From: a virus | Taxonomy: Duplodnaviria > Heunggongvirae > Uroviricota > Caudoviricetes | IMG/VR virus record: IMGVR_UViG_3300028992_000036 | DNA: 64,000 bases | Reading direction: 5' to 3' (one strand) | Shown here: positions 1 through 64,000 of the stretch, piece after piece | Position numbering within the stretch: the first letter of the stretch is position 1 | How the letters are laid out: each line of letters opens with the position of its first letter | Program-made: the position numbers and the translations under genes | Notes under the pieces: model-generated | Databases searched by the model: none | The model's input: only the letters and a program-made list of their open reading frames with translations | What the model was told of the DNA's origin: nothing

Positions 1-79
1 CGAATAAGATATCGCTTAAATGCTTTCTGGCTGTTGTTGAGTCTATTCCCCGCACGTTTGAACTGATGCGCATCGTATT

Positions 80-424
80 TCAGACCCATATATTCGCCCC
101 TACTTCAAGATGCCCAGGTCTTCCTCGTAGCCCCCAGCGGCGATGAACACTGGACACCTTTAATTTTTGACCTTCAAGGATCAGTACATCATCAAGTTGT
201 ACAGCCGCTTCTAAAGGGACAACTAACACAGCATCAAACAGCTCCAGACTCGCCTTACCACGACTACCAGAGCTATCAGCACGAACTGACGATTTCTCAT
301 TACTCTGTTCGAACTTAACCACGCCGACATTCGTCTTCCTGACGAATTGTAATTGCGCCTCACCGTAAACGTTCTTTGCGCCAAAGCGGTAGATCGCAAT
401 TTCTGTTTGCCATGAAATATTCAT
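80..424 (-). CDS. hypothetical virion-module protein (start curated to internal ATG with GAGAGAG Shine-Dalgarno; ORF-track start is TTG at 520)
   Basis: Open frame; ATG at 422-424 preceded by AGGGAGAGAGC; sits at distal end of the head/packaging gene string. Confidence 0.45.
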   Translation of the reverse strand: MNISWQTEIAIYRFGAKNVYGEAQLQFVRKTNVGVVKFEQSNEKSSVRADSSGSRGKASLELFDAVLVVPLEAAVQLDDVLILEGQKLKVSSVHRRWGLRGRPGHLEVGANIWV

Positions 425-503
425 GCTCTCTCCCTGTTGTTGTCGGTCGCTCTCATTACTGGCCAAAAAACCTTTCGACCAAAAGTAAATAATGCGACTG
501 GCG

Positions 504-1337
504 TTACGCACGGCGAACAATCATACGGTTGTTGATGTAACTGACCAGCAAGCGCCAGGTACTACGAGCCACATGCACGTTTGCAGCTTTACCGGTACGG
601 TACATGTTGGTTGTTTCACCGATGGACTCTGACAAAATGCCATCCTCTCGTGCTGCGGCTACATCATTGCCATTTGCGATCTCACACGCTTCGTTGACAA
701 CGGCAAGCATCAACGCTTCTTTGAAGTAGTCAGGGAACTCTTCAAACTTCTCCTGCGTCATCTTTTCCCAATCGACTAAATCATGCCGGTACGCTCCATC
801 TGCTTCCCACGGAATGTCATACACATTCAGCATATTTTGAGGGCGATCGTATCGGTCAAAGTCGATACGTAGAATTTTGCGGATTGAGAACGGTAAAGTT
901 TTAATTCGTCTGGTAGCCTCAATGAGACGCTTGCGCATTAAGCCTTCACCATCCGACAGCAAAGTGTCCCCATTCAGCATATCGATCGCCTGCATTTGAG
1001 CATCAGCGACAGTTGCAAACGACTGTTCTGGTATCGACAGTTCAAAACTATTCAGCAGAACATACATTTGCCGCTCTTCATGCGTCAGACCCGATGCAAC
1101 AGCCTTCACAATGACGTACCGCAGATCTCGCTCTTTCTCAGAGAGCTGGTTATATTCAGCCGACACGACAACCGGAATCGACATTTGACCGCTGGTAATT
1201 TCTAGCGGCTCGCCATCAACGAGAATAGCCCCGGTGCTGTCCTTTACTGTGTAGGTGGCAGATTCGATATCCAGCACGTTGAAGGCAAATGAAAGAGAAA
1301 CAGCTTCACCGCTACGATACGAGTCGATCTGCGCCAT
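504..1337 (-). CDS. hypothetical protein, virion module (possible head-completion/connector)
   Basis: 277-aa ORF; ATG preceded by AAGGCGGTGAG; start overlaps upstream stop (TAATG coupling); downstream of capsid genes. Confidence 0.5.
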   Translation of the reverse strand: MAQIDSYRSGEAVSLSFAFNVLDIESATYTVKDSTGAILVDGEPLEITSGQMSIPVVVSAEYNQLSEKERDLRYVIVKAVASGLTHEERQMYVLLNSFELSIPEQSFATVADAQMQAIDMLNGDTLLSDGEGLMRKRLIEATRRIKTLPFSIRKILRIDFDRYDRPQNMLNVYDIPWEADGAYRHDLVDWEKMTQEKFEEFPDYFKEALMLAVVNEACEIANGNDVAAAREDGILSESIGETTNMYRTGKAANVHVARSTWRLLVSYINNRMIVRRA

Positions 1338-1771
1338 TACTCACCGCCTTGTGCTTTCAGGATGCCGTCAATCATTTCGACAATTCCTTTCGCTTTGACA
1401 CCAACCTGATTACCAATAACTCGTAGACCGGCAATACCTTCGTTGTCTGCAATTGACTCCAGCTCTTCTCGTGTGAAAGTCTGGATCTGTTTGGCCGGTT
1501 CATCTGGTGTCCCACGTTTCATTGGCACAATGTCAGGCGCTGCTGGCTCGGTAATCAGGTCTGCTGTCAATTCACCACGATCACTGTATGCGGCAGACGG
1601 AGAAACATTTTTGCCCTCTACTGTTGACGCTCGCATTGAAGCACAAATCCTCTGCTGATCGATAAAAGGCAACTCCGCTACGGATACCCCGTTCTCGAAC
1701 TGAACGCCACACAGCATTCCCGAATAACCGGAAAATTGCGGTTCTAATAAAACAATTTTTGCTGGTTTCAT
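1337..1771 (-). CDS. hypothetical protein, virion module
   Basis: 144-aa ORF translationally coupled to the next gene; position in structural operon. Confidence 0.5.
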   Translation of the reverse strand: MKPAKIVLLEPQFSGYSGMLCGVQFENGVSVAELPFIDQQRICASMRASTVEGKNVSPSAAYSDRGELTADLITEPAAPDIVPMKRGTPDEPAKQIQTFTREELESIADNEGIAGLRVIGNQVGVKAKGIVEMIDGILKAQGGE

Positions 1772-1815
1772 AACGCTTTCTCTCCACTTGGGCGGCGAAA
1801 GCCGCCCAATATCGG

Positions 1816-2736
1816 TTATTCCTGTGCGGCAGTAACTTCTACAGTTGCTGTCGCTTTGTGGCTACCATCTTGGGTAGTAACCTCGATTGTGGCAGTACCA
1901 GCCGCAACACCAGTTACAACACCGGTTTCGCTGTCAACCGTTGCAAACTCGGTATTTTTGGATTCCCAAGTAACGGTTTTATTTGTGGCTCCTGCCGGCT
2001 CGACATTTGCTGTCAGCTGAACAGTTTTGTTTGCCTCAACGGTTGTGCTATTTGGGTCGATTTCGACGCCGGTAACAGCCACAACAGGCGCAGTTACTTC
2101 CACCGTTGCAGTTGCCTTTTTGCTGCCATCTTGGGAAACGATCTCAATCGTCGCAGTGCCAACTTCTACACCAGTAACGTTCCCGCTCTGGTCTACCGTT
2201 GCCTTATCTTCATTTTTGGAAGACCAGGTAACAGCCTTATTCGTCGCATTTGACGGCTGAACATTCGCTTTCAGACTGACTGATTTCCCTTTCTCAACAG
2301 ACGTTGATTCTGGCGTTACCGTTACGGATTGAACGGCTACCGGATTTACGGTGACTTCCACTGAAGCGGAAAGCTGGGTTTCCTGATCAGTTGCAGTAAT
2401 TTTTACTTTGCCTGGTGCTACGCCAGTTACTAATCCAGTGCCGTTAACGGTTGCAATTTGGTCATTGGCTGACTTCCAGGTGAATGAACTGGCACTCTTA
2501 CCCATACTAATACCTGCACTAAGTTGAACAGTTTTCCCAACCAAAACTGACGGTGAAGCCGGGGTTATGTTTACGGATTGGGAGAGGGGAACCGCCTGCA
2601 AACAAGCAGATAGCTGACTTTGTTGCCGCTCGGTTAAAGGTTCATCGGAGATAGAATTGGTAAATCCGGCACGGCACATATGCCCCGTAAAATCCGAAAA
2701 TGCCTCTTCCGTAATCTTCATCTTTTGTTCTGGCAT
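1816..2736 (-). CDS. Ig-like (Big_2-type) repeat protein, putative capsid decoration protein
   Basis: Three tandem ~85-aa repeats with the pattern ATVDxxGxVTGVxxGTATIxV typical of bacterial Ig-like group 2 domains; immediately downstream of major capsid gene. Confidence 0.6.
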   Translation of the reverse strand: MPEQKMKITEEAFSDFTGHMCRAGFTNSISDEPLTERQQSQLSACLQAVPLSQSVNITPASPSVLVGKTVQLSAGISMGKSASSFTWKSANDQIATVNGTGLVTGVAPGKVKITATDQETQLSASVEVTVNPVAVQSVTVTPESTSVEKGKSVSLKANVQPSNATNKAVTWSSKNEDKATVDQSGNVTGVEVGTATIEIVSQDGSKKATATVEVTAPVVAVTGVEIDPNSTTVEANKTVQLTANVEPAGATNKTVTWESKNTEFATVDSETGVVTGVAAGTATIEVTTQDGSHKATATVEVTAAQE

Positions 2737-2749
2737 TTCTCGCTCCTAC

Positions 2750-2777
2750 AAAAAGGGTGGGCGTATAGCCCACCCTT
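2750..2777 (-). terminator. stem-loop AAAGGGTGGGC-GTATA-GCCCACCCTTT after the capsid gene (possible bidirectional terminator/attenuator)
   Basis: Perfect 11-bp GC-rich inverted repeat flanked by A/T runs, between capsid stop and decoration gene start. Confidence 0.45.
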
Positions 2778-2809
2778 TAACATAGATAACTACTTATCTA
2801 CTACACTGA

Positions 2810-3685
2810 TTAAATTTTTACATTGGTCAGTGCAGCGATAGCCTTATCGTGCTTATTCGCCAGAGAGCAGTACCACTTCACACGGGTACGTACTGCGTCT
2901 TTGTTCTGTACAGTACCAATGTTTTCAACAACGATACCTGCGTTATCGCCGCCATACAGACCAGTAACGCCGTTCTCTTCTGACAGATGCAAGCAGTAGA
3001 TGCTTGCTTTGCCAGAATCAGTCGGGATGAAGTCGTTGATGATGAACGGAACGCCGTTATGACACAGCATCGGACGACCGAAGTTCTCCATCATGATTTC
3101 AGACGGACCTACGTTTACTGTACGCAGCAGCGCACGGTAAGCACGAAGGTGCTCTGAACGCATCATGATGCAGTCAGCACCAAGATCTTTCACCGCATCG
3201 ACCAGTTCGTCGAACATAGAGAAAGTCATAGATGCACCGGCGATATCGATCTTCTGATCTGCGTGCATCAGGCGTGGAATGCCGTCAAACGCTTTGTTGT
3301 TGGTGCTGGAGTCACCCAAAATCAGATTGCGACGGAACGCACGAGCCAGACCTTTAACTTTCTGACGAACCTGAATAGCCAACTGGTTATTGGTGTCGGC
3401 CATAGTGGTTGCCAGGAATTTATCAACGTCTACGTCACCAGCCAGAATACGCAGTTTCGCAACGCATTCTTCGAAGGTTGCTGCACCTTCCGGGATGGTG
3501 TCGTTAACGTCGATGAAGGTAGCCTCACTCAGCGTTTTTTCACGGTTGTACAGATATGCCTTTGAAGTAATTTTCATAAAAGGCAGGATGGCAAACAGGT
3601 CATCGCGATCGATGATGGTTTCAATCACGCCCTGTTCAAGTTCGTTGTTAGACAGCTTTTCAGCTTCTTCACGCAGTAATGGCAT
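2810..3685 (-). CDS. major capsid protein (putative)
   Basis: 291-aa ORF directly downstream of scaffold and portal genes, followed by strong hairpin; canonical order portal-scaffold-capsid. Confidence 0.6.
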   Translation of the reverse strand: MPLLREEAEKLSNNELEQGVIETIIDRDDLFAILPFMKITSKAYLYNREKTLSEATFIDVNDTIPEGAATFEECVAKLRILAGDVDVDKFLATTMADTNNQLAIQVRQKVKGLARAFRRNLILGDSSTNNKAFDGIPRLMHADQKIDIAGASMTFSMFDELVDAVKDLGADCIMMRSEHLRAYRALLRTVNVGPSEIMMENFGRPMLCHNGVPFIINDFIPTDSGKASIYCLHLSEENGVTGLYGGDNAGIVVENIGTVQNKDAVRTRVKWYCSLANKHDKAIAALTNVKI

Positions 3686-3710
3686 CTATCAATTCCCTTT
3701 GATTTAGATG

Positions 3711-4598
3711 TTACTTAAGTCCAATTTTCCCCAGACCGGAGGCCAACTTATCCATAGTCGACTTGTTCTTCGGTTGGGATATTGTGTAGGTCGATTTGGA
3801 ATGTGAGCCTACACCCTGCTTGGCTTCGCTACGCATCAATGCGTCAGCTTCCGGATCTGCCCGCACAATGCGTTCAATCGCGGATTCAAACGGCAACGGC
3901 TTACCTTCACCGTCAACCAGAACAGCTCGTTCTTTATGACCTGCCGGTTTGTCATAACCCACTACGCTACCGTCTTCACCCACTTCAAAATGAGAACCGT
4001 AGATCACGCGGGCTTTTGCCGGAGTCATCAGAACTTTGTCACGTAGGAAGAGAGAGTTACTGAAGGAAGCGCCCACGGTCATCTCGACTAATTGAGATTT
4101 CAGTGATGCGTTTTCACTTTCCAGTGCTGCATAACGTTCGTCACGCTGTGCCAGCTCTGCCTGGTGTGCTTCGATCATCTGTTTTTTAACAGCATCGAAC
4201 TCACCACGACGCTCCAGTTCAGCTTGCTCCGCCTCACGACGTGCGTTTTCTGCGGCCTGTTCAGCTTCTAAAAGCTGGCGAGCACGCGCCGGGTCGATTT
4301 CACCGTACTGAGCAAGCTGATCGGCCAATGTGCGCTCTTTCTCTTTGCGCTTCATGTTCTCTTTCAGCAGTTCAGCACCAGCTTTCTTGATTTTGCGAAG
4401 TTCGGCCAGTAACTCTTCATGAGTCATGCCAGCGTATTCGTCATCACCCTTCGGCTGCTCTTTTTGTTCACCCTGCTTGTCAGGATCTTGTGTACTCTGC
4501 TCATTATCAGCAGCTACACCGCCAGCGCCCCCACGCTCATGCGCTTCAGCAACATCCATCAGACCACGACGGGCCAAAAGCATTTGCCACAGTTTCAT
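3711..4598 (-). CDS. head scaffolding protein (putative)
   Basis: 295 aa, highly charged with long predicted coiled-coil (AELLKENMKRKEKERTLADQLAQ..., REAEQAELERRGEF...); located between portal and capsid. Confidence 0.55.
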   Translation of the reverse strand: MKLWQMLLARRGLMDVAEAHERGGAGGVAADNEQSTQDPDKQGEQKEQPKGDDEYAGMTHEELLAELRKIKKAGAELLKENMKRKEKERTLADQLAQYGEIDPARARQLLEAEQAAENARREAEQAELERRGEFDAVKKQMIEAHQAELAQRDERYAALESENASLKSQLVEMTVGASFSNSLFLRDKVLMTPAKARVIYGSHFEVGEDGSVVGYDKPAGHKERAVLVDGEGKPLPFESAIERIVRADPEADALMRSEAKQGVGSHSKSTYTISQPKNKSTMDKLASGLGKIGLK

Positions 4599-4619
4599 AA
4601 AAATTCCCTTTGTTACTTA

Positions 4620-6194
4620 TCACTCGTTCTCTTGAGTAGATGAGTCCCCATTCCCTCGGGGTTGATCTTGCCCGCTTTCTTGGGCTGCACCACGATCATA
4701 AGTAAGTACTGACTTATTTTCAAGGGTATTTAGATCATTTTTTGGCGGAAAATTCAAGAGATCTTTATCAAATTCCTTTTTCATCGCCTCAGTAATGTTC
4801 GGGAAAATCTTCTCAATAAGCATTTCCATCTGGTGACGACGTACAGAGTCCGGTGCCTGAAGTAATGACAGTTTCTCGGCAACAGAAAATTCATCTGTAA
4901 GGCCACGAATATCGAAACTTTCTGGATACGCAATTAAAGAGTGGTCTTCGTCCAGATCTACCCCCATCCATTTCGCAACCAGTAGCATGATTTGGCGTTC
5001 AGCCCTTTCCAGACGCTCTGCTTTTGTGACAAGCAAGCTATTTACACGCTGGAAGTCATACATTTTTGCGGCACCAGATGAGTTATCAATTCCCTGTGCG
5101 TTGTCCTGCTTCGTTCGCTCACCAGCGACACCAACTGAATGGTAGATTTCGTTAATCACCGTCTTAATCGTAGTGATGATCATCTGAGCTTGTTTCGGGT
5201 CTGGTGACAAATAAAACGGCTGGTTTCCACCTTCAGAATCGTAGGTGAAGACTCGCTTTGTGCCCATTTCAAGCACTTTAGTGTGGTTTTCATCACCAGG
5301 TAAAAGCGACTGTACCGGTATAGCCAACTGGCTAAATGTCTGATCCTGAATAATGGCATCAAGGTTTGACAGATAGTTTGCAACCGCACGATCAAGATAA
5401 GCGATATCATCGATCAACGATGGGCTGAAATACGGTGATTCACTTTCTCCAATACAATCAACAGGAAACACAGGAACTACGCTGAGATTATGCTCACCGC
5501 TATCCTCTAAAATAACTTTTGCCTGACGGCGACCTGCTCCACCAGCGCCCTTCTTCACTTCCTCACGGAACAGATACCACTCGTTTTGTGTCCACAGACG
5601 ATAACGTTGGTATTCCTGACCTGTAGAAGTAAAAGGATCTGCGTCATCACGAGCGACTTCCACAATTAACGCCCACAACATATTCCCGTCGTCGTCCCAT
5701 GCCACATCCAGCATTTGCTGAGGTGAAATCCAGTAGGCGTAGGCGCGAGCATCTTTCTTTTTCTCGTCAGCTACTGACTCAACATCACCACTCATCGTGC
5801 TATCGACAACAACCCATATGCGACCGTAAATAGACGACTGCAAATCAATAGCGGCCATAAATGAGTCAATAGAGGCATTCTGGCGAGTCGCACGTTTCCA
5901 GAAATTGCGGATCTGCTCTGGTGCCTCTTCGATATTTCTATGAATGTCTTCTTTAAAGAGATATTTGTTGATGAGGTTTACCACCTCACGAGTGTGGTTG
6001 AAGCGATAAGCACGCTCAACTCGCTCCTTAAACTCCTGATCTCCCTCTTTAAAGTAACGAAAGATATTGTCTGTAAACCAACCACGCCCGCCAGCGTAAG
6101 TGCTGGCGAGGAAGTCCCAATGTTCTTTTTTCTTTTCGTATTCCGGGTGGCGTCGCGCCACCAGATCCTTAATTTGTTTGTCGTTCAATTCCAT
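4620..6194 (-). CDS. portal protein (putative)
   Basis: 524-aa ORF immediately downstream of terminase large subunit; size and position typical of portal. Confidence 0.65.
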   Translation of the reverse strand: MELNDKQIKDLVARRHPEYEKKKEHWDFLASTYAGGRGWFTDNIFRYFKEGDQEFKERVERAYRFNHTREVVNLINKYLFKEDIHRNIEEAPEQIRNFWKRATRQNASIDSFMAAIDLQSSIYGRIWVVVDSTMSGDVESVADEKKKDARAYAYWISPQQMLDVAWDDDGNMLWALIVEVARDDADPFTSTGQEYQRYRLWTQNEWYLFREEVKKGAGGAGRRQAKVILEDSGEHNLSVVPVFPVDCIGESESPYFSPSLIDDIAYLDRAVANYLSNLDAIIQDQTFSQLAIPVQSLLPGDENHTKVLEMGTKRVFTYDSEGGNQPFYLSPDPKQAQMIITTIKTVINEIYHSVGVAGERTKQDNAQGIDNSSGAAKMYDFQRVNSLLVTKAERLERAERQIMLLVAKWMGVDLDEDHSLIAYPESFDIRGLTDEFSVAEKLSLLQAPDSVRRHQMEMLIEKIFPNITEAMKKEFDKDLLNFPPKNDLNTLENKSVLTYDRGAAQESGQDQPRGNGDSSTQENE

Positions 6195-6220
6195 TTGAAT
6201 AACCTTAGATAATTACCTAC

Positions 6221-7477
6221 CTATCGAGAACCACCAAGAATAACACGGTTTTTGACTGGATACCTACGATGTACTGGATAGCCCAATGCGTCTGCACTAT
6301 GCTCAATGCCACCTGTCTTATCCATATCTCGTGTTCCAGGCTTGTAGATGACTTTTTCCAGTGAATCAATCAAATGCTTGCACTTCGGATCGATATACAA
6401 CCGGATATCTCCAGATGCGGTCATCAGCATTCGGTTAACAGCATTAACACGATCCGCAATTGGCGGGTGCTTTTTCGAATAATCGACACGTAAGAATCCC
6501 TTCTCTTTGAATATGTCGACGTCAGACTCCCCGCGAGCATGTTGGCGATAAGCACCTGCCGGATCTGGAAATACCGTTATCTGTGATTTCCAGCGCCAGA
6601 AGCGTCTCTCAAGCTCATCACAAACCTCTGCCGTGTTAGAGGAAAAGAGCACCAATTCATCAATTGCCCATAGCTCACCATTTGGCTGAGGTTGCAAAAT
6701 TACTGAAGACATCGGGTCAATGTTGAAGTCCTGCCCTACCCATATAGGCAACCGAGGGTTGAACTGAAGCGGTTTTACATGCACGTTACGATCGAACGGG
6801 TAGTAAACGCGCCCGGACATGTTCTCAAAGCTCGCCAGGTACTCCTGAGCGAACGATTTCGGGTCCATATCGTTCTTAGCAGCTTCAATTTCCGCCGTAG
6901 GCACAAACGGAGAATCGGCAGTTACAAACTGCCAGCTCTTCCACTGTCCCTTTCTTTGCAGCTCTACGTTCTGGCCTATAGTCCACAGTTTGTGAAATTC
7001 CGAGAAACCTTTTGGCGTACCAATGATAAGTGCACCGCCGCGTGTCGATGAAAGAGTAGGTCGTAACACCTTGTACCAGGTGTCAGCCTTCATATCCTGA
7101 AATTCATCAAGCACTACAAAATGCAACGCTACGCCGCGCAGAGTGTCAGGCTTATCAGCACCTTTGAGGGCGATCTCCGAACCGTTCTTCAACACGATTG
7201 TCATCGTGGTGTCGTTCTTTTTCCTAACCCACTTACGAGGCAGAACTTCCTGTAGATCGTCCCACAAAATCTGGCGAGCCATCTGGTAAGTAGGAGCGAC
7301 ATACCAGACCCTTTGCTTTTTTTCCTTTGCCGCCGCACGAATAATAGTGGAGATCGACAACCGGGATTTTCCCCAGCGTCGACCAGCACAAACAACTTTA
7401 AATCGATGCGGAGACTGGAAGACTTTCATCTGTCCAGAATGCAGTTGCACAAGACTGAGCGAGGACGGGATTGCCAT
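6221..7477 (-). CDS. terminase large subunit
   Basis: Walker A VVCAGRRWGKS, Walker B LHFVVLDEFQD, C-terminal nuclease-like acidic motifs; start overlaps small-subunit stop. Confidence 0.8.
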   Translation of the reverse strand: MAIPSSLSLVQLHSGQMKVFQSPHRFKVVCAGRRWGKSRLSISTIIRAAAKEKKQRVWYVAPTYQMARQILWDDLQEVLPRKWVRKKNDTTMTIVLKNGSEIALKGADKPDTLRGVALHFVVLDEFQDMKADTWYKVLRPTLSSTRGGALIIGTPKGFSEFHKLWTIGQNVELQRKGQWKSWQFVTADSPFVPTAEIEAAKNDMDPKSFAQEYLASFENMSGRVYYPFDRNVHVKPLQFNPRLPIWVGQDFNIDPMSSVILQPQPNGELWAIDELVLFSSNTAEVCDELERRFWRWKSQITVFPDPAGAYRQHARGESDVDIFKEKGFLRVDYSKKHPPIADRVNAVNRMLMTASGDIRLYIDPKCKHLIDSLEKVIYKPGTRDMDKTGGIEHSADALGYPVHRRYPVKNRVILGGSR

Positions 7478-8109
7478 TATTCGTCCTCCCCTTCACTTCC
7501 ATCATCTGTCGCATCAAATTCGCTTAGAGCTTCTTCTTCCAACGTCTCAAGCAATTCGTCATCGATGATTTCAGGCTCGTCGTCTTCCTGACGTAATTTC
7601 GCCACCTGGGAAGGCGTAAGCTCACCAAATACCAGATTCGGAATTTCTTCCTCGTCATTTTCCGCATGATCCATGCCCAATGCTTTGGACGAAACTTCAA
7701 AGCATTTTGCAAGGGTATTACTGGCTCTCTGTAAGCTCTTGAGAGAATCCTCAATCGCCCCTAAAGGCTTACCCTCACGTTTGGCCGTAGTGACTTCGAC
7801 CATCACCATCTGCCCCAACGCATACGCCCAGCCGTCATAACGTGTACGACGTTCTTCTATCTTTTCCGCACGGGCTTTAGCGCGAAGCTCTGCGTCAGAT
7901 TTAAGAGACTCACGAACCATCTTCCCAACAGAGTCCGCGCCTTTCTCTAATCCTCGCTTTTTGAAATGTCTGGAGAGTGTTTCACGACGAATGCCGTACT
8001 CTTCCTCCAGCTTTGAGAGTGTATATTCGCCTGACGTCCATTTGGCTTCAGCTTCGGCCCACTCCGCTGGTGTCAGGCGAGTTTTTACCTCGTCTTTTTC
8101 GACCGTCAT
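7477..8109 (-). CDS. terminase small subunit (putative)
   Basis: 210 aa, N-terminal HTH-like region (RRETLSRHFKKRGL), very acidic C-terminus, immediately upstream of and coupled to terminase large subunit. Confidence 0.5.
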   Translation of the reverse strand: MTVEKDEVKTRLTPAEWAEAEAKWTSGEYTLSKLEEEYGIRRETLSRHFKKRGLEKGADSVGKMVRESLKSDAELRAKARAEKIEERRTRYDGWAYALGQMVMVEVTTAKREGKPLGAIEDSLKSLQRASNTLAKCFEVSSKALGMDHAENDEEEIPNLVFGELTPSQVAKLRQEDDEPEIIDDELLETLEEEALSEFDATDDGSEGEDE

Positions 8110-8226
8110 AGATCCCTCTAAAACACACAGAGCGCGTCCATGCGCTCTAAAACAACTTGTTTACTGCATTTTCTAACCAACTTGTTTTCTGGGTTGTTTA
8201 ATTAGGTCTGGGCATGTCTTATTAAG

Positions 8227-8281
8227 CCTGCTTCCGTATATATTTAATAAGTTACTTATTATTTATATATACAGAAGCAGG
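8227..8281. repeat. 55-bp palindrome CCTGCTTCCGTATATA...TATATACAGAAGCAGG, copy 1 of 2
   Basis: 16-bp arms with 1 mismatch around an AT-rich loop; near-identical copy at 33724-33780; embedded in a longer imperfect inverted repeat (about 8205-8310). Confidence 0.55.
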
Positions 8282-8305
8282 TCTTTAAATAAGCTCCCAG
8301 ACCGA

Positions 8306-8572
8306 TTACATCACCAGTAACTTCGCTTTGGCTCGACCTAAAGTGGTTAACCCAAGAGTTCGGCGGTGATAGCGATTGTCACTGCGTTGGCGCGTATGCC
8401 CTTTCTCCACAAGCCCCTTTTTTATCAGAGCGCGAATTGAGAACTGGATACTTTGCTTGGTTGTCTTGTACGGCAAAACTTCAAGCAATTCGTCCAGATC
8501 AAGTAGATAACCTCGCTCATAACCGAGATTGAGCGTTTTGATGATGTCCTTTTGTTTATCGGTTAACGTCAT
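8306..8572 (-). CDS. small basic protein, possible winged-helix DNA-binding regulator
   Basis: 88-aa ORF; basic helix-rich sequence; first gene of the block upstream of the terminase operon. Confidence 0.4.
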   Translation of the reverse strand: MTLTDKQKDIIKTLNLGYERGYLLDLDELLEVLPYKTTKQSIQFSIRALIKKGLVEKGHTRQRSDNRYHRRTLGLTTLGRAKAKLLVM

Positions 8573-8581
8573 GGCAAATCC

Positions 8582-9472
8582 TTATGCCGGTAAAGCAATT
8601 TCTAACGGTTTATCCAAAGGTTGTTTGTCGAATGCCAGCAGTGGCAGCGTGTCAGGCAGTCGACGACCAAAGTCAGGGTTTCGATACACCCCATACAACG
8701 GAGACGTAAAGCTCAGGTTGTGAATGTCCTTGAGCAACTTCACAATGCTGGCCTCGTCCACCAGACTGTCGGCAATGTCCTGAATCGTCGTGCCACGATT
8801 CCGCCCAGCTTTTGCCAGGGAACTGTTCTTGTGGTAGTCCGCCACCAGATCACGCAGTGCACGGCGACGACGAGACTCGCTCATTGCGAACAACTCTTTG
8901 ACGATCGCCTCGTTATCACCCGGGTCGGAACGGAAATGGCGCTGGAATACACGCAGTGCACTTTCATAGCTCTTCGGTCGCTCAGGGCGGATGAACTTAA
9001 ACCCTGCTTTCATGGCGAAGGGATTGTATTTGCTCATCGAGGACTGGATCTCAATGATTGGCCGGTCATGCATCCTGCTAACCAGGTTAATCATTCGATA
9101 AGAGACGCCTACGCCACGATACTGAGTATCCACAACTGAGCGACTGATCACCGCAAAGTTGTTATTCACGTACCGACCCCAGTACTGGTTAGCCACGGTG
9201 GTATTAGTGGTTGGTTTCAACTTAGGAAACATGCGGTGGCGAGGTGCCAACAGTAGTTTCGGGTAAGCCATAACCACGACGCCCACCAGACGGTCATCAA
9301 GTTCGCAGCGATAGTAAGTTGGCGCGAAAGGTTTGCCGTCTGTTTTGTAGTGAAGCGACTTAAGAGCGTGCCAGTCCTCTACAGTTCCCTTTGTAACAGT
9401 CATTCGCTCCAGAAAGTCCAGATGACGCGGAAACTCTTCAGGGCGGTAGCGTTTAATGATGATGTCCGTCAT
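8582..9472 (-). CDS. hypothetical protein with GNAT-like motif (QYRGVGVSYRMINLV)
   Basis: 296-aa ORF; motif resembles acetyltransferase acetyl-CoA binding motif A; stop overlaps start of downstream ATPase. Confidence 0.4.
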   Translation of the reverse strand: MTDIIIKRYRPEEFPRHLDFLERMTVTKGTVEDWHALKSLHYKTDGKPFAPTYYRCELDDRLVGVVVMAYPKLLLAPRHRMFPKLKPTTNTTVANQYWGRYVNNNFAVISRSVVDTQYRGVGVSYRMINLVSRMHDRPIIEIQSSMSKYNPFAMKAGFKFIRPERPKSYESALRVFQRHFRSDPGDNEAIVKELFAMSESRRRRALRDLVADYHKNSSLAKAGRNRGTTIQDIADSLVDEASIVKLLKDIHNLSFTSPLYGVYRNPDFGRRLPDTLPLLAFDKQPLDKPLEIALPA

Positions 9473-10134
9473 GAATGGACCTCATCGTGACTACCATTGT
9501 GATATTCCACCTTCACGCGTTCTTTGTAGTGCTTGGTGATCTGCATATCCGGGCGCAGCGCGTTCTTCAGGTCTTCGTGAGTCGTCGCCACCATTACCGT
9601 CGCACCAACCTTTCGAGCGGCACGCTGGAGGTTAGACGCCACAACCTGAGCGGTTACACGGTCGAGAACAGCGCCGAACTCGTCAGCAGCCCACACTTTA
9701 GCGCCTGACTCAATCAGTTTGGCAATCTTGAGACGATATTTCTGGCCGTCTGACATTTCAGAAGGCTTGCGAACAAACAGATATGCATCGTTCAGACCAG
9801 CCATAGATAACAACCCAAGCGCATCACTGGTCGTTTTGCCCAACTGATCGATGACGTTAACCTCATTATCGAAGGTAAAATCATCGATGGAGGCTACAGA
9901 CAGCCCTTCATCCTTCATCTGTCGTTGCAACTCGCGCAGCACAACGGATTTGCCGGAACCGGATTGGCCGGTGATGTACACCACATCGCCCTGCTTCACT
10001 TCCAGCTCCAGATTGTCGTAAAGCGTCCACTCTTTTTCGTCCAGGCCAAGCCCGAACGACTCAGCGATTTCCAACGTGCGCGTGGTTTTATTTACGCGTG
10101 TCTGAAACGATACGTTGATGATGTATTTGCTCAT
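9469..10134 (-). CDS. stand-alone ABC-type ATPase domain protein
   Basis: Walker A GQSGSGKS, signature-like SDGQKYRL, Walker B VWAADEF, H-loop VATTHE; 221 aa with no transmembrane partner nearby. Confidence 0.65.
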   Translation of the reverse strand: MSKYIINVSFQTRVNKTTRTLEIAESFGLGLDEKEWTLYDNLELEVKQGDVVYITGQSGSGKSVVLRELQRQMKDEGLSVASIDDFTFDNEVNVIDQLGKTTSDALGLLSMAGLNDAYLFVRKPSEMSDGQKYRLKIAKLIESGAKVWAADEFGAVLDRVTAQVVASNLQRAARKVGATVMVATTHEDLKNALRPDMQITKHYKERVKVEYHNGSHDEVHS

Positions 10135-10799
10135 GCAGCCATCTCCCCGGAAGAGATCTTCTCCGCATATGCCACAAATGCGTCTACCCCGCTTTCTCCC
10201 GTCATTTCTTCCATGTGGGCAAGCAAATCACCAACAACAATGGCAGAGCCAGCAGGGAGCGTTTTAAAGCCCAATACGTCGACAACACGTACTTCTTCCG
10301 CTGCAACTTCACGACTGATCTCGGTGTGTTCATCCTTCTGTCGTTTAGTTTCTTCGCCAAGATCGATAACTAGCGAGTCGGTGTCCATTTCTTCTGTCAT
10401 ACTGCCAACGAGAACATTCAACTCACGCTCTTCAAAGCCGAAAACCTCGATATCGTCCAGAACAAGCGACTCAAGCTCTTTCTGTAGCTTAATTGCATCG
10501 TAATCAATGCTGGCAAGTCGGTTATCTTCAAGGCGCTTCGCACGAACCTCGTCATCACTGAGATCATCGCGAACAATAACCGGTACGCGCTCAAGTCCAG
10601 CAAAAATTGCAGCCTCACGGCGGCCGTGGCCAGTAATAATTACGTCGTTCTTATCGACCGTAATTGGCTGGTCAAATCCGCGCTTTTTAATGGCTGCGGC
10701 TAGATCTCGGATCTGCTGTTCATCATGCTTTTTGGCATTCATCTCATAGGGAATAAGATCTGCCGGGTCGCGATATACGATTTCAAACTTTTTGGTCAT
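10131..10799 (-). CDS. ParB-like nuclease domain protein (paralog 1); start curated to MTKKFEIVY
   Basis: ParB/Srx-type N-terminal motif IITGHGRREAA; TAATG overlap with upstream paralog. Confidence 0.65.
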   Translation of the reverse strand: MTKKFEIVYRDPADLIPYEMNAKKHDEQQIRDLAAAIKKRGFDQPITVDKNDVIITGHGRREAAIFAGLERVPVIVRDDLSDDEVRAKRLEDNRLASIDYDAIKLQKELESLVLDDIEVFGFEERELNVLVGSMTEEMDTDSLVIDLGEETKRQKDEHTEISREVAAEEVRVVDVLGFKTLPAGSAIVVGDLLAHMEEMTGESGVDAFVAYAEKISSGEMAA

Positions 10800-11497
10800 T
10801 ACATACGCTCCTTGTAGTAGTCGACCAGCCACACCAGAGCCTCACCAGCGTTCTCCATTTCATTACCGGTGTTAATAGCCTGCTCTTTGATGATGTTTTT
10901 TATGGTTTCTGCAACACGATCTGACGCATCGAAAGTTACTTTGAAGCGCATGGTCTGATGTTCCGCACCCACACGTTCGGTTTTCTCTCGTTTGTCGGTA
11001 TCGACAGGCTCATCACTACCACGAGACAACGCCTCCAGTGCTTCAAGGTCGATTGCCGCCTCTTTTGCTAAAACCATCGAGATTTCGTCGTCATACGGGG
11101 CGATTTCAGACAGTTGATAGTCAAGTTCTGACTGAATTTCTTCAATGAAGCGTTGCAATGCGATTTGGTCGTCTTCACCGTATCGCTCGTTGTCCACCAG
11201 TGACATCTGTTTAGCTACGACATCGCTAATTTTGCCCACAGAAAGCACCGGAACCGTTGAAATTCCTTGCTCAATAGCAGCACGCCAGCGATGTTCGCCG
11301 CCGAGGATTTCAAAAAATCCATCTTCAAGTTCACGAGCCAAAATTGGCTTAAAAAAGCCCAATTTTTCGATAGAACCTTTCAGTTTTTCAAAATTCTGCG
11401 CACCAACCGAATTGGTGTTCCAGGTATTCGGGCGAAGGTTGGCAACATCAACCTGCAAAATCGTGATTTTTACATCCATTTTATTGCTACAATCCAC
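10799..11497 (-). CDS. ParB-like nuclease domain protein (paralog 2)
   Basis: ParB box-like ILGGEHRWRAA; 232 aa; no ParA-type partner in window. Confidence 0.65.
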   Translation of the reverse strand: MDCSNKMDVKITILQVDVANLRPNTWNTNSVGAQNFEKLKGSIEKLGFFKPILARELEDGFFEILGGEHRWRAAIEQGISTVPVLSVGKISDVVAKQMSLVDNERYGEDDQIALQRFIEEIQSELDYQLSEIAPYDDEISMVLAKEAAIDLEALEALSRGSDEPVDTDKREKTERVGAEHQTMRFKVTFDASDRVAETIKNIIKEQAINTGNEMENAGEALVWLVDYYKERM

Positions 11498-11561
11498 TAA
11501 GTAATCACTTACTTATTATAATAGCCAAATAACATACAAAAGGCACTAAGGAAAGAGGTTT

Positions 11562-13121
11562 ATGACTGTTCGGATTGTATCTAACGCAGTAAATGCGCTT
11601 ATTTCTGGCGCAGATGACAAGGTAAAGCAACTGGTGCAGCAAATGTTGAGCTACGAAGTCGAGACTGGCGACTGGAAGGGCACAAGCACGATGTTCAACT
11701 GGAGTAAAAACTCGTTCCCTGCTGGCTTTGCCAAGCCTGTAGCGGCGAACTTGAACAAGGCGGGCATCAAATGTGTTCATATCCGCAAAGACAAAGCCCC
11801 GGCGCTTGGTAAACCAAATCCGGCGGTTAACCCATTCCCATACAATCCTGATTATGCGTATCAGGATCAGACTGTGGAAACACTGGTTCGAGAGGGAATG
11901 ATGATTGCGCAGATCGCTACTGGTGGCGGGAAATCTAACGTTGCCTGCAAAGCAGCTGCACGTATCGGTCGAATGACATTATTTTTAACAACCCGCTCTG
12001 TTCTGATGTTTCAAATGGCCGAAAACTTCCAGAGATCCATCGACTACCGCGCCGAAAATGGCGAACCGTGGTTAAAAGACCAAAAGGTTGGAGTCATTGG
12101 CTCGGGTGAGTTCCAGGTATCACGACATATCAACGTCGCTACAGTTCAAACTCTTGCAAGTTTCCTCGAAGAACCACCACGCGATGCAACACCAGATAAG
12201 AAAAGCTACCACCTCAAACGTCGGGAGTTGGTGAAACGCTTCCTTTCAAGTGTCTCTCTTCTTATTCTGGAAGAGGCGCATGAGTCTTCAGGCTCAAATT
12301 TCTATGACATCGCCAGATTATGTGTGAACGCAGACTATCGTCTGGCGCTTACAGCCACGCCGTTCATGAAGGATTCGACGGAAGCCAACATGCGCCTGAT
12401 GGCGGTGGCCGGGCGAATTGAAATTAAAGTCACAGAAAAGTACCTGATTGATCGAGGCATTCTGGCAAAGCCGTACTTCCTTTATCATAAAGTTGCCTAC
12501 AAGCCAGACGAGGCCAGAATCAAGGCCGAACTTGCCAACAAACACCTCAATTTTAGAGTTGGTATGAGCACCGCCTACCAAAAGGCTTATCAGTTGGGGA
12601 TCGTGTATAATTTGGGACGTAACGAGGCCATTGTTCGCGAAGCATTGCTCTATAAGCAACATTCTCTCAATTGTATGACTCTGGTTCGTCTTAAACGCCA
12701 CGGGCAAATCCTGATGGAAATGATGAAAGAGTCCGGCCTTAGAGTTGACTTCATCTATGGGGAATCTAACCAGGCGACAAGGCAAGCAAAGCTGAACAGT
12801 TTAGCGTCTGGAGAAATAGATGTTTTAATAGGCTCGACTATTCTGGATGTCGGTGTTGATGTGCCAAGCGTTGGTGCGGTCATTCTTGCTGGTGGTGGGA
12901 AAGCAGAAGTTGAAATGAGGCAGCGTGTCGGTCGTGGCTTACGAGCCAAAAAAAATCAGGCAAACGTGTGTTTTATCACTGATTTCATTGACATTAGCAA
13001 CAAATACCTGTTGTCTCACTCTTATGAGCGAAAACACATCATCGACACCACACCTGGCTTTGCAGAAGGTGTATTGCCTATTGATGGAGCATTCGATTTT
13101 GGAGTTCTGAAACGAGATTAG
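11562..13121 (+). CDS. superfamily 2 helicase (DEAD/DEAH-type)
   Basis: Motif I IATGGGKSN, motif II LILEEAHE, motif VI QRVGRGLR; AAGGAAAGAGG Shine-Dalgarno; divergent from the ParB/ATPase block. Confidence 0.75.
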   Translation: MTVRIVSNAVNALISGADDKVKQLVQQMLSYEVETGDWKGTSTMFNWSKNSFPAGFAKPVAANLNKAGIKCVHIRKDKAPALGKPNPAVNPFPYNPDYAYQDQTVETLVREGMMIAQIATGGGKSNVACKAAARIGRMTLFLTTRSVLMFQMAENFQRSIDYRAENGEPWLKDQKVGVIGSGEFQVSRHINVATVQTLASFLEEPPRDATPDKKSYHLKRRELVKRFLSSVSLLILEEAHESSGSNFYDIARLCVNADYRLALTATPFMKDSTEANMRLMAVAGRIEIKVTEKYLIDRGILAKPYFLYHKVAYKPDEARIKAELANKHLNFRVGMSTAYQKAYQLGIVYNLGRNEAIVREALLYKQHSLNCMTLVRLKRHGQILMEMMKESGLRVDFIYGESNQATRQAKLNSLASGEIDVLIGSTILDVGVDVPSVGAVILAGGGKAEVEMRQRVGRGLRAKKNQANVCFITDFIDISNKYLLSHSYERKHIIDTTPGFAEGVLPIDGAFDFGVLKRD

Positions 13122-13123
13122 TT

Positions 13124-13402
13124 ATGAGCGAAAAGAAAACAACTTATTGTCAGGTAGCATTGTCTGATAAGGCCAATGACAAACTTGGAAAGTTTCAAGT
13201 GAAACTAAAAGAAAAAAATATCAAAATGTCTAAGGCTGAAGTCATAAATACCATTCTGGAACAATTGACAATGGCCGACTTTGACAAGGTTATATCTTCT
13301 GTCGGGGCTTCCGCTAAGACTCGTGAGAAAATCATGCGTATCTATGAGAACTCTAATATGACAAAGGAAGATCTCGAAACGCTATTAAGCAGATTAAAAT
13401 AA
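13124..13402 (+). CDS. hypothetical protein
   Basis: 92-aa ORF 3 bp after the helicase stop. Confidence 0.4.
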   Translation: MSEKKTTYCQVALSDKANDKLGKFQVKLKEKNIKMSKAEVINTILEQLTMADFDKVISSVGASAKTREKIMRIYENSNMTKEDLETLLSRLK

Positions 13403-13428
13403 TCACGCTATCAATTAGGGAGACAAAG

Positions 13429-13893
13429 ATGAAGTCTCCCATACTGTTCACTTTCTGTTCTAAAACTATCATGAAATACTCGCTTCTCCCTCTACTAACG
13501 TTACCAGTGTTGATGCTTACCGCGTGCCAATCACGCCCAATATCAATCCATGACGCCAAACCAGCACCGCAGGCCAAAGTGTTCAAGTATCAAAGCGCAG
13601 CGCCAGCTACGTTGGTGGTAATGAGAGACACAGGTTTTGTAGGAGCTGGATGTGATGCTTCCATTTTCATCAACGGCGAAACTGTCGCAAAACTGGCTAC
13701 AGGCGAAAAAGCGACTTTCCATTTAAATGCCGGAGAATTAATTGTGGGTGCATCTCTTGAAGGTGCAGGTTTATGTGCTCTAAACCCCGCTCGTCAAGAG
13801 CGAGAAACGACTCTGAAGAATGGAGACACAAAAGCGTTCAGGGTGTTCACCAGCAATTCTGGTGACATCGACATTCTGCCAACAACTCTGTGA
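13429..13893 (+). CDS. putative lipoprotein
   Basis: Signal peptide ending in lipobox LTAC; AGGGAGACAAAG Shine-Dalgarno (alternative start at 13471). Confidence 0.5.
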   Translation: MKSPILFTFCSKTIMKYSLLPLLTLPVLMLTACQSRPISIHDAKPAPQAKVFKYQSAAPATLVVMRDTGFVGAGCDASIFINGETVAKLATGEKATFHLNAGELIVGASLEGAGLCALNPARQERETTLKNGDTKAFRVFTSNSGDIDILPTTL

Positions 13894-13897
13894 TGAC

Positions 13898-14422
13898 ATG
13901 ACAACCAAAGATATTACCTACGGTATCCAAGCTGAACTCTGGCCGCGAGATTACACTAACGTTGAAAAACTACTGATGTTCTGGCGCAGAGAACAAATTC
14001 CTGTAAGGGTCACTCTCGAAGATGGCCAGGCGTTTTGCATGTACGTTTATGGCCTCATGCCATCTCGTAACAAAGTTGACCTTTGCCCAGCCCCTTTTGA
14101 CAAAGAAAATCGTATAAGGCTCCCACTTGAACGCATTAGTACAATTGAATCAGGTGTGGTTGACAGTATCGCTCACGATTTCAAAGGTCGACTAACAGTT
14201 CACCCTGATTATGTCGATAATCGGCCATCACGCCGCGATTTTTTTGCAATTTGCAACCAAGCCTACAAAGCAAACAAATCTATAAGGGTGTACATGGCGG
14301 ATGGCCGTGAAATTGAGGGGGTGTCAGCAGGCGCAGATGCTTGTCAGGTTACACTACGTGTCGAGAACGGTAGAAAAATAGTTGTTTTGTTCGATTGGGT
14401 TGAACGAATTTTGCCTTTTTGA
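13898..14422 (+). CDS. hypothetical protein (start curated to MTTKDITY)
   Basis: ATG 4 nt after the lipoprotein stop; ORF-track start at 13820 overlaps the upstream gene. Confidence 0.45.
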   Translation: MTTKDITYGIQAELWPRDYTNVEKLLMFWRREQIPVRVTLEDGQAFCMYVYGLMPSRNKVDLCPAPFDKENRIRLPLERISTIESGVVDSIAHDFKGRLTVHPDYVDNRPSRRDFFAICNQAYKANKSIRVYMADGREIEGVSAGADACQVTLRVENGRKIVVLFDWVERILPF

Positions 14423-14425
14423 GTT

Positions 14426-14734
14426 ATGAAATCGATATTGTTACCACCATTATTTTTACTTTGCTCAGTTACGGCAAATGCAATGGACTATAAGCCTGTC
14501 ATTCAGTCGCTGATGAATGACGTGTGCTCAACGTCTCAGAATGTATCAGTTTGCATGTATCAATTTTCGGCAGCCGTAAAAGCAGGAAAAGCGATAGGTG
14601 AGAATGTGGAACTGTGTAAGAAAGTGGCAAATGAAGAAAGGGCAATGTTGGATTGCGAATCTAGCGAGTCATCGGCACAGTTCGTTGATGCGCTATTTGA
14701 CACCAATCGTAAGGCTGTAGAGTCTGTTCAATAA
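14426..14734 (+). CDS. small secreted/periplasmic protein
   Basis: N-terminal signal peptide MKSILLPPLFLLCSVTANA; 102 aa. Confidence 0.5.
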   Translation: MKSILLPPLFLLCSVTANAMDYKPVIQSLMNDVCSTSQNVSVCMYQFSAAVKAGKAIGENVELCKKVANEERAMLDCESSESSAQFVDALFDTNRKAVESVQ

Positions 14735-14920
14735 ATCTATAAGGTTAATAACCGGCTAAGTCCGGCTATTATTTTTCACATCACTTCTTTATATCTACAA
14801 ATCAAATAACCTAAATATATATAAGGTCTAAAGCCGCAATCGATTATTTATTTAGGGAACACCTTCGACGATCTCGCTTTTATTTCTAGGACTTTCATCC
14901 CTGCAAAAAATTTTAAAAAA

Positions 14921-14948
14921 ACACTTGCAATCTATTTTCGCGTATCGA
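14921..14948 (+). promoter_or_regulatory. putative sigma70-type promoter TTGCAA-16 bp-GATAAT upstream of AT-rich cassette
   Basis: Hexamer match and spacing in an AT-rich intergenic region about 70 bp upstream of the 15018 start. Confidence 0.3.
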
Positions 14949-15017
14949 TAATTGAACTCGTCGAAAGCGAAGACGCTAACGACAATAAATTTTAAATTTA
15001 CATAAGGAAAAATTATC

Positions 15018-15668
15018 ATGGCTAACATTATCATTTCTAAAAAATCCATCATTGAAGCTGCTTCCATTGTATCCGATGAACTGCGCGAAAAAGCAGATCT
15101 GGCAACTCAAACATATAACGAACATTATAAAAATGGTACGCACACTAAAGCAGACAAAGCAAATATGCAAGCTGCGACCACTAAACTTGCTTACTTCATC
15201 AACAACGTCGTAAACGCAGTAGAAGACGAAAAATTATGCTCTGTTTTCTACTATGCGATTAAAGCAAGCAAACAAGCGCCAGAAGTATTTTTCCGTGATG
15301 CAATGACTAATAGTTATTCTCTGGAAAAACTGGTTTATCTGGTTAAATCAATTAAATCTGGTAAATGCGTTTATTCCATCGCTGATATGTCAGGATCTCG
15401 TGTATTCGCTTTAATCGATATGATTAACGACGAGATCGACACGTTCACCAATGGCGCTGTTTTCGATTTAATGAATGAAGCTAAAAAAGCGTGCGAAATT
15501 AAATTGGACGCTGGCTATACTCAAGCCAACCAGTTGATCAATCTTTGCGAACGTCTTGGACTTGTTGAGAAAGTCAAAGGAATGGGAAGCGCAAAAGCTG
15601 GTACACAGCAATATCGCTTTATCAAGAATGATTTCTACAATTATTTAGCTGATGCTTTTAAAGCGTAA
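15018..15668 (+). CDS. hypothetical protein of AT-rich cassette
   Basis: 216-aa ORF with Shine-Dalgarno AAGGAAAAA; markedly AT-rich codon usage versus neighbours; followed by hairpin terminator. Confidence 0.5.
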   Translation: MANIIISKKSIIEAASIVSDELREKADLATQTYNEHYKNGTHTKADKANMQAATTKLAYFINNVVNAVEDEKLCSVFYYAIKASKQAPEVFFRDAMTNSYSLEKLVYLVKSIKSGKCVYSIADMSGSRVFALIDMINDEIDTFTNGAVFDLMNEAKKACEIKLDAGYTQANQLINLCERLGLVEKVKGMGSAKAGTQQYRFIKNDFYNYLADAFKA

Positions 15669-15682
15669 TTAATGGAATCAAG

Positions 15683-15705
15683 CGCCCACTATGGGCGCTT
15701 TAAAG
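15683..15705 (+). terminator. hairpin GCGCCCACTATGGGCGC + T-tract
   Basis: Perfect inverted repeat; identical element repeated at 16179-16205. Confidence 0.5.
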
Positions 15706-15718
15706 GAGCTTTAAAAAA

Positions 15719-15922
15719 ATGGTCAGCTATGACAAGATCCGCGCAAAGTATCGCGCAAAGTATCGCGCTTATAAACTGGAATTAATCGATGATTTGATCG
15801 CGCAACGCGACCAATTAAATTTTACGTTTTCTGATTTGCTTAACAGCAAGCGAGATTGCAAGCGCAAACGTGAATACTTACGTTTAAGCGCATTAATCGG
15901 AAAACTTCAAAATTCTATTTAA
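15719..15922 (+). CDS. small basic protein (YRAKYRAKYRA repeat)
   Basis: 67-aa ORF with AAGGAGC Shine-Dalgarno. Confidence 0.4.
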   Translation: MVSYDKIRAKYRAKYRAYKLELIDDLIAQRDQLNFTFSDLLNSKRDCKRKREYLRLSALIGKLQNSI

Positions 15923-15943
15923 TTTTTTTTAAGGAGCTTAATC

Positions 15944-16174
15944 ATGTTTGTTCTTATCGCTGGCGTTAACGTCCATAATGAATATTATGTTAATCGCATC
16001 GCTGGGATCGCTGGTTACGCTGGGCGCGCAGTCGAGCTTATAGATGAAACGACGCGCAAAATTGACTTATTGAGCGACCAGGAGCGAAAAAAAGCAGACG
16101 TGAACGACGCTGATATATTTTTAATGTTAAAAGCGTTTGTAGAAATGGGATTTAAAATCAGTTTACACAAATAA
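15944..16174 (+). CDS. small hypothetical protein
   Basis: 76-aa ORF with AAGGAGC Shine-Dalgarno; followed by hairpin + T7 terminator. Confidence 0.4.
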   Translation: MFVLIAGVNVHNEYYVNRIAGIAGYAGRAVELIDETTRKIDLLSDQERKKADVNDADIFLMLKAFVEMGFKISLHK

Positions 16175-16178
16175 AATC

Positions 16179-16205
16179 GAGCGCCCACTATGGGCGCTTT
16201 TTTTC
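16179..16205 (+). terminator. rho-independent terminator GCGCCCACTATGGGCGC + TTTTTTT
   Basis: Perfect stem followed by 7 T; second similar hairpin GCGCCAtcaTTGGCGC + T-run near 16228-16252. Confidence 0.55.
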
Positions 16206-16659
16206 GTTTCCAATACACCTACCATAACGCGCCATCATTGGCGCGTTTTTATTGTCTTTAACTCACTCCAACAACATAAAAATAAGCGCCAAAATAACGC
16301 CATAGACGCGCTTTTATATCCTTACCAGTACATGCCCATTACTTAACACATTAACGCGCTTAAAACGCATTATATTGCGCTATAGAGTATGGTTAATCAT
16401 TGGCTTTTAGTCTTGCTATGTGATCCGCGTTTATTTGTCGGTGCGGATCGGCATTTTGTTTTGTTCTGTATCCGCTCGCGTATTATGTGCGCGTGATTTT
16501 TCACATAATCACACCACTTAATCACGTATGTGATTATGCTACGAAAGAAATCTGGATGTCTCAGGCGACGAAAGTCATCATAATTTCCCCCGCTCACCTG
16601 TCCGACAACCGCTGGTTGGATTCCACCAGCTTCCCGATGTTTTTTCTACACAAAGGCGA

Positions 16660-16785
16660 ATGCAGCCGTTTCCCGAAAAAATCCTGGCCGTTCCCCGTCG
16701 GCTCATGAATACGTTCCTCGCCGTTTCTGAAAATTTCCCTGCGGCAGCTGGTGGCTATAGAGAAAGGGCCGTTTCTGGCCCTCTT
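16660..16785. repeat. iteron-like array, about 5 copies of GCCGTTTCCC(TGAAAA) at about 22-bp spacing
   Basis: Repeats at about 16666, 16688, 16712, 16721, 16769; same motif family as the array at 19790-19950. Confidence 0.5.
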
Positions 16786-16790
16786 CTCAG

Positions 16791-17273
16791 TTACACGCCA
16801 TCAAGGATGTGGATGCGGTTGCTTGCGTATACATTCAGCATAAAGTTAGCGCAAAACAGTTTCCATGTATCAACGCCAGCGGTATACGTAATGTTTTTGC
16901 ATTTAATTGCATTGTTGGCGATCCGCATCCCCTGCGATACTGCTTCATCGTCGGAAAATTTGAACGACGATTGAGTTTTAATCCAGACAGAAATCTGCGT
17001 AGCGAACTCAATCAGCTTGGACTGGCAGAATCGCCCGGAGCGCACCGGAAAGACGAACGTTCCGAATCCAGAATTTACCACATATGCTTTCTCAAATACC
17101 CGCGAGTAACGACGATTGCCAATGATGTCGCGTGCAATAATGCATTTTTCTTGTGCTGACAGTTCTACCGTCTCATTGTCGCGCCATGCACCAAGTACTC
17201 GTTTTTCAATGTCAGAGAACGTTACAGCGATATTGCCATGTGCGGGTGCGTTTACAGTAGCGATAAAATTCAT
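16791..17273 (-). CDS. hypothetical protein
   Basis: 160-aa ORF; TAAGGAATTAATC Shine-Dalgarno; upstream AACAAATTGTTTTCT palindrome. Confidence 0.5.
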   Translation of the reverse strand: MNFIATVNAPAHGNIAVTFSDIEKRVLGAWRDNETVELSAQEKCIIARDIIGNRRYSRVFEKAYVVNSGFGTFVFPVRSGRFCQSKLIEFATQISVWIKTQSSFKFSDDEAVSQGMRIANNAIKCKNITYTAGVDTWKLFCANFMLNVYASNRIHILDGV

Positions 17274-17623
17274 GATTAATTCCTTATCGTAAATAACAAA
17301 TTGTTTTCTTGTTGGTGTTAATTATCGTTGTACGAATAAGGCGTCAAAGTGGAAAGTTGCGGTAGCCGGACGGGAACAGGTGGGTTTGTCGGTTGCCTGG
17401 AGGTAAGAGGTTGGTGTTATTAGCCTGAGGGAAACAGGATGGTCATTTAAGACCACCAATGCTGGTGGCCTTAATAATTATCGCCCGATTACGCTAAGGA
17501 TCTTTTCCTCAACTGATTTGTTGTTGCGACTAAACTGCCTTGCGTATCTGATGACAGAAGAGGCGTTTTGCTTTCTGACCATCTCGGCTCTTTCCTTCAG
17601 GCGTTTCTTGAAATCGCCCATAT

Positions 17624-17998
17624 TTACCACCAGGCGCAGAAGGTCAGTCTGTTATTGTGAAAGTCGTGGTTCTTAATCAGATCTTCCACAAGCTCTTTCA
17701 ACTGCCCCACATCATGCCAGTAACCTTCGTCGTACTCCTGACTGCCGAAGAAAAAACCTTCCCGAGTAGGCAAGTACTCTTCGCAATTGCTTTCGTTTAT
17801 GTGCATCAAATGAGCTTTCAGAAGACAAATGTCATTCATCGTTAATTCTAAAAGCTCACAATTTTCGACTTCACCTACGTTGCGCTCCATCCACCCAACG
17901 AGCGCATTGAACTTACGGAAGTAAGCAACCTGCTTTCTGGATGCCTCGTTATTCAGATCGTTTTTAGGCTGTGTCTCGATATAGATATCAAGTCCCAT
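17624..17998 (-). CDS. hypothetical protein (start curated to MGLDIYIE)
   Basis: Internal ATG preceded by AAGGAAACC; the ORF-track ATG at 18040 lacks a ribosome-binding site. Confidence 0.5.
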   Translation of the reverse strand: MGLDIYIETQPKNDLNNEASRKQVAYFRKFNALVGWMERNVGEVENCELLELTMNDICLLKAHLMHINESNCEEYLPTREGFFFGSQEYDEGYWHDVGQLKELVEDLIKNHDFHNNRLTFCAWW

Positions 17999-18115
17999 GA
18001 TGGTTTCCTTATTAACTTGCTTCAGTAAAATCATTTTCACAAATCAGATAAGGCAGAAAACAAATTGTTATCGGGCTTAATAAAATGGCGCGGTTTACGC
18101 GCCATTTAAAGAGGA

Positions 18116-18511
18116 TTAAGCGAATACGCTTTCAGGGATTAAGGTGTCGGCAGGAATGCCAGAGGTAATGCGCAGGCCGTACTGACCAATCCAGGTAGTG
18201 TTGGTATTCAGGCTGGAGGCGAATACGGTGTTAACCATATTCATCATGGTTTCAAACACCTCTTCATCAACCTGGCGGAAGTAGTTCTCGATTTTCAGCA
18301 GCAGCGGGTCAGTTGCATCGAGAATGGACTGGTATTGAGTCGCGTACTCGCCGCCGGAGGCATCACCTTTACGCACGATCGTACTGGCCTGGACTTCGGC
18401 ACCAGTTTCGGTGTTGTACGTAACAACGGTAATTTTTGCCACATTCTTACCTTCGGCGGTTTCAGAGGCATAGTAAACATCAACTGTCAGTTTTTCGCGT
18501 TTAACGGTCAT
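18116..18511 (-). CDS. hypothetical protein
   Basis: 131-aa ORF with CTACGGAGAG Shine-Dalgarno. Confidence 0.5.
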   Translation of the reverse strand: MTVKREKLTVDVYYASETAEGKNVAKITVVTYNTETGAEVQASTIVRKGDASGGEYATQYQSILDATDPLLLKIENYFRQVDEEVFETMMNMVNTVFASSLNTNTTWIGQYGLRITSGIPADTLIPESVFA

Positions 18512-18574
18512 TTCACTCTCCGTAGTGTCTTGATTATTTTTCTATTTTATAATCGTAGGTATGTACTTACAATA

Positions 18575-18605
18575 CAAAAAAGCCCCGTAAGGATGGCGGG
18601 GCTGT
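18575..18605 (-). terminator. rho-independent terminator AGCCCCGCCATCCTTACGGGGCT + TTTTTT
   Basis: 7-bp GC stem followed by T6 on the minus strand, downstream of the 18638 gene. Confidence 0.6.
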
Positions 18606-18637
18606 CGTACGGTCGACTAATTACCACTTGCACATTA

Positions 18638-18949
18638 TCAGGCTATTGCCATCACTGATGCTCTCTGAATTTCTTGCTGGGCCACGCGGTTAACTTCCAT
18701 CAAAGCCAGTTCGAGCTGATGTTCCGGCCACATTCTTTGAAATGCCATCCAGCCTTTTCCACGCTGGCGACGAACATTCATTACATAACGAGTAAAGGTG
18801 TTTTTATCGAAAGACACCGCTGTTTCACGGAACAGACGAATAGAGGTTCCATTGGCAACGATGTCCAGCAAAGTTAATTGAGCAACCAGCGCAGGCTTCT
18901 CTTTTCTCTTCTGGTCTTTGTCCAGACCAAGAACCAATGATTTTTTCAT
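18638..18949 (-). CDS. hypothetical protein (start curated to MKKSLVLG)
   Basis: Internal ATG with ACGGAG Shine-Dalgarno; the ORF-track start is TTG inside the palindromic motif. Confidence 0.45.
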   Translation of the reverse strand: MKKSLVLGLDKDQKRKEKPALVAQLTLLDIVANGTSIRLFRETAVSFDKNTFTRYVMNVRRQRGKGWMAFQRMWPEHQLELALMEVNRVAQQEIQRASVMAIA

Positions 18950-19103
18950 CACAACTCCGTAAACAACTTGTTTTCTCAATGGCGTAAATAATACCAGTAA
19001 GAAAACGGCTACAAAGCATATTGATCAGGTGTATGAGCGATATGCAGGTTCTTCCCTGCGGCTACAGATGAAGTTAAGCCAGCATTGCTGGCTTTGGTTG
19101 GGT

Positions 19104-19433
19104 TTACTCGAATACTTCAAGAAACTCCTGAACGTCCCAATGCTGGACGAGGTGAAGATAGACCTTAGAAATCACGTCATTTTCGCTATCGCATGTGAAG
19201 TAGTACTTCTGGCTGCGGTTGTATGTGTCCACACAAAATTCGCTCATATCCATAAAGTCAGCATCTTCACCCATGTCGCAAATCATCAAAGCAGGTGCAT
19301 CATCACGAGTCATCAGCTCCAGCACCCATCTTGAATTAATCAGAGTGGAAGACCAACCTTCCAGCTCATAGAACTGGTCAAACTCTTTTTGAGTTAATTT
19401 CTTGATTTGGTTGATGTCGATATTTGCAAACAT
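19104..19433 (-). CDS. hypothetical acidic protein (start curated to MFANIDIN)
   Basis: Internal ATG preceded by TTTAAGGATTG; the first ATG lies inside the upstream palindrome. Confidence 0.45.
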   Translation of the reverse strand: MFANIDINQIKKLTQKEFDQFYELEGWSSTLINSRWVLELMTRDDAPALMICDMGEDADFMDMSEFCVDTYNRSQKYYFTCDSENDVISKVYLHLVQHWDVQEFLEVFE

Positions 19434-19789
19434 AAAGCAATCCTTAAACAACATGTTTTCTTGATGGTGTTATTATCGCAATAACGCACAGGCGAAAAAG
19501 GATTTTATTCCGGTGAATATGGTTTTGGCAGTGAGTTTTCAGGTTCAGTACCGAGTATACTTTTTACATTATTCTGATTTAGTGGCCGAAGGTGGCTGGT
19601 GGGCAGAATAATCCTCTCCCCGAAAACCTACTGAAATCGATTGTGACCCGTTGGCTGTCTGGCACAATTACGCTGTAGCTGGGCATTCAGAGGGAATCCA
19701 GCGGTAAGCAAGTCCGCCTACGTGAGCGCCTCTCTTCTTCCCGCACATTACAGGTGGGTAGCCGCAACTCTCCCTCTCGCTATACCGGT

Positions 19790-19950
19790 ACGCCGCCGTT
19801 CCTGAACCGGCATCGAGCCTTTTCCCGAAATCCACACAGGCAACTCGACCGTTTCCCTGAAAACCTCCAGCCGTTCCCCGAAGGCAACCCAGCCGTTTCT
19901 GTAGCGGGATGCAACCTTTTCCCTGTATGGACCGAAGGCTGACCGTAGGG
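19790..19950. repeat. iteron-like array, 6-7 copies of (A/G)GCCGTTTCCCTGAA at about 22-bp spacing
   Basis: Copies at about 19795, 19818, 19848, 19870, 19892, 19915, 19941; overlapping ORFs have non-protein-like composition. Confidence 0.5.
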
Positions 19951-20995
19951 GTGTTACGGGGGATAAAATCAGGAGTTGAATAAATACGAAAAAGGAGGCG
20001 ACACCCCTCCTTCCCTCCCCACTTATACATACCTGGCTTCTTCGCTATACATGTTGTGTTTTATCTGTCTCAACCTCTCTATAGGCGTTAATGCTCACTC
20101 CTTCCAGAATGTTCTATACGGCAACTATTTCTGTTGGTGAATTGGGTGTGTTGTTCTCTCTGTCGGTGTATGTGGTTTCGTTCGTTTTGCGGTGGTTCTT
20201 CTATGGGGTGTTCTCGTCGTTTTGGTGATTGTTCTTCTCCGTGTATGGAGTAATGGCAGGTGGGCGATTCCTTTCGTTGTTGTGTTTGAGTTGTTTGTCT
20301 GGAGTGTGTGAAAGGCTTTTGCAGTTATTCGTGTATTGGGTAATGGCATTTCCCGTGATTGTTGTGTTTCGTGTCTTTTGGGATTGAGAGAAACCTTGCG
20401 GTTACAGGCTTCGTTGGGGTTTCAGTGATTCTGGTGTTCTTCGCTGTTTGGGGAATGGCGTGTCGTGGGTATCGCGCGTATGAATGTTTTCGGATTGCCT
20501 GTGAAAGTTAGGTTGGTTGTCCGGTAGCCTGGGGAGAAGAGGTGGGTCTTTTCGGTAGCCTGCCATAAAGAGGTTGGTTGTTTTTGGAAATGGCATTTGT
20601 GTTATTTAGTTGTTTTGTTATGCCTGAAAATAAGTTGTTTATATGGTTGTGTAACGCAACGGGAGCGATTTTGAGCGTGTGTTTTTGTTGGTAGTATGTT
20701 GGGTCGTCTGTGGTGAAAATTGGACGCTGTGGCGCTGTCTGCTGCGTAGAGTTACGGGTATAAGCAGTGATGTGTGAAAACGTCAATTTTTTAGACCAAA
20801 TCGGGTGAAAGCGTTGATGTTTCGTTGATCTGTTATTCAGTTGTTTTCTTGATTGTATAAACAACTATAACTTATTGATATTTAAGGATGTGATTGCGGG
20901 TATGGAAGAAGAGTAGTGGCGATCAACGGATTCTTATAGAAAAGAATCAAATTGTGACCGCCATTATCAACTGATTGATTTGTTTACTTGTGTAG

Positions 20996-21394
20996 TCAGT
21001 TCTCGAAATGAATAGGGTCAACGTAATGCCGCTCACCGCTTTTACCATTACACAGCACTGTAACTTTCGCCTTTTCACTCCAGGCTGAGTATAGAAAGTT
21101 CCCATCAGGTTGAACATGGTAACGAGAGAAGTAAACATCGCCGACTGAGGCGTCGAACATGTTCCTATCTTTTTCACTTTGGGCAAGCGAGATGGATATC
21201 ACCGAATTCCCATTTGGGGAAACGATTTTAAATTTATTCCCTATATCCATAACAATATTGTAACCAGGTAATTGCTTGTGTGTTTCCGGATCTATTTTCA
21301 TGCATCGTGGGTACACGATAGTGTTAGGCTCTTCAACTGGCGTGGCATTAGCAGAAAGCACAAAAAATATTAGTGCCAATGGTGCATATTTCAT
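20996..21394 (-). CDS. secreted protein (signal peptide)
   Basis: N-terminal MKYAPLALIFFVLSANA; GTGAGGGAT Shine-Dalgarno; 132 aa. Confidence 0.5.
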   Translation of the reverse strand: MKYAPLALIFFVLSANATPVEEPNTIVYPRCMKIDPETHKQLPGYNIVMDIGNKFKIVSPNGNSVISISLAQSEKDRNMFDASVGDVYFSRYHVQPDGNFLYSAWSEKAKVTVLCNGKSGERHYVDPIHFEN

Positions 21395-21594
21395 TTATCC
21401 CTCACAATTTCCAATTTTCCAGACCATCGTCTATTTCAGCGTCAGGGTGGAATTGTACCGCATCAAATCCTACATCGAGCACCTTTCGAATGTTCTTGAT
21501 GGTTAGACTGGCCCCCTGAATCTCCAGACAACCAGTATCACTTAAATAAGTGATAGTCTTAATACTAGTTTTTAGACTAGTCATTGGAGAACAG

Positions 21595-21960
21595 ATGATT
21601 GATGTCTTAGGGCCGGAGAAACGCAGACGGCGTACCACACAGGAAAAGATCGCAATTGTTCAGCAGAGCTTTGAACCGGGGATGACGGTCTCCCTCGTTG
21701 CCCGGCAACATGGTGTAGCAGCCAGCCAGTTATTTCTCTGGCGTAAGCAATACCAGGAAGGAAGTCTTACTGCTGTCGCCGCCGGAGAACAGGTTGTTCC
21801 TGCCTCTGAACTTGCTGCCGCCATGAAGCAGATTAAAGAACTCCAGCGCCTGCTCGGCAAGAAAACGATGGAAAATGAACTCCTCAAAGAAGCCGTTGAA
21901 TATGGACGGGCAAAAAAGTGGATAGCGCACGCGCCCTTATTGCCCGGGGATGGGGAGTAA
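21595..21960 (+). CDS. insC: IS2 transposase OrfA (InsC-like)
   Basis: Protein begins [56 protein letters not shown], matching recalled IS2 InsC. Confidence 0.8.
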
Positions 21961-22823
21961 GCTTAGTCAGCCGTTGTCTCCGGGTGTCGCGTGCGCAGTT
22001 GCACGTCATTCTCAGACGAACCGATGACTGGATGGATGGCCGCCGCAGTCGTCACACTGATGATACGGATGTGCTTCTCCGTATACACCATGTTATCGGA
22101 GAGCTGCCCACGTATGGTTATCGTCGGGTATGGGCGCTGCTTCGCAGACAGGCAGAACTTGATGGTATGCCTGCGATCAATGCCAAACGTGTTTACCGGA
22201 TCATGCGCCAGAATGCGCTGTTGCTTGAGCGAAAACCTGCTGTACCGCCATCGAAACGGGCACATACAGGCAGAGTGGCCGTGAAAGAAAGCAATCAGCG
22301 ATGGTGCTCTGACGGGTTCGAGTTCTGCTGTGATAACGGAGAGAGACTGCGTGTCACGTTCGCGCTGGACTGCTGTGATCGTGAGGCACTGCACTGGGCG
22401 GTGACTACCGGCGGCTTCAACAGTGAAACAGTACAGGACGTCATGCTGGGAGCGGTGGAACGCCGCTTCGGCAACGATCTTCCGTCGTCTCCAGTGGAAT
22501 GGCTGACGGATAATGGTTCATGCTACCGGGCTAATGAAACACGCCAGTTCGCCCGGATGTTGGGACTTGAACCGAAGAACACGGCGGTGCGGAGTCCGGA
22601 GAGTAACGGAATAGCAGAGAGCTTCGTGAAAACGATAAAGCGTGACTACATCAGTATCATGCCCAAACCAGACGGGTTAACGGCAGCAAAGAACCTTACA
22701 GAGGCGTTCGAGCATTATAACGAATGGCATCCGCATAGTGCGCTGGGTTATCGCTCGCCACGGGAATATCTGCGGCAGCGGGCTTGTAATGGGTTAAGTG
22801 ATAACAGATGTCTGGAAATATAG
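21918..22823 (+). CDS. insD: IS2 transposase OrfB (InsD-like, DDE catalytic domain; normally expressed as OrfAB by -1 frameshift)
   Basis: 301-aa ORF overlapping orfA in -1 frame; integrase-core-like region. Confidence 0.8.
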
Positions 22824-23024
22824 GGGCAAATCCAATGGTTTGCTATGTGACACCGTAATCACGCAGCTTTTCTTCCCTCCCCTGACTCCCCCATACTCCG
22901 TTTCTGTACCCAATTGAGTCCGAGATTGTATGGTGCTCGAAACAGATATTTGGTAGACACTCAGAGTCATGCTGTGTAACGAGGGTAGGGCTACTAACTG
23001 TCGTCTTATACAATTTGGTGAGTT

Positions 23025-23273
23025 TCAGCATTTTACCACCCCGTTCGGAAACAACTCATTCGCCGTAGTTGATATAACCTCCCAATTAACGCCGACATCA
23101 GCGTTATGGCATTGTCTGATTTTTTGCATCACCTGTACGCATTGTTCATCAGTGAGATCTGTCCTTACTTCAGCAATATCTTCTTTGTGCCACATAACCA
23201 TGAGTAAGGGTTCGTCTTCTGGATAGTTTTTCAGTTTCTCGATGATTTCTTTTGCTGTTCCAAACATCTTCAT
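23025..23273 (-). CDS. hypothetical small protein
   Basis: 82-aa ORF with AGGAGATG Shine-Dalgarno and upstream AAACAATTTGTTTTCT motif. Confidence 0.45.
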   Translation of the reverse strand: MKMFGTAKEIIEKLKNYPEDEPLLMVMWHKEDIAEVRTDLTDEQCVQVMQKIRQCHNADVGVNWEVISTTANELFPNGVVKC

Positions 23274-23426
23274 CTCCTAAACAATTTGTTTTCTTATATG
23301 ACTTATTATCTCAATCAACAAAAGGTAGAAAACAAATTGTTTTAGAGTTTGTTAAAGTCAGAAGGGGTTGTGTCTATATGAAAATGCCCGGCGTGTTGCC
23401 GGGCATTGCGAAGAGAGGTTGTTTAA

Positions 23427-25460
23427 TTACTTAACCTGGTGGCCAGGTTTAGCACCAGCATCCGGGCTTAACAGGAAGATATCTTTCCCGCCGGGGCCAG
23501 CAGCCATCACCATGCCTTCAGAGATACCGAAGCGCATTTTACGTGGTGCCAGGTTAGCCACCATAATGGTGTGACGACCAATCAGTGCCTGTGGATCTGG
23601 ATAAGCGGAACGGATGCCTGAGAAGACATTACGCTTTTCACCACCGAGATCCAGCGTCAGGCGAAGCAGTTTGTCAGAACCTTCTACAAACTCTGCGTTT
23701 TCAATCAGCGCCACGCGCAGGTCAACTTTGGCGAAGTCGTCAAAGGTGATAGTTTCCTGAATCGGGTCGTCAGCCAGTGGGCCAGTTACCGGTGCGGCTG
23801 TGGCTTTCACTTCTTCTTTGGATGCTTCCACCAGTGCTTCAACCTGCTTCATATCGATGCGGTTATACAGTGCCTTGAACGGATTCACTTTATGGCCCAG
23901 CAGCGGTTGCTGGATACCATCCCAGGTCAGTTCTGTATTCAGGAATGCTTCTGCACGTTCAGTCAGTTTCGGCAGTACCGGTTTCAGGTACGTCATCAGC
24001 ACGCGGAACAGGTTAATGCCCATAGAGCAAATCGCCTGCAGATCGGCATCGCGTCCTTCCTGCTTTGCCACCACCCACGGAGCCTGTTCATCAACATAGC
24101 GGTTAGCCAGGTCAGCCAGTGCCATGATTTCACGGATAGCTTTGCCAAATTCGCGGCTTTCCCATGCTTCGCCAATCACTTCAGCGGCATCAGTAAAGGT
24201 TTTGTACAGTTGCGGGTCAGCCAGTTCGCTTGCCAGCACGCCGTCAAAACGCTTGTTGATAAAGCCTGCATTACGGGAGGCCAGGTTAACCACTTTGTTA
24301 ACGATATCGGCATTCACACGCTGAACGAAATCTTCCAGGTTGAGATCGATATCATCAATGCGCGAAGAGAGTTTCGCAGTGTAGTAGTAACGCAGGCTGT
24401 CGGCGTCAAAATGATTCAGCCAGGTGCTGGCTTTAATAAAGGTGCCGCGAGACTTGGACATCTTCGCGCCGTTCACCGTCACATAGCCGTGAACAAACAG
24501 GTTGGTCGGCTTGCGGAAGTTGCTGCCTTCCAGCATGGCAGGCCAGAACAGGCTGTGGAAGTAAACGATATCTTTGCCGATGAAGTGGTACAGCTCGGCG
24601 GTGGAGTCTTTCTTCCAGTATTCGTCGAAGCTGGTAGTGTCGCCGCGTTTGTCGCACAGATTCTTGAAGGAACCCATGTAGCCAATCGGCGCGTCCAGCC
24701 AGACGTAGAAGTATTTGCCCGGTGCGTTCGGAATTTCAAAACCGAAGTAAGGTGCGTCACGGGAGATATCCCACTGTTGCAGGCCAGATTCAAACCACTC
24801 CTGCATTTTGTTTGCCACCTGCTCCTGCAACGCACCGCTGCGGGTCCATGCCTGCAACATTTCGCTGAAAGAAGGCAGATCAAAGAAGAAGTGTTCGGAA
24901 TCACGCATTACCGGTGTAGCGCCAGAAACCACTGATTTCGGCTCGATCAGTTCCGTCGGGCTGTATGTCGCGCCGCAGACTTCACAGTTATCGCCGTATT
25001 GATCCGGCGCTTTACATTTCGGGCATGTGCCTTTTACAAAACGGTCCGGCAGGAACATGCCTTTTTCCGGGTCGTACAGCTGAGAGATGGTGCGGTTTTT
25101 AATAAAACCGTTCTCTTTCAGGCGAGTATAGATAAGCTCGGACAACTGACGGTTCTCTTCGCTGTGCGTCGAGTGATAGTTGTCATAGCTGATGTTAAAG
25201 CCTGCGAAATCAGTCTGATGTTCCTGACTCATTTCGCCAATCATCTGTTCCGGTGTGATACCAAGCTGCTGTGCTTTCAGCATGATTGGCGTACCGTGGG
25301 CATCGTCGGCACAGATGAAATTAACCTCGTGGCCGCGCATTCGCTGGTAACGAACCCAGACATCAGCCTGGATGTGCTCCAGCATATGGCCGAGGTGGAT
25401 TGAGCCGTTAGCGTACGGCAGCGCGCACGTCACCAGAATTTTCTTCGCGACTTGGGTCAT
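23427..25460 (-). CDS. metG: methionine--tRNA ligase (start curated to [10 protein letters not shown]; ORF-track N-terminal extension rejected)
   Basis: 677 aa; essentially collinear with E. coli MetG as recalled (class I HLGH motif, KMSKS, C-terminal tRNA-binding domain); hairpin terminator at about 23385-23410. Confidence 0.95.
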
Positions 25461-25617
25461 AGTAGGCATTACTTCTTTGTAGTGAAAAGGGGCTTGATAG
25501 TAACAAAATGGCCTTATGTCTGCCATGTGATAACAGCATTTCTCATAAATGATTAAATGTCGTAGCTGGAGTACACTACAAGGCGACAATTGCGCAAATT
25601 AAAATAAAGGAGACGGG

Positions 25618-26718
25618 ATGAGCGAGTCCAAATCGCCGGATGCCCTGAGAGCAATGGTAGCCGGTACGCTGGCTAATTTTCAGCACCCAACCCTGAAACA
25701 CAACCTGACTACGCTTAAAGCGTTACACCATGTTGCGTTGATGGATGACACACTGCATGTCGAACTAATCATGCCTTTCGTGTGGAATAAGCCTTTTGAA
25801 GACCTGAAAGAGCAATGTAGTGGTGATCTGCTCCGTATCACTGGCGCAAAGGCTATTGACTGGAAGCTGTCGTACAACATTGCCACGCTTAAGCGCGTCA
25901 AAAACCAACCAGGCATTAATGGCGTTAAGAACATTATCGCCGTCAGCTCAGGCAAGGGCGGCGTGGGTAAATCCTCCACGGCGGTAAACCTGGCACTGGC
26001 GTTGGCTGCTGAAGGTGCGAAAGTTGGTATTTTGGATGCCGATATCTATGGTCCATCAATTCCAACCATGCTGGGCGCGGAAAACCAACGTCCAACCTCA
26101 CCGGACGGTACTCACATGGCACCTATCATGTCTCATGGCCTGGCAACCAACTCTATTGGTTATCTGGTCACCGACGACAATGCAATGGTGTGGCGTGGAC
26201 CGATGGCCAGCAAGGCGCTGATGCAGATGTTGCAGGAAACACTGTGGCCTGATCTGGACTATCTCGTTCTCGATATGCCACCGGGCACTGGTGATATTCA
26301 ATTGACGCTGGCGCAGAACATTCCTGTAACTGGTGCGGTTGTGGTAACTACGCCGCAAGACATCGCGCTGATCGATGCGAAGAAAGGCATTGTGATGTTC
26401 GAAAAAGTCGAAGTGCCGGTACTGGGTATCGTTGAAAACATGAGTGTGCATATTTGCAGTAACTGCGGTCATCACGAGCCAATTTTTGGCACCGGTGGCG
26501 CACAGAAACTGGCCGAGAAATACAACACGCAGTTGTTAGGCCAAATGCCACTTCATATCTCTCTTCGTGAAGATCTGGATAACGGAACACCAACCGTTAT
26601 TAGTCGTCCAGATAGTGAATTTACGGCTATTTATCGTGACCTCGCAGATCGCGTTGCTGCCCAAATGTATTGGCAAGGTGAAGTAATACCTGGCGAAATC
26701 GCATTCCGCGCAGTGTGA
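25618..26718 (+). CDS. mrp: Fe-S cluster carrier ATPase Mrp/ApbC
   Basis: P-loop [11 protein letters not shown], Mrp signature and CxxC motif; near-identical to E. coli Mrp as recalled; divergent from metG as in the E. coli chromosome. Confidence 0.9.
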
Positions 26719-27016
26719 TAAAAAGGTGGTGCTTTTGCCGTTACGCACCACCCCGTCAGTAGCTGAACAGGAGGGACAGCTGATAGAAACAGAAGCCACT
26801 GGAGCACCTCAAAAACACCATCATACACTAAATCAGTAAGTTGGCAGCATCACCGAGCGCCAGCGGCGAACATATGAGCTTCGGAAATACTAGACATTCT
26901 TAACTCCGTTGTTTTCTAGTTGTGGTTATTTTCACAAATAAGAAAAGATAGAAAACAATTTATTTAAGGCCACAACTTATGGCCTTTATTTATTCATGCC
27001 GAAGGATTTGTAGCGT

Positions 27017-27397
27017 CTAATTGCCGGATAAAATGGGGTGAGGTGCTTGCCAGTAGGCTCCACCGTTCCATGTGAACCCCATGCGAATAAGAGTGTTTAT
27101 TGCGGCTTTGGTAGACTCCGATTCGACACTGGCTTTACGAAACTCTTGAACCTCTTTCGCCAACTTGTATGTAATTGTGCAGGGGACGATTGCAGCCCAG
27201 CCTTTCTCATGACTGTTAATGACCATCTGGATGTGACCATCCAGAATAGGTTGATTAGGCATGTTATTGAAAATGTCTGCCTGTTTTTGAATGTGAAGAA
27301 AAAGCCTTGCCAGCGCCATTTGCTCACTACGAGACAAGGGATTATCAAGAGGGCTTTTTGCAAAAGCTGCTATACGCTGTGCATCAATGCCAAACAT
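27017..27397 (-). CDS. hypothetical protein
   Basis: 126-aa ORF, start overlaps upstream stop. Confidence 0.45.
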   Translation of the reverse strand: MFGIDAQRIAAFAKSPLDNPLSRSEQMALARLFLHIQKQADIFNNMPNQPILDGHIQMVINSHEKGWAAIVPCTITYKLAKEVQEFRKASVESESTKAAINTLIRMGFTWNGGAYWQAPHPILSGN

Positions 27398-28101
27398 CAG
27401 CGCACCTCACCATCTTTATGGCTGGAGTTAACTTCCGTCATTAAATGTCTGACGTAATCGACAAGAGAGCCGCCTGGTGGAATCTGGCATTCCTCAACTA
27501 ACTGGAAGTAGATATCCGCTGCATTACGTGTATTGCTACCCGCGCATATTCTTTCTTCCCGAAGTGCATGAAGCTCGTTGATCAAACGGTCACACTCTCC
27601 GTTACGCTGATCCACAACGGCCTCAAGCTCTGCGACGCGTTCACCTGGCGTCTTACCTTCTTTGCGTTGGATGGTAACGACGAAATCGCCAATTGCAGGG
27701 ACGTTGTAATCCAGCTCAAGGTAGTTTTTGGCACCGCTGCGGACGAACTCACCCGCGAACATGGTGGCGAACATCGCAGAGGCCACTTCTCCGTTGAAAA
27801 GTGACTCCAGATCTAACGGAGTCCCGGCAGCAAGAGCCTCTTTTGCTGTATCCATTGCATCCATGAACCGATCAAACTCACTAGCGCGCTTTTCCAGGTC
27901 TTTCCATTGCTCGCTCCAACGTTTGGCAACGAAGTCTATGAATGTTTTCGCGGATTCATCAAAATTCCCCTCAAACTTAACGATGCCTTTATCAATAATG
28001 ATCTGGCCTACCGCATCCTCTGCATAACCTTTCAATGTAAACTTGAAAGGAAAATCGGAATGGCCTGTGACGTTAAAATGCTCTAACTGGAGGTTGCTCA
28101 T
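27397..28101 (-). CDS. hypothetical protein
   Basis: 234-aa ORF in operon with downstream gene. Confidence 0.45.
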   Translation of the reverse strand: MSNLQLEHFNVTGHSDFPFKFTLKGYAEDAVGQIIIDKGIVKFEGNFDESAKTFIDFVAKRWSEQWKDLEKRASEFDRFMDAMDTAKEALAAGTPLDLESLFNGEVASAMFATMFAGEFVRSGAKNYLELDYNVPAIGDFVVTIQRKEGKTPGERVAELEAVVDQRNGECDRLINELHALREERICAGSNTRNAADIYFQLVEECQIPPGGSLVDYVRHLMTEVNSSHKDGEVR

Positions 28102-28162
28102 GTGTTTTTCTCTTATCGTTTAGTAACTACATTCTTACATAAATTAAGTAAGCATTTACCTA

Positions 28163-29848
28163 TCATTTAACGCGTTTGAAAACGTATACGCTGACTGTGA
28201 TCCCTGTGTCTTCAAACTCGTTGGTAAACGACTTCCCTCTGGCATAAACGTAATTATCCATCGTCATCCAGTCCAGTATTGGCGCAGTGCCCGGCAATAC
28301 TGCTACAAGACGCCCGCCGACTTTCAGATGCCCCAGCGCAGCCAGCGTGTGCTCTCTATGACGACCAAGCGAGTACGGCGGGTTCATAACGATTTTGTCG
28401 AACTGATAACCTGCGTTGTCCTCAGACCACTTTATGAAGTCGCAGCAAATCGTGTTCGTATACCCTTTTCCACGCAGGATATCAGCGAAGAGAGGTGCGA
28501 TTTCTATGCAGGTAACATCTTCCAGATCGGCGTCAATATAGGCCAGAAGATCCCCACGTCCGGCTTGAGGCTCCAACAGCTTCTCACCAGGCTTCAATTC
28601 AGTGGCTCTTGCAACGTACTCAGCAATCAAGCGTGGGGTAGGGTAGAACTGGTGTGATTTTGTATCCGGTATTAAACCGGTAGCCACAATCGTATTTAGC
28701 GTATGGCCGATGTCATACGGGAACTGCCAGTGCTTTTTCTCCTGCACGCCGCCAATGAAGCTCAGTGTGCGCTCAAGCTCTTCCACCTGCGACTTCTGGA
28801 GAGCTGAATCAGAGAAGTACCATACACCTTTGTCTTTGCTCAATCGCCCGTCACGAAGCGCAGTGCGAACCGGCACGGAGATCGTCTTCTGGATTAAACC
28901 GAACTGCTTTGGTGCCCGTGTTTTTGGCGCAGTTCGGCATGGCGCGGGGATTGCAGCAGGCATACTGTAAGCCAGCACCTCATTCAACTTCCAGGCCACG
29001 TCAGGATGTATTTCAAAGTGAACGTTGCCGTTCTTGAACATCTTCACGCGCATCAGATTTCCATCGACGTTCATCCAGTCACCGGTCTGGCAGTCGTTTG
29101 CCCGATACGCAGCTGATAGCACCTCAGCAGTGCGGTTGATGGTAATAAATTCTTTGTGCGCGAAGAAATGAAGCAAGACACGCAGATCGTCGATGTAGTC
29201 CTCTTTGCGATAGTTCACGCTAACGCTGTCCCGCCAGAAATCAGAAATGCAGTCAGCGATTATCAGCCGCTCGCTGAAACCATTTGTCTTATTTGTCTTG
29301 TGCACAGGACTCAGCGCCTTAAACAAGCCATACACGCGCTCAGAGAGATATTTGTGCCTGTCATTCAGCAAATTAAGCATCGTGGGTATGACCGTTTCTG
29401 CTTTGAACTCCGGTACACCAACGAACTCTTTAACCTTCATCTGGTAGCCGGTTCTGTCAGTTTTGATGACTTCCTGTTTGCCCTCTATAAACTGCTCGCG
29501 CCACTCATCTCGACGGGAAGCTGGCATGATCAGCAAAACGTTAGTCATGTCCGTGACCTTCCTCCAGTACTCGGCCCAAATATTCTGTTTCACCCATTCC
29601 AGATCGACTTTATCCAACCAACCTCGATTTAAACGCGAGCGATCTTCATCTGGTCGATGGTTTAGTTTCAGCAGGCGATTAATCATGTTGTGGCGTTCGT
29701 CGCCATAAACGAAGTTGTGAACCTGATACATGAAGGCGATCTCTTTCTCGCACTCGGCCACAATTTCGTGGATAACGTTCATTTCCTGACGATAATCGAT
29801 AGCAGTGTTTGAGCTGGCATCGTCGATGATGGAAAGGGCTGTATTCAT
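28163..29848 (-). CDS. putative N6-adenine DNA methyltransferase with large N-terminal domain of unknown function
   Basis: C-terminal 170 aa carry FYPTP, motif I LLEPQAGRGDL and motif IV NPPYS; N-terminal about 390 aa has no recognisable motifs. Confidence 0.6.
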   Translation of the reverse strand: MNTALSIIDDASSNTAIDYRQEMNVIHEIVAECEKEIAFMYQVHNFVYGDERHNMINRLLKLNHRPDEDRSRLNRGWLDKVDLEWVKQNIWAEYWRKVTDMTNVLLIMPASRRDEWREQFIEGKQEVIKTDRTGYQMKVKEFVGVPEFKAETVIPTMLNLLNDRHKYLSERVYGLFKALSPVHKTNKTNGFSERLIIADCISDFWRDSVSVNYRKEDYIDDLRVLLHFFAHKEFITINRTAEVLSAAYRANDCQTGDWMNVDGNLMRVKMFKNGNVHFEIHPDVAWKLNEVLAYSMPAAIPAPCRTAPKTRAPKQFGLIQKTISVPVRTALRDGRLSKDKGVWYFSDSALQKSQVEELERTLSFIGGVQEKKHWQFPYDIGHTLNTIVATGLIPDTKSHQFYPTPRLIAEYVARATELKPGEKLLEPQAGRGDLLAYIDADLEDVTCIEIAPLFADILRGKGYTNTICCDFIKWSEDNAGYQFDKIVMNPPYSLGRHREHTLAALGHLKVGGRLVAVLPGTAPILDWMTMDNYVYARGKSFTNEFEDTGITVSVYVFKRVK

Positions 29849-29989
29849 AATTACACCATTAAATAATTTGTTTTCTGATTGGTGTAATTATCGCAAACTT
29901 GAAAAGGCATAAAAGCTGCATTCATAGGCGTTACAGCAGATTTAAGGCGTAAAAATGGGGGCTGTCGCCCCCTGTCGACTGGTGCTGTA

Positions 29990-30556
29990 TTAGAGTGCGT
30001 ATTGCGTTTTGTGCGGCTGCTTATTCAAGTCATGGCGATGCGTGAGCTCCCGCATCATGTCTTCAAGGCGACTCTTTGTGTCGTCGAGCTGGTCGGCCAT
30101 TGCACCTAAAAGCTGGCGAACGGCCATCGGATCGTCGCTGTTTAGTGATGGCATTTTAGAACCTGCTTTAGAAGACATAAGGTTGATTGCAGACATCAAC
30201 ATCGTTAGAGAGGATTTAAGCCCGGCAATTTCACGATCTTTGCTGGCAATAATCGTCTCACTTTTGTTACCGTCATCAGTTTCTTGAGTCTCGCTCACCA
30301 TATCCAAAGTCGCTTGCAACTTATCAGCTCTCTCTTTTTCAGCAAGGTAATGAACACCGAAATGGTGTGCCAAAGCTACAATCTGAGTTGGCTCTTCAAA
30401 GGTGGAATTAAAATTAAGTATTGTAAACAGTCTCTCAAATATGGAAACGTCTTCTATTCCTCGAAGAATGGCTAACATTTTGACCAGTTCATTAGCATCC
30501 ATTTCTTCGAATAAGGCGTTTTGTTCATCAGCTATCGCTTTGCATTTCTTGCACAT
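29990..30556 (-). CDS. hypothetical protein
   Basis: 188-aa ORF with AGGAAAAACAC Shine-Dalgarno and upstream AAACAAGTTGTTTTCT motif. Confidence 0.45.
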   Translation of the reverse strand: MCKKCKAIADEQNALFEEMDANELVKMLAILRGIEDVSIFERLFTILNFNSTFEEPTQIVALAHHFGVHYLAEKERADKLQATLDMVSETQETDDGNKSETIIASKDREIAGLKSSLTMLMSAINLMSSKAGSKMPSLNSDDPMAVRQLLGAMADQLDDTKSRLEDMMRELTHRHDLNKQPHKTQYAL

Positions 30557-30853
30557 GTGTTTTTCCTAATGCTTAAACAAGTTGTTTTCTTATTGTCTTT
30601 ATTGTGATGTGGCATAAAAGGGGAGCAAGCTAAACGTAAAGGTGCAAACTCTCTATTTCGGTCAACGAAACACAAGGGCCATTTGGCCCTTGTCATTAAC
30701 ACTTTGCTTTACGAACTAACGGATAAGCGAAGTAGATCGCCAAACCAATGAGGACGCCATCAGAAATGACAGACATCATCTTTCCCGTAAAATCCACCAA
30801 CACCGCCATCACCAGAAGAGCAATGACGATCACAAGCCGGAATCTCTCAAGCA

Positions 30854-31279
30854 TTAGAGATAAGCATCCAGTGACAACTGAAGCGCCTGGGCGATCTTTT
30901 TCAGTGCCTGCTCTTCTTGTTCACCAATGCCGTCCTGATCGGCAATATCAAGGCACAGACACAGAACATCGACCGCCTCTGGAGTACCCGCAATATCAGA
31001 CAGCTCACGAATAGCCTGTGCATTAGCAGAACGAGGGGACGCTTCGTAACGAGCACGGATATTGGCGCTCATTTGGGCAATTTCACCAGCAAACGGAGAA
31101 AACGCAGGCAGAGCTGCAATTGTCTTCTCAAGAATGGCAATTTCTTTTGCGTCACATGTGCCGTCGGCATAGGAGATCATGTACGCGCCCCACACGGTGG
31201 CCTCAACCGCATCACGGTTCTCCATTTTTTTGACTTCGATAACAGCTTTACGAGTTTTCTTTTTGAAGAAACCTAACAT
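30854..31279 (-). CDS. TerB-like (tellurite-resistance TerB fold) protein
   Basis: 141 aa; paired ADG-x-x-D-x-x-E and DIADQDGIGEQEEQALKKIAQAL motifs typical of TerB family; AAAAGGAAAG Shine-Dalgarno. Confidence 0.5.
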   Translation of the reverse strand: MLGFFKKKTRKAVIEVKKMENRDAVEATVWGAYMISYADGTCDAKEIAILEKTIAALPAFSPFAGEIAQMSANIRARYEASPRSANAQAIRELSDIAGTPEAVDVLCLCLDIADQDGIGEQEEQALKKIAQALQLSLDAYL

Positions 31280-31372
31280 GTGCTTTCCTTTTATTATTTG
31301 TCAAAACAAGTTGTTTTCTAATTACATAAATTGCTTACGCAGAGATGGTCAATGCATATGCACTAACAGCCG

Positions 31373-31561
31373 TCAGAAATAACCAAGTACCGAACCAACT
31401 GGAAAAACAAAAATCCCAACTACACGAGCCAAGGTCATGCCAGCCTGAAACTGGAGATCGCCAGAGCAAACAAGTTTTATAATGTTCGATACCCAACCGG
31501 CGGCCATAAGGGCAAGAATTGCCAGCCAAATTTTTCCAAAGTGATTTGAAAACCAGTTCAT
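31373..31561 (-). CDS. small membrane protein
   Basis: 62 aa, two hydrophobic helices; ATG overlaps the stop of the upstream ORF (ATGA coupling). Confidence 0.4.
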   Translation of the reverse strand: MNWFSNHFGKIWLAILALMAAGWVSNIIKLVCSGDLQFQAGMTLARVVGIFVFPVGSVLGYF

Positions 31562-31809
31562 ACAACCGCCTTAGTCACAGCATGATCCTGAGTAACTGGA
31601 TGAACTTGAGGTATCGCATCCACCGCCATCCCATCCAGAGTGACAGGACGCTCCACTGGAGTGGTGGTAATTGTCGTCGACGAAGGTGTGGTGATGGATG
31701 AATCCGGCATCAAAAGGCTCTGACCGGCTGGAACGGCTACCGTCGCCAGTGAAACTATAATGAGAACGTAGGCCATTGGTTTCAGCCTCTTTCTTTGAAA
31801 ATTTTCCAT
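31558..31809 (-). CDS. small Thr/Pro-rich secreted or membrane protein (overlaps alternative frame of 31571-32065)
   Basis: AAGGACAG Shine-Dalgarno before ATG; hydrophobic N-terminal segment; stop coupled to downstream start. Confidence 0.35.
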   Translation of the reverse strand: MENFQRKRLKPMAYVLIIVSLATVAVPAGQSLLMPDSSITTPSSTTITTTPVERPVTLDGMAVDAIPQVHPVTQDHAVTKAVV

Positions 31810-32065
31810 TCGAACTGTCCTTGTTGTTTTTCTCCTTCACTAAAGGCCGTGCATTTTTCGCTTCGCGTGAAGAACCAGAGGCAACAATCGCCCCCACGTT
31901 CGCAACAACTGACGCTTGATTATCTAAACGTTCATTCAGCAACCGAACGGTAGTCTCTAGTTCATCAAGGCGTGACATAACACGACCGCTAAATAATTCG
32001 GCCAAAATTTGACGTAAAGAACGAGGACGTTTAGTTACAGAAGTGAAATAGGTTTGACGTGCCAT
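31571..32065 (-). CDS. hypothetical protein; N-terminal coiled-coil-like half, C-terminal Gly/Ser/His/Cys-rich tail in the frame overlapping 31558-31809
   Basis: GGATGGAG Shine-Dalgarno before ATG at 32065; N-terminal 85 aa protein-like; 3' half is dual-coding. Confidence 0.35.
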   Translation of the reverse strand: MARQTYFTSVTKRPRSLRQILAELFSGRVMSRLDELETTVRLLNERLDNQASVVANVGAIVASGSSREAKNARPLVKEKNNKDSSNGKFSKKEAETNGLRSHYSFTGDGSRSSRSEPFDAGFIHHHTFVDDNYHHSSGASCHSGWDGGGCDTSSSSSYSGSCCD

Positions 32066-32213
32066 GTGGACTCCATCCAGTGTCAGAAAGAGTTGCGGCT
32101 GGCGATTGCCAGCCGCCTTTCTCGTTCCATCCTGGAACTGTGTCTTACCGACACATTGTCATCCTGACGCCGATAAGATACATGATTTAAAATGATAGGT
32201 AAACACTTACTTA

Positions 32214-32804
32214 CTATTTATTATAAACAAAACCAATATCTTTCTTGTGAGGCATATCTGCTGCTGAAAAAGCTGCGATCTTCGCGAGTCGATCACATAT
32301 TTCATTTTCACGATGCCCGGCGTGACCTTTAACCCACTTCCAGCGAACATTATGTCGACTTGCGGCCTCATCCAGACGCTTCCACAGATCAACATTCTTT
32401 ACCGGTTTTTTGTCAGAAGTCATCCATCCATTGCGTTTCCACCATTTCATCCACTGTGTCATGCCGTTTTTCAGATACTGGCTATCAGAGTGCAAAATAA
32501 CGTTGCATGGATATTTCAAACGCTCCAGCCCGATAAGTGCCCCCATCATCTCCATGCGGTTATTGGTGGTGCTATGAAAACCATCTGAGAACTCGCGTTC
32601 CTCACCACGATACTGGAGAACGATACCGTAACCGCCCGGGCCACCCGGATTTTTAAGGCAAGAGCCATCACTAAAGATTTTCACGGTTTTAAGCTGGGGA
32701 TTGAACTCTACGACAGGCGTTGTGGGATTGGTGCGGGGGGAATTTTTGTTTTTGGCTTTTTTGCGAGTTTTTGCTTGCGATCGGGCTGGTGTCTTCGTCG
32801 TCAT
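32214..32804 (-). CDS. rnhA: ribonuclease HI with about 40-aa basic N-terminal extension (start curated to MTTKTPARS)
   Basis: Core [24 protein letters not shown]...[11 protein letters not shown]...HSDSQY...[10 protein letters not shown]...[15 protein letters not shown] closely parallels E. coli RNase HI; CAGGAG Shine-Dalgarno. Confidence 0.85.
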
Positions 32805-33386
32805 ATAAACTCCTGAATCAAGCGCCGCGCCGATTTTTCCTCGCGCGTGCGCACACGCGTGCGTGTTAATAATTATTAAAATAAACAAATTACTTCCCAG
32901 AACAGGTTTTTATAAACCTGAACTGAACGAACGAAGTGAGTGAAGTTCACCTCGAACGAAGTGAGAGGTTGTCTTTTCAGGTAATACTCTCCCAGGGAGG
33001 TGAGTATAAAAATCTCTCACCAACCTGGTCGTTTCATAACCTGAAAAGTTATGGTCTAAGTCTACTGCCAGCTTAGACTTGGGAAGTTATGGATGACAGC
33101 ACCCCAGAACCGAGATCTTCCCACACTTTATGAAGGGGAGTACTGGATTCAACCTCTCGAAACACCCCAGACTCGACAATCATAAAGTGACCCTTGTCTC
33201 TGCTCACTTTGGTTCCCCCTTCCCCGACACCTAAACGGCACCAGTTCTACGCTGGTAGTGAGCTTTTTTAAACCTGACGCCAGTGACGCTTACCCCCACC
33301 CATCAGGTCGAGTCTCCAGTCTACGACTGGAAACTATCAGATCTTAGCACTTACAATTCACTTTATGAATAGTTTGTACTTATCTA

Positions 33387-33641
33387 TCATTGTGATTGAT
33401 TATTTTCTCTACCATGTAGTTGAACATTCAAGGCAAACACCTCATTGATCAACTCACCTAAAAGCTGTTCAACAAGTTCGCGATGCTCGCCAAGATGCAA
33501 GCACTTAATTGCCCATTCGTACAAGTTGAAAGCCTGCTCACGATCTTTCATCATTTCACGAGCCTGGGCCAGAAAATCGCTCTCTACGAGCGCAACGACA
33601 TTAGTCGGGTATGACATGTTGGTTTCCTTAAAGTGGTTCAT
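33387..33641 (-). CDS. hypothetical small protein
   Basis: 84-aa ORF. Confidence 0.4.
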   Translation of the reverse strand: MNHFKETNMSYPTNVVALVESDFLAQAREMMKDREQAFNLYEWAIKCLHLGEHRELVEQLLGELINEVFALNVQLHGRENNQSQ

Positions 33642-33723
33642 AAAATCGATTTTAAAGCGTCTGGGAAGGGGTTCTAGTGGATTCTGTTGTGATGTTCAGG
33701 TCTGGAGTCTCTGATACAAAACA

Positions 33724-33780
33724 GCCTGCTTCCGTATATTAATAATTAATATGTAGTTATTTATATATACAGAAGCAGGC
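33724..33780. repeat. 55-bp palindrome GCCTGCTTCCGTATAT...ATATATACAGAAGCAGGC, copy 2 of 2
   Basis: Same arms as the 8227-8281 element; lies just upstream of the Dam-like methyltransferase gene. Confidence 0.55.
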
Positions 33781-33802
33781 TAATTACAGACGCCAGAACA
33801 AA

Positions 33803-34396
33803 CTAAGCAGCCTTCTTTGATGGTCTTTTTTTCCTGATCACATTCGCAGGATCATACCCTCCCAGACTTTTCATGACGTCCAAAGGGATCTTGCTTATAG
33901 AGTGCCCAGCGTCCTGACAGAATCCTCGAAAAACAACGAGCATACTGCCACCTGGGTTGATGTTTACTTCTACCTGACCCAGATTTACGTCAGGCTCGAC
34001 AAACGCTACGCGGCCACCAGACAGAATAATCGTCTCATTCGCACACTCTGTTGCACGCTCATACCACTTTGTATCTAGGGATTGAGGAATTAGCATCACT
34101 GTTGTAACTCCGCGAGCCTGCTCACGTATAGCCGCATCAATCCAGGGGTAGATTTTGGAGTAGGGTGGATTGAGGAAGGCAATTGTACCTGGCTGTCCCC
34201 ATTCAGATTTCAAAGCATCACGCTCAACGCCTATGAAATTAGGCAGCTTTGCATTGTCCTTGTTGCAGGCAACGTCAACATCAAATGTCACTCCAAGATA
34301 ACGTTGAATGGCAGAAAACAGCCAGTCAGGTGTTCTCCAGAGGTCACGAAGAGAGTTGTCACGCTTTCGCTGTTTGATTTTTTCGGCTGCAATCAT
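33803..34396 (-). CDS. phage-type DNA N6-adenine methyltransferase (Dam-like)
   Basis: FLNPPYS catalytic motif in a compact 197-aa protein. Confidence 0.7.
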   Translation of the reverse strand: MIAAEKIKQRKRDNSLRDLWRTPDWLFSAIQRYLGVTFDVDVACNKDNAKLPNFIGVERDALKSEWGQPGTIAFLNPPYSKIYPWIDAAIREQARGVTTVMLIPQSLDTKWYERATECANETIILSGGRVAFVEPDVNLGQVEVNINPGGSMLVVFRGFCQDAGHSISKIPLDVMKSLGGYDPANVIRKKRPSKKAA

Positions 34397-34579
34397 CTTC
34401 TTTCTCGATAGGTAAGTAAATACCTATTTTTGCATTTGATTTTATGTCTGGCAATCAAATAAAACGCGCCAGAAATGCAAACGAGAAGCTCTCTGGCGCG
34501 TTTTTGTGGTGCTGGGTATGTGATTGGCTTACCCAGTACTATAAAGCTCTCTATGGGCTTTATTTTAAGTAGGGGAACG

Positions 34580-35389
34580 TCATCCAATAGTGTACTCCGC
34601 GACAAACTTCTTAACGATCGGTGATTCTTCGTTCAATGTTAGATTTCCACCGTCTCTAACGGCAATTCCTGTCGCTGGAAATACAGCCATCATTTGCCCA
34701 GCCTGAGTTGACGCAGTGTTAAGCGGATACGGTTTTTCTGGATTGCTCATTAAAGCAATCTTAATACTATTACTTGTAGCCTTCTTTTCTGTGAGAAGGT
34801 GTCTCATGGAAATTACCGTGTAAACACTAATATCTGGACCTCCGCTAAACCAATTAAGAAGGTTTAATATCTTATCCTTTGCTTTGACAGGCGCGTTATC
34901 GTAAGCGTCTAAGAAAATATCTTTTTCTAAGCCCGCTTTATTGAAAAACGAATCATCTTTATCACTTAAAGTAAAACGAGGACCTCTTGCAGTACGAGCT
35001 TTTTTATTTGTATTGCTATCATTTGACTGTTGAACTTTTAATTCATCATTAACCTCAACACACTCTTCAACCTCAATAAATCCCAATTGTTCTGGCTCGT
35101 TTTCGGCAGCTTCAACACTTTCAGCGTTAATTACGTTTATAGGCTCATGCGCTAACTCCAACTCATTTAAAGCAGAGCTGAAATCACCTGCTTTTTCTTC
35201 ATTGAAAAGTTCTTCGGCAACATCATCAGAACTCATGGCTACGCCAGCATCTAGGCCGAGCAGCAGATCGTCAATATCATCAGTATTTTCAACCTGTGCA
35301 GCTTTTTTTACTGGTTCATCAAGTGATTGCAACATGGCTGTCAGCTCGTCCAGATCATCATTTGTCATTACATTTTCAACCGAACTCAT
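34580..35389 (-). CDS. hypothetical acidic protein
   Basis: 269 aa, extremely acidic N-terminal 120 aa; followed by bidirectional hairpin terminator at about 34455-34505. Confidence 0.45.
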   Translation of the reverse strand: MSSVENVMTNDDLDELTAMLQSLDEPVKKAAQVENTDDIDDLLLGLDAGVAMSSDDVAEELFNEEKAGDFSSALNELELAHEPINVINAESVEAAENEPEQLGFIEVEECVEVNDELKVQQSNDSNTNKKARTARGPRFTLSDKDDSFFNKAGLEKDIFLDAYDNAPVKAKDKILNLLNWFSGGPDISVYTVISMRHLLTEKKATSNSIKIALMSNPEKPYPLNTASTQAGQMMAVFPATGIAVRDGGNLTLNEESPIVKKFVAEYTIG

Positions 35390-35547
35390 GTAAGTCTCCT
35401 TCTGTTTGGTTACATTTGCGTTTCGATGGCTGCATTTTGACTAAACCTATCAGGCGGAAAAGTATTAAATACAGGCAGAAAATGATTGAAAGGCGACTGT
35501 TCTTTAAAAAAAAGCCTACTTTAAACTTTTTAAAGTAGGCTTTTGTT

Positions 35548-36105
35548 TTACACAATTTCAGAGGGTAATTTAAAAAATCCGTACTTATTACGTGCCTTAA
35601 AGAAGCATTGCATCATTAAGTTTGTGTCATATAAGGCACTATGTGCTTTGGCATGATCGTATATAAAGCCAAGAGAGAAGGCCAACTCTTCAAGGCGGGG
35701 ACGTTTACCGTCTTCTGTGGCCCACAATCCCGATAACATAGTATCTATAACAGGAACTTCTGGCAGTCTTACTCCATACCCTGAAAACTCGTGTCGAATA
35801 AATGGTATATCAAATGCTTCGCCGTTATGAGCAACCCACACACTACATGCCCCCATATAAGCGCCAATTTCGCTGGCATGATTTGACAACAAAGGTTCAG
35901 CTGCGAGCTGTTCCAATGAAATGCCATGAACGGCTTGAGCTTTCGGATCTATGTTTCTGCGAGGGTTAAAACGCATCTCCAGACTATCAATATGTCTCTG
36001 TGTCTCCAGTTCATAGCGGGTAATTGCGATTTCAATAATTTTATGACCAGCAAGGAAATCCAGTCCCGTAGACTCGATATCGATGCCTGCAACAATCGTT
36101 GTCAT
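35548..36105 (-). CDS. DnaQ-like 3'-5' exonuclease (DEDDh family)
   Basis: Exo I AGIDIESTG, Exo II VAHNGEAFD, Exo III HSALYD motifs. Confidence 0.7.
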   Translation of the reverse strand: MTTIVAGIDIESTGLDFLAGHKIIEIAITRYELETQRHIDSLEMRFNPRRNIDPKAQAVHGISLEQLAAEPLLSNHASEIGAYMGACSVWVAHNGEAFDIPFIRHEFSGYGVRLPEVPVIDTMLSGLWATEDGKRPRLEELAFSLGFIYDHAKAHSALYDTNLMMQCFFKARNKYGFFKLPSEIV

Positions 36106-36114
36106 CAGAACTCC

Positions 36115-36534
36115 TTACAACTTCTTAGCGCCCTTAAGTAGTGCGCTACGTACAAATTGAGCCGCTTTTTTCAAAGTTTCTTCACTGGTTTCACAGACAA
36201 TCGGATCTTTCCACTTACCTGACACAGTGTTGAGAATATTGATTTGGTTGCTATCCAGACAAACAGAGATATAAAGCACTGTGCCACCAGCCAGCATCAA
36301 ATGCATAGGAAACAGAGGCTTTTTACTGCCTTCACTGAACTGAGACATGGCGATGTTAATGGCTTCACCCACTTGTGTACCAACAAGCCCCTGCGCAGTT
36401 TCGAATATGGCACGAATAGCCAGACGAGCCTCTCGATCGCTCATAAGCGACCGGGAATGTTCGTCCGCTACACGAATCAAAGCCTCTGTTGTTTTCCGAT
36501 CCAGTTCATCTTCAAGCAACATTTCACTAAACAT
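36115..36534 (-). CDS. hypothetical protein
   Basis: 139-aa ORF in operon. Confidence 0.4.
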   Translation of the reverse strand: MFSEMLLEDELDRKTTEALIRVADEHSRSLMSDREARLAIRAIFETAQGLVGTQVGEAINIAMSQFSEGSKKPLFPMHLMLAGGTVLYISVCLDSNQINILNTVSGKWKDPIVCETSEETLKKAAQFVRSALLKGAKKL

Positions 36535-36595
36535 TTTTTATCCTTAACCCATTTTGAGAGTTTTATTGTCGCAATGTCGAAGAGGCGAACAATTT

Positions 36596-37240
36596 CTAAT
36601 GAACGGTCACTCGGCCACAGAACCGGTTTTCTATCTTTTCTACAGCGTTATCTAGCATTCTCATCACTGATCTGGCTCTTGCTTCAACCGTGCGATATCG
36701 GTTGGAAACGACGAAGGTTTGCAGATCTCCCCTTTGCGGATGCAGGTGAATTTTTGTCAGTTCCCCGCACATCAACGCATCAATACGAGCGACATACAGA
36801 CGGTCTAATGATGCTCGTTGTGATCGCAAGTAATCTCGCTCTGAGAGAGCGACTCCCGGGCGTAAGCCAGCAATGGCGTTAAAGTTTGAAATAGCAGTTT
36901 TGTGGCAAAACTTTTCGATATCGAGGGCTAACTCAATACACCGATCTTCATTTGTATGGCCGACCAAATCCAACGTGTAGGCCATAACATCAGCAGGTGT
37001 GCGATCGATAACAAAGCCTTCAACACCACGCGTAAGTAGCTCTATATGCTTTGCTATTTCCATTTGAATCTGAAGCCGCTCATATAGAGGCATAGAATCA
37101 CCTACTCGAACACCGAGGCGGCTCATCAAACTTCCGACACCAGCATCCACGTAAGGGATTCCGTAATGTTTGTCGATATATTTAGCCAGGGTTGTTTTCC
37201 CACTGCCCTGAGCACCAGTGATCCCAATCCGGTAATCCAT
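36596..37240 (-). CDS. P-loop NTPase, putative (deoxy)nucleotide kinase
   Basis: N-terminal GITGAQGSGKTTLAKYI Walker A typical of small nucleotide kinases; sits in the nucleotide-metabolism operon. Confidence 0.5.
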   Translation of the reverse strand: MDYRIGITGAQGSGKTTLAKYIDKHYGIPYVDAGVGSLMSRLGVRVGDSMPLYERLQIQMEIAKHIELLTRGVEGFVIDRTPADVMAYTLDLVGHTNEDRCIELALDIEKFCHKTAISNFNAIAGLRPGVALSERDYLRSQRASLDRLYVARIDALMCGELTKIHLHPQRGDLQTFVVSNRYRTVEARARSVMRMLDNAVEKIENRFCGRVTVH

Positions 37241-37716
37241 TACGACCTTCTGTATACGATCTGCGAAAAGCCAGGCTCTTCCTCGCTGGCTCGTTGGGTA
37301 TAAGCTGTTTCAACAGGCACAAAGCCTAAGTTACGCATCATGCTTGCCGGGAAGAATGCATCGGCGTTTGGTACATCAATGCCGATGTGGGAGAGCCAAA
37401 TCTCTTCAACATGCGGCATGAATAGCGAGTAAATTTGTTCCCCGCCAATCACCCACACAGGCTCTGGTAATCGCAACACATCATCCACACCAGCAGGGTA
37501 GAATCCATTTGGTACAAAGCCATGAGAGCGCGTCAAAACGAGGTTATGACGCTCTGGAAGAGGGCGTTTGAGACTTTCCATCGTTTTACGCCCCATAACG
37601 ACAGTGGCGTTTTTGGTGAGTCTCTTAAATAGCTTCAGATCGGTAGAACAACGCCAGGGGAGTTCATTCGCTATGCCGATCTCATAGTTACGGCCAACAG
37701 CAGCGATCATCTTCAT
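37240..37716 (-). CDS. dihydrofolate reductase
   Basis: MKMIAAVGRNYEIGIANELPWRCSTDLKLFKRLTKNATVVMGRKTMES parallels the DHFR N-terminus (IGxxxxxPW ... VMGRKT). Confidence 0.8.
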   Translation of the reverse strand: MKMIAAVGRNYEIGIANELPWRCSTDLKLFKRLTKNATVVMGRKTMESLKRPLPERHNLVLTRSHGFVPNGFYPAGVDDVLRLPEPVWVIGGEQIYSLFMPHVEEIWLSHIGIDVPNADAFFPASMMRNLGFVPVETAYTQRASEEEPGFSQIVYRRS

Positions 37717-38126
37717 TTGCTCACCTCATAGATGACCGGTCGATGGTGAGAGTCGGCTAAAGCGGCACGGAGTCGAGGATCGTGCACCAGCGCAGCGATA
37801 AGCAGATCGCCTTTATGCTCCGCTAATGTGCGCTTAATATGCTTCTCATAACTGGTGCCATTCGGTACGAGATGAAGCCAGTCATAATCAACGCCAAAAT
37901 CTTTCAGCCATCGTTTAGTTGGCGCTTCAAGAGTTTCAGAGCGGCTACTGATAAGCACCACTTCAGCCCCTGAGCGAGCAAAACCACGCAACATACGGCT
38001 GGTGGGGAAAATGAGTTCATCACCGGCAATGAATTGGCCTGCATCCGAGTCAGATACAGATTTACGATGGCTGGTATTTGCCAGCACACCTTCAATTTCG
38101 CATAAGACATACATACCTCTTGCCAT
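37713..38126 (-). CDS. hypothetical protein, possible HAD-like nucleotidase (start curated to MARGMYVLC)
   Basis: Weak HAD motif I-like CEIEGVL; operon context between thymidylate synthase and DHFR. Confidence 0.3.
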   Translation of the reverse strand: MARGMYVLCEIEGVLANTSHRKSVSDSDAGQFIAGDELIFPTSRMLRGFARSGAEVVLISSRSETLEAPTKRWLKDFGVDYDWLHLVPNGTSYEKHIKRTLAEHKGDLLIAALVHDPRLRAALADSHHRPVIYEVSK

Positions 38127-38127
38127 A

Positions 38128-39231
38128 TCACACCGCCACTGGAACCTTGATCCACGGTAGAGGGGCATAGCCAAGAATAAGAATCTCGTCCCATTTGAAA
38201 TCATCCAGCTCAGACCATTCATTAGGGAATATAACGACCGGATCTGAATGCTCTGGAGCCTGTCGTTGCATTAGCTCACACACACCTTCCATGTGGTTGT
38301 TGTACAAATGCACGTCAAAGCCAAAATGCACAAATGCACCGGCCATGTGACCCGTAATCTTCGCGAGAAAATGAGTGAGAATGCCATAGCCAGCAATATT
38401 GAATGGCATACCAACAAAAGTGTCTACGCTACGCTGTACGAGGCAGGAGTTGAGGATGCGTTTGGGGATTCCAAGTTCATCCAGTTCAGTTTCAGTAACA
38501 CTGCCGTCCATCTCCAGATCGTATAGCATCTTGGTGTAGATAGACTCATAACCGAGGCGACTGTGTTGAAGACCAATGTCAGTTGCCATCGTTAAACGGG
38601 TTTCAAAATCCAGTTCACGACTCCACAAAGAGAAGACAAAGTGGCAAGGTGGCAGTTTCATATCCTCAAGCTCGCCTACGTTCCATGCGTTAAGCATGAT
38701 GCGACGATCGGTAGGGTTCGTGCGCAGTGTATCGACAATACGCTGTAGCTGATCGATTTCACGGGACAGCACTACGCGATCTTCACTGATACCCAGGTAT
38801 CCCTCGACTTTGTACCCGCGTTCACGGAAAGTAGCGATCTTGCTCAGATATTCACTATGGCTCACGATGCGGGTATCTTCCCATCGACGCCACTGCTTAC
38901 CGTAAACCGGCCCCAAATCGCCATTCTCATCGGCCCATGCATCCCAAATCTTAACGCCGTTATCCTTGAGAAATTGGATGTTGCCCGTGCCTTTCAGATA
39001 CCACTCAAGTTCGACAAGCAGTGGCTTAAGATTTACCGCCTTTCCAGAAATAAGCGGCACAGTCCCACCAGTAAGCATGTAGTAAGAGGGAACGTAGCAG
39101 GTGCTTAAAGTACCAGTGCCTGTGCGATCATCAGCCTGCACGCCGCTTTTAAGCACCGTCTCAATAACTTTTGCATACGATGCGTTTGTTACCTGACCGT
39201 TCGTATGCTCACGATTCAAAAGGAGTGACAC
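38128..39231 (-). CDS. thyA: thymidylate synthase (ThyA-type) with about 70-aa internal insertion; GTG start curated
   Basis: DRTGTGTLS, ENGDLGPVYGKQWRRW, catalytic LPPCH, DTFVGMPFNIA and C-terminal GYAPLPWIKVPVAV motifs; GAGGT Shine-Dalgarno 6 nt before GTG. Confidence 0.85.
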   Translation of the reverse strand: MSLLLNREHTNGQVTNASYAKVIETVLKSGVQADDRTGTGTLSTCYVPSYYMLTGGTVPLISGKAVNLKPLLVELEWYLKGTGNIQFLKDNGVKIWDAWADENGDLGPVYGKQWRRWEDTRIVSHSEYLSKIATFRERGYKVEGYLGISEDRVVLSREIDQLQRIVDTLRTNPTDRRIMLNAWNVGELEDMKLPPCHFVFSLWSRELDFETRLTMATDIGLQHSRLGYESIYTKMLYDLEMDGSVTETELDELGIPKRILNSCLVQRSVDTFVGMPFNIAGYGILTHFLAKITGHMAGAFVHFGFDVHLYNNHMEGVCELMQRQAPEHSDPVVIFPNEWSELDDFKWDEILILGYAPLPWIKVPVAV

Positions 39232-39302
39232 AAAAACCTCACAAAGATAAGTGACCACTTATTCATTAAGTGAGTTTACATTTATTGAGGGAACAAGGCC
39301 AG

Positions 39303-39333
39303 ATAGATAAAAAAATGGTGGCCATAGGCCACC
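39303..39333 (-). terminator. bidirectional hairpin TGGTGGCCATAGGCCACCA flanked by A7/T7
   Basis: Perfect GC-rich stem with flanking homopolymer runs, downstream of the 39403 gene. Confidence 0.5.
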
Positions 39334-39402
39334 AAAAACGAATAGTTGTTTCAGAAATTTAACGCGCCAGCGCAATATACACAGATAGATAACTACCTAC
39401 AA

Positions 39403-40272
39403 TTATTTTTTGATCATTCCGTACATTGCTGAGGCTTTAGCTTGCTCAACAAAGGAGGATAAATCGACATCACTATAGGTTGGAGACTTCAGAATCTTTC
39501 CATCGGAAATTCGAAAACCGATCATCTTATCGGTGCCATCAGCATGGCGAAATCCCAGGTCAGAAGAGTCGTATTTGCAGTTGGCCACAGCATGGCGACG
39601 CTCTTCGGCATCTGCAGGCCATAATTTTGTCATGTTGGACCGATGAATTTCGCCAACCAGCTCGACGACATTGATACCGAGAAAATCAGCCAGTCGATAA
39701 GTCATCATGCACGCCACATAGATTTTGTTCATTACACGGCGCAGTTCCTGAATCAGCTCAGAATCCTTAACAGTCTTCTTCTCAAGTTTATCTGCCAGCT
39801 CTTCGAGCATACATGACGCCTCACGAGCTTCCTGAAATGGCATTGCCATATCATCGAAAACAGTGTTACCAGGCACAAAAATTGTCTGCATAAAGCGATC
39901 AATGCTCTGTTCCTGCGTGTAATAAGTCATGCCGGTAGAAATACCACCTTTGATGGCGACCATCGTACCAACACCAACGTATAAAAAGTCGGCCATTGCA
40001 TCCAGCAGTTGCTCAATATCCCCATTCATTGCGGCTGGAATACCTTCCACTACAGCTTCTTCATGAATCAGGCTTGCACGGAGACGAAGCAGCTCTGGTG
40101 TCGGCATAACGCGTCTCGGATGCTGGAAGAGTTCATGAAACTGATCGACCATCTTGTAAATACTTTCAGTGGCTACACCATGGCCTTCATGCAATTCATA
40201 TGGTTCTGGCTTAAATCCAATGAGTCGATCGGTGGCAAGTTTCAGGTGGTCAGTCAGTTTGGTAAAGTTCAT
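39403..40272 (-). CDS. hypothetical protein, possible MazG-like all-alpha NTP pyrophosphohydrolase
   Basis: EEAVVE (E-E-x-x-E) and DAMADFLYV motifs reminiscent of MazG/dimeric dUTPase family; nucleotide-metabolism operon context. Confidence 0.4.
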   Translation of the reverse strand: MNFTKLTDHLKLATDRLIGFKPEPYELHEGHGVATESIYKMVDQFHELFQHPRRVMPTPELLRLRASLIHEEAVVEGIPAAMNGDIEQLLDAMADFLYVGVGTMVAIKGGISTGMTYYTQEQSIDRFMQTIFVPGNTVFDDMAMPFQEAREASCMLEELADKLEKKTVKDSELIQELRRVMNKIYVACMMTYRLADFLGINVVELVGEIHRSNMTKLWPADAEERRHAVANCKYDSSDLGFRHADGTDKMIGFRISDGKILKSPTYSDVDLSSFVEQAKASAMYGMIKK

Positions 40273-40349
40273 GCTAGTTTTGTTCCTTCTTAATTCTTGT
40301 GATCCATTGTGGCCCAGCGTTGCCAGGCCACATAATGCTTTGTATCGGT

Positions 40350-41492
40350 TTACAGGTCTGCAAACTGGCTTAGAGAAGCCTTATCCACGGTAGAATCGAT
40401 CTGACCTACCAGATATGTGCTTTGCTCTGCCTCTTGTGGTGCAATTTGCAGTGTGTCGGTTAACAACCACTTGTTCATCCAGACCAGCGGGTCAGTGGTA
40501 ACTTCTGGAAATAAAGCCTTCAGGCCAAGACGATTCATAGCCAGATTGGTGCGGTATTTTACATAGGTTTTGAGAATATCCGCGTTTAAACCAATCATCG
40601 AACCGTCTTTGAAGAGATAGTCTGCCCAGTTCATTTCTTGTTCGGCGACTGATTTCATGGTGTCGTAAATGACGTTTTCTTCATCAGCAGCAATCTCTTT
40701 CCACAATAAACCTTCGCGACCGGTACGCATGAAGCGGATCATGCGTTCAGTTCCTTCGCAATGCAGAGCTTCATCACGGGCAATAAAGCGCATAATTTTG
40801 GTGTTACCCTCAAGCAACTTCCGTTCACCAAAGGCAAACGTACATGCAAAACTTACGTAGAAACGGATCGCCTCAAGCGCATTAATGGACACCAACGTGC
40901 GGAAAAGCTGACGATGCAAAGGGTATGGCTCCCAGCCATATTCATTTACGTACAGACGCTCAAATTCCTTCTCACCTAACGACTGGCGCTCGCAGGTCAT
41001 CCCATAAAGCCTGTCATATTCAGCAGAGATACTGATCGCTCGGTTGATGATTTCTTCATCCGTAACAATACCGTCAAAAACAATGCTCGGATCGTCCACC
41101 ATGCCACGAATAATGTGGGTGTAGCTGCGGCTATGGATAGTCTCAGAGAAAGACCACGTTTCAACCCACGTTTCCAGTTCAGGAATAGAGATAAGCGGCA
41201 GCAGCGTTGCATTTGGGCTACGTCCCTGAACTGAATCGAGTAACGTTTGATAACGGAGATTGCTCAGAAAAATGTGACGTTCGTGGTCCCGCAGCTTCGT
41301 GTTGAAGTCGATACGATCGCTCGAAATATCAACTTCTTCCGGCCGCCAGAAGAAAGACAATTGACGTTCAATCAACTTTTCAAAATCACGGTATTTTTGC
41401 TGATCGTAACGTGCCACGTTGACAGATTGTCCGAGGAACATAGGCTCTTTGGTTGCATCATTAGCACCCAAACGGAACGTTGAATATGACAT
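40350..41492 (-). CDS. nrdB: ribonucleotide reductase class Ia beta subunit (start curated to MSYSTFRL)
   Basis: Collinear with E. coli NrdB as recalled ([20 protein letters not shown]..., di-iron ligands, radical-tyrosine region). Confidence 0.95.
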
Positions 41493-41597
41493 GTGTTTTT
41501 CCTTTTTCTTTTTTATGTGTTTAAACAAGTTGTTATCTTATTTGTTTAAACAAGGCTTACAAATCAAAGAGAAGGTGGGGATACACCCCACCATATG

Positions 41598-43913
41598 TCA
41601 GATTTTGCAGGCTCCGTCGCACTCATCTTCTGGCTCGACGGCTACAGCTTGCGTCAGTGGATTCTGCGGTTCGTCGTCATCACGCTTTCCTGCCCCATCT
41701 CTGGTGTTGTGGTAGTAAAGCGTTTTAACTCCCATCTTGTAGGCGAGAAGCACATCTGACAGTAGCGTCATCATTGGGACTTTATCGCCTTCAAAGCGAG
41801 AAGGGTCATAGTTGGTATTGGCTGAAATAGCCTGGTCAAAGAACTTCTGGATGATCGCCACCTTTGTCAGATAGCCGCGGTTGTCCGGCATATCCCACAG
41901 GTATTCATACTGTTCCTTCAGTTTTTCAAACTCAGGCACGACCATCTTGACGATGCCGTCCTTAGAAGATTTCACTGACACCGGGCCACGAGGCGGTTCG
42001 ATGCCGTTGGTGGAATTAGTGATCTGGCTGGAAGTCTCGCATGGCATTTGTGCCGTCAGTGTGGAGTTGCGAAGGCCGTATTTTGCAATACGTTCACGCA
42101 GTTCTTCCCACGGCATCTTTAACTCAAAGTTGGTTTCGCCACTTTCGTCTAATGAAGAACGGTAATGGTCGATCGGCAACTGACCAATTGCGTACTTGGT
42201 CTGCTCAAACCAGTCACACTCACCTTTTGCTTCAGCAAGTCGGCAGCTGGCATCAAGAAGGTAATACTGGATAGCTTCGAACGTTTCATGCACCAGTTTA
42301 TTGCCAGCGGTATCAGAATAACGAACGCCATTTTTTGCCAGGTAATAAGCAAAGTTGGTTACACCAATTCCCAAGCTACGACGAGCTTTGGCAGGCACTT
42401 CGGCTGCCTCCATCGGATAGTCTTGATAATCCAGTAACGAATCCAGTGCAGCAACGGCATAGAACGCCACCTCTTTAAGAGACTCCAGTGAACGGATGGC
42501 TCCGAGGTTAAAAGCGGATAAAGTGCATAGCGCGATCTCACCGTTCGGGTCGTCGGTAAATGCCAGTGGACGGGTGGGTAGGGTGATCTCCATACACAGG
42601 TTTGACTGGCGGACAGGTGCAAGAGCAGGAATGAAAGCGCCATGCTCATTAATATGATCGACGTTCGCAATATAAATTCGGCCCGTGGACGCTCGTTCCT
42701 GCATCAGAGATGAGAACAGCTCAATGGCAGGTACTGACTTCTTGCGAATTGAATCATCGGCTTCGTATTTATGGTACAGCTTTTCAAACAGATCCTGGTC
42801 TGTGAAGAAGGCTTCGTACATATCAGGCACATCATGCGGGCTGAACAGAGTGATGTTCTCGCTTCTGACGAGTCGACGGTACATCAGACGGTTACTCATG
42901 ACACCGTAATCAAGATGGCGAACGCGGTTTTCATCGATACCACGGTTATTTTTCACCACCAGCAGACTTTCAACTTCAAGATGCCAAATCGGGTAAAACG
43001 CTGTTGCTGCGCCACCACGGACACCACCTTGCGAGCAAGATTTAACAGCAGTCTGGAAATGCTTCAGGAATGGAATAACTCCGGTATGGGTGGCTTCACC
43101 ATTGCGGATCTCGCTGCCCAGCGCACGGATACGGCCAAAACCAATACCAATTCCAGCACGACGTGAAACGTAGTCGATAATTGCGGCTGAAGCTGCACTA
43201 ATCCCTTTCAGACTATCGCCAGACTCAATCAGCACACAACTGGAGAACTGACGGGTTGGAGTACGGACGCCGGCCATGATTGGTGTGGGCAGAGACAGTT
43301 TGAACGTACTTGTAACGTCATAGAAACCTTTGACCATCTCCATACGTGTTTTGCCAGCGCAGTCGTCTTCCCAATTCTGGAACAGACACATGCCCACCAG
43401 CATATAGATATGTTGCGGCCCCTCATGAATCTCACCAGTAACACGGTTTTGAACGAGGTATTTGCTTTGCAATTGCACCGTAGCCGCATAGCCAAAAAGA
43501 TCGTCACGTTTAGGCTTAATGTAATTGCCGAGTTCTTCGATCTCTTCAAATGAATAATGTGTCAGCAAATCCTTGTCATAAACGCCCTTGCTAACGTTCT
43601 TGATAATGTGTTGGTAGAAGTTCGGATAGTCGTAACGACCGAAGGCATCTTTGCGGATTTTAAAAATGTTCAGGCGGGCAGCCACCTGCGAGTAATTTGG
43701 TGCATCTGGTGAGATCAAATCAGCGGCAGATTTAACCAAAGCCTCATGCAACTGGCTGGTGGTAATCCCATCAAAAATGCTGGCCGCAGCTCCCATTGCT
43801 ACAGCGGATGCGCTTACACCACGAATGCCTTCTACGCCATACATTACGACGCGGTTGTATTTTTCTTCGGATAACGGCTCTGTTTGGCCGTTACGTTTTA
43901 CGATGCTTATCAT
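41598..43913 (-). CDS. nrdA: ribonucleotide reductase class Ia alpha subunit
   Basis: 771 aa, collinear with E. coli NrdA as recalled (ATP-cone, PTRQFSSCVLIE, NLCMEI, C-terminal CxxC tail). Confidence 0.95.
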   Translation of the reverse strand: MISIVKRNGQTEPLSEEKYNRVVMYGVEGIRGVSASAVAMGAAASIFDGITTSQLHEALVKSAADLISPDAPNYSQVAARLNIFKIRKDAFGRYDYPNFYQHIIKNVSKGVYDKDLLTHYSFEEIEELGNYIKPKRDDLFGYAATVQLQSKYLVQNRVTGEIHEGPQHIYMLVGMCLFQNWEDDCAGKTRMEMVKGFYDVTSTFKLSLPTPIMAGVRTPTRQFSSCVLIESGDSLKGISAASAAIIDYVSRRAGIGIGFGRIRALGSEIRNGEATHTGVIPFLKHFQTAVKSCSQGGVRGGAATAFYPIWHLEVESLLVVKNNRGIDENRVRHLDYGVMSNRLMYRRLVRSENITLFSPHDVPDMYEAFFTDQDLFEKLYHKYEADDSIRKKSVPAIELFSSLMQERASTGRIYIANVDHINEHGAFIPALAPVRQSNLCMEITLPTRPLAFTDDPNGEIALCTLSAFNLGAIRSLESLKEVAFYAVAALDSLLDYQDYPMEAAEVPAKARRSLGIGVTNFAYYLAKNGVRYSDTAGNKLVHETFEAIQYYLLDASCRLAEAKGECDWFEQTKYAIGQLPIDHYRSSLDESGETNFELKMPWEELRERIAKYGLRNSTLTAQMPCETSSQITNSTNGIEPPRGPVSVKSSKDGIVKMVVPEFEKLKEQYEYLWDMPDNRGYLTKVAIIQKFFDQAISANTNYDPSRFEGDKVPMMTLLSDVLLAYKMGVKTLYYHNTRDGAGKRDDDEPQNPLTQAVAVEPEDECDGACKI

Positions 43914-43986
43914 GTATCACCAAATAAAGAGGGCCACTATATTTAGTGGCCCATGTTAATAGATAAGCACTTACCTATCAATGAGA

Positions 43987-44556
43987 TCAAATGAGAGACT
44001 TGAGAACATCGCGCACCTGGCGAAACTGATCTGTTTGCATACCGGTATGGATGGCAGCCACCGCATCAGCCAAATGTTCGTTTTTGTTCACGAGAACATC
44101 CTGTCCAGATTGCTTACGACGCAGCCACGGTGCTTTAGGGTGTTTTTTCGTAGCCCACTGGATAATCTCTTCTTTCGATGTAGTAAGTTTATTGCCAACA
44201 AAATGCTTGATTTCGTTTGGAGTGACCTGGATCAATGGCTTATCCACACACGCAAGTACACCGATACAAATACCGTAAGACGTCTGCGAACGAGAGTTTT
44301 GGCTCCCAACCGGTAGTTCACAAAAAACCATATTCGCCTTATCAATGATTGGCTTCGCAACACGCCATATTTCACTGGCACGGCGCAGATCGTCACTGTT
44401 CACACGAACGGTCTTTTTGTTACTCCCCGCTTTAGTCTCAACAAGAGTAAGGCCGTGAATCTCAAGTTCGTCCGTTTCAAGGTCTAAAGTGCCCACAGCA
44501 AGCCCAAAGTTGCTCATAGAGGGATCAACACCAACTACGCTGATTTTTTTACTCAT
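43987..44556 (-). CDS. RuvC-like Holliday junction resolvase (putative)
   Basis: N-terminal VVGVDPSMSNFGLAV and C-terminal EHLADAVAAIHTG resemble RuvC catalytic acidic motifs. Confidence 0.55.
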   Translation of the reverse strand: MSKKISVVGVDPSMSNFGLAVGTLDLETDELEIHGLTLVETKAGSNKKTVRVNSDDLRRASEIWRVAKPIIDKANMVFCELPVGSQNSRSQTSYGICIGVLACVDKPLIQVTPNEIKHFVGNKLTTSKEEIIQWATKKHPKAPWLRRKQSGQDVLVNKNEHLADAVAAIHTGMQTDQFRQVRDVLKSLI

Positions 44557-44565
44557 ATAGTCTCC

Positions 44566-45309
44566 TTACCATGTTCCCCATAGAGGGTTTTCCAATAATC
44601 TCGCCTCCAACGAATTGGCTACTATTGCCGTTTGCAACGTTGGTTGGGGATAGTTTGCAAAGTCTGAATACTCATTTTCCTGCGTGACACGTTTATCTAC
44701 GGCATGTTTAACGCCACTTGCTATGAAATGACGCATGATGCCCAACAGCCTCCGACTGTCTGCACTATCGTTTGCTAAAACATGAGGGAGCTGAAGTTCG
44801 ATTTCTACCATTTCTCCATACTTACCAACAAACTGTAGTTTGTCCGCACTGTACTTTTTATCCCTCCTTTGGATAAGGAAACCAGTAAAAGCATCACCTG
44901 GCGATGCCAAACTATCCACCCGCTTATTGGCAAGTCGAATAAGGTTCGTGAAAGCCATACAGTGATGCGCACCCATTCCCCCAAAGAACCCTTCGCTATT
45001 AATGTTAAGATCTTCAGTTTCATGGGATGCAATAAACCCAGGCCCGACGTTGGGAAGATATCCCCCCTCAACAAAAGGATTAATCAGGATCGGCGCAATA
45101 CATCCAGGTGGTAGTGATTTCAAACTTTGCATCAATGGTGTCTCGGATATTAGACCAAGCAACGCGGCGAATTGTACTCCGTCAATATTGTTGCTGCCCC
45201 ATAGAATACGTGGAGCCGCACCATTGGAAGTATGCCCATTGATCAGTTTTATCGACTGCATCACTGCAAATACCTGCAAAAACTGCGAGCGGCTTAATTT
45301 AAACGACAT
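44566..45309 (-). CDS. hypothetical protein
   Basis: 247-aa ORF between the SbcC-like and RuvC-like genes. Confidence 0.4.
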   Translation of the reverse strand: MSFKLSRSQFLQVFAVMQSIKLINGHTSNGAAPRILWGSNNIDGVQFAALLGLISETPLMQSLKSLPPGCIAPILINPFVEGGYLPNVGPGFIASHETEDLNINSEGFFGGMGAHHCMAFTNLIRLANKRVDSLASPGDAFTGFLIQRRDKKYSADKLQFVGKYGEMVEIELQLPHVLANDSADSRRLLGIMRHFIASGVKHAVDKRVTQENEYSDFANYPQPTLQTAIVANSLEARLLENPLWGTW

Positions 45310-47215
45310 AGCTGCGCCCCTCTTTAACTTCCAGCGTAATAGTTTCCCGGAACCATGACTTCATCTCTTTATGGGAGATAATCAGCACAGTACCTCGCTC
45401 GCGAGCTTTGGACTCCAGAATACCCATGAGGCGTTCAAGACCGGCTGTATCGAGTGCATCGTCAATTTCGTCGCCGATAAACAAATCGATGTTTTTACTC
45501 GCCCGGTTACTAACCAGATCCTGCAATGCCAAAGAACACGCAATGCGAACCTTCCGCTTCTCACCACCAGAGAGGGTTTGGAACGACTTACTTGAACCTT
45601 TCTTCTGCACACTAATGTTGAATTTGTCGCGATACTCACCTTTTTTAGTGACATCCATCGTCGACCACTCAGCAGTAATATTCCCGTCAGACAACGTATT
45701 GAGATACTCGGCAGTGCGTGTATTCAGGAAAGGCGTAACAGACGTCAAAATATGAGAACGCACCCCGGCAGGAGAGTAGACCTGACGAGCTTTTTCCAAT
45801 AGCAACGTTTGTTCCTGAATAGCCTTCAACTCATCTTTTAAGGACTTGAAGGTAGACTTACTGGATACCAGGTTATCTTCGTGTCTGGCGATAAGAGCAA
45901 TAAACGGATTAATCTCTTTTGATATACGATCGACCTCAGTACGAGCACGAGTCACAAGAGACTCAATAGCAACAACCTCCTTCTCACGATGACGCAAAGA
46001 TGAGAGTTGTTTCGTAAGCTCTTCAATCCGGGCAATGATAGCCGTTACATCAGGTGTCGTTTTAACAAGGGCAGACTCAATGCTTAACGCTTTCTCAAGA
46101 TTCGTTTTGTGTTTAGCCATTGCCTCTGCAAGTGTCTTCGCCTGACCAATTTCCTGACGTGCTTGTTCAATGAAATTCTCCTTCACCGTTGATAGATCTT
46201 CTTCGCAGTAGGCTTTGCCACAAGTAGGGCATGGTGATCCCACTTTAGTACCAACCTCTTCTGCTTTGGTCTTAAAATTACGCGCGCGGCTCATTGCATC
46301 AGCCTGACTATTTTCTGTAGCTTTGATGCTTGCCCGAATATCAGTTATCGCACCACGAACTTTGAGCAACTTGGCGTCATGTTCTTCTTTTGAGGCTAAC
46401 TTTTTGCGCTCACTTTCGATTGCCTTCTCGGTATCACGGATCTGTTCGGGAAGAGTGCGGATCTCAAGTTCAACTTCCGTTAACTCAACTTCGGCACTGG
46501 CCAGCCCAGCCAGGGCATCGTCATAACGTTTAGAACGCTCTTGCTCCCATGATTCAGAGGAGGCTTTCGCTGACTCAATTTCTGACTGTGTTGCCTCAAT
46601 GGTCGAGATTGTCGACTCCAATTTGGTTTTAACCACATCCATACGTGCGGCAGCTGCATTAGCTCGCTCACGAGCAATAGCGTAGGCGCGTGTCAGTCTG
46701 TCAACGCCAGCGGCTTCTTCTACGATGGTTTTGAGGTTTTTGTCGGACATTCCAGGTAAATCTGGCATAGCTTCTTGGCTCGCATAGATGGAAGCCATGA
46801 AAACCTCTTTAGATGCACCGATCAGACGCTCGACGAACTCTTGCGTCAGCGCATCTTTGCCTTTCGTCATATCGCCGTCTTCACCACGAACGATAAGCCG
46901 ATTTTTGAACTCTTTGTGTTTACGGTGACGAATGATCGCATATCTCTTGCCTTCATCCTCGATGGTTACTGCAACACGACAGTTCTTTTCATGGTCGGTA
47001 GACAACACATCGTCCCCCTTCACACCATGAGCTGTTTCGCCATAAAGACACCACATCAGGCTATTCATTAGCGTTGACTTTCCAGAGCCATTACTTGATG
47101 CGGAACTATCATCACTATTAACACCCTGAATGAGCACTAAACCACGCTGATCTAACTCGACCTCCGCGCTGGCGATAGCCATAAAATTCTCAACCTGGAG
47201 CTTTAAAAACTTCAT
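45299..47215 (-). CDS. SbcC/Rad50-like ATPase
   Basis: Walker A GSGKST, long coiled coil with CPTCG zinc hook, signature LSGGEKRK, Walker B LFIGDEIDDALD. Confidence 0.8.
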   Translation of the reverse strand: MKFLKLQVENFMAIASAEVELDQRGLVLIQGVNSDDSSASSNGSGKSTLMNSLMWCLYGETAHGVKGDDVLSTDHEKNCRVAVTIEDEGKRYAIIRHRKHKEFKNRLIVRGEDGDMTKGKDALTQEFVERLIGASKEVFMASIYASQEAMPDLPGMSDKNLKTIVEEAAGVDRLTRAYAIARERANAAAARMDVVKTKLESTISTIEATQSEIESAKASSESWEQERSKRYDDALAGLASAEVELTEVELEIRTLPEQIRDTEKAIESERKKLASKEEHDAKLLKVRGAITDIRASIKATENSQADAMSRARNFKTKAEEVGTKVGSPCPTCGKAYCEEDLSTVKENFIEQARQEIGQAKTLAEAMAKHKTNLEKALSIESALVKTTPDVTAIIARIEELTKQLSSLRHREKEVVAIESLVTRARTEVDRISKEINPFIALIARHEDNLVSSKSTFKSLKDELKAIQEQTLLLEKARQVYSPAGVRSHILTSVTPFLNTRTAEYLNTLSDGNITAEWSTMDVTKKGEYRDKFNISVQKKGSSKSFQTLSGGEKRKVRIACSLALQDLVSNRASKNIDLFIGDEIDDALDTAGLERLMGILESKARERGTVLIISHKEMKSWFRETITLEVKEGRSYVV

Positions 47216-47444
47216 ATAACACCTTTGATACCGTGTGTTAGCTTTTGACCTTCTTTCAATCTGAACTCCGTATGCGCCGGGAAGGATCTGCGCCTCAATA
47301 CGCCTTTTCTGGTTAACCTTCCAAGATAAAACGCTACGGGATTTCCTTGTGGCGGGTAGGGCTTGTGAAACATCACCGTCTGGCCTCGTTCAAGTCTTTT
47401 CATCGTGATGGCAAAGTCTCGAAAGCTCCCATAACGACTTTGCC

Positions 47445-48530
47445 TCACACAGCCTCCGAACTCTCCGCTTCGGTGAGGATTTCCTGACACAAAATATCCA
47501 ACTTGCTCAGATCAAATCCGCCGTCAGTATCGTGGACAATCTTGCAATAAGCAGATACCGACTCTCCCAGGCTATCGATTTTGCTGGTTTCCGTTGTGCT
47601 TGCTGTCCCTTCCATCATTGATGACTTACGGATGAAGTTGCACACGACACCTTTTGCACCCATTGTTTTGAGGATGTTCTGGTACTTAATGCCTTCTTCA
47701 TCGTTCTCAATTACGGCGCGGAAACGCACGTAGTTGCCGCGAATTTGGTCATCGGCAACATAATCTTCCAGGTTAATGAATTTAGGCGCACTGGTTTCGT
47801 AGTGACTGAAACTGCCGTCCGGGTTTACGATCATGTAACCAGCCAGAGATCCAACATCTCCCCAATTTTGATGGGTCAGCGCACCGACACTGATAACTCC
47901 AGGAATGACCTCTTTGTGGTTGTGGTAATGCCCACTAAGCACGAGACGAAAGCCGATATCCTTTAACTCCTGCGCATCGATACCGACGTCAGGCATTGTT
48001 GGAATGGCTTTGTTAATGGATGTATGGATAACAACGTCATGGTTATCACCTTCTACGCTCTTACGTAATGCTTTCAGATCGCTGATAAGCTCCGCATGAT
48101 TGTTACGCCAGCTAATCAGGTGGACAGTCACATCACCAATTTTTATTGAGTGTGGGCGCTTGCCACATACGATTACCACGCCGATAGAACTCAGCGATGC
48201 TGCTGCGTTGGCGCTATATACTGAATCGTTGGTTTCAAGATCGTGATTACCGGCCAGCATTACTACTGTCAGATCAAGCTCGTTGATAATCCACTTGTAC
48301 GTTTCAGTTACGTAATGCAAAACAGAAGGGGACACAGTTCCTCGGACGTGAAATGTATCACCGGCAACCAACATGTACTTACAACCGGCCTTCTTCATGG
48401 CGATGGCTGCTTCTTTCGTTGCTTCCAACTGTATTTCAAGTCTGGAGTTAAGCCCCTCTGCGTTCGTCGTGGAGAACGCATCCCATTTGTGGTAGTGGCA
48501 GTCAGAAATGACGCCGTATGGCAAAGTCAT
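47445..48530 (-). CDS. SbcD/Mre11-like nuclease
   Basis: Calcineurin-like phosphoesterase motifs DCHYH, AGDTFH, GNHD. Confidence 0.8.
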   Translation of the reverse strand: MTLPYGVISDCHYHKWDAFSTTNAEGLNSRLEIQLEATKEAAIAMKKAGCKYMLVAGDTFHVRGTVSPSVLHYVTETYKWIINELDLTVVMLAGNHDLETNDSVYSANAAASLSSIGVVIVCGKRPHSIKIGDVTVHLISWRNNHAELISDLKALRKSVEGDNHDVVIHTSINKAIPTMPDVGIDAQELKDIGFRLVLSGHYHNHKEVIPGVISVGALTHQNWGDVGSLAGYMIVNPDGSFSHYETSAPKFINLEDYVADDQIRGNYVRFRAVIENDEEGIKYQNILKTMGAKGVVCNFIRKSSMMEGTASTTETSKIDSLGESVSAYCKIVHDTDGGFDLSKLDILCQEILTEAESSEAV

Positions 48531-48784
48531 GTGTTTTTCCTTTGTGGTTATTTTGATACAAATTTTAAGAGCAATGAGAAGGTAAACAACTATGCATAAC
48601 GGTATGTTAGGAATGAAACGAGCGTCTTAATATACAAAACTTATAAGTAAGTATATACCTATTTATTGTGGCGCAACTTTGCTTGTCTGTATGACTAAAA
48701 ATAAGACAGGATCACTGTAGAACGCTATGAGAGCTATTTTGAGGAGGCGTAGATTCTATCTACGCCAATATACGATCTGGAGGG

Positions 48785-49429
48785 TTACAGCGCGTCAGTG
48801 GGCTTTTTACGCGCTGCGTTTATGCTTATGACGCCAGCTTTTGGACGTGGGTCAACAAGGTTAAGCTCTTCTTCGCTGTGGTATTCGAGGTCGAACTCAC
48901 GTTTTACATGTCTGATGTAGATTGCGGTGAGCAGGCTATCTTTGGTCAGAAAGTGTCCGTAGGATTTGCGGATCACTTCTTCTACCTTCTCGATTTTCTC
49001 ACCACCCATACAGAGATGATTAAACCGGCTGTGTTTCCGCAACATTTCGTCTACTGGGCCTGAGTAAACCTTGTCTACTTTCCCAAAACGGATGATTTTC
49101 CCTGTGTCTGCGGATACGAGGCAAATCAGCTTGTCTGGTGATAAACGATCTCGCCACGTCACACCTGAACGGAGTGTGTTGAAGTAGGGAGCATCCAATC
49201 CGATGATCGGTTTACGAAATGCGAGTAATGGAACGTACCTGATGCAACTGTTTAAATGAAAATTCACACCAGCCTTATCAAGTTTAATTCTGGTTTCGTA
49301 GATCGGGCACTTCGCCGCTATACCGCAGATGTCACAAAGCAACTTCTGCTTATTCAGGTTGGAATTTGATTCGATAGTGTAGGAGCCGTCTTCAAGACGA
49401 CGAACCCAGCGCGTGCGTTTTAGATCCAT
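48785..49429 (-). CDS. hypothetical protein (CxxC-containing)
   Basis: 214-aa ORF adjacent to the origin region. Confidence 0.4.
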   Translation of the reverse strand: MDLKRTRWVRRLEDGSYTIESNSNLNKQKLLCDICGIAAKCPIYETRIKLDKAGVNFHLNSCIRYVPLLAFRKPIIGLDAPYFNTLRSGVTWRDRLSPDKLICLVSADTGKIIRFGKVDKVYSGPVDEMLRKHSRFNHLCMGGEKIEKVEEVIRKSYGHFLTKDSLLTAIYIRHVKREFDLEYHSEEELNLVDPRPKAGVISINAARKKPTDAL

Positions 49430-49513
49430 ATGTCATTTTTCTGTGATTGTTAGCCGAGGCAACGATAACCCACCAGGTGCGCCGAAGGTAGTAAATGCCT
49501 GTTTTAATTATTC

Positions 49514-49605
49514 ACATATCCACAGGATAGATCCTAATAAAGAGATCCATAGATAGATCCTTATATAGATCAAATAAGATCCCCGATCGCTGTAAGCCGC
49601 GCCAC
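49514..49605 (+). promoter_or_regulatory. origin-proximal region: DnaA-box-like ATATCCACA followed by cluster of 6 GATC sites
   Basis: Resembles organisation of P1-type oriR (DnaA box + GATC-rich AT-rich stretch) immediately upstream of iterons. Confidence 0.4.
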
Positions 49606-49628
49606 GACTGGTCTGAAGTCATGTTCAT

Positions 49629-49730
49629 GTATGCTGTCAGCGGTAATTGATAGTCTGTCAGCGGTTCACCGTATGCTGCCAACTGTTTTTGGTATTCTGT
49701 CAGCGGCAAATCAAGTATGCTGTCAGCGGT
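49629..49730 (+). repeat. origin iterons: 5 copies of (G)TATGCTGTCAGCGGT at 22-bp spacing
   Basis: Direct repeats at about 49629, 49651, 49671 (degenerate), 49693, 49715, ending 20 bp before the repA ATG. Confidence 0.75.
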
Positions 49731-49750
49731 TGAATGACAAAGGTGTCCAC

Positions 49751-50845
49751 ATGTCCACAAAAAATAAAAAAGGTAAAAATAACAAAGAAGTAGAAGATAA
49801 CATCGACAACTTTGAAGAAGGTTCCCTTGAATTGTACACAGGGGAACTTGTCCCTAATAGCAACAATACAGTCCAACCAATTGCGTTGATGCGACTGGGG
49901 TTGTTCGTCCCCACGCTTAAGGGAACAAAATACAGTAAACGTAACAAGCCAAATGAGATCGATGCTTCAAAGGAGCTTGTCCAGCTCGAAGTAGCCCGTT
50001 CTGAAGGCTATTCCGATATCAAGATAACCGGTCCTCGTCTCGACATGGATCATGATTTCAAAACGTGGGTGGGCGTTGTGCGTTCGCTGGCAGAATACGG
50101 CGAACCTAACGGTCGTGTCGAGTTAAGCATCACGAAATTTGCGAAGTTTTGTGGCTATCCATCGTCACAGATCCGCAAAACACTCCGCGACCGGCTTACA
50201 AACAGTCTTTTGAAGATCATGCGTACAACTCTGTCTTTCCAGAGAACGTATGAAGAAAAGAACGTCGACGGCTCTAACAAGATCTCGCTTCTGATGGTGC
50301 ACCTCATCAATAGCGTGGACTACAACGAGCAGAAAGATACGGTGGTGTTCTATGCAGAACCGAAGCTGGCCGAACTATATCGCTTTGACCATAAGGTTCT
50401 TTTGCAGTTAAAGGTTATCAATAAGCTACCACGCAAAGAAACAGCACAGGCTCTGTACACCTTCATCGAAAGTCTTCCAACCAAGCCTGCGCCGGTATCG
50501 CTTGCTCGATTGCGTGCGCGACTCAATTTGAGTAGCAGGAATGTCAGCTCGCAGAATCAGACTATACGTAACGGCTTAAAAGCTCTCCAAGATTTGGGCT
50601 ATCTCGAATACAGCGAGATTAAGCGTGGGCGGTCGATCTATATCCAGATTCACAGCCGCAATCCAAAACTCAAAGTCGCACCGCCAAAACCTGAAGACAT
50701 CGAACCCAAAAAACCAGATGAGAAAGCCGGGGAAATTGATGCCAAACAGAACATTATCAATAAGATAACCGAACTTTCGCAGAATTTGACGCCTGAAAAT
50801 ATCAAGATGATTGAGATCCTTTCCAATAGTCTCAAACTGCTTTGA
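49751..50845 (+). CDS. repA: plasmid replication initiator RepA-like (iteron-binding); start curated to MSTKNKKGK
   Basis: 364-aa basic protein flanked on both sides by arrays of the same 16-bp iteron; architecture of P1/F-type theta replicons. Confidence 0.7.
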   Translation: MSTKNKKGKNNKEVEDNIDNFEEGSLELYTGELVPNSNNTVQPIALMRLGLFVPTLKGTKYSKRNKPNEIDASKELVQLEVARSEGYSDIKITGPRLDMDHDFKTWVGVVRSLAEYGEPNGRVELSITKFAKFCGYPSSQIRKTLRDRLTNSLLKIMRTTLSFQRTYEEKNVDGSNKISLLMVHLINSVDYNEQKDTVVFYAEPKLAELYRFDHKVLLQLKVINKLPRKETAQALYTFIESLPTKPAPVSLARLRARLNLSSRNVSSQNQTIRNGLKALQDLGYLEYSEIKRGRSIYIQIHSRNPKLKVAPPKPEDIEPKKPDEKAGEIDAKQNIINKITELSQNLTPENIKMIEILSNSLKLL

Positions 50846-51377
50846 TATGCTGTCAGCGGTGAAATGTATGCTATCAGCGGCTATTTTTCTGAAAAGTATG
50901 CTGTGAACGGTTAAAGATATGCTACCAGCGGTATAGTGAGATGAACGTATGCTGTGAGCGGTAAATCATCTATCACCACTCAATGCTCTGCCATACCTCC
51001 CCAGTGGTTACTAACCTCGAAGAGTGCATTCCATATAGGTTTGCGCTCACTAACATTCTATTGCTATTGCGCTGATTGCTTGTAGTGAAAGGCATTTGTT
51101 GCCTGCTACTCCCTGATAGAATGTATGCTGTCAGCGGTGTTTTATTGAGGAATTTTTGTTTGGATATGCTATCAGCGGTAATTAATGGTATATGTCAGAC
51201 CTTCGTATGCTGCCAGCGGTAATTTTGTTCTGGTTATACCCATACCGGGACACATTATTCATGCAATGTCTTAAGTATGCTGTCAGCGGTAAAAAATCGA
51301 GTAAAGTATGCTGTGAGCGGTGAGATAGACTCTCGATATGCTATCAGCGGTAGTTGATTGTGTATGCTGTCAGCGGT
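50846..51377 (+). repeat. downstream iteron arrays (incA-like copy-control region): about 12 copies of GTATGCTGTCAGCGGT in two clusters
   Basis: Copies at about 50846, 50866, 50896, 50917, 50947 and 51123, 51164, 51204, 51274, 51305, 51335, 51362. Confidence 0.75.
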
Positions 51378-51424
51378 GACGACTATGAAATATGACTGCG
51401 GAACGTGCCGCAGTCAGTTTGCAT

Positions 51425-51637
51425 TTAGTGTATTTTCTTTAACAGACCCCAAAGTGTTCCGGCTTTTGTAGTCAGTTTTCCTGTTTCTGGATCGTACATA
51501 CGCCATTCACGCCGCTGGTGGACGATATACCCATCTTCACGTTCCAGACGCTCAAGAATGCCAGGCTGCTTGAAACCCTTAGCACGCCAGTAGCCGCTTG
51601 TTTTCTCGATTTCCAGACCTGCCAGTGTTAATGCCAT
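51425..51637 (-). CDS. hypothetical small protein
   Basis: 70-aa ORF whose start overlaps upstream stop. Confidence 0.4.
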   Translation of the reverse strand: MALTLAGLEIEKTSGYWRAKGFKQPGILERLEREDGYIVHQRREWRMYDPETGKLTTKAGTLWGLLKKIH

Positions 51638-51972
51638 TACCCAACCTCCTTGCAGTCATCGAAAAGGTAGCTGTCGTTCTTCGCGTGAACGCCGTATACA
51701 TCACCCGATTTGTTGTAAACGAACCTATCTTTACCTACGCCAGATAGTTCGCCGTTACGTTTAGTGAGAAACGGGGAAGACAGGACGCGATCATCGCGTA
51801 CCACATAAAACTGTTCGCCACGGTCCACAACCATCGCGCCGTAATTAGCTTTAACGGCGTTGCGGATCAGGCCGTTTTTCGCTTCGACCACAAACATTTC
51901 GCACTCATAGACATGTGTGTCCGCAAAGACGGGGAGAGTGAGCAGCGCCAGTACCAGGGCTGTTTTCTTCAT
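51637..51972 (-). CDS. secreted protein (signal peptide)
   Basis: MKKTALVLALLTLPVFA signal peptide; 111 aa. Confidence 0.45.
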   Translation of the reverse strand: MKKTALVLALLTLPVFADTHVYECEMFVVEAKNGLIRNAVKANYGAMVVDRGEQFYVVRDDRVLSSPFLTKRNGELSGVGKDRFVYNKSGDVYGVHAKNDSYLFDDCKEVG

Positions 51973-52148
51973 GCCACGACTCCTTTGAAAACGCCTAATG
52001 CTGAGTCGAAGACCAGTACTACGGCCAGCGCATTGATCATCACATCATTAACAGGCGCCAGCGCTTTACGGATTGCCCCTGTGAAGATGCAGTCGAGCAC
52101 AAAGGCTATCGAGATAATAAGTAACGTGATATCTAATAAAATTTTCAC
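51969..52148 (-). CDS. possible small hydrophobic protein (59 aa, GTG start), not in ORF track
   Basis: Translation VKILLDITLLIISIAFVLDCIFTGAIRKALAPVNDVMINALAVVLVFDSALGVFKGVVA; its TGA overlaps the ATG of the downstream secreted-protein gene; weak ribosome-binding site. Confidence 0.25.
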   Translation of the reverse strand: MKILLDITLLIISIAFVLDCIFTGAIRKALAPVNDVMINALAVVLVFDSALGVFKGVVA

Positions 52149-52187
52149 GATAGGTAAATGCTAACTTATATATTTTTGCTGTAAATA

Positions 52188-52463
52188 TCACTCAAAAGTG
52201 CTGATACCCAAAATGCGCTCAAGATGGGCCGCGTCTTCATCGCTTACCAGCATTGTGTCGTCTACGTACCAGCAGCTACCGTTGTGCCAACAAACACCGT
52301 CATCATCGATATAAATAGAATCCGCATCCATTCCTGTGTATTCAACTAGATTGCGTTCAATTGCCGCTTGAATTTCTTCATCGTTCAGCCCGTCGCACTT
52401 GATCATGAACAACGGGTAAACGTCATAGTCGGTACTAGATGAAATGCGAACCAAAGTCTTCAT
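52188..52463 (-). CDS. hypothetical protein (start curated to MKTLVRIS)
   Basis: AAGGAG Shine-Dalgarno before internal ATG; upstream palindromic motif. Confidence 0.45.
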   Translation of the reverse strand: MKTLVRISSSTDYDVYPLFMIKCDGLNDEEIQAAIERNLVEYTGMDADSIYIDDDGVCWHNGSCWYVDDTMLVSDEDAAHLERILGISTFE

Positions 52464-52619
52464 GTGTTTTCTCCTTGTTGGTAAGTACTTATCTATCTTA
52501 ATGGGCGCTATAAGGCGCACAATCATTGTGTTCAGGCTGGTGGAAAGAACTTCTCCAGCGTGTGGTTGATAGCCTTATCAATGTGCATCAGGTGCCAGAC
52601 GACCATATCTTTGCTTCCA

Positions 52620-53339
<720 letters not shown>

Positions 53340-53346
<7 letters not shown>

Positions 53347-56300
53347 CCCACCATTCGTTGCATACTTTGCGTCCACGAGGCTTTAAATGCTGAATCTCCT
53401 GCGAACAACTTGTAGAGCTCAAGTTCATCTTTACGGCGTTGCAGCATGATTTCCTTGAGCATTTTTTCGAAGGCCAAATTTCGATTATGGGGATCTGGGT
53501 TGTTTTTGTATTTCGATTCGAAGTCAGGGTGATTGCGGATACTTTCAGCGATGTTCACGAACTTAACCTTTTGCTCTTCAGGTGTGGCACTCCAGCCCTG
53601 GAACCATCGCTCATTAAATGTGCGAATGATTTCATCCAGCGGGTCAGTTTCTTTTTCACCGCCATGCACCCCACGTGGGTTCGGATTTTGAGGATCAAGC
53701 TCCGCTTCTTGGTCACTAAGTTTAATGCTGTGGTTAAGCTTCACACGTTGCAAACCGTATGAACTCAGATCGACAGAATCGAGAAGCTCATCAATAGCAT
53801 CAGCATCGGGATCTTCCACTTTCAATTTCGGTATTAAAAACTTCAGGAACCAAAACAGTTTTTCCCAGCTGACCATTTCATAAGGCATGATAGAAGCCAT
53901 CTGCCCATAGATTTTAACGAACTGTTTGGCTTTAATCTTAAAGTCCACTTTAGCTTCAGCTTCAAGATCTAGTTCATGGTCAAACCGCGCTGCGGCAATA
54001 TCAATGATTGGACTGAGTGTTTGGGCGTCTTCATTCTTGAAATAACGCGTCACAAAGTCTTCAACTTCATACCACTCGTACACACCGACATCGTCCATTT
54101 CATCTTTCAACTCGTGCAGTACGTTTATATCTGTAGCTTGGGACAATGACGTTGCTGTATAGAAAGGATCGAATGCTGATTGAATATCTTCAACCGAGTT
54201 GAAAAAATCCAGGATAAACAAGTCTTCTGTTTTCTTCCCTAGCTTAGGTGCACTGCGATTGAGCCTAGATAGCGCCTGAACACACAAGACACTGGCGAGC
54301 TTCTTATCTACATACATGGCGCAAAGCTTAGGCTGGTCAAACCCAGTCAGATACTTGTTAGCAACCACTAAAAGTCGATACTCATCGGTATCAAACATAT
54401 CTTTGGTATCTGACTCGGCAAAACCATTAATATCTGCTTCGGTATATTCAATACCATCAACTTCTTTGGTTCCTGAGAAAGCAATGGCAACTTTAAACGG
54501 GTTTCCTTGCTCCTCAAGTATTCGCCTTATCGCTTTGTAGTATCGAATGGCCGCCTCAATATTTTGAGTGACCACCATTCCTTTACCTTTACCTTTGAGC
54601 TTTTTCGTATTCACGACATGCGGAACAAAATGCTCCAGCATAATCTCTGCCTTGATATCAATTGTTTGCTGGCTTCGTTCTACATAAGCTCTGAGTTTTT
54701 TCTGCGCCTTTTTGGTATCAAACTCAGGGTTATCAGCAATTGATTTCTCAATCTCATAATAACTTTTGTACGTCGTATAATTTGCCAGCACATCCAAGAT
54801 GAAGCCTTCTTCAATGGCTTGTTTCATCGAATACAAGTGAAACGGCTTGTAAGAGCCATCTTCTTGGCGTTGACCAAATTTCTCCAAAGTGCTGTTTTTT
54901 GGTGTCGCTGTAAATGCCAGGTACGACGCATTCCCGCGCATCTTACGCGATCTCATCGCCTGAAGGATTTTATCCTGAGCATCTTCTGCCTCTTCGACTT
55001 CAGACTTGCCCATCGCTCGGTTCATATTGTCATGCGCCGAACCAGACTGTGAGCTGTGTGCTTCATCGATGATCACTGCAAAGCGCTTGTCACTAAGATC
55101 GGCGATACCATCAATAATGAACGGGAATTTCTGAATCGTCGTTATAATAATCTTTTTGCCATTCTCCAGCGCCTGCTTAAGCTCAGAAGACTTATTCGCT
55201 GGGGCAATAATGTTCTTTACTTCAGAAAACTCTTTAATGTTATCCCGCAGCTGCTTGTCCAATAGGCGTCTATCGGTGACCACAATCACAGAGTCAAACA
55301 ACGGCTGCTCCAAGCTTTTTCCGCCTGCCACATCAGACGAAGCAGGATAGGTTTCAATTAGCTGATAAGCTGCCCAGGTAATCGAGTTAGACTTACCTGA
55401 ACCGGCTGAGTGTTGAATTAAGTAAGTCTGACCGACACCGTGCTGGGCGGCATGGTCTACTAATTTTCTCACCACATCCAATTGATGGTATCGAGGAAAG
55501 AACAGGGTTCGCTTGGGTAATGGATCTTTGCTTGACCCATCCAGACGCACAAAATGCTGAATAATATTCGCCAAGCTGTCTTTAGTGAATACTTCTTGCC
55601 ATAGGTATGCCGTTTTATGGCCAGATGGATTCGGCGGGTTGCCTTGTCCAAGATTGTGACCTTTATTGAACGGCAAGAAGAATGTACTGCTACCTGATAA
55701 CTTGGTGGTCATATACACTTCGTCGGTATCGACCGCCATATGCACTAGGCAGCGGCCAAAGGTCAGCAATGGCTGAGTTGCATCCCGATCATCTCGATAC
55801 TGCTTTTGGCCGTGATAACGTGCTGTTTGCCCGGTCCATGCGTTCTTCAACTCCAGCGTTATCAAGGGTATTCCGTTGATAAACAATACCATGTCGATTT
55901 CTTGTAGGGGATTTACCATGGAATAGCGCACTTGGCGAGTACAACTAAACACGTTATCTGCAAAGTTTTGCTTTACCTTCTCACTACTACTTGCCAAAGG
56001 GGCTGGATAGAGCAAATTGAAATGAGCATCGTCTACGCTTAGCCCTTTCTTAAGTAAATGAAGAATGCCATGCTTCTTAATCAGTCGGTCAAATCGTTCG
56101 AGTAACTTACGTTGCCAATCTGAGGGGTTGTTCTTTTGCAGTTTGGCCAACTCTACTTCTTGTGTCTTTTGCAGAAATTGCCAGAAAAAACGTTCATCAA
56201 TGGCATATTGCATATTAAAGTCACTAGCAGCACCAATGAAGTATCCAGCACCCAGTGACTGCTGACTCAGCCCCTCTTTGAGCTCTTCAGTACTGATCCC

Positions 56301-56357
56301 AGCCAGACATTTCTCAATGGCCGACTCTAATGCTTGTTCATTGGTTTGACTGACCAT
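53340..56357 (-). CDS. hsdR: Type I restriction enzyme R subunit
   Basis: 1005 aa; N-terminal PD-(D/E)xK ([17 protein letters not shown]), SF2 helicase Walker [10 protein letters not shown] and DEAH (VIIDEAHSS); last gene of M-S-X-R operon. Confidence 0.9.
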
Positions 56358-56371
56358 AATTGTAAGTTCCC

Positions 56372-57535
56372 TTAATCAAAATTCTTCTGTTTCATTGCCT
56401 CAGCCGCTTTTTGCAGCGGTCCTTTTAAGGCTTTTTCTAACTTTGTCATCTGCTCTAAGTGCCACGCAACCGCTTGGGGCCAAGTCTCTTTGTTAAACCC
56501 GTCAGCTTTGGTCGAAAACTGGATACGGCAAGATTTCTTCTCATCCAGCCTCATCCACTCAAGTTCTGCACCAAAAGTATGCTCAATGTCTTGTTTGGAC
56601 TGACTCAACAAATCAAAAAGGTATTTATTCTCTTCGGTAACCCCACGGCTGATCCAAAGCTCTACTCGAAGCTCTTTTTGCAGAAATATCAGGTTATACG
56701 GACATCCACTTAGCCCTGAGCCTGCTGATAACCAATGATCTTTGCTTGGGCTAATGTTGTTATAGAGTTGGCAAGAGCTTTTCTGAAACGCCTCTAAGGC
56801 ACGCTCCCAGTACTCGCGACGCACGGTATGGCGGTTTTTTAGTACCACTTCGGTGGTTTTTTCTTCCGCTTCCTTGGCATTAATGCCGATCATCAACTCT
56901 TTCGCTTCTGGCGTTGGAATGATCTGGTCAATATTAATCAGTAGCTGTTCACCCAGTGAATAAGGCGTGATTTTGAAGCAGGCAATGCTAATGCCTTGAC
57001 CCAATAACCACAGCGCGGTGCTGGTCACTTCTTTGCGAAAGTTTGCCGCAACTAACATAATGCGCTGGCTGTTACCCAGGTTGAGCTTTAACTCATCGAG
57101 ATCGGGCGCATCCAAAAACTCACATATTCTAGCAGAGGCACTTGCAGGGGTATTAAACAAGTCAACCTCTCCTGTTACAGGCTCATAGCGGTCTAAGTAC
57201 TGCTGGTAAATTTCAACGATTTGCGCTTTGGTTAAACTTGCGCAGTAGGAGGCATATTTAAGCGCCTGCCACACCACATCGCGGCCACTGTCGTCCAGCT
57301 TGTTTTCAATAATGACCAAGTTGCCATCTTTATCCAGTGCCAGTAAATCTAAGCGTTCACGGGTGTCATCAAAGCCATCGAACTCTTTTTGAATAATCAG
57401 CAGCTCTTCACCCAGTGCGGAAGGCTCGTGTGCCAACCATTCCTGAAGATTTTTGCGCTCAGTAAAGCCCAACTCACTGAATCTCTTCGTCTTAACCGGA
57501 CTAATCCTGTTGGTCTGATGATTTACCGTGAACAT
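56372..57535 (-). CDS. RM-embedded protein of unknown function; N-terminal PD-(D/E)xK nuclease-like motif (NucS/DUF91-like) plus uncharacterised C-terminal domain
   Basis: 387 aa, tightly packed between hsdS (9-bp gap) and hsdR (14-bp gap); motif ERLDLLALDKDGNLVIIENKLD...VWQALKYASY; no Walker A/B. Confidence 0.6.
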   Translation of the reverse strand: MFTVNHQTNRISPVKTKRFSELGFTERKNLQEWLAHEPSALGEELLIIQKEFDGFDDTRERLDLLALDKDGNLVIIENKLDDSGRDVVWQALKYASYCASLTKAQIVEIYQQYLDRYEPVTGEVDLFNTPASASARICEFLDAPDLDELKLNLGNSQRIMLVAANFRKEVTSTALWLLGQGISIACFKITPYSLGEQLLINIDQIIPTPEAKELMIGINAKEAEEKTTEVVLKNRHTVRREYWERALEAFQKSSCQLYNNISPSKDHWLSAGSGLSGCPYNLIFLQKELRVELWISRGVTEENKYLFDLLSQSKQDIEHTFGAELEWMRLDEKKSCRIQFSTKADGFNKETWPQAVAWHLEQMTKLEKALKGPLQKAAEAMKQKNFD

Positions 57536-57544
57536 ATTCGCTTC

Positions 57545-58873
57545 CTATTGCTCAACCATTTCTGGGGTGATCTTGATTTTTCCTGTCACGGCGCTGTTGA
57601 TCAGGGTGGTTTTATATTCTTTAAGCTTTTCGATTTGTATTTTTTGATACTCTATAGCTCGCTCAACATCACCATTTAATCTGTTAATGTACGTAATAAT
57701 TCCATCTCGTTCATTTTTAGAAGGGGGGAAAGGCACAAAAATGCTATTAAGATTCCCCACTGTAAGCTGATTAATTGTTGATGTAAGAAATGTCCCTGAT
57801 AACATTTTGAAAACATCACTATTTAGAATGCAAAATAAATACTCATTGTGTTTAGATCTGAATACCGTAGTAAAGGCCCCGAAGCTGTTTCCCTCATCAG
57901 CGTCAGATACAAATGCACACTTGCCAATTAGGTCTCGACTTCCATTCCTGGAGCATATCAAAATATCACCTTTTTTAAGCTTTAAGTGCTCAGGAATAAA
58001 GCAATTGACATAAACATTTTCCTTTTCACCATACTTAAACTTCCCTTCGTATAAGTTTGATGATCGCGCAACTAGAGTTCCGCCTTTTTCATCACTTAAA
58101 TCATTTGGCGAATAAGTTAACCCAATGATCGATTTACCAAGATATTTTAACCTCTTAACGTCCCAATGCGCTGGAATCTTACCAATCCAATCCACACCGG
58201 AGTCTTTCATTGGCACATTGGGATCAAGCCCTTGGGTCACCGCCTGTTGGATGATGATCTGCTTACGCTCTTTCAGCAGGCTAATTTGCTGCTCTTTGAT
58301 CGAAATCGCTTCGTCGATTAGAGCGGTTTTCTTGTCGAGGAAGCAGGCAATTAGAAGTTGTTCCTCGGTTGGTGGCAAAAATACCAAGGCTCGTTTTAAT
58401 TGAGGCCAATATAGGTTTCTCTGAATTGTTCCTACACCTTTTGAGCTAACTAAGTAATTAGCCACCATTGCCCCATCTCTGAACAGATAGTTACCAAAGC
58501 GGGGAACTATATCTTCCGATAAAGAAAGAACTAAGTAAGCTGGGCTGACTATTCCTCGGTAATCAGAAACACCGACTGAACCACGCCAAGCTTGCTGATT
58601 ATTTAAAACAAAGTCACCTGGATCTACCAACTGATACTTAGTCAGATCCGAACTGGTTGTATTTGTACGTTTTGCATCAACGTCATCGAATTTTATTACT
58701 CCTTTGTCCAAATAGACTGATAGAAGCTCTTCATTTTCATTATTAGAAATAGATTTTAATTTTGATTTTGCGCACAAAGGAAATGAATTCCAGTGAACTG
58801 GTATGGCCCCTATCCATTCAACACCTGAATCTTTATAAGCCTCATATTTCGGCATTTCAGAAATCTTCATCAT
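57545..58873 (-). CDS. hsdS: Type I restriction-modification specificity subunit
   Basis: 442 aa with two target-recognition halves separated by conserved coiled-coil spacer (EQQISLLKERKQIIIQQAVTQGLD...; C-terminal ...KIQIEKLKEYKTTLINSAVTGKIKI). Confidence 0.85.
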   Translation of the reverse strand: MMKISEMPKYEAYKDSGVEWIGAIPVHWNSFPLCAKSKLKSISNNENEELLSVYLDKGVIKFDDVDAKRTNTTSSDLTKYQLVDPGDFVLNNQQAWRGSVGVSDYRGIVSPAYLVLSLSEDIVPRFGNYLFRDGAMVANYLVSSKGVGTIQRNLYWPQLKRALVFLPPTEEQLLIACFLDKKTALIDEAISIKEQQISLLKERKQIIIQQAVTQGLDPNVPMKDSGVDWIGKIPAHWDVKRLKYLGKSIIGLTYSPNDLSDEKGGTLVARSSNLYEGKFKYGEKENVYVNCFIPEHLKLKKGDILICSRNGSRDLIGKCAFVSDADEGNSFGAFTTVFRSKHNEYLFCILNSDVFKMLSGTFLTSTINQLTVGNLNSIFVPFPPSKNERDGIITYINRLNGDVERAIEYQKIQIEKLKEYKTTLINSAVTGKIKITPEMVEQ

Positions 58874-58879
58874 AACGAC

Positions 58880-61303
58880 TTACCCCTGAACCTTTTTTAC
58901 TTCCGCACCAAGAATCTGCGCAATCAAACCTTCGGCTTTTTGTTCTAGGTTGATGATGTCGGTTGCGACCTCTTCTAAACTACGCAGCGGTTTATGACGG
59001 TAGAAATACTTATTGAAGCTGATTTCATAGCCAATTTTTACCGTATCTAGGTTTATCCATGCTTCATCGACATGAGGCTTCACTTCATCTAGGAAGTACT
59101 GGTAAATGCTTTGCTTTAATGGAACAGATTCTGTATCTCGCAGGTCTGAATTGGTCTCGTAAGTGATATACTCGCCTTTTTTACCGCCTTCTGCTGAAGG
59201 AACGGGGTAATAACCAAAATCTGGCAAGTCAGCGACTTCACACTCATAGCGCTCCAGCAGGTCGTTTAATTTATCACCCGTTAATTTAACTACCTTTTTA
59301 ACCACTTTCTTGGCGGTTTCGTCATACCAGCTCACCGCGTGAAGAATGGCATTTTTCTCAGGTGCTGAAAGCTTAATAGCATGGGCTTTTAGCGATTTAT
59401 CAACTTGGGTTTTAAAGCTATTGAAGTCATCAAATTCAATGCTACCGATGTCAGCCATCAGCGTTTGTGCAGTTTCAAGCAATGCTTTTAGCGCCAGCCA
59501 GTGTTTCACATCAAGCAGTTTGGCCTTAGCCTTAGCATTGAGACTGATGTCGTTATCTTCACACCAAGAAAGAATGTCTTTCTCGATGGATTTTAAGAAG
59601 CTCTTTTTCTGATCTGACCCGTAGCCAGTTTTTTCGTAAACACGTTCGCCGTGCTCTGCGTACACGTACTCCATCACTTCACTAAGTTGCTTATCAAAAC
59701 GCAGTGGGGCTATGGCATCTTGAGTAAACTTGGCTTTGCGGCGATCTGGGCGCTCGATAGTGACTTTGTAGTAGCCAAAATCGTCATTGCTGAATACCTT
59801 ACTGGCGATGCCAACAGGATCATTGTTTGCATCCAGTGCTCTTTCAACATCCTTACACGCGAGGTAAGTATCGGTAATTTCCGTGATGTGCTCAGGCGCA
59901 AATTCGCAGTTTTTGTTACCTAAGTTCTTGCGCAACTTACGGTAGAGCAAGCTGGCATCAATTAATTGCACCTTACCTTTACGCGCCTCAGGTTTATTGT
60001 TGTTCAACACCCAAATGTAAGTGGTAATGCCAGTGTTATAGAACAGGTTATTAGGTAACTGAACGATGGCATCTAGCATGTCGTTTTCAATGATGAAGCG
60101 ACGAATATTACTTTCGCCACCGCCCGCATCACCGGTAAAGAGCGATGAGCCGTTATGAACAGAGGCAATCCGGCTGCCTAATGGACTTACGCTCGGATCT
60201 TTCATCTTGTTGACCATCTCCATTAAGAAAAGCAGCTGGCCATCACTCGAACGTGGCGTGGCATCCACCACTTCGAGATTTCCCCAATAGTCTTTCAGGC
60301 TAACCTTAAAACGCGGGTCAATCACATCGCTGCCGTCTTTAATGTACTTCTGTTCAGACGCCCAACTCTTACCGTATGGCGGGTTAGACAACATAAAGTC
60401 AAAGCGAGAAGCCGCAAACTCGTCGGTAGACAAGGTTGAGCCTACCTTGATGTTCTCAGGGTTGTTACCTTTGATCATCATGTCCGATTTACAAATCGCG
60501 TAGGTCTCGTCATTGATCTCTTTGCCGTAAAGGTAAATATCTCGGCTGTCGTTCGGGTATTTCTCTTCAATGAAGTTTTGAGATTCAGTGAGCATACCAC
60601 CGCTACCACACGCAGGGTCGTAAACGGTCATGGTCAATGGTAGCTGCTCTTTCACTGGGTCAAAAACCAAGTGTGTCATCAGCTCAATCACTTCCCTAGG
60701 TGTAAAGTGCTCACCGGCTTCTTCGTTATTCTCCTCGTTGAACTTACGGATCAACTCTTCGAACACGTACCCCATACCCAGGTTAGTAAGGGCTGGCATC
60801 TTGTTGCCATCTGGGTCTTCGATCGTTTCATGAGTTAAGTTGATGTAAGGGGAAACAAACTTTTCGACGACATCAAGAAGGACTTGCTTTGAGGCCATGT
60901 GACGAATTTGCGACTTGAGGTTAAAGCATTCAATGATTTCTTTAACATTATCGCTAAAGCCAAGCAGGTACTCTTCAAAGTTGGCGAGTAATATCTGTTG
61001 GTTATTCGTTGCGGTGTTGAACAGGGATTTCAGGGTCCATTTAGATGTATTGTAAAAAACATAACCACTAGCCGCCTTCAATGGTTCATCATCAAGCTCC
61101 GTGGCTTGCATCTCTTCTTTTTGGAACTTGACCTCTTCAAGCACGGCTTCTTTGGTGGGTTCAAGTAACGTATCTAAACGTCGTAATACCACCATAGGTA
61201 AAATCACATCGCGGTACTTACCGCGAACGTACACATCACGTAAACAGTCGTCGGCAATGTTCCATATAAATGAGATGAGCTTGTTATGTACACTATGATC
61301 CAT
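58880..61303 (-). CDS. hsdM: Type I restriction-modification methyltransferase subunit with about 280-aa C-terminal extension (start curated to MDHSVHNKLI)
   Basis: HsdM N-terminal domain, motif I DPACGSGGML, motif IV NPPYG; 807 aa versus about 520-540 for classical HsdM. Confidence 0.85.
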   Translation of the reverse strand: MDHSVHNKLISFIWNIADDCLRDVYVRGKYRDVILPMVVLRRLDTLLEPTKEAVLEEVKFQKEEMQATELDDEPLKAASGYVFYNTSKWTLKSLFNTATNNQQILLANFEEYLLGFSDNVKEIIECFNLKSQIRHMASKQVLLDVVEKFVSPYINLTHETIEDPDGNKMPALTNLGMGYVFEELIRKFNEENNEEAGEHFTPREVIELMTHLVFDPVKEQLPLTMTVYDPACGSGGMLTESQNFIEEKYPNDSRDIYLYGKEINDETYAICKSDMMIKGNNPENIKVGSTLSTDEFAASRFDFMLSNPPYGKSWASEQKYIKDGSDVIDPRFKVSLKDYWGNLEVVDATPRSSDGQLLFLMEMVNKMKDPSVSPLGSRIASVHNGSSLFTGDAGGGESNIRRFIIENDMLDAIVQLPNNLFYNTGITTYIWVLNNNKPEARKGKVQLIDASLLYRKLRKNLGNKNCEFAPEHITEITDTYLACKDVERALDANNDPVGIASKVFSNDDFGYYKVTIERPDRRKAKFTQDAIAPLRFDKQLSEVMEYVYAEHGERVYEKTGYGSDQKKSFLKSIEKDILSWCEDNDISLNAKAKAKLLDVKHWLALKALLETAQTLMADIGSIEFDDFNSFKTQVDKSLKAHAIKLSAPEKNAILHAVSWYDETAKKVVKKVVKLTGDKLNDLLERYECEVADLPDFGYYPVPSAEGGKKGEYITYETNSDLRDTESVPLKQSIYQYFLDEVKPHVDEAWINLDTVKIGYEISFNKYFYRHKPLRSLEEVATDIINLEQKAEGLIAQILGAEVKKVQG

Positions 61304-61464
61304 TTTCTTTTCCTGTTCAGTGTTGGTTGCACCCCACAAAGTTGCTGCAACGGCTTCACTATAAATTTAAAATTCTGTTCTTTCTGTAACGCCTAAATGG
61401 CCGCTACATCGTTCGATTAACTTGTTCTACCCGGCGCTAGATTTAAGTTTATGACACCATAAAG

Positions 61465-61512
61465 TGAATCGCCACAGGTTTAATAGACTGAATCGCCACA
61501 GGTTTAACAGAC
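61465..61512. repeat. tandem direct repeat, 2 x about 23 bp (TGAATCGCCACAGGTTTAAYAGAC)
   Basis: Two adjacent near-identical copies 130-170 bp upstream of the hsdM start, at the right edge of the AT-rich RM island. Confidence 0.5.
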
Positions 61513-61535
61513 ACCTCAGAGTCATTTAAGATGAC

Positions 61536-61727
61536 TTAAAGAGAGGTGTACAGCTCGGTATTCAGACCAGTCCACTGACGGCCAACGCCGACAACTTCAC
61601 CGATACCTTTGTCTTCACCCAATTTGTTTACTTTGATGCCAACGTACCCAGGCTCAACACGATCGCAGCCTGTAAGACCCATTGTGCAAACAGCAGCCAC
61701 GATCACTGCCAGTAAACCTTTCTTCAT
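61536..61727 (-). CDS. small lipoprotein
   Basis: MKKGLLAVIVAAVCTMGLTGC with lipobox LTGC; 63 aa. Confidence 0.4.
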   Translation of the reverse strand: MKKGLLAVIVAAVCTMGLTGCDRVEPGYVGIKVNKLGEDKGIGEVVGVGRQWTGLNTELYTSL

Positions 61728-61730
61728 TAC

Positions 61731-61931
61731 TTACTTCCCCTTCGAATTAATTAGTGACTTCAGAAAGTTACGACCAACATTAAAGCCGATAACAGGAGCG
61801 CCAAAAGCAACAATGATTCCAAGCATTACGGCAATATCGCTTTTAGCCGAGATCAGCGACGGAACCAGCAAACAGTAGATGAAAACTACAGATATACCTG
61901 TAGCCACTGCCATCAGATAGAGTTTGATCAT
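61731..61931 (-). CDS. small membrane protein (two predicted TM helices)
   Basis: 66 aa, hydrophobic; immediately upstream of lipoprotein gene. Confidence 0.4.
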   Translation of the reverse strand: MIKLYLMAVATGISVVFIYCLLVPSLISAKSDIAVMLGIIVAFGAPVIGFNVGRNFLKSLINSKGK

Positions 61932-62021
61932 GTGTTTTCCTATGTGGCTATTGTGTGTAGATGGTGAGTAAGTGTTTATATATTTTCAAGGTATAAAGGC
62001 GTCCATTCGGACGCCTGAAAA

Positions 62022-63095
62022 TTAATCTTCTAATTCATCTGTCGGTGATGTCTTCTCGCGCCTGTCATCTATTGCCTGTAACGCAGCAATGATTTCAGCT
62101 AATGGCTTCTCCCGGTACATCTCGACGATCTGTGATTTGGTGTATTTCTTCTCGCCAATTTCCACACGCCCGCTGGCGCTCTTGGGCAGGTATCCTTCCT
62201 CCAGCATGTATTCAACCAGAGACTCGACGACGTCCAGCCCGCGAGTCGGGTCGAAGTAGAATTTCCATGAGCATTTGCCAAACGGAGGCGCGACTTTGTT
62301 TTTAATGCACTCGGCGCCAACGTCCTGTCCGATCTTCTCTTTGCCATCCTTCATGACGGATGCACCCAGACGGATGCGCACCGACGCGTAGAACTTCGGA
62401 GAGTCGCCACCCGGAGACGTAGTCGGATCGCCAAACATCACACCAATTTTGGTACGCACCTGGTTCAAGAAGATGATGCACGCGTTGTACTTACGCGCCC
62501 AAAGCGCCAGAGTAGGGAAGTTCGCACTTGTCGCGCGCGCCAGCGCCGTGTTGTCGTTCATGTTCAGCTGATCTTTGTCTTTCGCAGTGCCTTCTGCCAT
62601 CTTGTCGAACTTCTCAGCCTTCGAGTTCGGAACCATCGACGCCAGAGAGTCGGCTACGATGCAGATAGGGGCTGTTTCCGGAATAAGCTCTTCGTCGCGC
62701 ACCAGCTTGAGGATTGTGCCGATCAGCTCTACGGAGTCTTCGAAGGTATCCGGCTGTTTGTAGACCCACTGACCGTCATCCTCATCTGCGTTCAGGCCAT
62801 TGGCTACAGCCAGGCCAACGTCAAAACTGTTTTCATGATCGAGGAATACCGCCAGACCATCTTGTTTTTGAGCGGAGATCATCGCTGCTGTTGCAAGGAA
62901 CGTTTTCCCTGCACTTGGAGGACCGAATACTTCGACGATACGACCACATGGGAAGCCGCCATCGTAACGACCAGAAATAGCTTTGTTTAACGGTGGAAAG
63001 CCTGTATCAATCCAATGAGTTACTTTCTGAATTTCGTCGTTGCTACCGATTTTCTTTTTCAGAGCAAGTGCCAGTGCGGATTTTCCTTTTGCCAT
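62022..63095 (-). CDS. RecA-like recombinase
   Basis: Walker A GPPSAGKT, and FLNQVRTKIGVMFGDPTTSPGGDSPKFYASVRIRLG closely parallels RecA L2/core region. Confidence 0.85.
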   Translation of the reverse strand: MAKGKSALALALKKKIGSNDEIQKVTHWIDTGFPPLNKAISGRYDGGFPCGRIVEVFGPPSAGKTFLATAAMISAQKQDGLAVFLDHENSFDVGLAVANGLNADEDDGQWVYKQPDTFEDSVELIGTILKLVRDEELIPETAPICIVADSLASMVPNSKAEKFDKMAEGTAKDKDQLNMNDNTALARATSANFPTLALWARKYNACIIFLNQVRTKIGVMFGDPTTSPGGDSPKFYASVRIRLGASVMKDGKEKIGQDVGAECIKNKVAPPFGKCSWKFYFDPTRGLDVVESLVEYMLEEGYLPKSASGRVEIGEKKYTKSQIVEMYREKPLAEIIAALQAIDDRREKTSPTDELED

Positions 63096-63097
63096 GA

Positions 63098-63370
63098 TCA
63101 GGCTCCTTTTGTTTCGTTGATTCGTTTTAAAGCGGCGGATTCGTCGAATACAATCGCATCGTGGTTAAGGAGTCTGGATACACGAGCGAGGATTTTTACG
63201 ACCTGCTCGCTGACTAATCCAAACTCGCGATCTGTCGCTTTCATTCCGGCAGCGCCTAGAATTGACGGCAGTGCGATGACAGCGTACTCACCGTGATAAA
63301 AGACAATCTCTTTTGCCAGTTGGGCAGGGGTGGTTGTAGCGCCATTGATAATCGATTTAAGCATTAGCAA
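63098..63370 (-). CDS. hypothetical small protein
   Basis: 90-aa ORF between the RecA-like and flap nuclease genes. Confidence 0.35.
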   Translation of the reverse strand: MLMLKSIINGATTTPAQLAKEIVFYHGEYAVIALPSILGAAGMKATDREFGLVSEQVVKILARVSRLLNHDAIVFDESAALKRINETKGA

Positions 63371-63924
63371 TACCTTTCGAATGGAAGAACAAACACTTCA
63401 AGGTCTTCAAGGAACGAACGGAAATTCAGCTCGTAGCACAGTTGCTCGAATGCTTTCACGTCACGATTGCCTTTGATTGTTTCGATTTCGGTAGGCGGAA
63501 ACTTCGTCTCAATCAGGTTCATTAGCGTGATGTTTCTCTTGAACGCTTCGAGCATTCGACAGCCTGTTTTCTCGTTGAAGGCATTCTTCGCTAGTTTGTT
63601 GAAGGCGGTCTTATGGCGTCCTTTGTCAACCACGATTGAGCCGTCGTTGATGCCGCGTACCATCGTTGCGACACTTCCCCATTCATGCAGCAGCTCTTTC
63701 GCACCGCCAGCACCAATGCCACCAACACCGCTAATGTTGTCCGATTTATCGCCTTGTAATGCTTTTGCTTCCAAAAATGCGCGAGGAGTAGCGAATCCTG
63801 TCAGCTCCGCAAATTGCTCAAAATTAACCTGCTTGTTTTTGGCGTCTTCGCGCAGGCTTACCCAGCTTACGTTTTCGCGAACTAACTGAAGCCAGTCGCT
63901 ATCGCCTGTTAACAGTGAAGTGGT
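63364..63924 (-). CDS. 5'-3' exonuclease/flap endonuclease, C-terminal part (N-terminal catalytic region missing: in-frame TAA at about 63925-63927 and window edge)
   Basis: LTGDSDWLQLV and H3TH motif GDKSDNISGVGGIGAGGAKELL characteristic of Pol I-type 5' nucleases; ORF-track start is TTG. Confidence 0.55.
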   Translation of the reverse strand, partial: TTSLLTGDSDWLQLVRENVSWVSLREDAKNKQVNFEQFAELTGFATPRAFLEAKALQGDKSDNISGVGGIGAGGAKELLHEWGSVATMVRGINDGSIVVDKGRHKTAFNKLAKNAFNEKTGCRMLEAFKRNITLMNLIETKFPPTEIETIKGNRDVKAFEQLCYELNFRSFLEDLEVFVLPFERYC

Positions 63925-64000
63925 TTACTGAATTTGGCCACCTGAACAGAGGTGATATGCTCACCTCAGAACAACACAGGTGCCATAATGAAAAAAAGAA

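What the first reader, a model, noticed from the sequence alone, without database searches (positions are those of the whole stretch)
2783..52498. Second dispersed palindromic motif family GATAGGTAAGTnCTTACCTATC-like in intergenic regions
Imperfect palindromes of this type occur at about 2783, 6205, 11497, 18555, 28133, 32190, 33372, 34404, 39383, 43953, 48640 and 52476. They are always intergenic, in either orientation, often next to terminator hairpins or just upstream of ribosome-binding sites (for example before portal, nrdA and the 52188 gene). The distribution resembles multi-copy operators of a phage master repressor such as the P1 C1 operators, or a conserved promoter element.
Basis: seen in the sequence. 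Interest (0 to 1): 0.45.

Follow-up and report, generated by a model that had tools for sequence, protein, structure and literature searches.

The report
Host SlmA-site array on a phage-plasmid
The repeated palindrome is real, is conserved across a whole family of phage-plasmids, and matches the DNA site bound by the host's cell-division inhibitor SlmA, which suggests that the element loads this host protein onto itself about 30 times over.

Summary
The window is an SSU5-type phage-plasmid of E. coli. It holds 19 copies of an 18-26 bp palindrome, consensus (ATGA)TAGGTAAGTACTTACCTA(TCAT). Sixteen lie in spacers, against 0.08 expected from spacer composition. The whole element has about 33 copies. 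Salmonella phage SSU5 has about 26 and Klebsiella pJN2-26 about 30, at the same gene junctions and with the same consensus. P1 and N15 have none.

The two halves are symmetric and vary independently, with no compensatory changes and no G:U preference. The motif therefore reads as a double-stranded DNA site for a symmetric dimer. It is not an RNA hairpin or a promoter. There is no P1 C1 homologue and there are no C1-type operators.

The 12-bp core GTAAGTACTTAC is the G3A variant of the SlmA-binding sequence, which was measured at Kd about 60 nM. The flanks TAA...TTA match the 20-bp ChIP consensus. The elements encode no SlmA homologue and no recognisable conserved DNA-binding regulator.

My best reading (confidence about 0.6) is an array of binding sites for host SlmA. 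The array would couple the element to control of cell division, and SlmA might also serve as a borrowed repressor. Binding is inferred and was not shown. Two points count against it: the sites are almost all intergenic, and A is used almost exclusively where SlmA tolerates either A or G.

The parts
2783..2800 (.). Site TAGATAACTACTTATCTA. It lies between the major capsid gene (2810-3685, minus strand) and the Ig-domain gene, just upstream (in the direction of transcription) of a terminator hairpin.
   Evidence: PWM 21.6 bits; SBS rule 9/12. Context. Orthologous sites at SSU5 5472 and Kp 44027.
4699..4716 (.). Site TAAGTAAGTACTGACTTA inside the 3' end of the portal gene (4620-6194, minus strand). 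This is the only clearly intragenic site.
   Evidence: PWM 27.3 bits; SBS rule 11/12, critical positions 8/8. The 18-mer is identical in SSU5 (3545) and Kp (42094).
6206..6223 (.). Site TAGATAATTACCTACCTA at the junction of the terminase stop codon and the portal start, 12 nt before the portal ATG.
   Evidence: PWM 19.1 bits; rule 9/12. Orthologous sites at SSU5 2032 and Kp 40581 differ in sequence but keep the consensus.
8248..8265 (.). Weak, doubtful match (TAAGTTACTTATTATTTA) inside a separate AT-rich repeat upstream of the small-terminase-like gene.
   Evidence: PWM 20.2 bits but SBS rule only 7/12. It is part of the repeat seen twice per genome.
11498..11515 (.). Site TAAGTAATCACTTACTTA in the divergent spacer between the helicase/FljA-like operon (11562 onward, plus strand) and the ParB_N gene pair (10131-11479, minus strand).
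   Evidence: PWM 22.9 bits; rule 11/12. Orthologues at SSU5 99799 and Kp 34780.
18556..18573 (.). Site TAGGTATGTACTTACAAT, located after a terminator and 45 nt upstream of a small gene (18116-18511, minus strand).
   Evidence: PWM 15.0 bits; rule 11/12. Orthologues at SSU5 93166 and Kp 28032.
28145..28162 (.). Site TAAGTAAGCATTTACCTA, directly after the stop codon of the DUF4942 gene (28163-29848, minus strand).
   Evidence: PWM 26.5 bits; rule 11/12. Orthologues at SSU5 84179 and Kp 20936.
32196..32213 (.). Site TAGGTAAACACTTACTTA, directly after the rnhA stop codon (32214-32804, minus strand).
   Evidence: PWM 27.8 bits; rule 11/12. Orthologues at SSU5 79905 and Kp 16843.
33369..33386 (.). 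Site ATAGTTTGTACTTATCTA, with one good half only, directly after a small gene (33387-33641).
   Evidence: PWM 22.1 bits; rule 9/12.
33746..33763 (.). Weak AT-rich match TTAATATGTAGTTATTTA downstream of the adenine methyltransferase gene.
   Evidence: PWM 22.4 bits, driven by the flanks; rule 8/12. Orthologues at SSU5 78320 and Kp 15286.
34409..34426 (.). Site TAGGTAAGTAAATACCTA, 12 nt upstream of the ATG of the N6-adenine methyltransferase gene (33803-34396, minus strand).
   Evidence: PWM 27.5 bits; rule 10/12. A sigma-70-like -10 element abuts it. Orthologues at SSU5 77652 and Kp 14622.
39248..39265 (.). Site TAAGTGACCACTTATTCA, about 17 nt upstream of thyA. Its left half carries the canonical GTGAC form seen in E. 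coli SBS17.
   Evidence: PWM 19.2 bits; rule 10/12. Orthologues at SSU5 72512 and Kp 9790.
39386..39403 (.). Weak site TAGATAACTACCTACAAT overlapping the stop codon of the pyrophosphohydrolase gene (39403-40272, minus strand).
   Evidence: PWM 14.3 bits; rule 9/12.
43960..43977 (.). Site TAGATAAGCACTTACCTA, between an RNase-H-like gene and nrdA, immediately upstream of a terminator hairpin (43931-43952).
   Evidence: PWM 29.4 bits, the best in the window; rule 11/12. Hairpin. Orthologues at SSU5 67776 and Kp 5036.
48644..48661 (.). Site TAAGTAAGTATATACCTA, upstream of the sbcD-like metallophosphoesterase gene.
   Evidence: PWM 25.6 bits; rule 10/12. Orthologues at SSU5 63081 and Kp 344.
52118..52135 (.). 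Weak partner site TAAGTAACGTGATATCTA, 33 bp from the next site.
   Evidence: PWM 16.6 bits; rule 6/12.
52151..52168 (.). Site TAGGTAAATGCTAACTTA in the spacer before the small genes that precede the RepB replication region.
   Evidence: PWM 22.4 bits; rule 10/12. Orthologues at SSU5 58075 and Kp 104806.
52478..52495 (.). Site TTGGTAAGTACTTATCTA, 15 nt upstream of the annotated ATG of a small gene (52188-52463, minus strand).
   Evidence: PWM 24.0 bits; rule 11/12. Gene start taken from the annotation of CP057685.1.
61965..61982 (.). Site TGAGTAAGTGTTTATATA, located after a terminator and upstream of a small gene.
   Evidence: PWM 18.9 bits; rule 10/12. Orthologue at SSU5 55696.

Best explanation
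The palindromes are binding sites on double-stranded DNA for the host nucleoid-occlusion factor SlmA. [quoted passage not shown] The SSU5-type phage-plasmid carries about 30 such sites, roughly one every 3.4 kb of its conserved core, which is about as many as the whole E. coli chromosome (24-52). What is shown: the motif is real, symmetric and conserved across elements from three host genera; its consensus equals a measured high-affinity SlmA site; and its flanks equal the ChIP-derived consensus. What is inferred: SlmA dimer-of-dimers occupy these sites in the cell. The consequences are also inferred. (a) In the plasmid-prophage state the element behaves like nucleoid DNA, so a Z-ring cannot assemble over it until its copies have been partitioned away from mid-cell. 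(b) During lytic replication, hundreds of copies spread activated SlmA through the cytoplasm and block division, as a multicopy plasmid with two such sites does experimentally. (c) Because the sites sit in spacers, often 11-20 nt before a ribosome-binding site or overlapping -10/-35-like hexamers, bound SlmA may also act as a borrowed repressor or roadblock, whose grip loosens as copy number outgrows the SlmA pool.
For: Enrichment and conservation.

Symmetry of the core, with no covariation between mirrored positions (Fisher p=0.35 and 0.75) and no excess of sense-strand G:T over A:C combinations (14 vs 18; 12 vs 16). This points to a dimer on dsDNA.

SlmA specificity from the literature: Tonthat 2011 (PMC3020112) gives the SBS as GTGAGTACTCAC, with G, T, A, G required at positions 1, 2, 4 and 5. 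Position 3 accepts any purine (G to A gives Kd about 60 nM against about 50 nM), and position 6 accepts any pyrimidine. The motif core GTAAGTACTTAC is exactly that G3A variant. The Cho-derived consensus oligo AAGTAAGTGAGCGCTCACTTACGT (PMC4423959) has the same TAA...TTA flanks. Centre-aligned over 18 bp, 14 positions are identical and 4 fall within the allowed degeneracy.

Cross-scoring: the SBScons and SBS17 oligos score 13.9 and 13.3 bits on the element's own matrix. Of 89 sites, 67 reach at least 10/12 of the literature rule, which equals validated SBS17 and SBS12. Pyrimidine at core position 6 occurs in 95% of half-sites, purine at position 3 in 90%, and T at position 2 in 99%.

Controls: P1 and N15 have 0 matrix hits and 1 and 0 rule matches of at least 11/12, against 11-18 in the three SSU5-type genomes.

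Binder candidates: there is no SlmA homologue in the elements (query sequence validated). The HTH/integrase module is absent from SSU5. No DNA-binding Pfam domain was found in 28 conserved proteins of unknown function. The FljA-like protein has a tandem Hfq-like fold. A host factor explains why the consensus is identical in E. coli, Salmonella and Klebsiella elements. The SlmA recognition helix and the SlmA-SBS structures are conserved in these genera (PMC3020112; PMC4726725).

Functional precedent: a multicopy plasmid with tandem SBS plus SlmA gives a lethal division block, and an SBS placed between -35 and -10 represses a reporter (PMC3573117). An SBS array placed in Ter delays division.

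Distribution: sites are confined to the conserved core. The type I R-M island and the IS/metG cargo have none.
Against: No binding data exist for these sites, so the link rests on sequence identity to a measured site.

At SBS core position 3 the element uses A in 88% of half-sites and G in about 2%, although SlmA tolerates both. This suggests an added constraint or a different reader.

Flank positions T1 and A2 (94% and 88%) are more conserved than core positions 4 and 5 (74% and 65%), which Tonthat found critical. About 20% of half-sites have A instead of the required G at core position 1. This is especially common in the E. coli element.

Only 1, 3 and 6 sites per genome meet the strict 12/12 rule.

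About 90% of sites are intergenic, whereas 22 of 24 chromosomal SBSs are intragenic and none lies in a promoter.

Even spacing is significant only in the E. coli element.

An unrecognised element-encoded DNA-binding protein cannot be excluded.
Confidence: 0.6

Rival explanations
1. The sites are operators of an element-encoded symmetric DNA-binding regulator, acting as a global repressor or silencer in the manner of RK2 KorA/KorB or the phiC31 c repressor. The resemblance to the SlmA site would then be coincidental or mimicry. Candidates are the two ParB_N proteins encoded next to one site, or an unrecognised small protein.
For: The sites are symmetric dsDNA sites. They are almost all intergenic, often just upstream of ribosome-binding sites or next to terminators. 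One site sits in the divergent spacer before the conserved ParB_N pair. ParB_N protein A carries the GxxRxxA box and aligns with Spo0J and Noc. The A-only preference at core position 3 and the strong flank conservation go beyond what SlmA is known to require.
Against: No HTH or RHH domain is detectable in the ParB_N proteins beyond the N-terminal domain. No DNA-binding Pfam domain was found in 28 conserved core proteins. The only clear HTH regulator is missing from SSU5, which keeps 26-30 strong sites. A separate palindrome family, AAACAA-N-TTGTTT, is available as the operator of an element-encoded regulator. An 18-position match to a host protein's measured site is unlikely to arise by chance.
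Confidence: 0.25
2. The motif works as an RNA hairpin in the mRNAs. It would act as a translational operator or stability element, bound for example by the element's FljA-family protein, whose relatives repress fliC mRNA translation.
For: The window encodes a full-length FljA-family protein (PF03614, E=1.5e-84) with two Hfq-like Sm domains. Several sites lie 11-20 nt upstream of start codons. The FljA family acts post-transcriptionally (PMC2652032).
Against: There is no covariation between the arms. A:C combinations on the sense strand are as frequent as G:U. Sequence, not pairing, is what is conserved. Many sites lie more than 90 nt from the next start codon or follow the stop codon of the upstream gene. 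The E. coli fliC 5'UTR has no match (best 2.9 bits).
Confidence: 0.05
3. The motif is a promoter element, or a six-frame stop or module-boundary 'punctuation' sequence, maintained by recombination rather than by a binding protein.
For: The motif is rich in TAA/TAG and often abuts or supplies stop codons. Stop-rich (TAAG)n-TAC-(TTAC)n palindromes occur singly in unrelated viral and bacterial contigs. A few sites overlap sigma-70-like hexamers.
Against: The palindrome has no polarity. Its distance to start codons is variable, and some sites sit before terminators. Promoter-like matches are not enriched. Positions with no role in stop codons (G4, T5, C15, the Y9/R10 centre) are strongly conserved, and orthologous sites differ in sequence yet keep the consensus.
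Confidence: 0.05

Closest known systems
SlmA-binding sequences (SBS) of the E. coli chromosome
   Same: Palindromic dsDNA site. The core GT(R)AG(Y)(R)CT(Y)AC and the flanks TAA...TTA are as in the 12-bp REPSA consensus and the 20-bp ChIP consensus. The per-site quality (at least 10/12 of the rule) equals that of the validated sites SBS17 and SBS12.
   Different: The density is about 30 per 110 kb, against 24-52 per 4.6 Mb. About 90% of sites are intergenic, whereas about 8% of chromosomal sites are. A is used almost exclusively at core position 3. The sites are on a mobile element rather than on the chromosome.
Synthetic multicopy SBS plasmids (pUC-2xSBS, p2SBSK)
   Same: Extrachromosomal DNA carrying SBSs. 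It delocalises activated SlmA and blocks division when SlmA is mildly overproduced.
   Different: Those plasmids are laboratory constructs with 2 sites. Here a natural element has about 30 sites, is low-copy in lysogeny and presumably reaches high copy only during lytic growth.
P1 C1 operators
   Same: Many dispersed operator-like sites on an enterobacterial phage-plasmid.
   Different: C1 operators are asymmetric 17-mers (ATTGCTCTAATAAATTT). No C1 homologue is present and 0-1 such sequences were found.
RK2 KorA/KorB operators; phiC31 conserved inverted repeats; mycobacteriophage stoperators (from my own knowledge)
   Same: A dozen or more copies of one short site, spread over a mobile element in spacers and giving global control through one protein.
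   Different: In those systems the binder is encoded by the element. Here no conserved element-encoded candidate is recognisable, and the site matches a host protein. Stoperators are asymmetric and orientation-dependent.
Noc-binding sites (NBS) of Bacillus subtilis
   Same: Palindromic nucleoid-occlusion sites. A multicopy plasmid carrying one NBS causes a division defect.
   Different: The protein family is unrelated (ParB) and the sequence differs (ATTTCCCGGGAAAT).

Membership tests
SlmA-binding sequence (SBS) | 12-bp palindromic core with G, T, A, G at positions 1, 2, 4 and 5, a purine at position 3 and a pyrimidine at position 6 | tested here: met
   The consensus core GTAAGTACTTAC is the measured G3A variant. 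Half-site frequencies are G 79%, T 99%, purine 90%, A 74%, G 65%, pyrimidine 95%. Of 89 sites, 67 reach at least 10/12, equal to SBS17 and SBS12. Only 10 sites reach 12/12.
SlmA-binding sequence (SBS) | Flanks as in the 20-bp ChIP-derived consensus GTAAGTGAGCGCTCACTTAC | tested here: met
   The flanks are T1 A2 R3 ... Y16 T17 A18. The SBScons and SBS17 oligos score 13.9 and 13.3 bits on the element's matrix. The outermost position is A rather than G in 78% of sites.
SlmA-binding sequence (SBS) | Bound by SlmA in vitro and in vivo | not testable with these tools
   This needs EMSA or fluorescence polarisation, and ChIP-seq in a lysogen.
SlmA-binding sequence (SBS) | The host encodes SlmA with a conserved recognition helix | not tested
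   Taken from the literature only. The recognition helix is conserved in E. coli, Salmonella, Klebsiella and Enterobacter (PMC3020112), and there are Klebsiella SlmA-SBS structures. The element itself has no SlmA homologue.
SlmA-binding sequence (SBS) | Genomic placement typical of chromosomal SBSs: mostly inside genes, not in promoters | tested here: not met
   Only 3-5 of 26-33 sites lie in ORFs at 89% coding density, against 22 of 24 intragenic sites in E. coli.
P1 C1 repressor / operator system | A C1 homologue and asymmetric 17-bp operators ATTGCTCTAATAAATTT | tested here: not met
   tblastn gives no hit at E<=1. There are 0, 0 and 1 operator-like sequences, against 17 in P1. The motif is symmetric.
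Promoter element | Polarity, and a fixed offset from the transcription or translation start | tested here: not met
   The core is symmetric. Offsets run from 11 to about 200 nt, and some sites precede terminators. Sigma-70-like matches number 17 against 27 expected.
RNA hairpin operator (FljA-type translational control) | Base pairing maintained by compensatory or wobble changes | tested here: not met
   Fisher p=0.35 and 0.75 for the two variable mirrored pairs. A:C combinations (18, 16) are at least as frequent as G:T (14, 12) on the sense strand.
ParB/KorB-type dispersed sites | A ParB-family protein with an HTH that reads a 13-16 bp palindrome | tested here: inconclusive
   Two ParB_N proteins are conserved. 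Protein A has the GxxRxxA box. No HTH domain is detected, and the alignment to Spo0J beyond residue 100 is weak.

The most novel reading that the evidence does not exclude
A widespread family of enterobacterial phage-plasmids (SSU5, pHCM2-like) has no conventional master-repressor system for these sites. Instead it hijacks the host nucleoid-occlusion protein through DNA alone. An array of about 30 SlmA sites makes the element invisible to, or dominant over, the division machinery. It acts as a division checkpoint for plasmid segregation during lysogeny and as a protein-free division block during lytic amplification. At the same time it uses SlmA as a copy-number-titratable silencer of phage operons.
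Probability: 0.3. Interest if true: 0.85.

Novelty: new variant of a known kind. Interest (0 to 1): 0.7.

Why it matters
SlmA sites are known only as chromosomal landmarks that keep the septum off unsegregated DNA. A natural mobile element carrying as many high-quality sites as the whole chromosome would be the first case of a phage or plasmid exploiting nucleoid occlusion through cis-acting DNA. It would have consequences for plasmid stability, for host cell division during lysogeny and lysis, and for the cell's SlmA budget: about 120 monomers per element copy out of a pool of a few hundred to about a thousand. SSU5-type elements are common in clinical E. coli, Klebsiella and Salmonella, including Typhi pHCM2, and they carry resistance genes. 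A host dependency of this kind would be a testable handle on their maintenance. The prediction can be checked in days with purified SlmA and a slmA deletion lysogen. No paper in the searched library links SlmA to phages or natural plasmids.

Tried and rejected
1. I replaced it with an 18-bp consensus and a weight matrix.

2. FljA-like protein as the binder. It was attractive because the FljA family represses fliC mRNA. I rejected it for the DNA motif because the arms show no covariation, the fliC 5'UTR has no match, and the protein is a tandem Hfq-like fold without an HTH. The Yamamoto & Kutsukake paper could not be read.

3. HTH regulator beside the integrase. It has a motif-like site in its own divergent spacer, but the whole module is absent from SSU5.

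4. P1 C1 system. There is no homologue and there are no operators.

5. Promoter scan. It gave no enrichment and no fixed register.

6. Scan of viral contigs for the exact 18-mer. Multi-site loci are all SSU5-like. The others are single (TAAG)n palindromes.

7. Scan of genome contigs.

8. Regular spacing of sites. It is significant only in the E. coli element.

9. Supplement of Tonthat 2011 and the Cho 2011 paper. Neither is held, so the full list of chromosomal SBSs could not be compared.

10. Identity and host of the uncultivated contigs that carry canonical SBS 20-mers. No cultured relative was found.

11. Pfam survey of 28 conserved unknown proteins for a DNA-binding domain. None was found.


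Full report
WHAT THE WINDOW IS. Window 40000-60000 is 100% identical to E. coli plasmid pRHB17-C18_2 (CP057685.1, 112 kb). It is 96% identical to phage Cyrano, and 76-78% identical to Salmonella phage SSU5 and to Klebsiella phage-plasmids. The window is therefore about 57% of an SSU5-type phage-plasmid. Most genes lie on the minus strand. They include capsid, portal and terminase genes, a nucleotide-metabolism block (nrdAB, thyA, folA), RepB, a type I R-M island, and a small plus-strand operon.

THE OBSERVATION. The consensus is an 18-bp palindrome, TAGGTAAGTACTTACCTA, which extends weakly to ATGA...TCAT.
- At up to 4 mismatches there are 12 copies in the window against 0.1 expected.
- A weight matrix finds 19 sites in the window and about 33-35 in the whole plasmid, against fewer than 1 expected window.
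- Restricting the test to the window's own spacers, with a null model trained on them, gives 16 observed against 0.08 expected. AT-rich spacer composition does not explain the sites.
- SSU5 and Klebsiella pJN2-26 are about 22-24% diverged at the DNA level. They carry 26-30 and 30-35 sites with the same consensus at the same junctions: terminase/portal, inside the 3' end of portal, after the major capsid gene, before nrdA, before the adenine methyltransferase gene, and after rnhA. The individual sequences often differ. That pattern indicates selection on the motif itself.
- Sites are absent from the accessory cargo, namely the type I R-M island and the IS/metG region.
- About 90% of sites are intergenic at 89% coding density. 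One third of all spacers of at least 30 bp hold a site. Median spacing is 3.1-3.6 kb.

WHAT KIND OF SITE. I pooled 89 sites and oriented them by the direction of transcription.
- The 18-bp core is two-fold symmetric. Only the outer flanks differ.
- The two variable mirrored pairs (positions 3/16 and 4/15) assort independently (Fisher p=0.35 and 0.75).
- On the sense strand, A:C combinations (18, 16) are as common as G:T (14, 12).

Pairing is therefore not under selection, which argues against an RNA hairpin or a cruciform. Each half matches a consensus independently, which is the signature of a symmetric dimer on double-stranded DNA. A promoter is unlikely for three reasons. The motif has no polarity. 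The distance from motif to start codon ranges from about 11 to about 200 nt. Several sites lie upstream of a terminator hairpin, for example after the capsid gene and before nrdA.

WHO BINDS IT: ELEMENT-ENCODED CANDIDATES.
- P1 C1: there is no homologue and there are no C1-type operators.
- The only clear HTH regulator lies beside an integrase, outside the window. It has a motif-like site in its own divergent spacer, but the whole module is missing from SSU5.
- The window's plus-strand operon encodes a full-length FljA-family protein. That family represses fliC mRNA post-transcriptionally (PMC2652032). The AlphaFold model (pLDDT 82) shows two tandem Sm domains, and all top structural matches are Hfq. 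It is an RNA binder without an HTH, and the E. coli fliC leader has no match to the motif.
- Two conserved ParB_N proteins are encoded next to one site. One has the GxxRxxA box, but no HTH is detectable.
- Twenty-eight further conserved proteins of unknown function show no DNA-binding Pfam domain.
- A second palindrome family, AAACAA-N-TTGTTT, has 6 copies in the window. It is available as the operator of an element-encoded regulator.

WHO BINDS IT: THE HOST. The centre of the motif, GTAAGTACTTAC, recalled the SlmA-binding sequence, and I checked this against the literature.
- Tonthat et al. 2011 (PMC3020112) defined the SBS as GTGAGTACTCAC. G, T, A and G at positions 1, 2, 4 and 5 are required. 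Position 3 accepts either purine (G to A gives Kd about 60 nM against about 50 nM). Position 6 accepts either pyrimidine. The element's consensus core is exactly that measured G3A variant.
- The consensus oligo derived from the ChIP study of Cho et al., AAGTAAGTGAGCGCTCACTTACGT (PMC4423959), also carries the flanks TAA...TTA. Centre-aligned over 18 bp, 14 positions are identical and the other 4 are the permitted purine or pyrimidine alternatives.
- That oligo and the natural site SBS17 score 13.9 and 13.3 bits on the element's matrix, which is site level.
- Using only the literature rule, 67 of 89 sites reach at least 10/12. This is the score of the validated natural sites SBS17 and SBS12.
- Matches of at least 11/12 number 11-18 per SSU5-type genome, against 1 in P1 and 0 in N15.
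- The elements encode no SlmA homologue (the query sequence was validated against PDB entry 3nxc).
- The SlmA recognition helix and the SlmA-SBS complexes are conserved in E. coli, Salmonella, Klebsiella and Vibrio. A host reader thus explains why elements from three genera share one consensus while their own regulators differ.

WHAT SPEAKS AGAINST SLMA.
- Nothing here shows binding.
- A is used almost exclusively (88%, with G about 2%) where SlmA accepts A or G.
- Flank positions 1-2 are more conserved than core positions 4-5.
- One fifth of half-sites, mostly in the E. coli element, have A in place of the required G at core position 1.
- Strict 12/12 matches are few: 1, 3 and 6 per genome.
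- Chromosomal SBSs are mostly intragenic and avoid promoters, whereas these sites are nearly all in spacers.

The A-rich version contains TAA/TAG in two of three frames. This explains part of the exclusion from genes but not why that version is used. These points leave room for an extra function at the spacers, or for a different reader.

HOW IT WOULD WORK (inferred). SlmA binds an SBS as a dimer of dimers, and DNA binding activates it to disassemble FtsZ polymers. A cell has a few hundred to about a thousand SlmA monomers and 24-52 chromosomal sites. One copy of the element would roughly double the number of sites and take up about 120 monomers.

Published experiments show three relevant effects. 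An SBS array placed in Ter delays division. A multicopy plasmid with two SBSs delocalises SlmA and, with mild SlmA overproduction, blocks division lethally. An SBS between -35 and -10 represses transcription.

By analogy, the array could have three effects. It could keep the septum from forming over unsegregated copies of the element. It could block division when the element amplifies during lytic growth. At spacers where it abuts -10-like hexamers or lies 11-20 nt before a ribosome-binding site, it could let SlmA act as a titratable repressor or roadblock. Examples are the sites at 34409 and 43960 and the sites before portal, thyA and the methyltransferase gene. Which of these effects matters is open.

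NOVELTY. SlmA sites themselves are known. A dense, conserved natural array on a phage-plasmid is not described in the searched library. I class it as a new variant of a known kind, with the caveat that the binder is predicted.

A side observation hints that the phenomenon may be wider. A group of unrelated uncultivated viral contigs carries two strong canonical sites each, including perfect copies of the 20-bp consensus GTAAGTGAGCGCTCACTTAC. Their host could not be determined.

Noticed in passing
window 8150-8162, 18961-18973, 23279-23291, 23330-23342, 30575-30587, 31304-31316: A different dispersed perfect palindrome, AAACAA-N-TTGTTT. It has 6 copies in the window against 0.02 expected, and 9 in the whole plasmid.
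   Followed up: partly
window 13898-14422 (+): A full-length FljA-family protein (PF03614, E=1.5e-84), conserved at 79-83% identity in SSU5 and Klebsiella elements. The AlphaFold model shows two tandem Sm domains, and all top PDB matches are Hfq. No solved structure matches by sequence. This suggests that FljA-type fliC repressors are Hfq-like RNA binders. In this element it may be a lysogenic-conversion gene that silences host flagellin.
   Followed up: partly
window about 8233-8265; second copy at CP057685.1 49172-49204 (outside the window): An identical AT-rich 33-bp repeat, TATATAAATAATAAGTAACTTATTAAATATATA, with its own inner palindrome (AATAAGT-A-ACTTATT). It occurs twice per genome, upstream of the small-terminase-like gene and of the gene preceding the DnaB-like helicase. 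It is also present in SSU5 and Klebsiella pJN2-26.
   Followed up: no
window 10131-11479 (-): Two adjacent ParB_N-domain proteins, the first with a GGEHRWRAA arginine box like CTP-binding ParB/Noc. They are followed by an ABC-type ATPase, upstream of the terminase genes, and are 87-90% conserved across the family. Their function is unknown. They are distinct from the element's ParA partition module.
   Followed up: partly
window 21550-22823 (+): An IS3-family insertion sequence (orfA with HTH_Tnp_1, orfB with rve), about 1.3 kb. It is absent from the otherwise identical plasmid CP057685.1, so the window comes from a near-identical sibling plasmid.
   Followed up: partly
window 52628-53260 and 53112-53148: A fragment 98% identical to IS911, as found in Shigella phages Sf6 and SfII, and a run of N (masked bases) at 53112-53148.
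   Followed up: no
window 53340-61339 (-): A type I restriction-modification island (hsdR, DUF4268, hsdS, hsdM) with no copy of the motif. The IS/metG cargo region at about 19000-27900 also has none. The motif is confined to the conserved phage core.
   Followed up: yes
CP057685.1 63535-63552 (outside the window); Kp MZ779062 90500: The XRE-type HTH regulator beside the integrase has a motif-like site (CTGGTAAGTGCTTACCGA) in its divergent spacer with a small cro-like ORF. The inner 14 bp form a perfect palindrome. The module is absent from SSU5.
   Followed up: partly
L211:11708-11725, L214:143-160, L213:12590-12607 and 13905-13922, L209:47-64 and 1717-1734: Uncultivated viral contigs unrelated to SSU5 carry two strong canonical SlmA-site consensus sequences each, including perfect 20-mers GTAAGTGAGCGCTCACTTAC. 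The host is unknown. This hints that other phages may also carry such sites.
   Followed up: partly

What the first reader, a model, noticed from the sequence alone, without database searches (positions are those of the whole stretch)
8149..41538. Recurrent palindromic motif AAACAAnTTGTTTTCT immediately upstream of at least 11 backbone genes
Copies lie 12-35 nt upstream of the start codons (just 5' of the Shine-Dalgarno) of genes at 7477-8109 (two copies, about 8149 and 8175), 16791-17273 (about 17295), 17624-17998 (about 18057), 18638-18949 (about 18961), 19104-19433 (about 19446), 23025-23273 (about 23279 and 23327), 28163-29848 (about 29861), 29990-30556 (about 30585), 30854-31279 (about 31304) and nrdB (about 41523). 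Most are preceded about 11 bp upstream by a -10-like GATAAT or TATTAT. The core AACAA-N-TTGTT is a perfect palindrome, suggesting a dimeric DNA-binding protein (repressor or activator) acting on a regulon, or a phage-specific promoter class.
Basis: seen in the sequence. Interest (0 to 1): 0.5.

Follow-up and report, generated by a model that had tools for sequence, protein, structure and literature searches.

The report
Dispersed palindromic operator of phage-plasmid promoters
A 15-17 bp palindrome (AGAAAACAA-N-TTGTTTA) sits at two fixed positions (about -38 and +14) around some 15 host-type promoters of this SSU5-like phage-plasmid, which is the signature of one DNA-binding regulator controlling a genome-wide set of genes; the regulator itself is still unidentified.

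Summary
The motif is about 50-fold over-represented, it is the most enriched palindrome in the window, and it lies almost only in non-coding DNA.

The window is an SSU5/pHCM2-type phage-plasmid, about 97% identical to Escherichia phage Cyrano. Complete relatives carry roughly 20 copies each. These lie in front of early genes, nrdB, the dnaB-like helicase gene, parA and terS.

The palindrome is phased to an extended -10 element (TGnGATAAT). Its centre lies either about 14 nt downstream of the predicted transcription start or about 38 nt upstream. Some promoters carry both copies, 51 bp apart.

It is unchanged across enterobacterial relatives down to about 70% protein identity. It is absent from syntenic Acinetobacter and Aeromonas relatives, which carry only a second, ancestral palindrome family.

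Untranscribed -38 copies, one-sided variants and unstructured 5'-UTRs argue for a DNA site rather than an RNA site.

Best explanation: an operator for a dimeric regulator that mainly represses. The best phage candidate is an 88-aa MarR-like winged-helix protein encoded next to terS, but it is silent in the lysogen, so the assignment is open. This is a new member of a known kind and appears to be undescribed.

The parts
8173..8189 (-). Motif A copy 1 in the terS leader (AGAAAACAAGTTGGTTA)
   Evidence: 26 bits. Conserved across 38 distinct orthologous leaders.
8148..8164 (-). Motif A copy 2 in the terS leader, 25 bp from copy 1
   Evidence: Klebsiella-type relatives have fused the two copies into one.
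8120..8148 (-). Hairpin AGAGCGC-atggac-GCGCTCT followed by GTGTGTTTT, just before the terS Shine-Dalgarno sequence (terminator-like leader element)
   Evidence: The stem is kept through compensatory changes in relatives. An analogous hairpin precedes terS in the Acinetobacter and Aeromonas relatives.
17292..17308 (-). Motif A, +14 type, in front of gene 16791-17273. Its -10 GATAAT lies at 17321-17326.
18056..18072 (-). Motif A, -38 type, upstream of TGTGAAAAT. The promoter of gene 17624-17998 has no +14 copy.
   Evidence: SSU5 has the full two-copy module at the equivalent place.
18959..18975 (-). Motif A, +14 type, in front of gene 18638-18949. Its -10 is TGGTATTAT.
19444..19460 (-). Motif A, +14 type, in front of gene 19104-19433. 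Its -10 is TGCGATAAT.
23277..23293 (-). Motif A, +14 copy of a two-operator promoter, in front of gene 23025-23273
23328..23344 (.). Motif A, -38 copy of the same promoter, 51 bp from the +14 copy. It lies after the terminator of the upstream gene.
26951..26967 (.). It is followed on the - strand by TGTGAAAAT and a decayed +14 half-site centred at 26908.
29859..29875 (-). Motif A, +14 type, in front of the DUF4942/methylase-like gene 28163-29848
30573..30589 (-). Motif A, +14 type, in front of gene 29990-30556
31302..31318 (-). Motif A in front of the TerB/TciA-like gene 30854-31279
41521..41537 (-). Motif A in front of nrdB (real ATG at about 41492)
   Evidence: Conserved in SSU5, pJN2-26 and Cyrano.
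8306..8572 (-). 88-aa winged-helix protein ('wHTH88', homolog of CYRAN_123). It is the best phage-encoded candidate reader of the motif; this is an inference, not a demonstration.
   Evidence: Its recognition helix is invariant. The AF2 model (pLDDT 86) resembles MarR/MepR/PadR dimers. It is the best-conserved small protein unique to motif-positive genomes. Against it: it is at background level in the lysogen.

Best explanation
Motif A is the operator of a sequence-specific, dimeric double-stranded-DNA-binding regulator. This regulator controls about 15 promoters in the window and about 20 per genome in the enterobacterial SSU5-like phage-plasmids.

The promoters are host sigma-70 promoters of the extended -10 type (TGnGATAAT, with a weak or absent -35).

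The palindrome occupies one or both of two phased positions:
- Centre at about +14, covering roughly +5 to +22. This is the geometry of lac O1. A bound dimer would block open-complex formation or promoter escape.
- Centre at about -38, over the -35 region. This copy lies 51 bp, about five helical turns, from the +14 copy, which would allow cooperative binding.

The regulator is therefore most likely a repressor. It would co-ordinately hold early genes, nucleotide-metabolism genes, replication genes, parA and the terS leader.

Shown: the motif, its phasing, its conservation and its restriction to one clade.

Inferred: the transcription starts, the sign of regulation and the identity of the protein. 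The best phage-encoded candidate is the 88-aa MarR-like winged-helix protein at 8306-8572, with a probability of about 0.3.
For: - Enrichment.
- Non-coding placement, P from 2e-8 to 6e-16 in five genomes.
- Phasing: a -10-like hexamer starts 25-26 nt upstream of the centre in 26 cases and exactly 26 nt downstream in 19 cases.
- 26 of 33 phased -10 elements carry TGn.
- Alignment of 28 modules gives ...TGnGATAAT-TAACACCAAnA-AGAAAACAAnTTGTTTA-SD-ATG.
- Paired copies 51 bp apart occur in the window, SSU5, pJN2-26 and CP027615.
- Footprinting: the motif and TGCGATAAT are invariant while the flanks diverge. Distant lineages keep a perfect -38 copy when the +14 copy decays.
- The motif is unchanged down to about 70% helicase identity.
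- As a multi-copy element it occurs only in SSU5-like contigs.
- In the Cyrano lysogen, genes directly behind +14 copies are at background level: 5.7-12.9 against a median of 9.8 (from PMC9928086).
- No Rfam hit, and the 5'-UTRs are no more structured than shuffled sequences.
Against: - No binding protein has been demonstrated and no transcription starts have been mapped.
- About half of the sites lack a -10 hexamer that passes the strict criterion.
- parA (50), the dnaB-like gene (21) and CYRAN_111 (25) carry the motif but are partly expressed in the lysogen.
- Most phage genes are silent in a lysogen anyway, so silence alone is weak evidence for repression.
- The best candidate reader (wHTH88) and p216 are themselves at background level in the lysogen. 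Either another protein holds these promoters in the plasmid state, or the motif acts only during lytic growth.
- A site at -38 could also serve activation.
Confidence: 0.72

Rival explanations
1. The motif is the binding site of a host transcription factor or nucleoid protein that is conserved in Enterobacterales. The phage-plasmid would use it to couple about 20 promoters to host physiology.
For: - The motif is strictly invariant across elements from Escherichia, Salmonella, Klebsiella, Enterobacter and others.
- It is absent exactly where the host is not enterobacterial, in Acinetobacter and Aeromonas.
- No lysogen-expressed, well-conserved phage DNA-binding protein was found.
Against: - No E. 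coli regulator I can recall has this consensus. LexA, NadR, KdgR, Cra, PurR and the PhoP box differ in half-site order or spacing (from memory, not tested).
- Single matches outside SSU5-like contigs look like chance.
- Host chromosomes could not be scanned with these tools.
Confidence: 0.15
2. The palindrome is mainly an activator site. A phage factor bound at -38 would substitute for the missing -35 of these extended -10 promoters. This would make them a phage-specific promoter class, with the +14 copies being secondary.
For: - The promoters lack a -35, and their -10 begins with G.
- In the divergent CP027615 lineage the -38 copy is the better conserved one.
- wHTH88 is made only outside the quiescent lysogen.
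Against: - In the window and its close relatives most copies are centred at +14, where activation is mechanistically unusual.
- The terS copies lie about 50 and 75 nt into a leader.
- TGn extended -10 promoters normally work without an activator (established knowledge of sigma-70 region 3.0 contacts).
Confidence: 0.1
3. The motif works in the mRNA, as a 5'-UTR operator for a translational repressor. The obvious candidate is the FljA homolog encoded at 13820-14422, acting in the same way that FljA acts on the fliC mRNA.
For: - The +14 copies fall in the predicted 5'-UTRs, right before the Shine-Dalgarno sequence.
- A strong FljA homolog (PF03614, E = 2.5e-84) is encoded nearby.
- It is retained even in elements of non-motile Klebsiella.
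- FljA binds fliC mRNA (PMC2652032, citing Yamamoto and Kutsukake 2006).
- The Salmonella fliC leader shares the 8-mer CAAGTTGT with some copies.
Against: - Real fliC leaders score 2.8 bits or less with the motif matrix, against 22-31 bits for the phage sites.
- The -38 copies are not part of the regulated transcript, yet they are phased to the -10.
- Variant copies (TTGGTT, TTATTT) are one-sided, with no compensatory change.
- The hairpin is worth -0.7 kcal/mol or less, and the UTRs fold no better than shuffled sequences.
- FljA alleles fall to 34-39% identity while the motif stays fixed.
Confidence: 0.04
4. The repeats are non-regulatory. They would be conserved module-boundary sequences left by, or used for, recombination between mosaic gene cassettes.
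For: - Whole promoter modules of about 75 bp recur between unrelated small genes.
- Some copies abut terminators at cassette borders (26959 in the window; 85608 and 87631 in SSU5).
- The two terS copies have recombined into one in Klebsiella-type elements.
Against: - Recombination junctions would not need a perfect palindrome.
- They would not be expected to keep single-nucleotide phasing to a -10 element.
- Selection keeps the palindrome intact while neighbouring bases drift.
Confidence: 0.03

Closest known systems
Phage-plasmid P1 C1 repressor regulon (about 17 dispersed operators)
   Same: A plasmid prophage in which one short operator recurs at many promoters scattered over about 100 kb. 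The controlled genes include replication and helicase genes and other lytic functions.
   Different: The P1 operators are asymmetric 17-mers (ATTGCTCTAATAAATTT, from memory) read by a monomeric C1. Here the site is a true palindrome with a different sequence, and no C1 homolog was noticed. The reader protein here is unknown.
lac O1 / LacI-type repression from a site centred near +11, with auxiliary operators
   Same: A palindromic operator just downstream of the transcription start. An auxiliary copy lies an integral number of helical turns away (51 bp here).
   Different: This is a resemblance of mechanism only. The sequence and the protein family are different, and about 20 promoters are involved instead of one.
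MarR/PadR-family winged-helix repressors and their short AT-rich palindromic operators (for example the MarR-operator complex 5h3r)
   Same: The candidate wHTH88 folds like the DNA-binding core of these dimers (TM 0.70-0.76). Operators of this family are palindromes of comparable size.
   Different: wHTH88 has only 88 aa and no ligand or dimerisation domain of the MarR type. It has no significant sequence similarity to the family. Binding has not been tested.
Global plasmid regulons (KorA/KorB of IncP-1; omega of pSM19035) and mycobacteriophage L5 gp71 'stoperators'
   Same: One protein reads many copies of a short site spread over a mobile element. The parA promoter is among the targets.
   Different: KorB and omega sites have other sequences, and their readers belong to the ParB and RHH families. 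Stoperators are asymmetric, orientation-dependent and not phased to promoters, whereas motif A is symmetric and strictly promoter-phased.

Membership tests
Sigma-70 extended -10 promoters | A TGn immediately upstream of a -10 hexamer with A at position 2 and T at position 6. A -35 is dispensable. | tested here: met
   26 of 33 motif-phased hexamers carry TGn. The hexamers are GATAAT (19), GAAAAT (5) and TATTAT (4). The generic -35/-10 scan does not pick them up.
Sigma-70 extended -10 promoters | Transcription starts about 7 nt downstream of the -10 | not testable with these tools
   Needs 5'-RACE or dRNA-seq. No TSS data were found for SSU5-like elements.
Operator of a dimeric dsDNA-binding repressor | Two-fold symmetric site of 12-20 bp | tested here: met
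   AAACAA-N-TTGTTT is perfect in 9 window copies. Both halves are equally conserved.
Operator of a dimeric dsDNA-binding repressor | The position overlaps the RNA polymerase footprint (-50 to +20) | tested here: met
   The centres fall at about +14 and about -38 relative to the inferred start.
Operator of a dimeric dsDNA-binding repressor | A cognate protein binds the site and lowers transcription | not testable with these tools
   There is only indirect support: the genes downstream are at background level in the lysogen.
P1 C1-type operator regulon | Asymmetric 17-bp C1 operator consensus | tested here: not met
   The motif is a palindrome of unrelated sequence. The C1 consensus is recalled from memory.
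FljA - fliC leader RNA operator | The target resembles the fliC 5'-UTR element bound by FljA | tested here: not met
   Salmonella, Citrobacter and E. coli fliC leaders score 2.8 bits or less with the motif matrix.
FljA - fliC leader RNA operator | An FljA-family protein is present | tested here: met
   PF03614, E = 2.5e-84, for window 13820-14422.
Structured cis-regulatory RNA (Rfam families) | Match to a curated covariance model, or a stable conserved fold | tested here: not met
   No hit between 7 and 43 kb. Folding z-scores range from -1.1 to +1.2. There is no compensatory variation.
MarR/PadR-type winged-helix regulators (for the candidate wHTH88) | Winged helix-turn-helix fold with a dimerising helix | tested here: met
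   The AF2 model has pLDDT 85.6 and an H-H-H-beta-hairpin-H topology. Foldseek matches MarR, MepR, NadR and AF1382.
MarR/PadR-type winged-helix regulators (for the candidate wHTH88) | Sequence membership (Pfam MarR/PadR models) | tested here: not met
   There is no Pfam family above threshold, only LexA_DNA_bind at E = 0.05. The PDB sequence search is negative.

The most novel reading that the evidence does not exclude
The motif is read at the RNA level as well as, or instead of, the DNA level by the phage-plasmid's FljA homolog. That would make this a T4 RegA-like translational-repression regulon of about 20 leaders. It would also imply that the Salmonella phase-variation repressor FljA was recruited from such a phage regulator.
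Probability: 0.04. Interest if true: 0.8.

Novelty: new member of a known kind. Interest (0 to 1): 0.45.

Why it matters
SSU5/pHCM2-like phage-plasmids are common in clinical Enterobacterales and carry resistance genes. Despite this, their regulatory circuitry is essentially uncharacterised.

This analysis gives a concrete, testable map:
- About 20 operator-bearing promoters (motif A) were layered, in the enterobacterial clade only, on top of an older promoter-associated palindrome (family B) that is shared with the Acinetobacter and Aeromonas relatives.
- There is a short list of candidate readers.

Finding the protein would identify the switch that keeps, or times, most non-structural genes of these elements. 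It would also provide a handle for curing or inducing them.

Tried and rejected
1. I followed this because the motif lies in 5'-UTRs, and rejected it for three reasons:
   - Real fliC leaders do not match the motif.
   - FljA alleles vary from 34 to 100% identity under an invariant motif.
   - The -38 copies are not transcribed.

2. The RHH-like 92-aa protein (13124-13402, homolog of CYRAN_117). It is attractive because it is well expressed in the lysogen (114). However, its predicted DNA-facing strand residues differ between alleles, and identity falls to 35%.

3. p216 (15018-15668). It has a C-terminal winged helix and evolves like a backbone gene. It has no informative structural match, it is silent in the lysogen, and it is only 50% conserved in CP027615. 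It is not excluded.

4. CYRAN_45-type repressor. It lies outside the window and is absent from SSU5. There is no motif A in its own control region, which instead holds family-B-like half-sites.

5. The ParA partner CYRAN_29. It is only about 41% conserved and has no Pfam match.

6. Covariation test. The motif never changes within the clade, and the Acinetobacter and Aeromonas relatives lack any second palindrome family. The only result is clade-level co-occurrence.

7. The generic -35/-10 scan does not detect these promoters.

8. Literature. No description of the motif was found. The primary FljA papers and a 2026 preprint on an SSU5-like element were not readable.

9. The N-run at 53112-53148 does not hide a motif copy. 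It lies inside an IS3-family transposase gene.


Full report
**What the window is.** Bases 16-32 kb are 96-98% identical to Escherichia phage Cyrano (pLF82) and to CMS-2020a, and more distantly related to Salmonella phage SSU5 and Klebsiella phage-plasmids. The window is therefore part of an SSU5/pHCM2-type phage-plasmid. Most genes run on the - strand. The gene at 7477-8109 is the small terminase, which is the first gene of the structural operon.

**Check of the observation.**
- The 16-mer with up to 2 mismatches occurs 22 times counting both strands, against 0.47 expected.
- The perfect core AACAA-N-TTGTT occurs 9 times, against 0.29 expected.
- A position matrix built from the 12 reported copies finds 14 strong sites. 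All lie between 8 and 42 kb. One is a strong unreported copy at 26959.
- An unbiased count of all 5+5 palindromes puts this one first in the window, Cyrano, SSU5 and pJN2-26.
- Eleven of the 14 window sites have non-coding centres, although only 12% of the DNA is non-coding (P = 2e-8). The same holds in four complete relatives.

**Anatomy.** Read on the gene strand, 28 modules from the window, Cyrano and SSU5 align as ...GCC-TTTT...TGnGATAAT-TAACACCAAnA-AGAAAACAAnTTGTTTA-(SD)-ATG.
- Across five genomes, a -10-like hexamer begins 25-26 nt upstream of the palindrome centre in 26 cases. It begins exactly 26 nt downstream in 19 cases. There is almost nothing in between.
- 26 of 33 such hexamers are preceded by TGn, where about 2 would be expected.
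- Taking the usual 7-nt distance from the -10 to the start (established knowledge, not measured here), the palindrome is centred at about +14 or at about -38.
- Several promoters have both copies, 51 bp apart: 23285/23336 in the window, 88325/88376 and 93668/93719 in SSU5, and similar pairs in pJN2-26 and CP027615.
- Centre-to-ATG distances of 18-37 nt imply leaders of about 31-51 nt.

**Distribution and conservation.**
- Complete genomes carry about 18-20 strong copies. These lie in front of many small early genes, the DUF4942 methylase-like gene, nrdB, the dnaB-like helicase gene, a cobT-like gene, parA and terS.
- In 80 IMG/VR loci spanning 70-100% helicase identity, the palindrome is unchanged and usually the top palindrome.
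- Orthologous alignments show the motif and TGCGATAAT held constant among diverged flanks. In the most distant lineages the -38 copy is perfect while the +14 copy has decayed to a half-site. The ancestral module therefore had two operators flanking the promoter.
- Exact consensus matches elsewhere in viral contigs are isolated single hits.
- Syntenic 110-kb plasmids of Acinetobacter baumannii and Aeromonas caviae (helicase 40-42% identical) have no motif A at all.

**DNA or RNA?** The +14 copies lie in the predicted 5'-UTRs, and ORF 13820-14422 is a strong homolog of FljA (PF03614, E = 2.5e-84). FljA is the Salmonella repressor that acts on fliC mRNA (PMC2652032). I tested this lead and the evidence goes against it:
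- Real fliC leaders fetched from Salmonella, Citrobacter, E. coli and others score 2.8 bits or less, against 22-31 bits for the phage sites. The only overlap is an 8-mer shared with the Salmonella leader.
- Variant copies (TTGGTT, TTATTT) change one arm only.
- The palindrome hairpin is marginal, and the leaders fold no better than shuffled sequences.
- Rfam finds nothing.
- The -38 copies are outside the regulated transcript, yet they are phased to the -10.
- FljA alleles drop to 34-39% identity while the motif stays fixed.

The motif is best read as a double-stranded DNA site. The FljA homolog is more likely a lysogenic-conversion gene aimed at host flagellin, but its retention in elements of non-motile Klebsiella remains unexplained.

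**Sign of regulation.**
- A site covering about +5 to +22 is the classic position for steric repression, as with lac O1. A site over the -35 region can also repress. Two sites five helical turns apart suggest cooperative binding.
- In the published Cyrano lysogen transcriptome, genes right behind +14 copies are at background level. terS is 7.1, nrdB 12.9, and CYRAN_47, 58, 85, 87, 101, 105, 106 and 110 range from 5.7 to 12.8, against a median of 9.8. This is despite near-consensus extended -10 elements.
- parA (50), the dnaB-like gene (21) and CYRAN_111 (25) are partly on.
- This is compatible with repression but not proof, since most lytic genes are silent in any lysogen.

**Who reads it?**
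- Among the nearby candidates, the RHH-like protein (13124-13402) is lysogen-expressed (114). However, it is allelic (35-100% identity) and its predicted DNA-facing strand varies.
- FljA is excluded as described above.
- p216 (15018-15668) has a C-terminal winged helix but is only 50% conserved at long range and gives no informative structural match.
- The 88-aa protein at 8306-8572 is encoded immediately upstream of the two terS-leader copies, and several lines point to it:
  - It has an invariant recognition helix.
  - It gives a confident winged-helix model that resembles MarR, MepR and PadR dimers.
  - It is the best-conserved small non-structural protein unique to motif-positive genomes, at 89/84/78% where typical genes are 45-65%.
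  - Its family exists only in these elements.
- Against the 88-aa protein: both it and p216 are at background level in the lysogen, at 7.8 and 5.9. It would then not be the maintenance operator.
- A host factor conserved in Enterobacterales would also explain both the invariance and the clade limit. I could not scan host chromosomes.

**terS leader.**
- Upstream of terS lies a large palindrome with a family-B core.
- The two motif A copies follow it, and then a hairpin plus U-run directly before the Shine-Dalgarno sequence.
- The hairpin stem is maintained by compensatory changes.
- An equivalent hairpin precedes terS in the Acinetobacter and Aeromonas relatives.
- Late-operon expression therefore probably needs read-through of a leader terminator. 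In the enteric clade the motif A copies were inserted between the promoter and the terminator.

**Comparison and novelty.**
- Functionally this resembles the dispersed C1 operators of P1, global plasmid regulons (KorA/KorB, omega) and lac-type +11 operators.
- It is not a member of any of these by sequence or by known protein.
- No paper in the searchable library describes it.
- I rate it as a new member of a known kind. It is useful for a clinically widespread but poorly studied phage-plasmid family, but not conceptually surprising.

Noticed in passing
window 4703-4716, 11498-11511, 39248-39261; 7-8 copies in each of Cyrano, SSU5 and pJN2-26; 11-15 copies in NZ_CP043456.1 and NZ_CP068233.1: There is a second dispersed palindrome family, (A/G)TAAGTA-NN-TACTTA(T/C). 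In Acinetobacter it appears as TTAGTAAGCGCTTAC directly followed by TATAAT. It lies in promoter spacers, for example TTGAAA-ATAAGTCAGTACTTACT-TATGAT. It also sits in the 64-bp divergent region between the ParB-like operon and the UvsW-like helicase gene. It is shared with the Acinetobacter and Aeromonas relatives, so it is older than motif A. Related half-sites (GGTAAGTGCTTACC) lie next to the CYRAN_45 repressor gene, which may be its reader.
   Followed up: partly
window 8120-8148 (hairpin) and about 8227-8295 (large palindrome): The terS leader holds a terminator-like hairpin that is conserved through compensatory changes. Upstream of it is a long AT-rich palindrome, clamped by CCTGCTTC/GAAGCAGG, with a family-B core. 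The same architecture precedes terS in the Acinetobacter and Aeromonas relatives. This suggests antitermination-type control of the late operon.
   Followed up: partly
window 13820-14422 (+): A full-length FljA (phase-1 flagellin repressor) homolog is carried by the phage-plasmid. Its alleles are highly variable, and it is retained even in Klebsiella elements whose hosts lack flagella.
   Followed up: partly
window 53112-53148: A run of 37 N lies inside an IS3-family transposase gene. It is a masked or unresolved stretch and is unrelated to the motif.
   Followed up: yes
window about 21504-22837: A 99.5% identical copy of IS2 is inserted in the early region. It accounts for part of the 16% of this stretch that does not align with Cyrano.
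   Followed up: no
window 8582-11497 (-): A highly conserved operon encodes two ParB-N-domain proteins, an ABC-type ATPase, an ATPase-acetyltransferase fusion and the 88-aa winged-helix protein. The ATPases are 80-86% identical even in the most divergent enteric relative. The operon is also present in the Acinetobacter and Aeromonas relatives. Its function is unknown.
   Followed up: no
NZ_CP043456.1 34899-35564 (L196): The Acinetobacter relative encodes a sigma-70-family sigma factor next to its MoxR-like ATPase gene. No counterpart is annotated in the enteric elements. It could be linked to the family-B promoter class.
   Followed up: no
Cyrano 40268-40822 (CYRAN_43; outside the window): In the published lysogen transcriptome this 184-aa hypothetical gene next to the integrase is expressed about 720-fold above background. 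That is far higher than any other gene of the element. It has no Pfam match and is absent from SSU5, pJN2-26 and CP027615.
   Followed up: no

What the first reader, a model, noticed from the sequence alone, without database searches (positions are those of the whole stretch)
8227..33780. Two copies of a 55-bp palindrome (CCTGCTTCCGTATATA ... TATATACAGAAGCAGG) 25 kb apart
Copies at 8227-8281 (between the small DNA-binding gene and the terminase operon) and 33724-33780 (upstream of the Dam-like methyltransferase) share identical 16-bp arms around AT-rich loops. The first copy is nested in a longer imperfect inverted repeat (about 8205-8310). Conserved long palindromes of this kind can be bidirectional terminators, recombination or resolution sites, or binding sites. 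Their placement at the boundaries of functional modules is suggestive.
Basis: seen in the sequence. Interest (0 to 1): 0.45.

Follow-up and report, generated by a model that had tools for sequence, protein, structure and literature searches.

The report
Conserved boundary palindromes of SSU5-like phage-plasmids
The two palindromes are real and belong to a set of three conserved, roughly 100-bp inverted-repeat cassettes that separate the main gene blocks of SSU5-like phage-plasmids; they probably act as sequence-recognised transcription barriers, but no experiment has tested this.

Summary
The window is an E. coli SSU5-like phage-plasmid. Copy A (8227-8281) and copy B (33725-33779) have 16-bp inverted arms of consensus CCTGCnTCyGTATATA around a 23-24-bp pure A+T core. 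Each is nested in outer inverted GGTCTGGG/CCCAGACC repeats.

A third copy (C) lies outside the window, upstream of the DnaB-helicase/primase block. Cyrano, SSU5 and pSAN1-1735 each carry exactly three copies at the same three junctions between co-directional gene blocks.

The arms are 84-100% identical between lineages, against 28-76% for the flanks. They are conserved as sequence, with no covariation above shuffled controls.

B and C are followed by a T-run in the gene direction only; A is not. In more distant relatives the sites decay, and ordinary terminator hairpins lie beside the remnant (K. oxytoca B) or at the same relative position (Morganella C). An Acinetobacter relative has two cassettes of the same architecture but a different sequence at syntenic places.

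The linear SSU5 record begins and ends inside copy A, which weakly hints at a packaging end.

Best reading (about 40%): factor-recognised boundary terminators or insulators. Rivals are lytic origins, a terminase site, and regulator operators. Recombination sites, mobile repeats and known RNA families are not supported.

The parts
8227..8281 (-). Copy A core. Arms 8227-8242 and 8266-8281 around a 23-nt A+T spacer. The whole is a near-perfect palindrome, and the spacer contains an inner palindrome AATAAGTnACTTATT.
   Evidence: The arms are 91-100% identical across six lineages, against 67-76% for the flanks.
8205..8212 (.). Outer repeat GGTCTGGG on the terS side of copy A. It reads CCCAGACC in the gene direction.
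8294..8303 (.). Outer repeat CTCCCAGACC on the upstream-gene side of copy A, the inverted partner of 8205-8212.
   Evidence: In the pSAN1-1735 lineage both partners changed together.
8188..8193 (-). A second CCCAGA repeat between copy A and terS, about 20 bp from the first and in direct orientation with it.
8128..8149 (-). Terminator-like hairpin plus T-run immediately before the terS-like start codon (8109). This is a second barrier downstream of copy A.
   Evidence: An equivalent hairpin plus T-run precedes the terS-like gene of the Acinetobacter relative.
7477..8109 (-). terS-like DNA-binding protein (phrog_867), the first gene after copy A. Its stop codon overlaps the terL start.
8306..8572 (-). 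88-aa gene (phrog_900), the last gene before copy A. It has weak wHTH-regulator matches far below the curated cut-offs and is one candidate binding protein.
33725..33779 (-). Copy B core. Arms 33725-33740 and 33764-33779, 24 nt downstream of the dam stop codon.
33714..33724 (-). T-run directly after copy B in the gene direction (CTGTTTTGTAT on the minus strand).
33647..33707 (-). Array of CCAGAC-type repeats downstream of copy B in the gene direction: GGTCTGGAG at 33699-33707 and GTCTGGG at 33659-33665. It ends in the motif CCCAGACGCTTTAAAATCG, about 40 nt before the next start codon. Copy C has the related CTCCAGTCGCTATGAT.
33791..33799 (.). Degenerate outer repeat CGCCAGAAC on the dam side of copy B.

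Best explanation
The two palindromes are copies A and B of a three-copy 'boundary cassette' specific to SSU5-like phage-plasmids. Copy C lies outside the window.

Shown:
- Each cassette consists of an outer inverted GGTCTGGG/CCCAGACC repeat, 16-bp inverted arms (CCTGCnTCyGTATATA) and a 23-25-bp A+T core.
- Each fills the gap between two long gene blocks transcribed in the same direction:
  - A: ParB-like/ABC-ATPase block, then the terminase and virion block.
  - B: nucleotide-metabolism/Dam block, then small accessory genes.
  - C: partition and cargo block, then the helicase-primase block.

Inferred:
- In the transcript the cassette folds into a 16-26-bp hairpin that stops or processes read-through from one block into the next.
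- At B and C the hairpin is followed by a T-run and works as a factor-independent terminator.
- At A there is no T-run. There the hairpin is backed up by a second, canonical terminator just before terS.
- The arms are conserved as sequence in all three copies and across genera. I therefore infer that a phage-encoded factor also recognises the site, as DNA or as hairpin, so that the barrier can be regulated: held closed in the plasmid state and opened in lytic growth.
- The identity of that factor is unknown.
For: - Three copies per genome sit at the same three junctions in Cyrano, SSU5 and pSAN1-1735. Each starts 170-175 nt before the next start codon (gene maps).
- The genes on both sides of every copy are co-directional (same calls).
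- The hairpins are strong: -51, -42 and -48 kcal/mol, z = -5 to -9.
- A T-run follows the 3' arm in the gene direction at B (mean 5.3 T in 10 nt, against 3.3 antisense) and at C (6.0 against 4.4).
- Plain terminators lie at or next to the site in relatives:
  - K. oxytoca site B has lost one arm, and a canonical hairpin plus CTTTTG lies just downstream of the remnant.
  - K. oxytoca site A pairs only in the sense strand (-29.4 against -16.8 kcal/mol) and is followed by CTCTCTTTTT.
  - The Morganella-type lineages have a GGGAGCA/TGCTCCC hairpin plus TTTCTTT at the same distance before the phrog_2500 gene.
- Both sides of the outer helix at site A changed together in the pSAN1 lineage. Sites B and C of that genome, and the terS-like N-terminal domain, stayed unchanged.
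- Evidence for sequence-specific recognition:
  - Arm identity is 0.84-1.00, against 0.28-0.76 for the flanks.
  - Pairing is 92.9%, the same as column-shuffled controls, so there is no covariation signal.
  - A and C spacers co-vary by lineage.
  - An Acinetobacter relative has two cassettes of the same architecture with their own shared sequence at syntenic places.
Against: - Copy A has no T-run in most lineages.
- The terminator scan called neither copy, because the loop is 23 nt.
- The stems are far longer than termination needs.
- The outer 3' repeat lies beyond the T-run, so it would be absent from terminated RNA.
- Sense-versus-antisense hairpin stability is inconsistent: at site B of Salmonella and Klebsiella the antisense strand folds 8-12 kcal/mol better.
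- The Acinetobacter cassettes have no T-run.
- Ordinary terminators are common in intergenic gaps, so their presence at or near the same positions in relatives may be coincidence.
- Covariation in DNA palindromes can arise by template-switch correction without any selection for structure (my own knowledge).
- No transcript 3'-end data exist for this family in the papers I could reach.
Confidence: 0.4

Rival explanations
1. The cassettes are DNA-level origins of lytic replication. A phage initiator would bind the inverted arms and the CCAGAC iteron-like repeats, melt the 35-bp A+T core and load the phage DnaB-type helicase. The RepA/iteron origin at 49.6-51.4 kb would serve only plasmid-mode replication.
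For: - The architecture is inverted binding sites in helical phase flanking a pure A+T core, with 2-4 direct CCAGAC repeats about 20 bp apart on one side.
- Copy C lies directly upstream of the phrog_2500-DnaB-primase operon. That synteny, and a cassette of the same design, are kept in the Acinetobacter relative.
- The sequence is conserved without covariation and is shared between copies within a lineage.
- The element encodes its own replisome and has a separate plasmid origin.
Against: - Two or three origins would be unusual.
- The T-runs, and the plain terminators found at or next to these positions in relatives, are not explained.
- The sites are lost or degenerate in the K. oxytoca and Morganella-type lineages, which keep the same replication genes.
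- GC skew is uninformative.
Confidence: 0.2
2. Copy A is the terminase recognition and cleavage site (cos or pac). B and C would be paralogous sites that also bind the small terminase, acting as alternative packaging starts or decoys.
For: - Copy A lies about 120 bp upstream of terS-like/terL.
- The linear SSU5 record (NC_018843) ends ...GACTTATTA and starts AATATATACGGAAGCAGG. The break is inside copy A, 8-9 nt from its dyad, with no base lost or duplicated relative to circular relatives.
- Repeats flank a central A+T region, as I recall for P1 pac (my own knowledge).
- A terS-proximal inverted/direct repeat cluster is present in every lineage examined, including Aeromonas.
Against: - Only one record supports an end there.
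- Cyrano's identical break was most probably copied from SSU5, because that record is a re-annotated plasmid.
- PhiR41_1 is not opened at A or B, and vB_KpnS_p4727 starts at a start codon.
- IMG/VR contigs do not end in the site. The one exception is a draft-genome contig that breaks at the repeat.
- B and C carry the same arms and repeats. Cutting there would fragment the genome.
- The terL relatives are only about 25% identical and use mixed packaging strategies.
- The terS-like protein has no match among solved structures by sequence search.
Confidence: 0.15
3. The cassettes are operators or roadblock sites of a global phage regulator that controls the three lytic operons from dispersed sites, as the C1 repressor does in P1.
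For: - There is one site in front of each major lytic block.
- The dimer-type inverted half-sites are conserved as sequence.
- A small protein with a weak wHTH match is encoded next to A in all enterobacterial lineages examined.
- B and C share a downstream promoter-like motif.
Against: - The sites lie about 70-90 bp upstream of the only promoter-like motif.
- No sigma-70-type promoter overlaps them in the gene direction.
- Operator sequences usually diverge between heteroimmune relatives, yet these are constant across E. coli, Salmonella and Klebsiella.
- This rival overlaps the regulated-barrier version of the best explanation.
Confidence: 0.1
4. The cassettes are dispersed partition (centromere) sites, like the four scattered centromere palindromes of N15.
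For: - In the minimal arrangement, copy C follows directly after parA and a 119-aa gene (phrog_5111) that has only a faint RHH-type match below cut-off.
- ParB_N-domain genes lie upstream of A.
- A composite site with an A+T centre recalls P1 parS (my own knowledge).
Against: - Variable cargo is often inserted between the par genes and C.
- In Acinetobacter the par-like genes are 10 kb from C'.
- The arms are not self-palindromic 16-mers of the parS type.
- RHH-type partition proteins bind short repeat arrays (my own knowledge).
Confidence: 0.05
5. The cassettes are site-specific recombination or resolution sites, or telomere-resolvase targets.
For: - The arrangement is inverted arms around a spacer.
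- A tyrosine recombinase is encoded in the element.
Against: - The 23-25-bp spacer is far longer than the 6-8 bp of tyrosine-recombinase cores (my own knowledge).
- The recombinase gene is 10 kb from the nearest copy.
- Recombination between three copies in a circle would delete or invert 30-47-kb segments.
- Order and orientation are constant in the five relatives examined.
- No protelomerase is annotated, and the plasmids are circular.
Confidence: 0.03

Closest known systems
Factor-independent (intrinsic) terminators, and the long RNase III processing hairpins between T7 genes (my own knowledge)
   Same: - Stable hairpin at the 3' end of co-directional operons.
- T-run after the stem in the gene direction at B and C.
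- Paralogous copies at several gene-block junctions.
   Different: - The stem is 16-26 bp and the nominal loop 23-25 nt.
- Arms and spacer are conserved as sequence across genera.
- Outer inverted repeats lie beyond the T-run.
- Copy A has no T-run.
Origins with inverted initiator sites around an A+T-rich unwinding element: HSV oriS/oriL, archaeal ORB-DUE-ORB origins, and lambda ori with iterons plus an A+T region (my own knowledge)
   Same: - Inverted sequence-conserved arms and iteron-like repeats flank a 35-bp A+T core.
- There are several copies per genome.
- One copy lies next to the helicase-primase operon.
   Different: - No initiator has been identified.
- The copies lie at operon ends and carry T-runs.
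- The sites are degenerate or absent in relatives that keep the same replication genes.
P1 pac and lambda cos packaging sites (my own knowledge)
   Same: - Copy A lies just upstream of terS/terL.
- Repeats flank a central A+T region.
- One virion-derived record is broken inside it.
   Different: - There are three copies per genome.
- No independent evidence of physical ends exists.
- No GATC or other known packaging motifs are present.
Dispersed cis sites of other phage-plasmids: the four scattered N15 centromere palindromes and the many P1 C1 operators (my own knowledge)
   Same: - A few copies of one conserved palindromic site are scattered over a plasmid-prophage genome.
- They lie next to replication and late-gene control regions.
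   Different: - The sequences are unrelated.
- The half-sites are 39 bp apart centre to centre.
- No binding protein is known.

Membership tests
Intrinsic terminator | G+C-rich stem-loop with a short loop | tested here: inconclusive
   The stem is G+C-rich at its base (10 bp) and very stable. The nominal loop is 23 nt and pairs further only at A and C. The scan (loop 3-8 nt) did not call either copy.
Intrinsic terminator | Run of T directly 3' of the stem on the transcribed strand | tested here: inconclusive
   Met at B (CTGTTTTG, CTTTTT) and C (TCTTTTT). Not met at A in most lineages. Met at A in K. oxytoca.
Intrinsic terminator | Transcript 3' ends map to the T-run | not testable with these tools
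   No term-seq or 3'-end data for this family were found in the papers I could reach.
cos/pac packaging site | Adjacent to the terminase genes | tested here: met
   This holds for copy A only, about 120 bp upstream of terS-like/terL.
cos/pac packaging site | Virion DNA ends map to the site | tested here: inconclusive
   The SSU5 record breaks inside A. Cyrano's break is most probably copied from it. The other records are opened elsewhere. The SSU5 papers are not held.
cos/pac packaging site | One functional site per genome | tested here: not met
   There are three copies with the same arms and repeats.
Tyrosine-recombinase core site / resolution site | Inverted arms around a 6-8-bp crossover spacer, with a recombinase nearby | tested here: not met
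   The spacer is 23-25 bp. The integrase-family gene is about 10 kb from copy C. No rearranged relatives were seen.
Replication origin (iterons + A+T-rich unwinding element) | Repeated binding sites next to an A+T-rich element | tested here: met
   CCAGAC repeats (one inverted, 2-4 direct) flank a 35-37-bp A+T core. This is architecture only.
Replication origin (iterons + A+T-rich unwinding element) | Initiator protein binds the site and replication starts there | not testable with these tools
   The candidate neighbour protein phrog_2500 has no informative fold match. GC skew is uninformative.
Mobile palindromic repeats (MITE/REP/ERIC type) | Many copies dispersed in host chromosomes and in unrelated contexts | tested here: not met
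   In 5,426 complete E. coli genomes there are 1,046 matching places on plasmids and 2 on a chromosome. The three positions are fixed.
Known RNA families (Rfam 15) | Match at or above the gathering score | tested here: not met
   There are no matches in the whole window at the gathering score. Only sub-threshold generic hairpin (miRNA-precursor) matches fall at the two sites.
Partition centromere (parS type) | Adjacent to the par operon and bound by its ParB | tested here: inconclusive
   C follows parA and the 119-aa phrog_5111 gene directly in pSAN1-1735. It is separated from them by cargo in Cyrano and SSU5 and lies far from the par genes in Acinetobacter. Binding cannot be tested here.

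The most novel reading that the evidence does not exclude
The three cassettes are DNA-level entry points for lytic-cycle DNA transactions, not mere terminators. They could be multiple lytic origins. They could be three equivalent terminase entry sites, giving full-length virion chromosomes with three alternative ends. Or they could be palindromes that the phage's own SbcCD/RuvC-type nucleases cut to create the DNA ends needed to start T4-like recombination-dependent replication from a circular plasmid prophage.
Probability: 0.3. Interest if true: 0.7.

Novelty: new variant of a known kind. Interest (0 to 1): 0.5.

Why it matters
SSU5-like phage-plasmids are common carriers of resistance genes in Enterobacteriaceae. 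The A-region is found in 778 PLSDB plasmids, and the cassette occurs in 260 of 5,426 complete E. coli genomes.

In the papers I could reach, nothing describes their lytic origin, packaging site or transcription control. A three-copy, family-wide cis element at the junctions of the replication, packaging and accessory blocks is therefore a concrete handle on how these elements switch between plasmid and phage life.

It also marks the edges of the variable cargo regions: the left flank of copy C is only 28% identical between genomes. The cassette could be used to delimit modules and to detect or type these plasmids.

Tried and rejected
Literature:
- I searched for SSU5 termini, cos or pac sites and for these palindromes, and found nothing relevant.
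- The SSU5 genome papers and Gilcrease & Casjens 2018 are not held. A 2026 preprint could not be opened.

Leads that gave nothing:
- Large-terminase relatedness does not reveal the packaging type. The nearest characterised relatives are about 25% identical and use mixed strategies.
- Contig ends in IMG/VR as a proxy for physical ends. Only one contig (L100) ends in a palindrome, and it is a draft isolate contig breaking at a repeat.
- vB_KpnS_p4727 looked as if it started near copy B, but it starts at a start codon.
- GC skew shows no inflection at the sites.
- Rfam gives nothing.
- The sense-versus-antisense hairpin energy test for an RNA-level role gave inconsistent results between sites.
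- Covariation in the arms is no greater than in shuffles.
- PDB sequence searches, Pfam and NCBIfam on the neighbouring small proteins and on phrog_2500 gave no informative match.

Hypotheses considered and dropped:
- Mobile-repeat (MITE) hypothesis, rejected.
- A LexA box: the arms contain only CTGTAT half-sites about 35 bp apart (sequence inspection).
- A T4-type late promoter (TATAAATA in the spacer), because no matching sigma factor is evident.
- IHF and DnaA boxes: none seen by eye.

Full report
**What the window is.** Both palindrome regions are 98-99% identical to Escherichia phage-plasmids CMS-2020a, PhiR41_1 and Cyrano (pLF82). They are 77-86% identical to Salmonella phage SSU5 and to Klebsiella plasmids such as pJN2-26. 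The window is therefore part of an E. coli SSU5-like phage-plasmid of about 108 kb. Nearly all genes in the window run on the minus strand. The window corresponds to Cyrano coordinates 52.6-108.4 kb plus 0-8.2 kb.

**The observation.**
- Copy A is at 8227-8281 and copy B at 33725-33779.
- Each has two 16-bp inverted arms around a 23-nt spacer made only of A and T.
- The arm 16-mer, allowing up to 3 mismatches, occurs 5 times in the window, against 0.29 expected.
- The copies are 82% identical over 57 nt and lie in direct orientation.
- The arms are not quite identical. The left and right arms of each copy differ at position 9.
- The larger inverted repeat around A is real. GGTCTGGG (8205-8212) pairs with CCCAGACC (8296-8303), each 12-14 bp outside the arms.
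- Copy B has degenerate versions of the outer repeat at the same distance, plus further copies on the gene-downstream side.
- One correction: dam is on the minus strand, so B lies just after its stop codon, not upstream of it.

**A third copy, and conservation.**
- Searching complete relatives for the arm found exactly three sites in each:
  - Cyrano: 0, 31.16 and 78.08 kb.
  - SSU5: the record ends, 33,458 and 78,304.
  - Salmonella plasmid pSAN1-1735.
- The third copy (C) is outside the window. It lies between the partition/cargo genes and an unknown gene (phrog_2500) that precedes the DnaB-type helicase and primase.
- Every copy lies between genes transcribed in the same direction and starts 170-175 nt before the next start codon.
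- A scan of IMG/VR with the arm pattern gave 120 loci. From these loci plus the fetched reference genomes I oriented 74 sites in three contexts: 30 A, 21 B and 23 C.
- Mean pairwise identity between lineages:

| Segment | Context A | Context B | Context C |
|---|---|---|---|
| Left arm | 0.91 | 0.95 | 0.95 |
| Right arm | 1.00 | 0.84 | 0.92 |
| Spacer | 0.88 | 0.77 | 0.71 |
| Left flank (70 nt) | 0.76 | 0.67 | 0.28 |
| Right flank (120 nt) | 0.67 | 0.64 | 0.69 |

- The left flank of C is different in almost every genome. The cassette therefore marks the edge of a cargo region.
- The element is confined to these plasmids. In 5,426 complete E. coli genomes, 1,046 matching places are on plasmids and 2 are on a chromosome. 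No Rfam family matches.

**Sequence or structure?**
- On 23 distinct arm pairs, 92.9% of cells form a pair, exactly what column shuffles give (92.9 +/- 0.6). There is no excess of compensatory changes. The arms are therefore conserved as two copies of one sequence, CCTGCnTCyGTATATA. Positions 6 and 9 vary freely.
- The centre nucleotide of the spacer varies, as expected for a dyad axis.
- The A and C spacers are the same within a lineage and differ between lineages: AATAAGTAAC in E. coli and ACTAAGTKAC in Salmonella. This indicates gene conversion between copies or a shared reader.
- The outer helix of site A changed on both sides in the pSAN1 lineage, from GGTCT/AGACC to CAACT/AGTTC. Sites B and C of that genome kept the usual motif. 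The terS-like N-terminal domain is unchanged. This favours base pairing, although template-switch correction of DNA palindromes could produce the same pattern (my own knowledge).
- Hairpin energies do not consistently favour the sense strand.

**Terminator features.**
- In the gene direction the 3' arm is followed by CTGTTTTG or CTTTTT at B and by TCTTTT(T) at C. At A it is followed by CTTAATAAGA or the like. The antisense side has no comparable run.
- Copy A is followed, just before the terS-like start codon, by a canonical hairpin plus T-run at 8128-8149.
- In a K. oxytoca plasmid whose terS-like protein is 59% identical, the three sites are recognisable but degenerate:
  - A pairs only in the sense strand and is followed by a T-run.
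  - B has lost its gene-distal arm, and an ordinary terminator hairpin lies just downstream of the remnant.
- A lineage whose neighbouring protein is 64% identical keeps the arms, has a different spacer, and has CTTTT after the 3' arm.
- Morganella-type lineages have no such palindrome at position C. Instead they have a plain hairpin plus T-run at the same distance from the gene.

**More than a terminator.**
- The stems are much longer than termination needs.
- The sequence is frozen across genera and across paralogues.
- The outer repeats lie beyond the T-run.
- CCAGAC-type repeats are arrayed about 20 bp apart on the gene-proximal side.
- An Acinetobacter plasmid (terS-like 32% identical) lacks the CCTGC arms. 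It has two cassettes of the same design with their own shared sequence: TTGGG twice, TTTTCCG, CGAATAAT, about 45 bp of A+T, ATTATTCG, CGGAA, CCCAA twice.
  - One lies one gene upstream of its terS-like gene.
  - The other lies directly upstream of its phrog_2500-DnaB operon.
  - These are the only two such places in that genome, and neither has a T-run.
- An Aeromonas relative has a cluster of one inverted and two direct CCTCGGAAC repeats upstream of its terS-like gene.
- The architecture and two of the positions are thus old, while the sequence is lineage-specific. That pattern is expected for a site read by a co-evolving protein.

**The packaging hint.**
- The linear SSU5 record ends and starts inside copy A, 8-9 nt from the dyad, with no base missing or duplicated.
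- Cyrano has the same break, but that record is a re-annotated plasmid aligned to SSU5, so it is not independent evidence.
- Other records are opened elsewhere.
- The large terminase is too distant from characterised ones to infer a packaging mode.
- Because B and C carry the same arms and repeats, a simple single-site cos model does not fit.

**Conclusion.** The finding is real and better than first described. It is a three-copy, family-specific composite palindrome at the junctions of the main gene blocks.

| Reading | Probability |
|---|---|
| Regulated transcription barrier: long-hairpin terminators at B and C, a hairpin plus a second terminator at A, read sequence-specifically by an unidentified phage factor | about 0.4 |
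| Lytic replication origins | 0.2 |
| Terminase recognition at A | 0.15 |
| Operators of a global regulator | 0.1 |
| Partition sites | 0.05 |
| Recombination sites | 0.03 |

None of these can be decided without experiments. The decisive ones are read-start analysis of virion DNA, transcript 3'-end mapping, marker-frequency analysis after induction, cassette deletions and binding assays.

Noticed in passing
window 49625-49730 and 50841-51384, flanking ORF 49631-50845 (+): About 12 iterons with core GTATGCTGTCAGCGGT lie on both sides of a RepA-like gene. This is the plasmid-mode origin, distinct from the palindromes.
   Followed up: partly
window 8150-8164, 8176-8190, 18960, 19445, 23278, 26901, 29860, 30574, 31283, 41502: The inverted-repeat motif AAACAAnTTGTTT(TCT), with about 35 nt of conserved downstream sequence, recurs in at least 10 intergenic gaps. 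Two copies lie between copy A and terS. It may be an early promoter or operator family.
   Followed up: no
window 4698, 6206, 11497, 28145, 32195, 34408, 43958, 48643, 52150, 61958: The roughly 20-bp palindromic motif ATARGTAAGTAnnTACYTAT recurs in many intergenic gaps; where I checked (upstream of the gene after copy C in relatives) it lies 15-35 nt before the start codon. The Acinetobacter relative has about 30 copies of an analogous TTAGTAAGCGCTTACTAA. The centre of copy A (AATAAGTnACTTATT) resembles its half-sites.
   Followed up: partly
window 8128-8149 (minus strand): A canonical hairpin plus T-run lies directly before the terS-like start codon. An equivalent one precedes the terS-like gene of the Acinetobacter plasmid. 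The late operon may need antitermination.
   Followed up: partly
window 35506-35548: An ordinary bidirectional terminator (20-bp arms, 3-nt loop, with an A-run and a T-run) shows what standard terminators look like in this element.
   Followed up: no
window 17356-17443 and 20518-20578: Tandem repeats of about 30 nt (GGTAGCCTGG...AGGTKGGT) occur at two places 3 kb apart. Their function is unknown.
   Followed up: no
window 8306-11497 (minus strand); L135 26004-31277; L145 42869-47473: An operon of two ParB_N-domain proteins and one or more ABC-type ATPase-like genes lies directly upstream of the terS-proximal site. It is conserved from Enterobacteriaceae to Acinetobacter and Aeromonas relatives. 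In the enterobacterial lineages an 88-aa gene with a weak wHTH match ends the operon. Its function is unknown.
   Followed up: partly
L009 31159-31211 (Cyrano), SSU5 33458-33513, and the left flank of copy C in about 13 IMG/VR loci: The sequence immediately upstream of copy C differs in almost every genome (28% mean identity), while the cassette and its downstream side are conserved. This is a cargo-insertion or recombination boundary.
   Followed up: partly
L001 1-20 and L002 2460-2500 (SSU5 NC_018843 record ends): The linear SSU5 record is opened inside copy A, at the boundary between the spacer and the gene-proximal arm. It could be a physical end or an assembly break at a hairpin.
   Followed up: partly
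[not shown]
   Followed up: partly
L141 3787-4023, L142 3787-4041, L145 6628-6951: An Hfq-like gene sits between phrog_2500 and the DnaB-type helicase in the Morganella-type and Aeromonas relatives. It is absent from the E. coli element.
   Followed up: no
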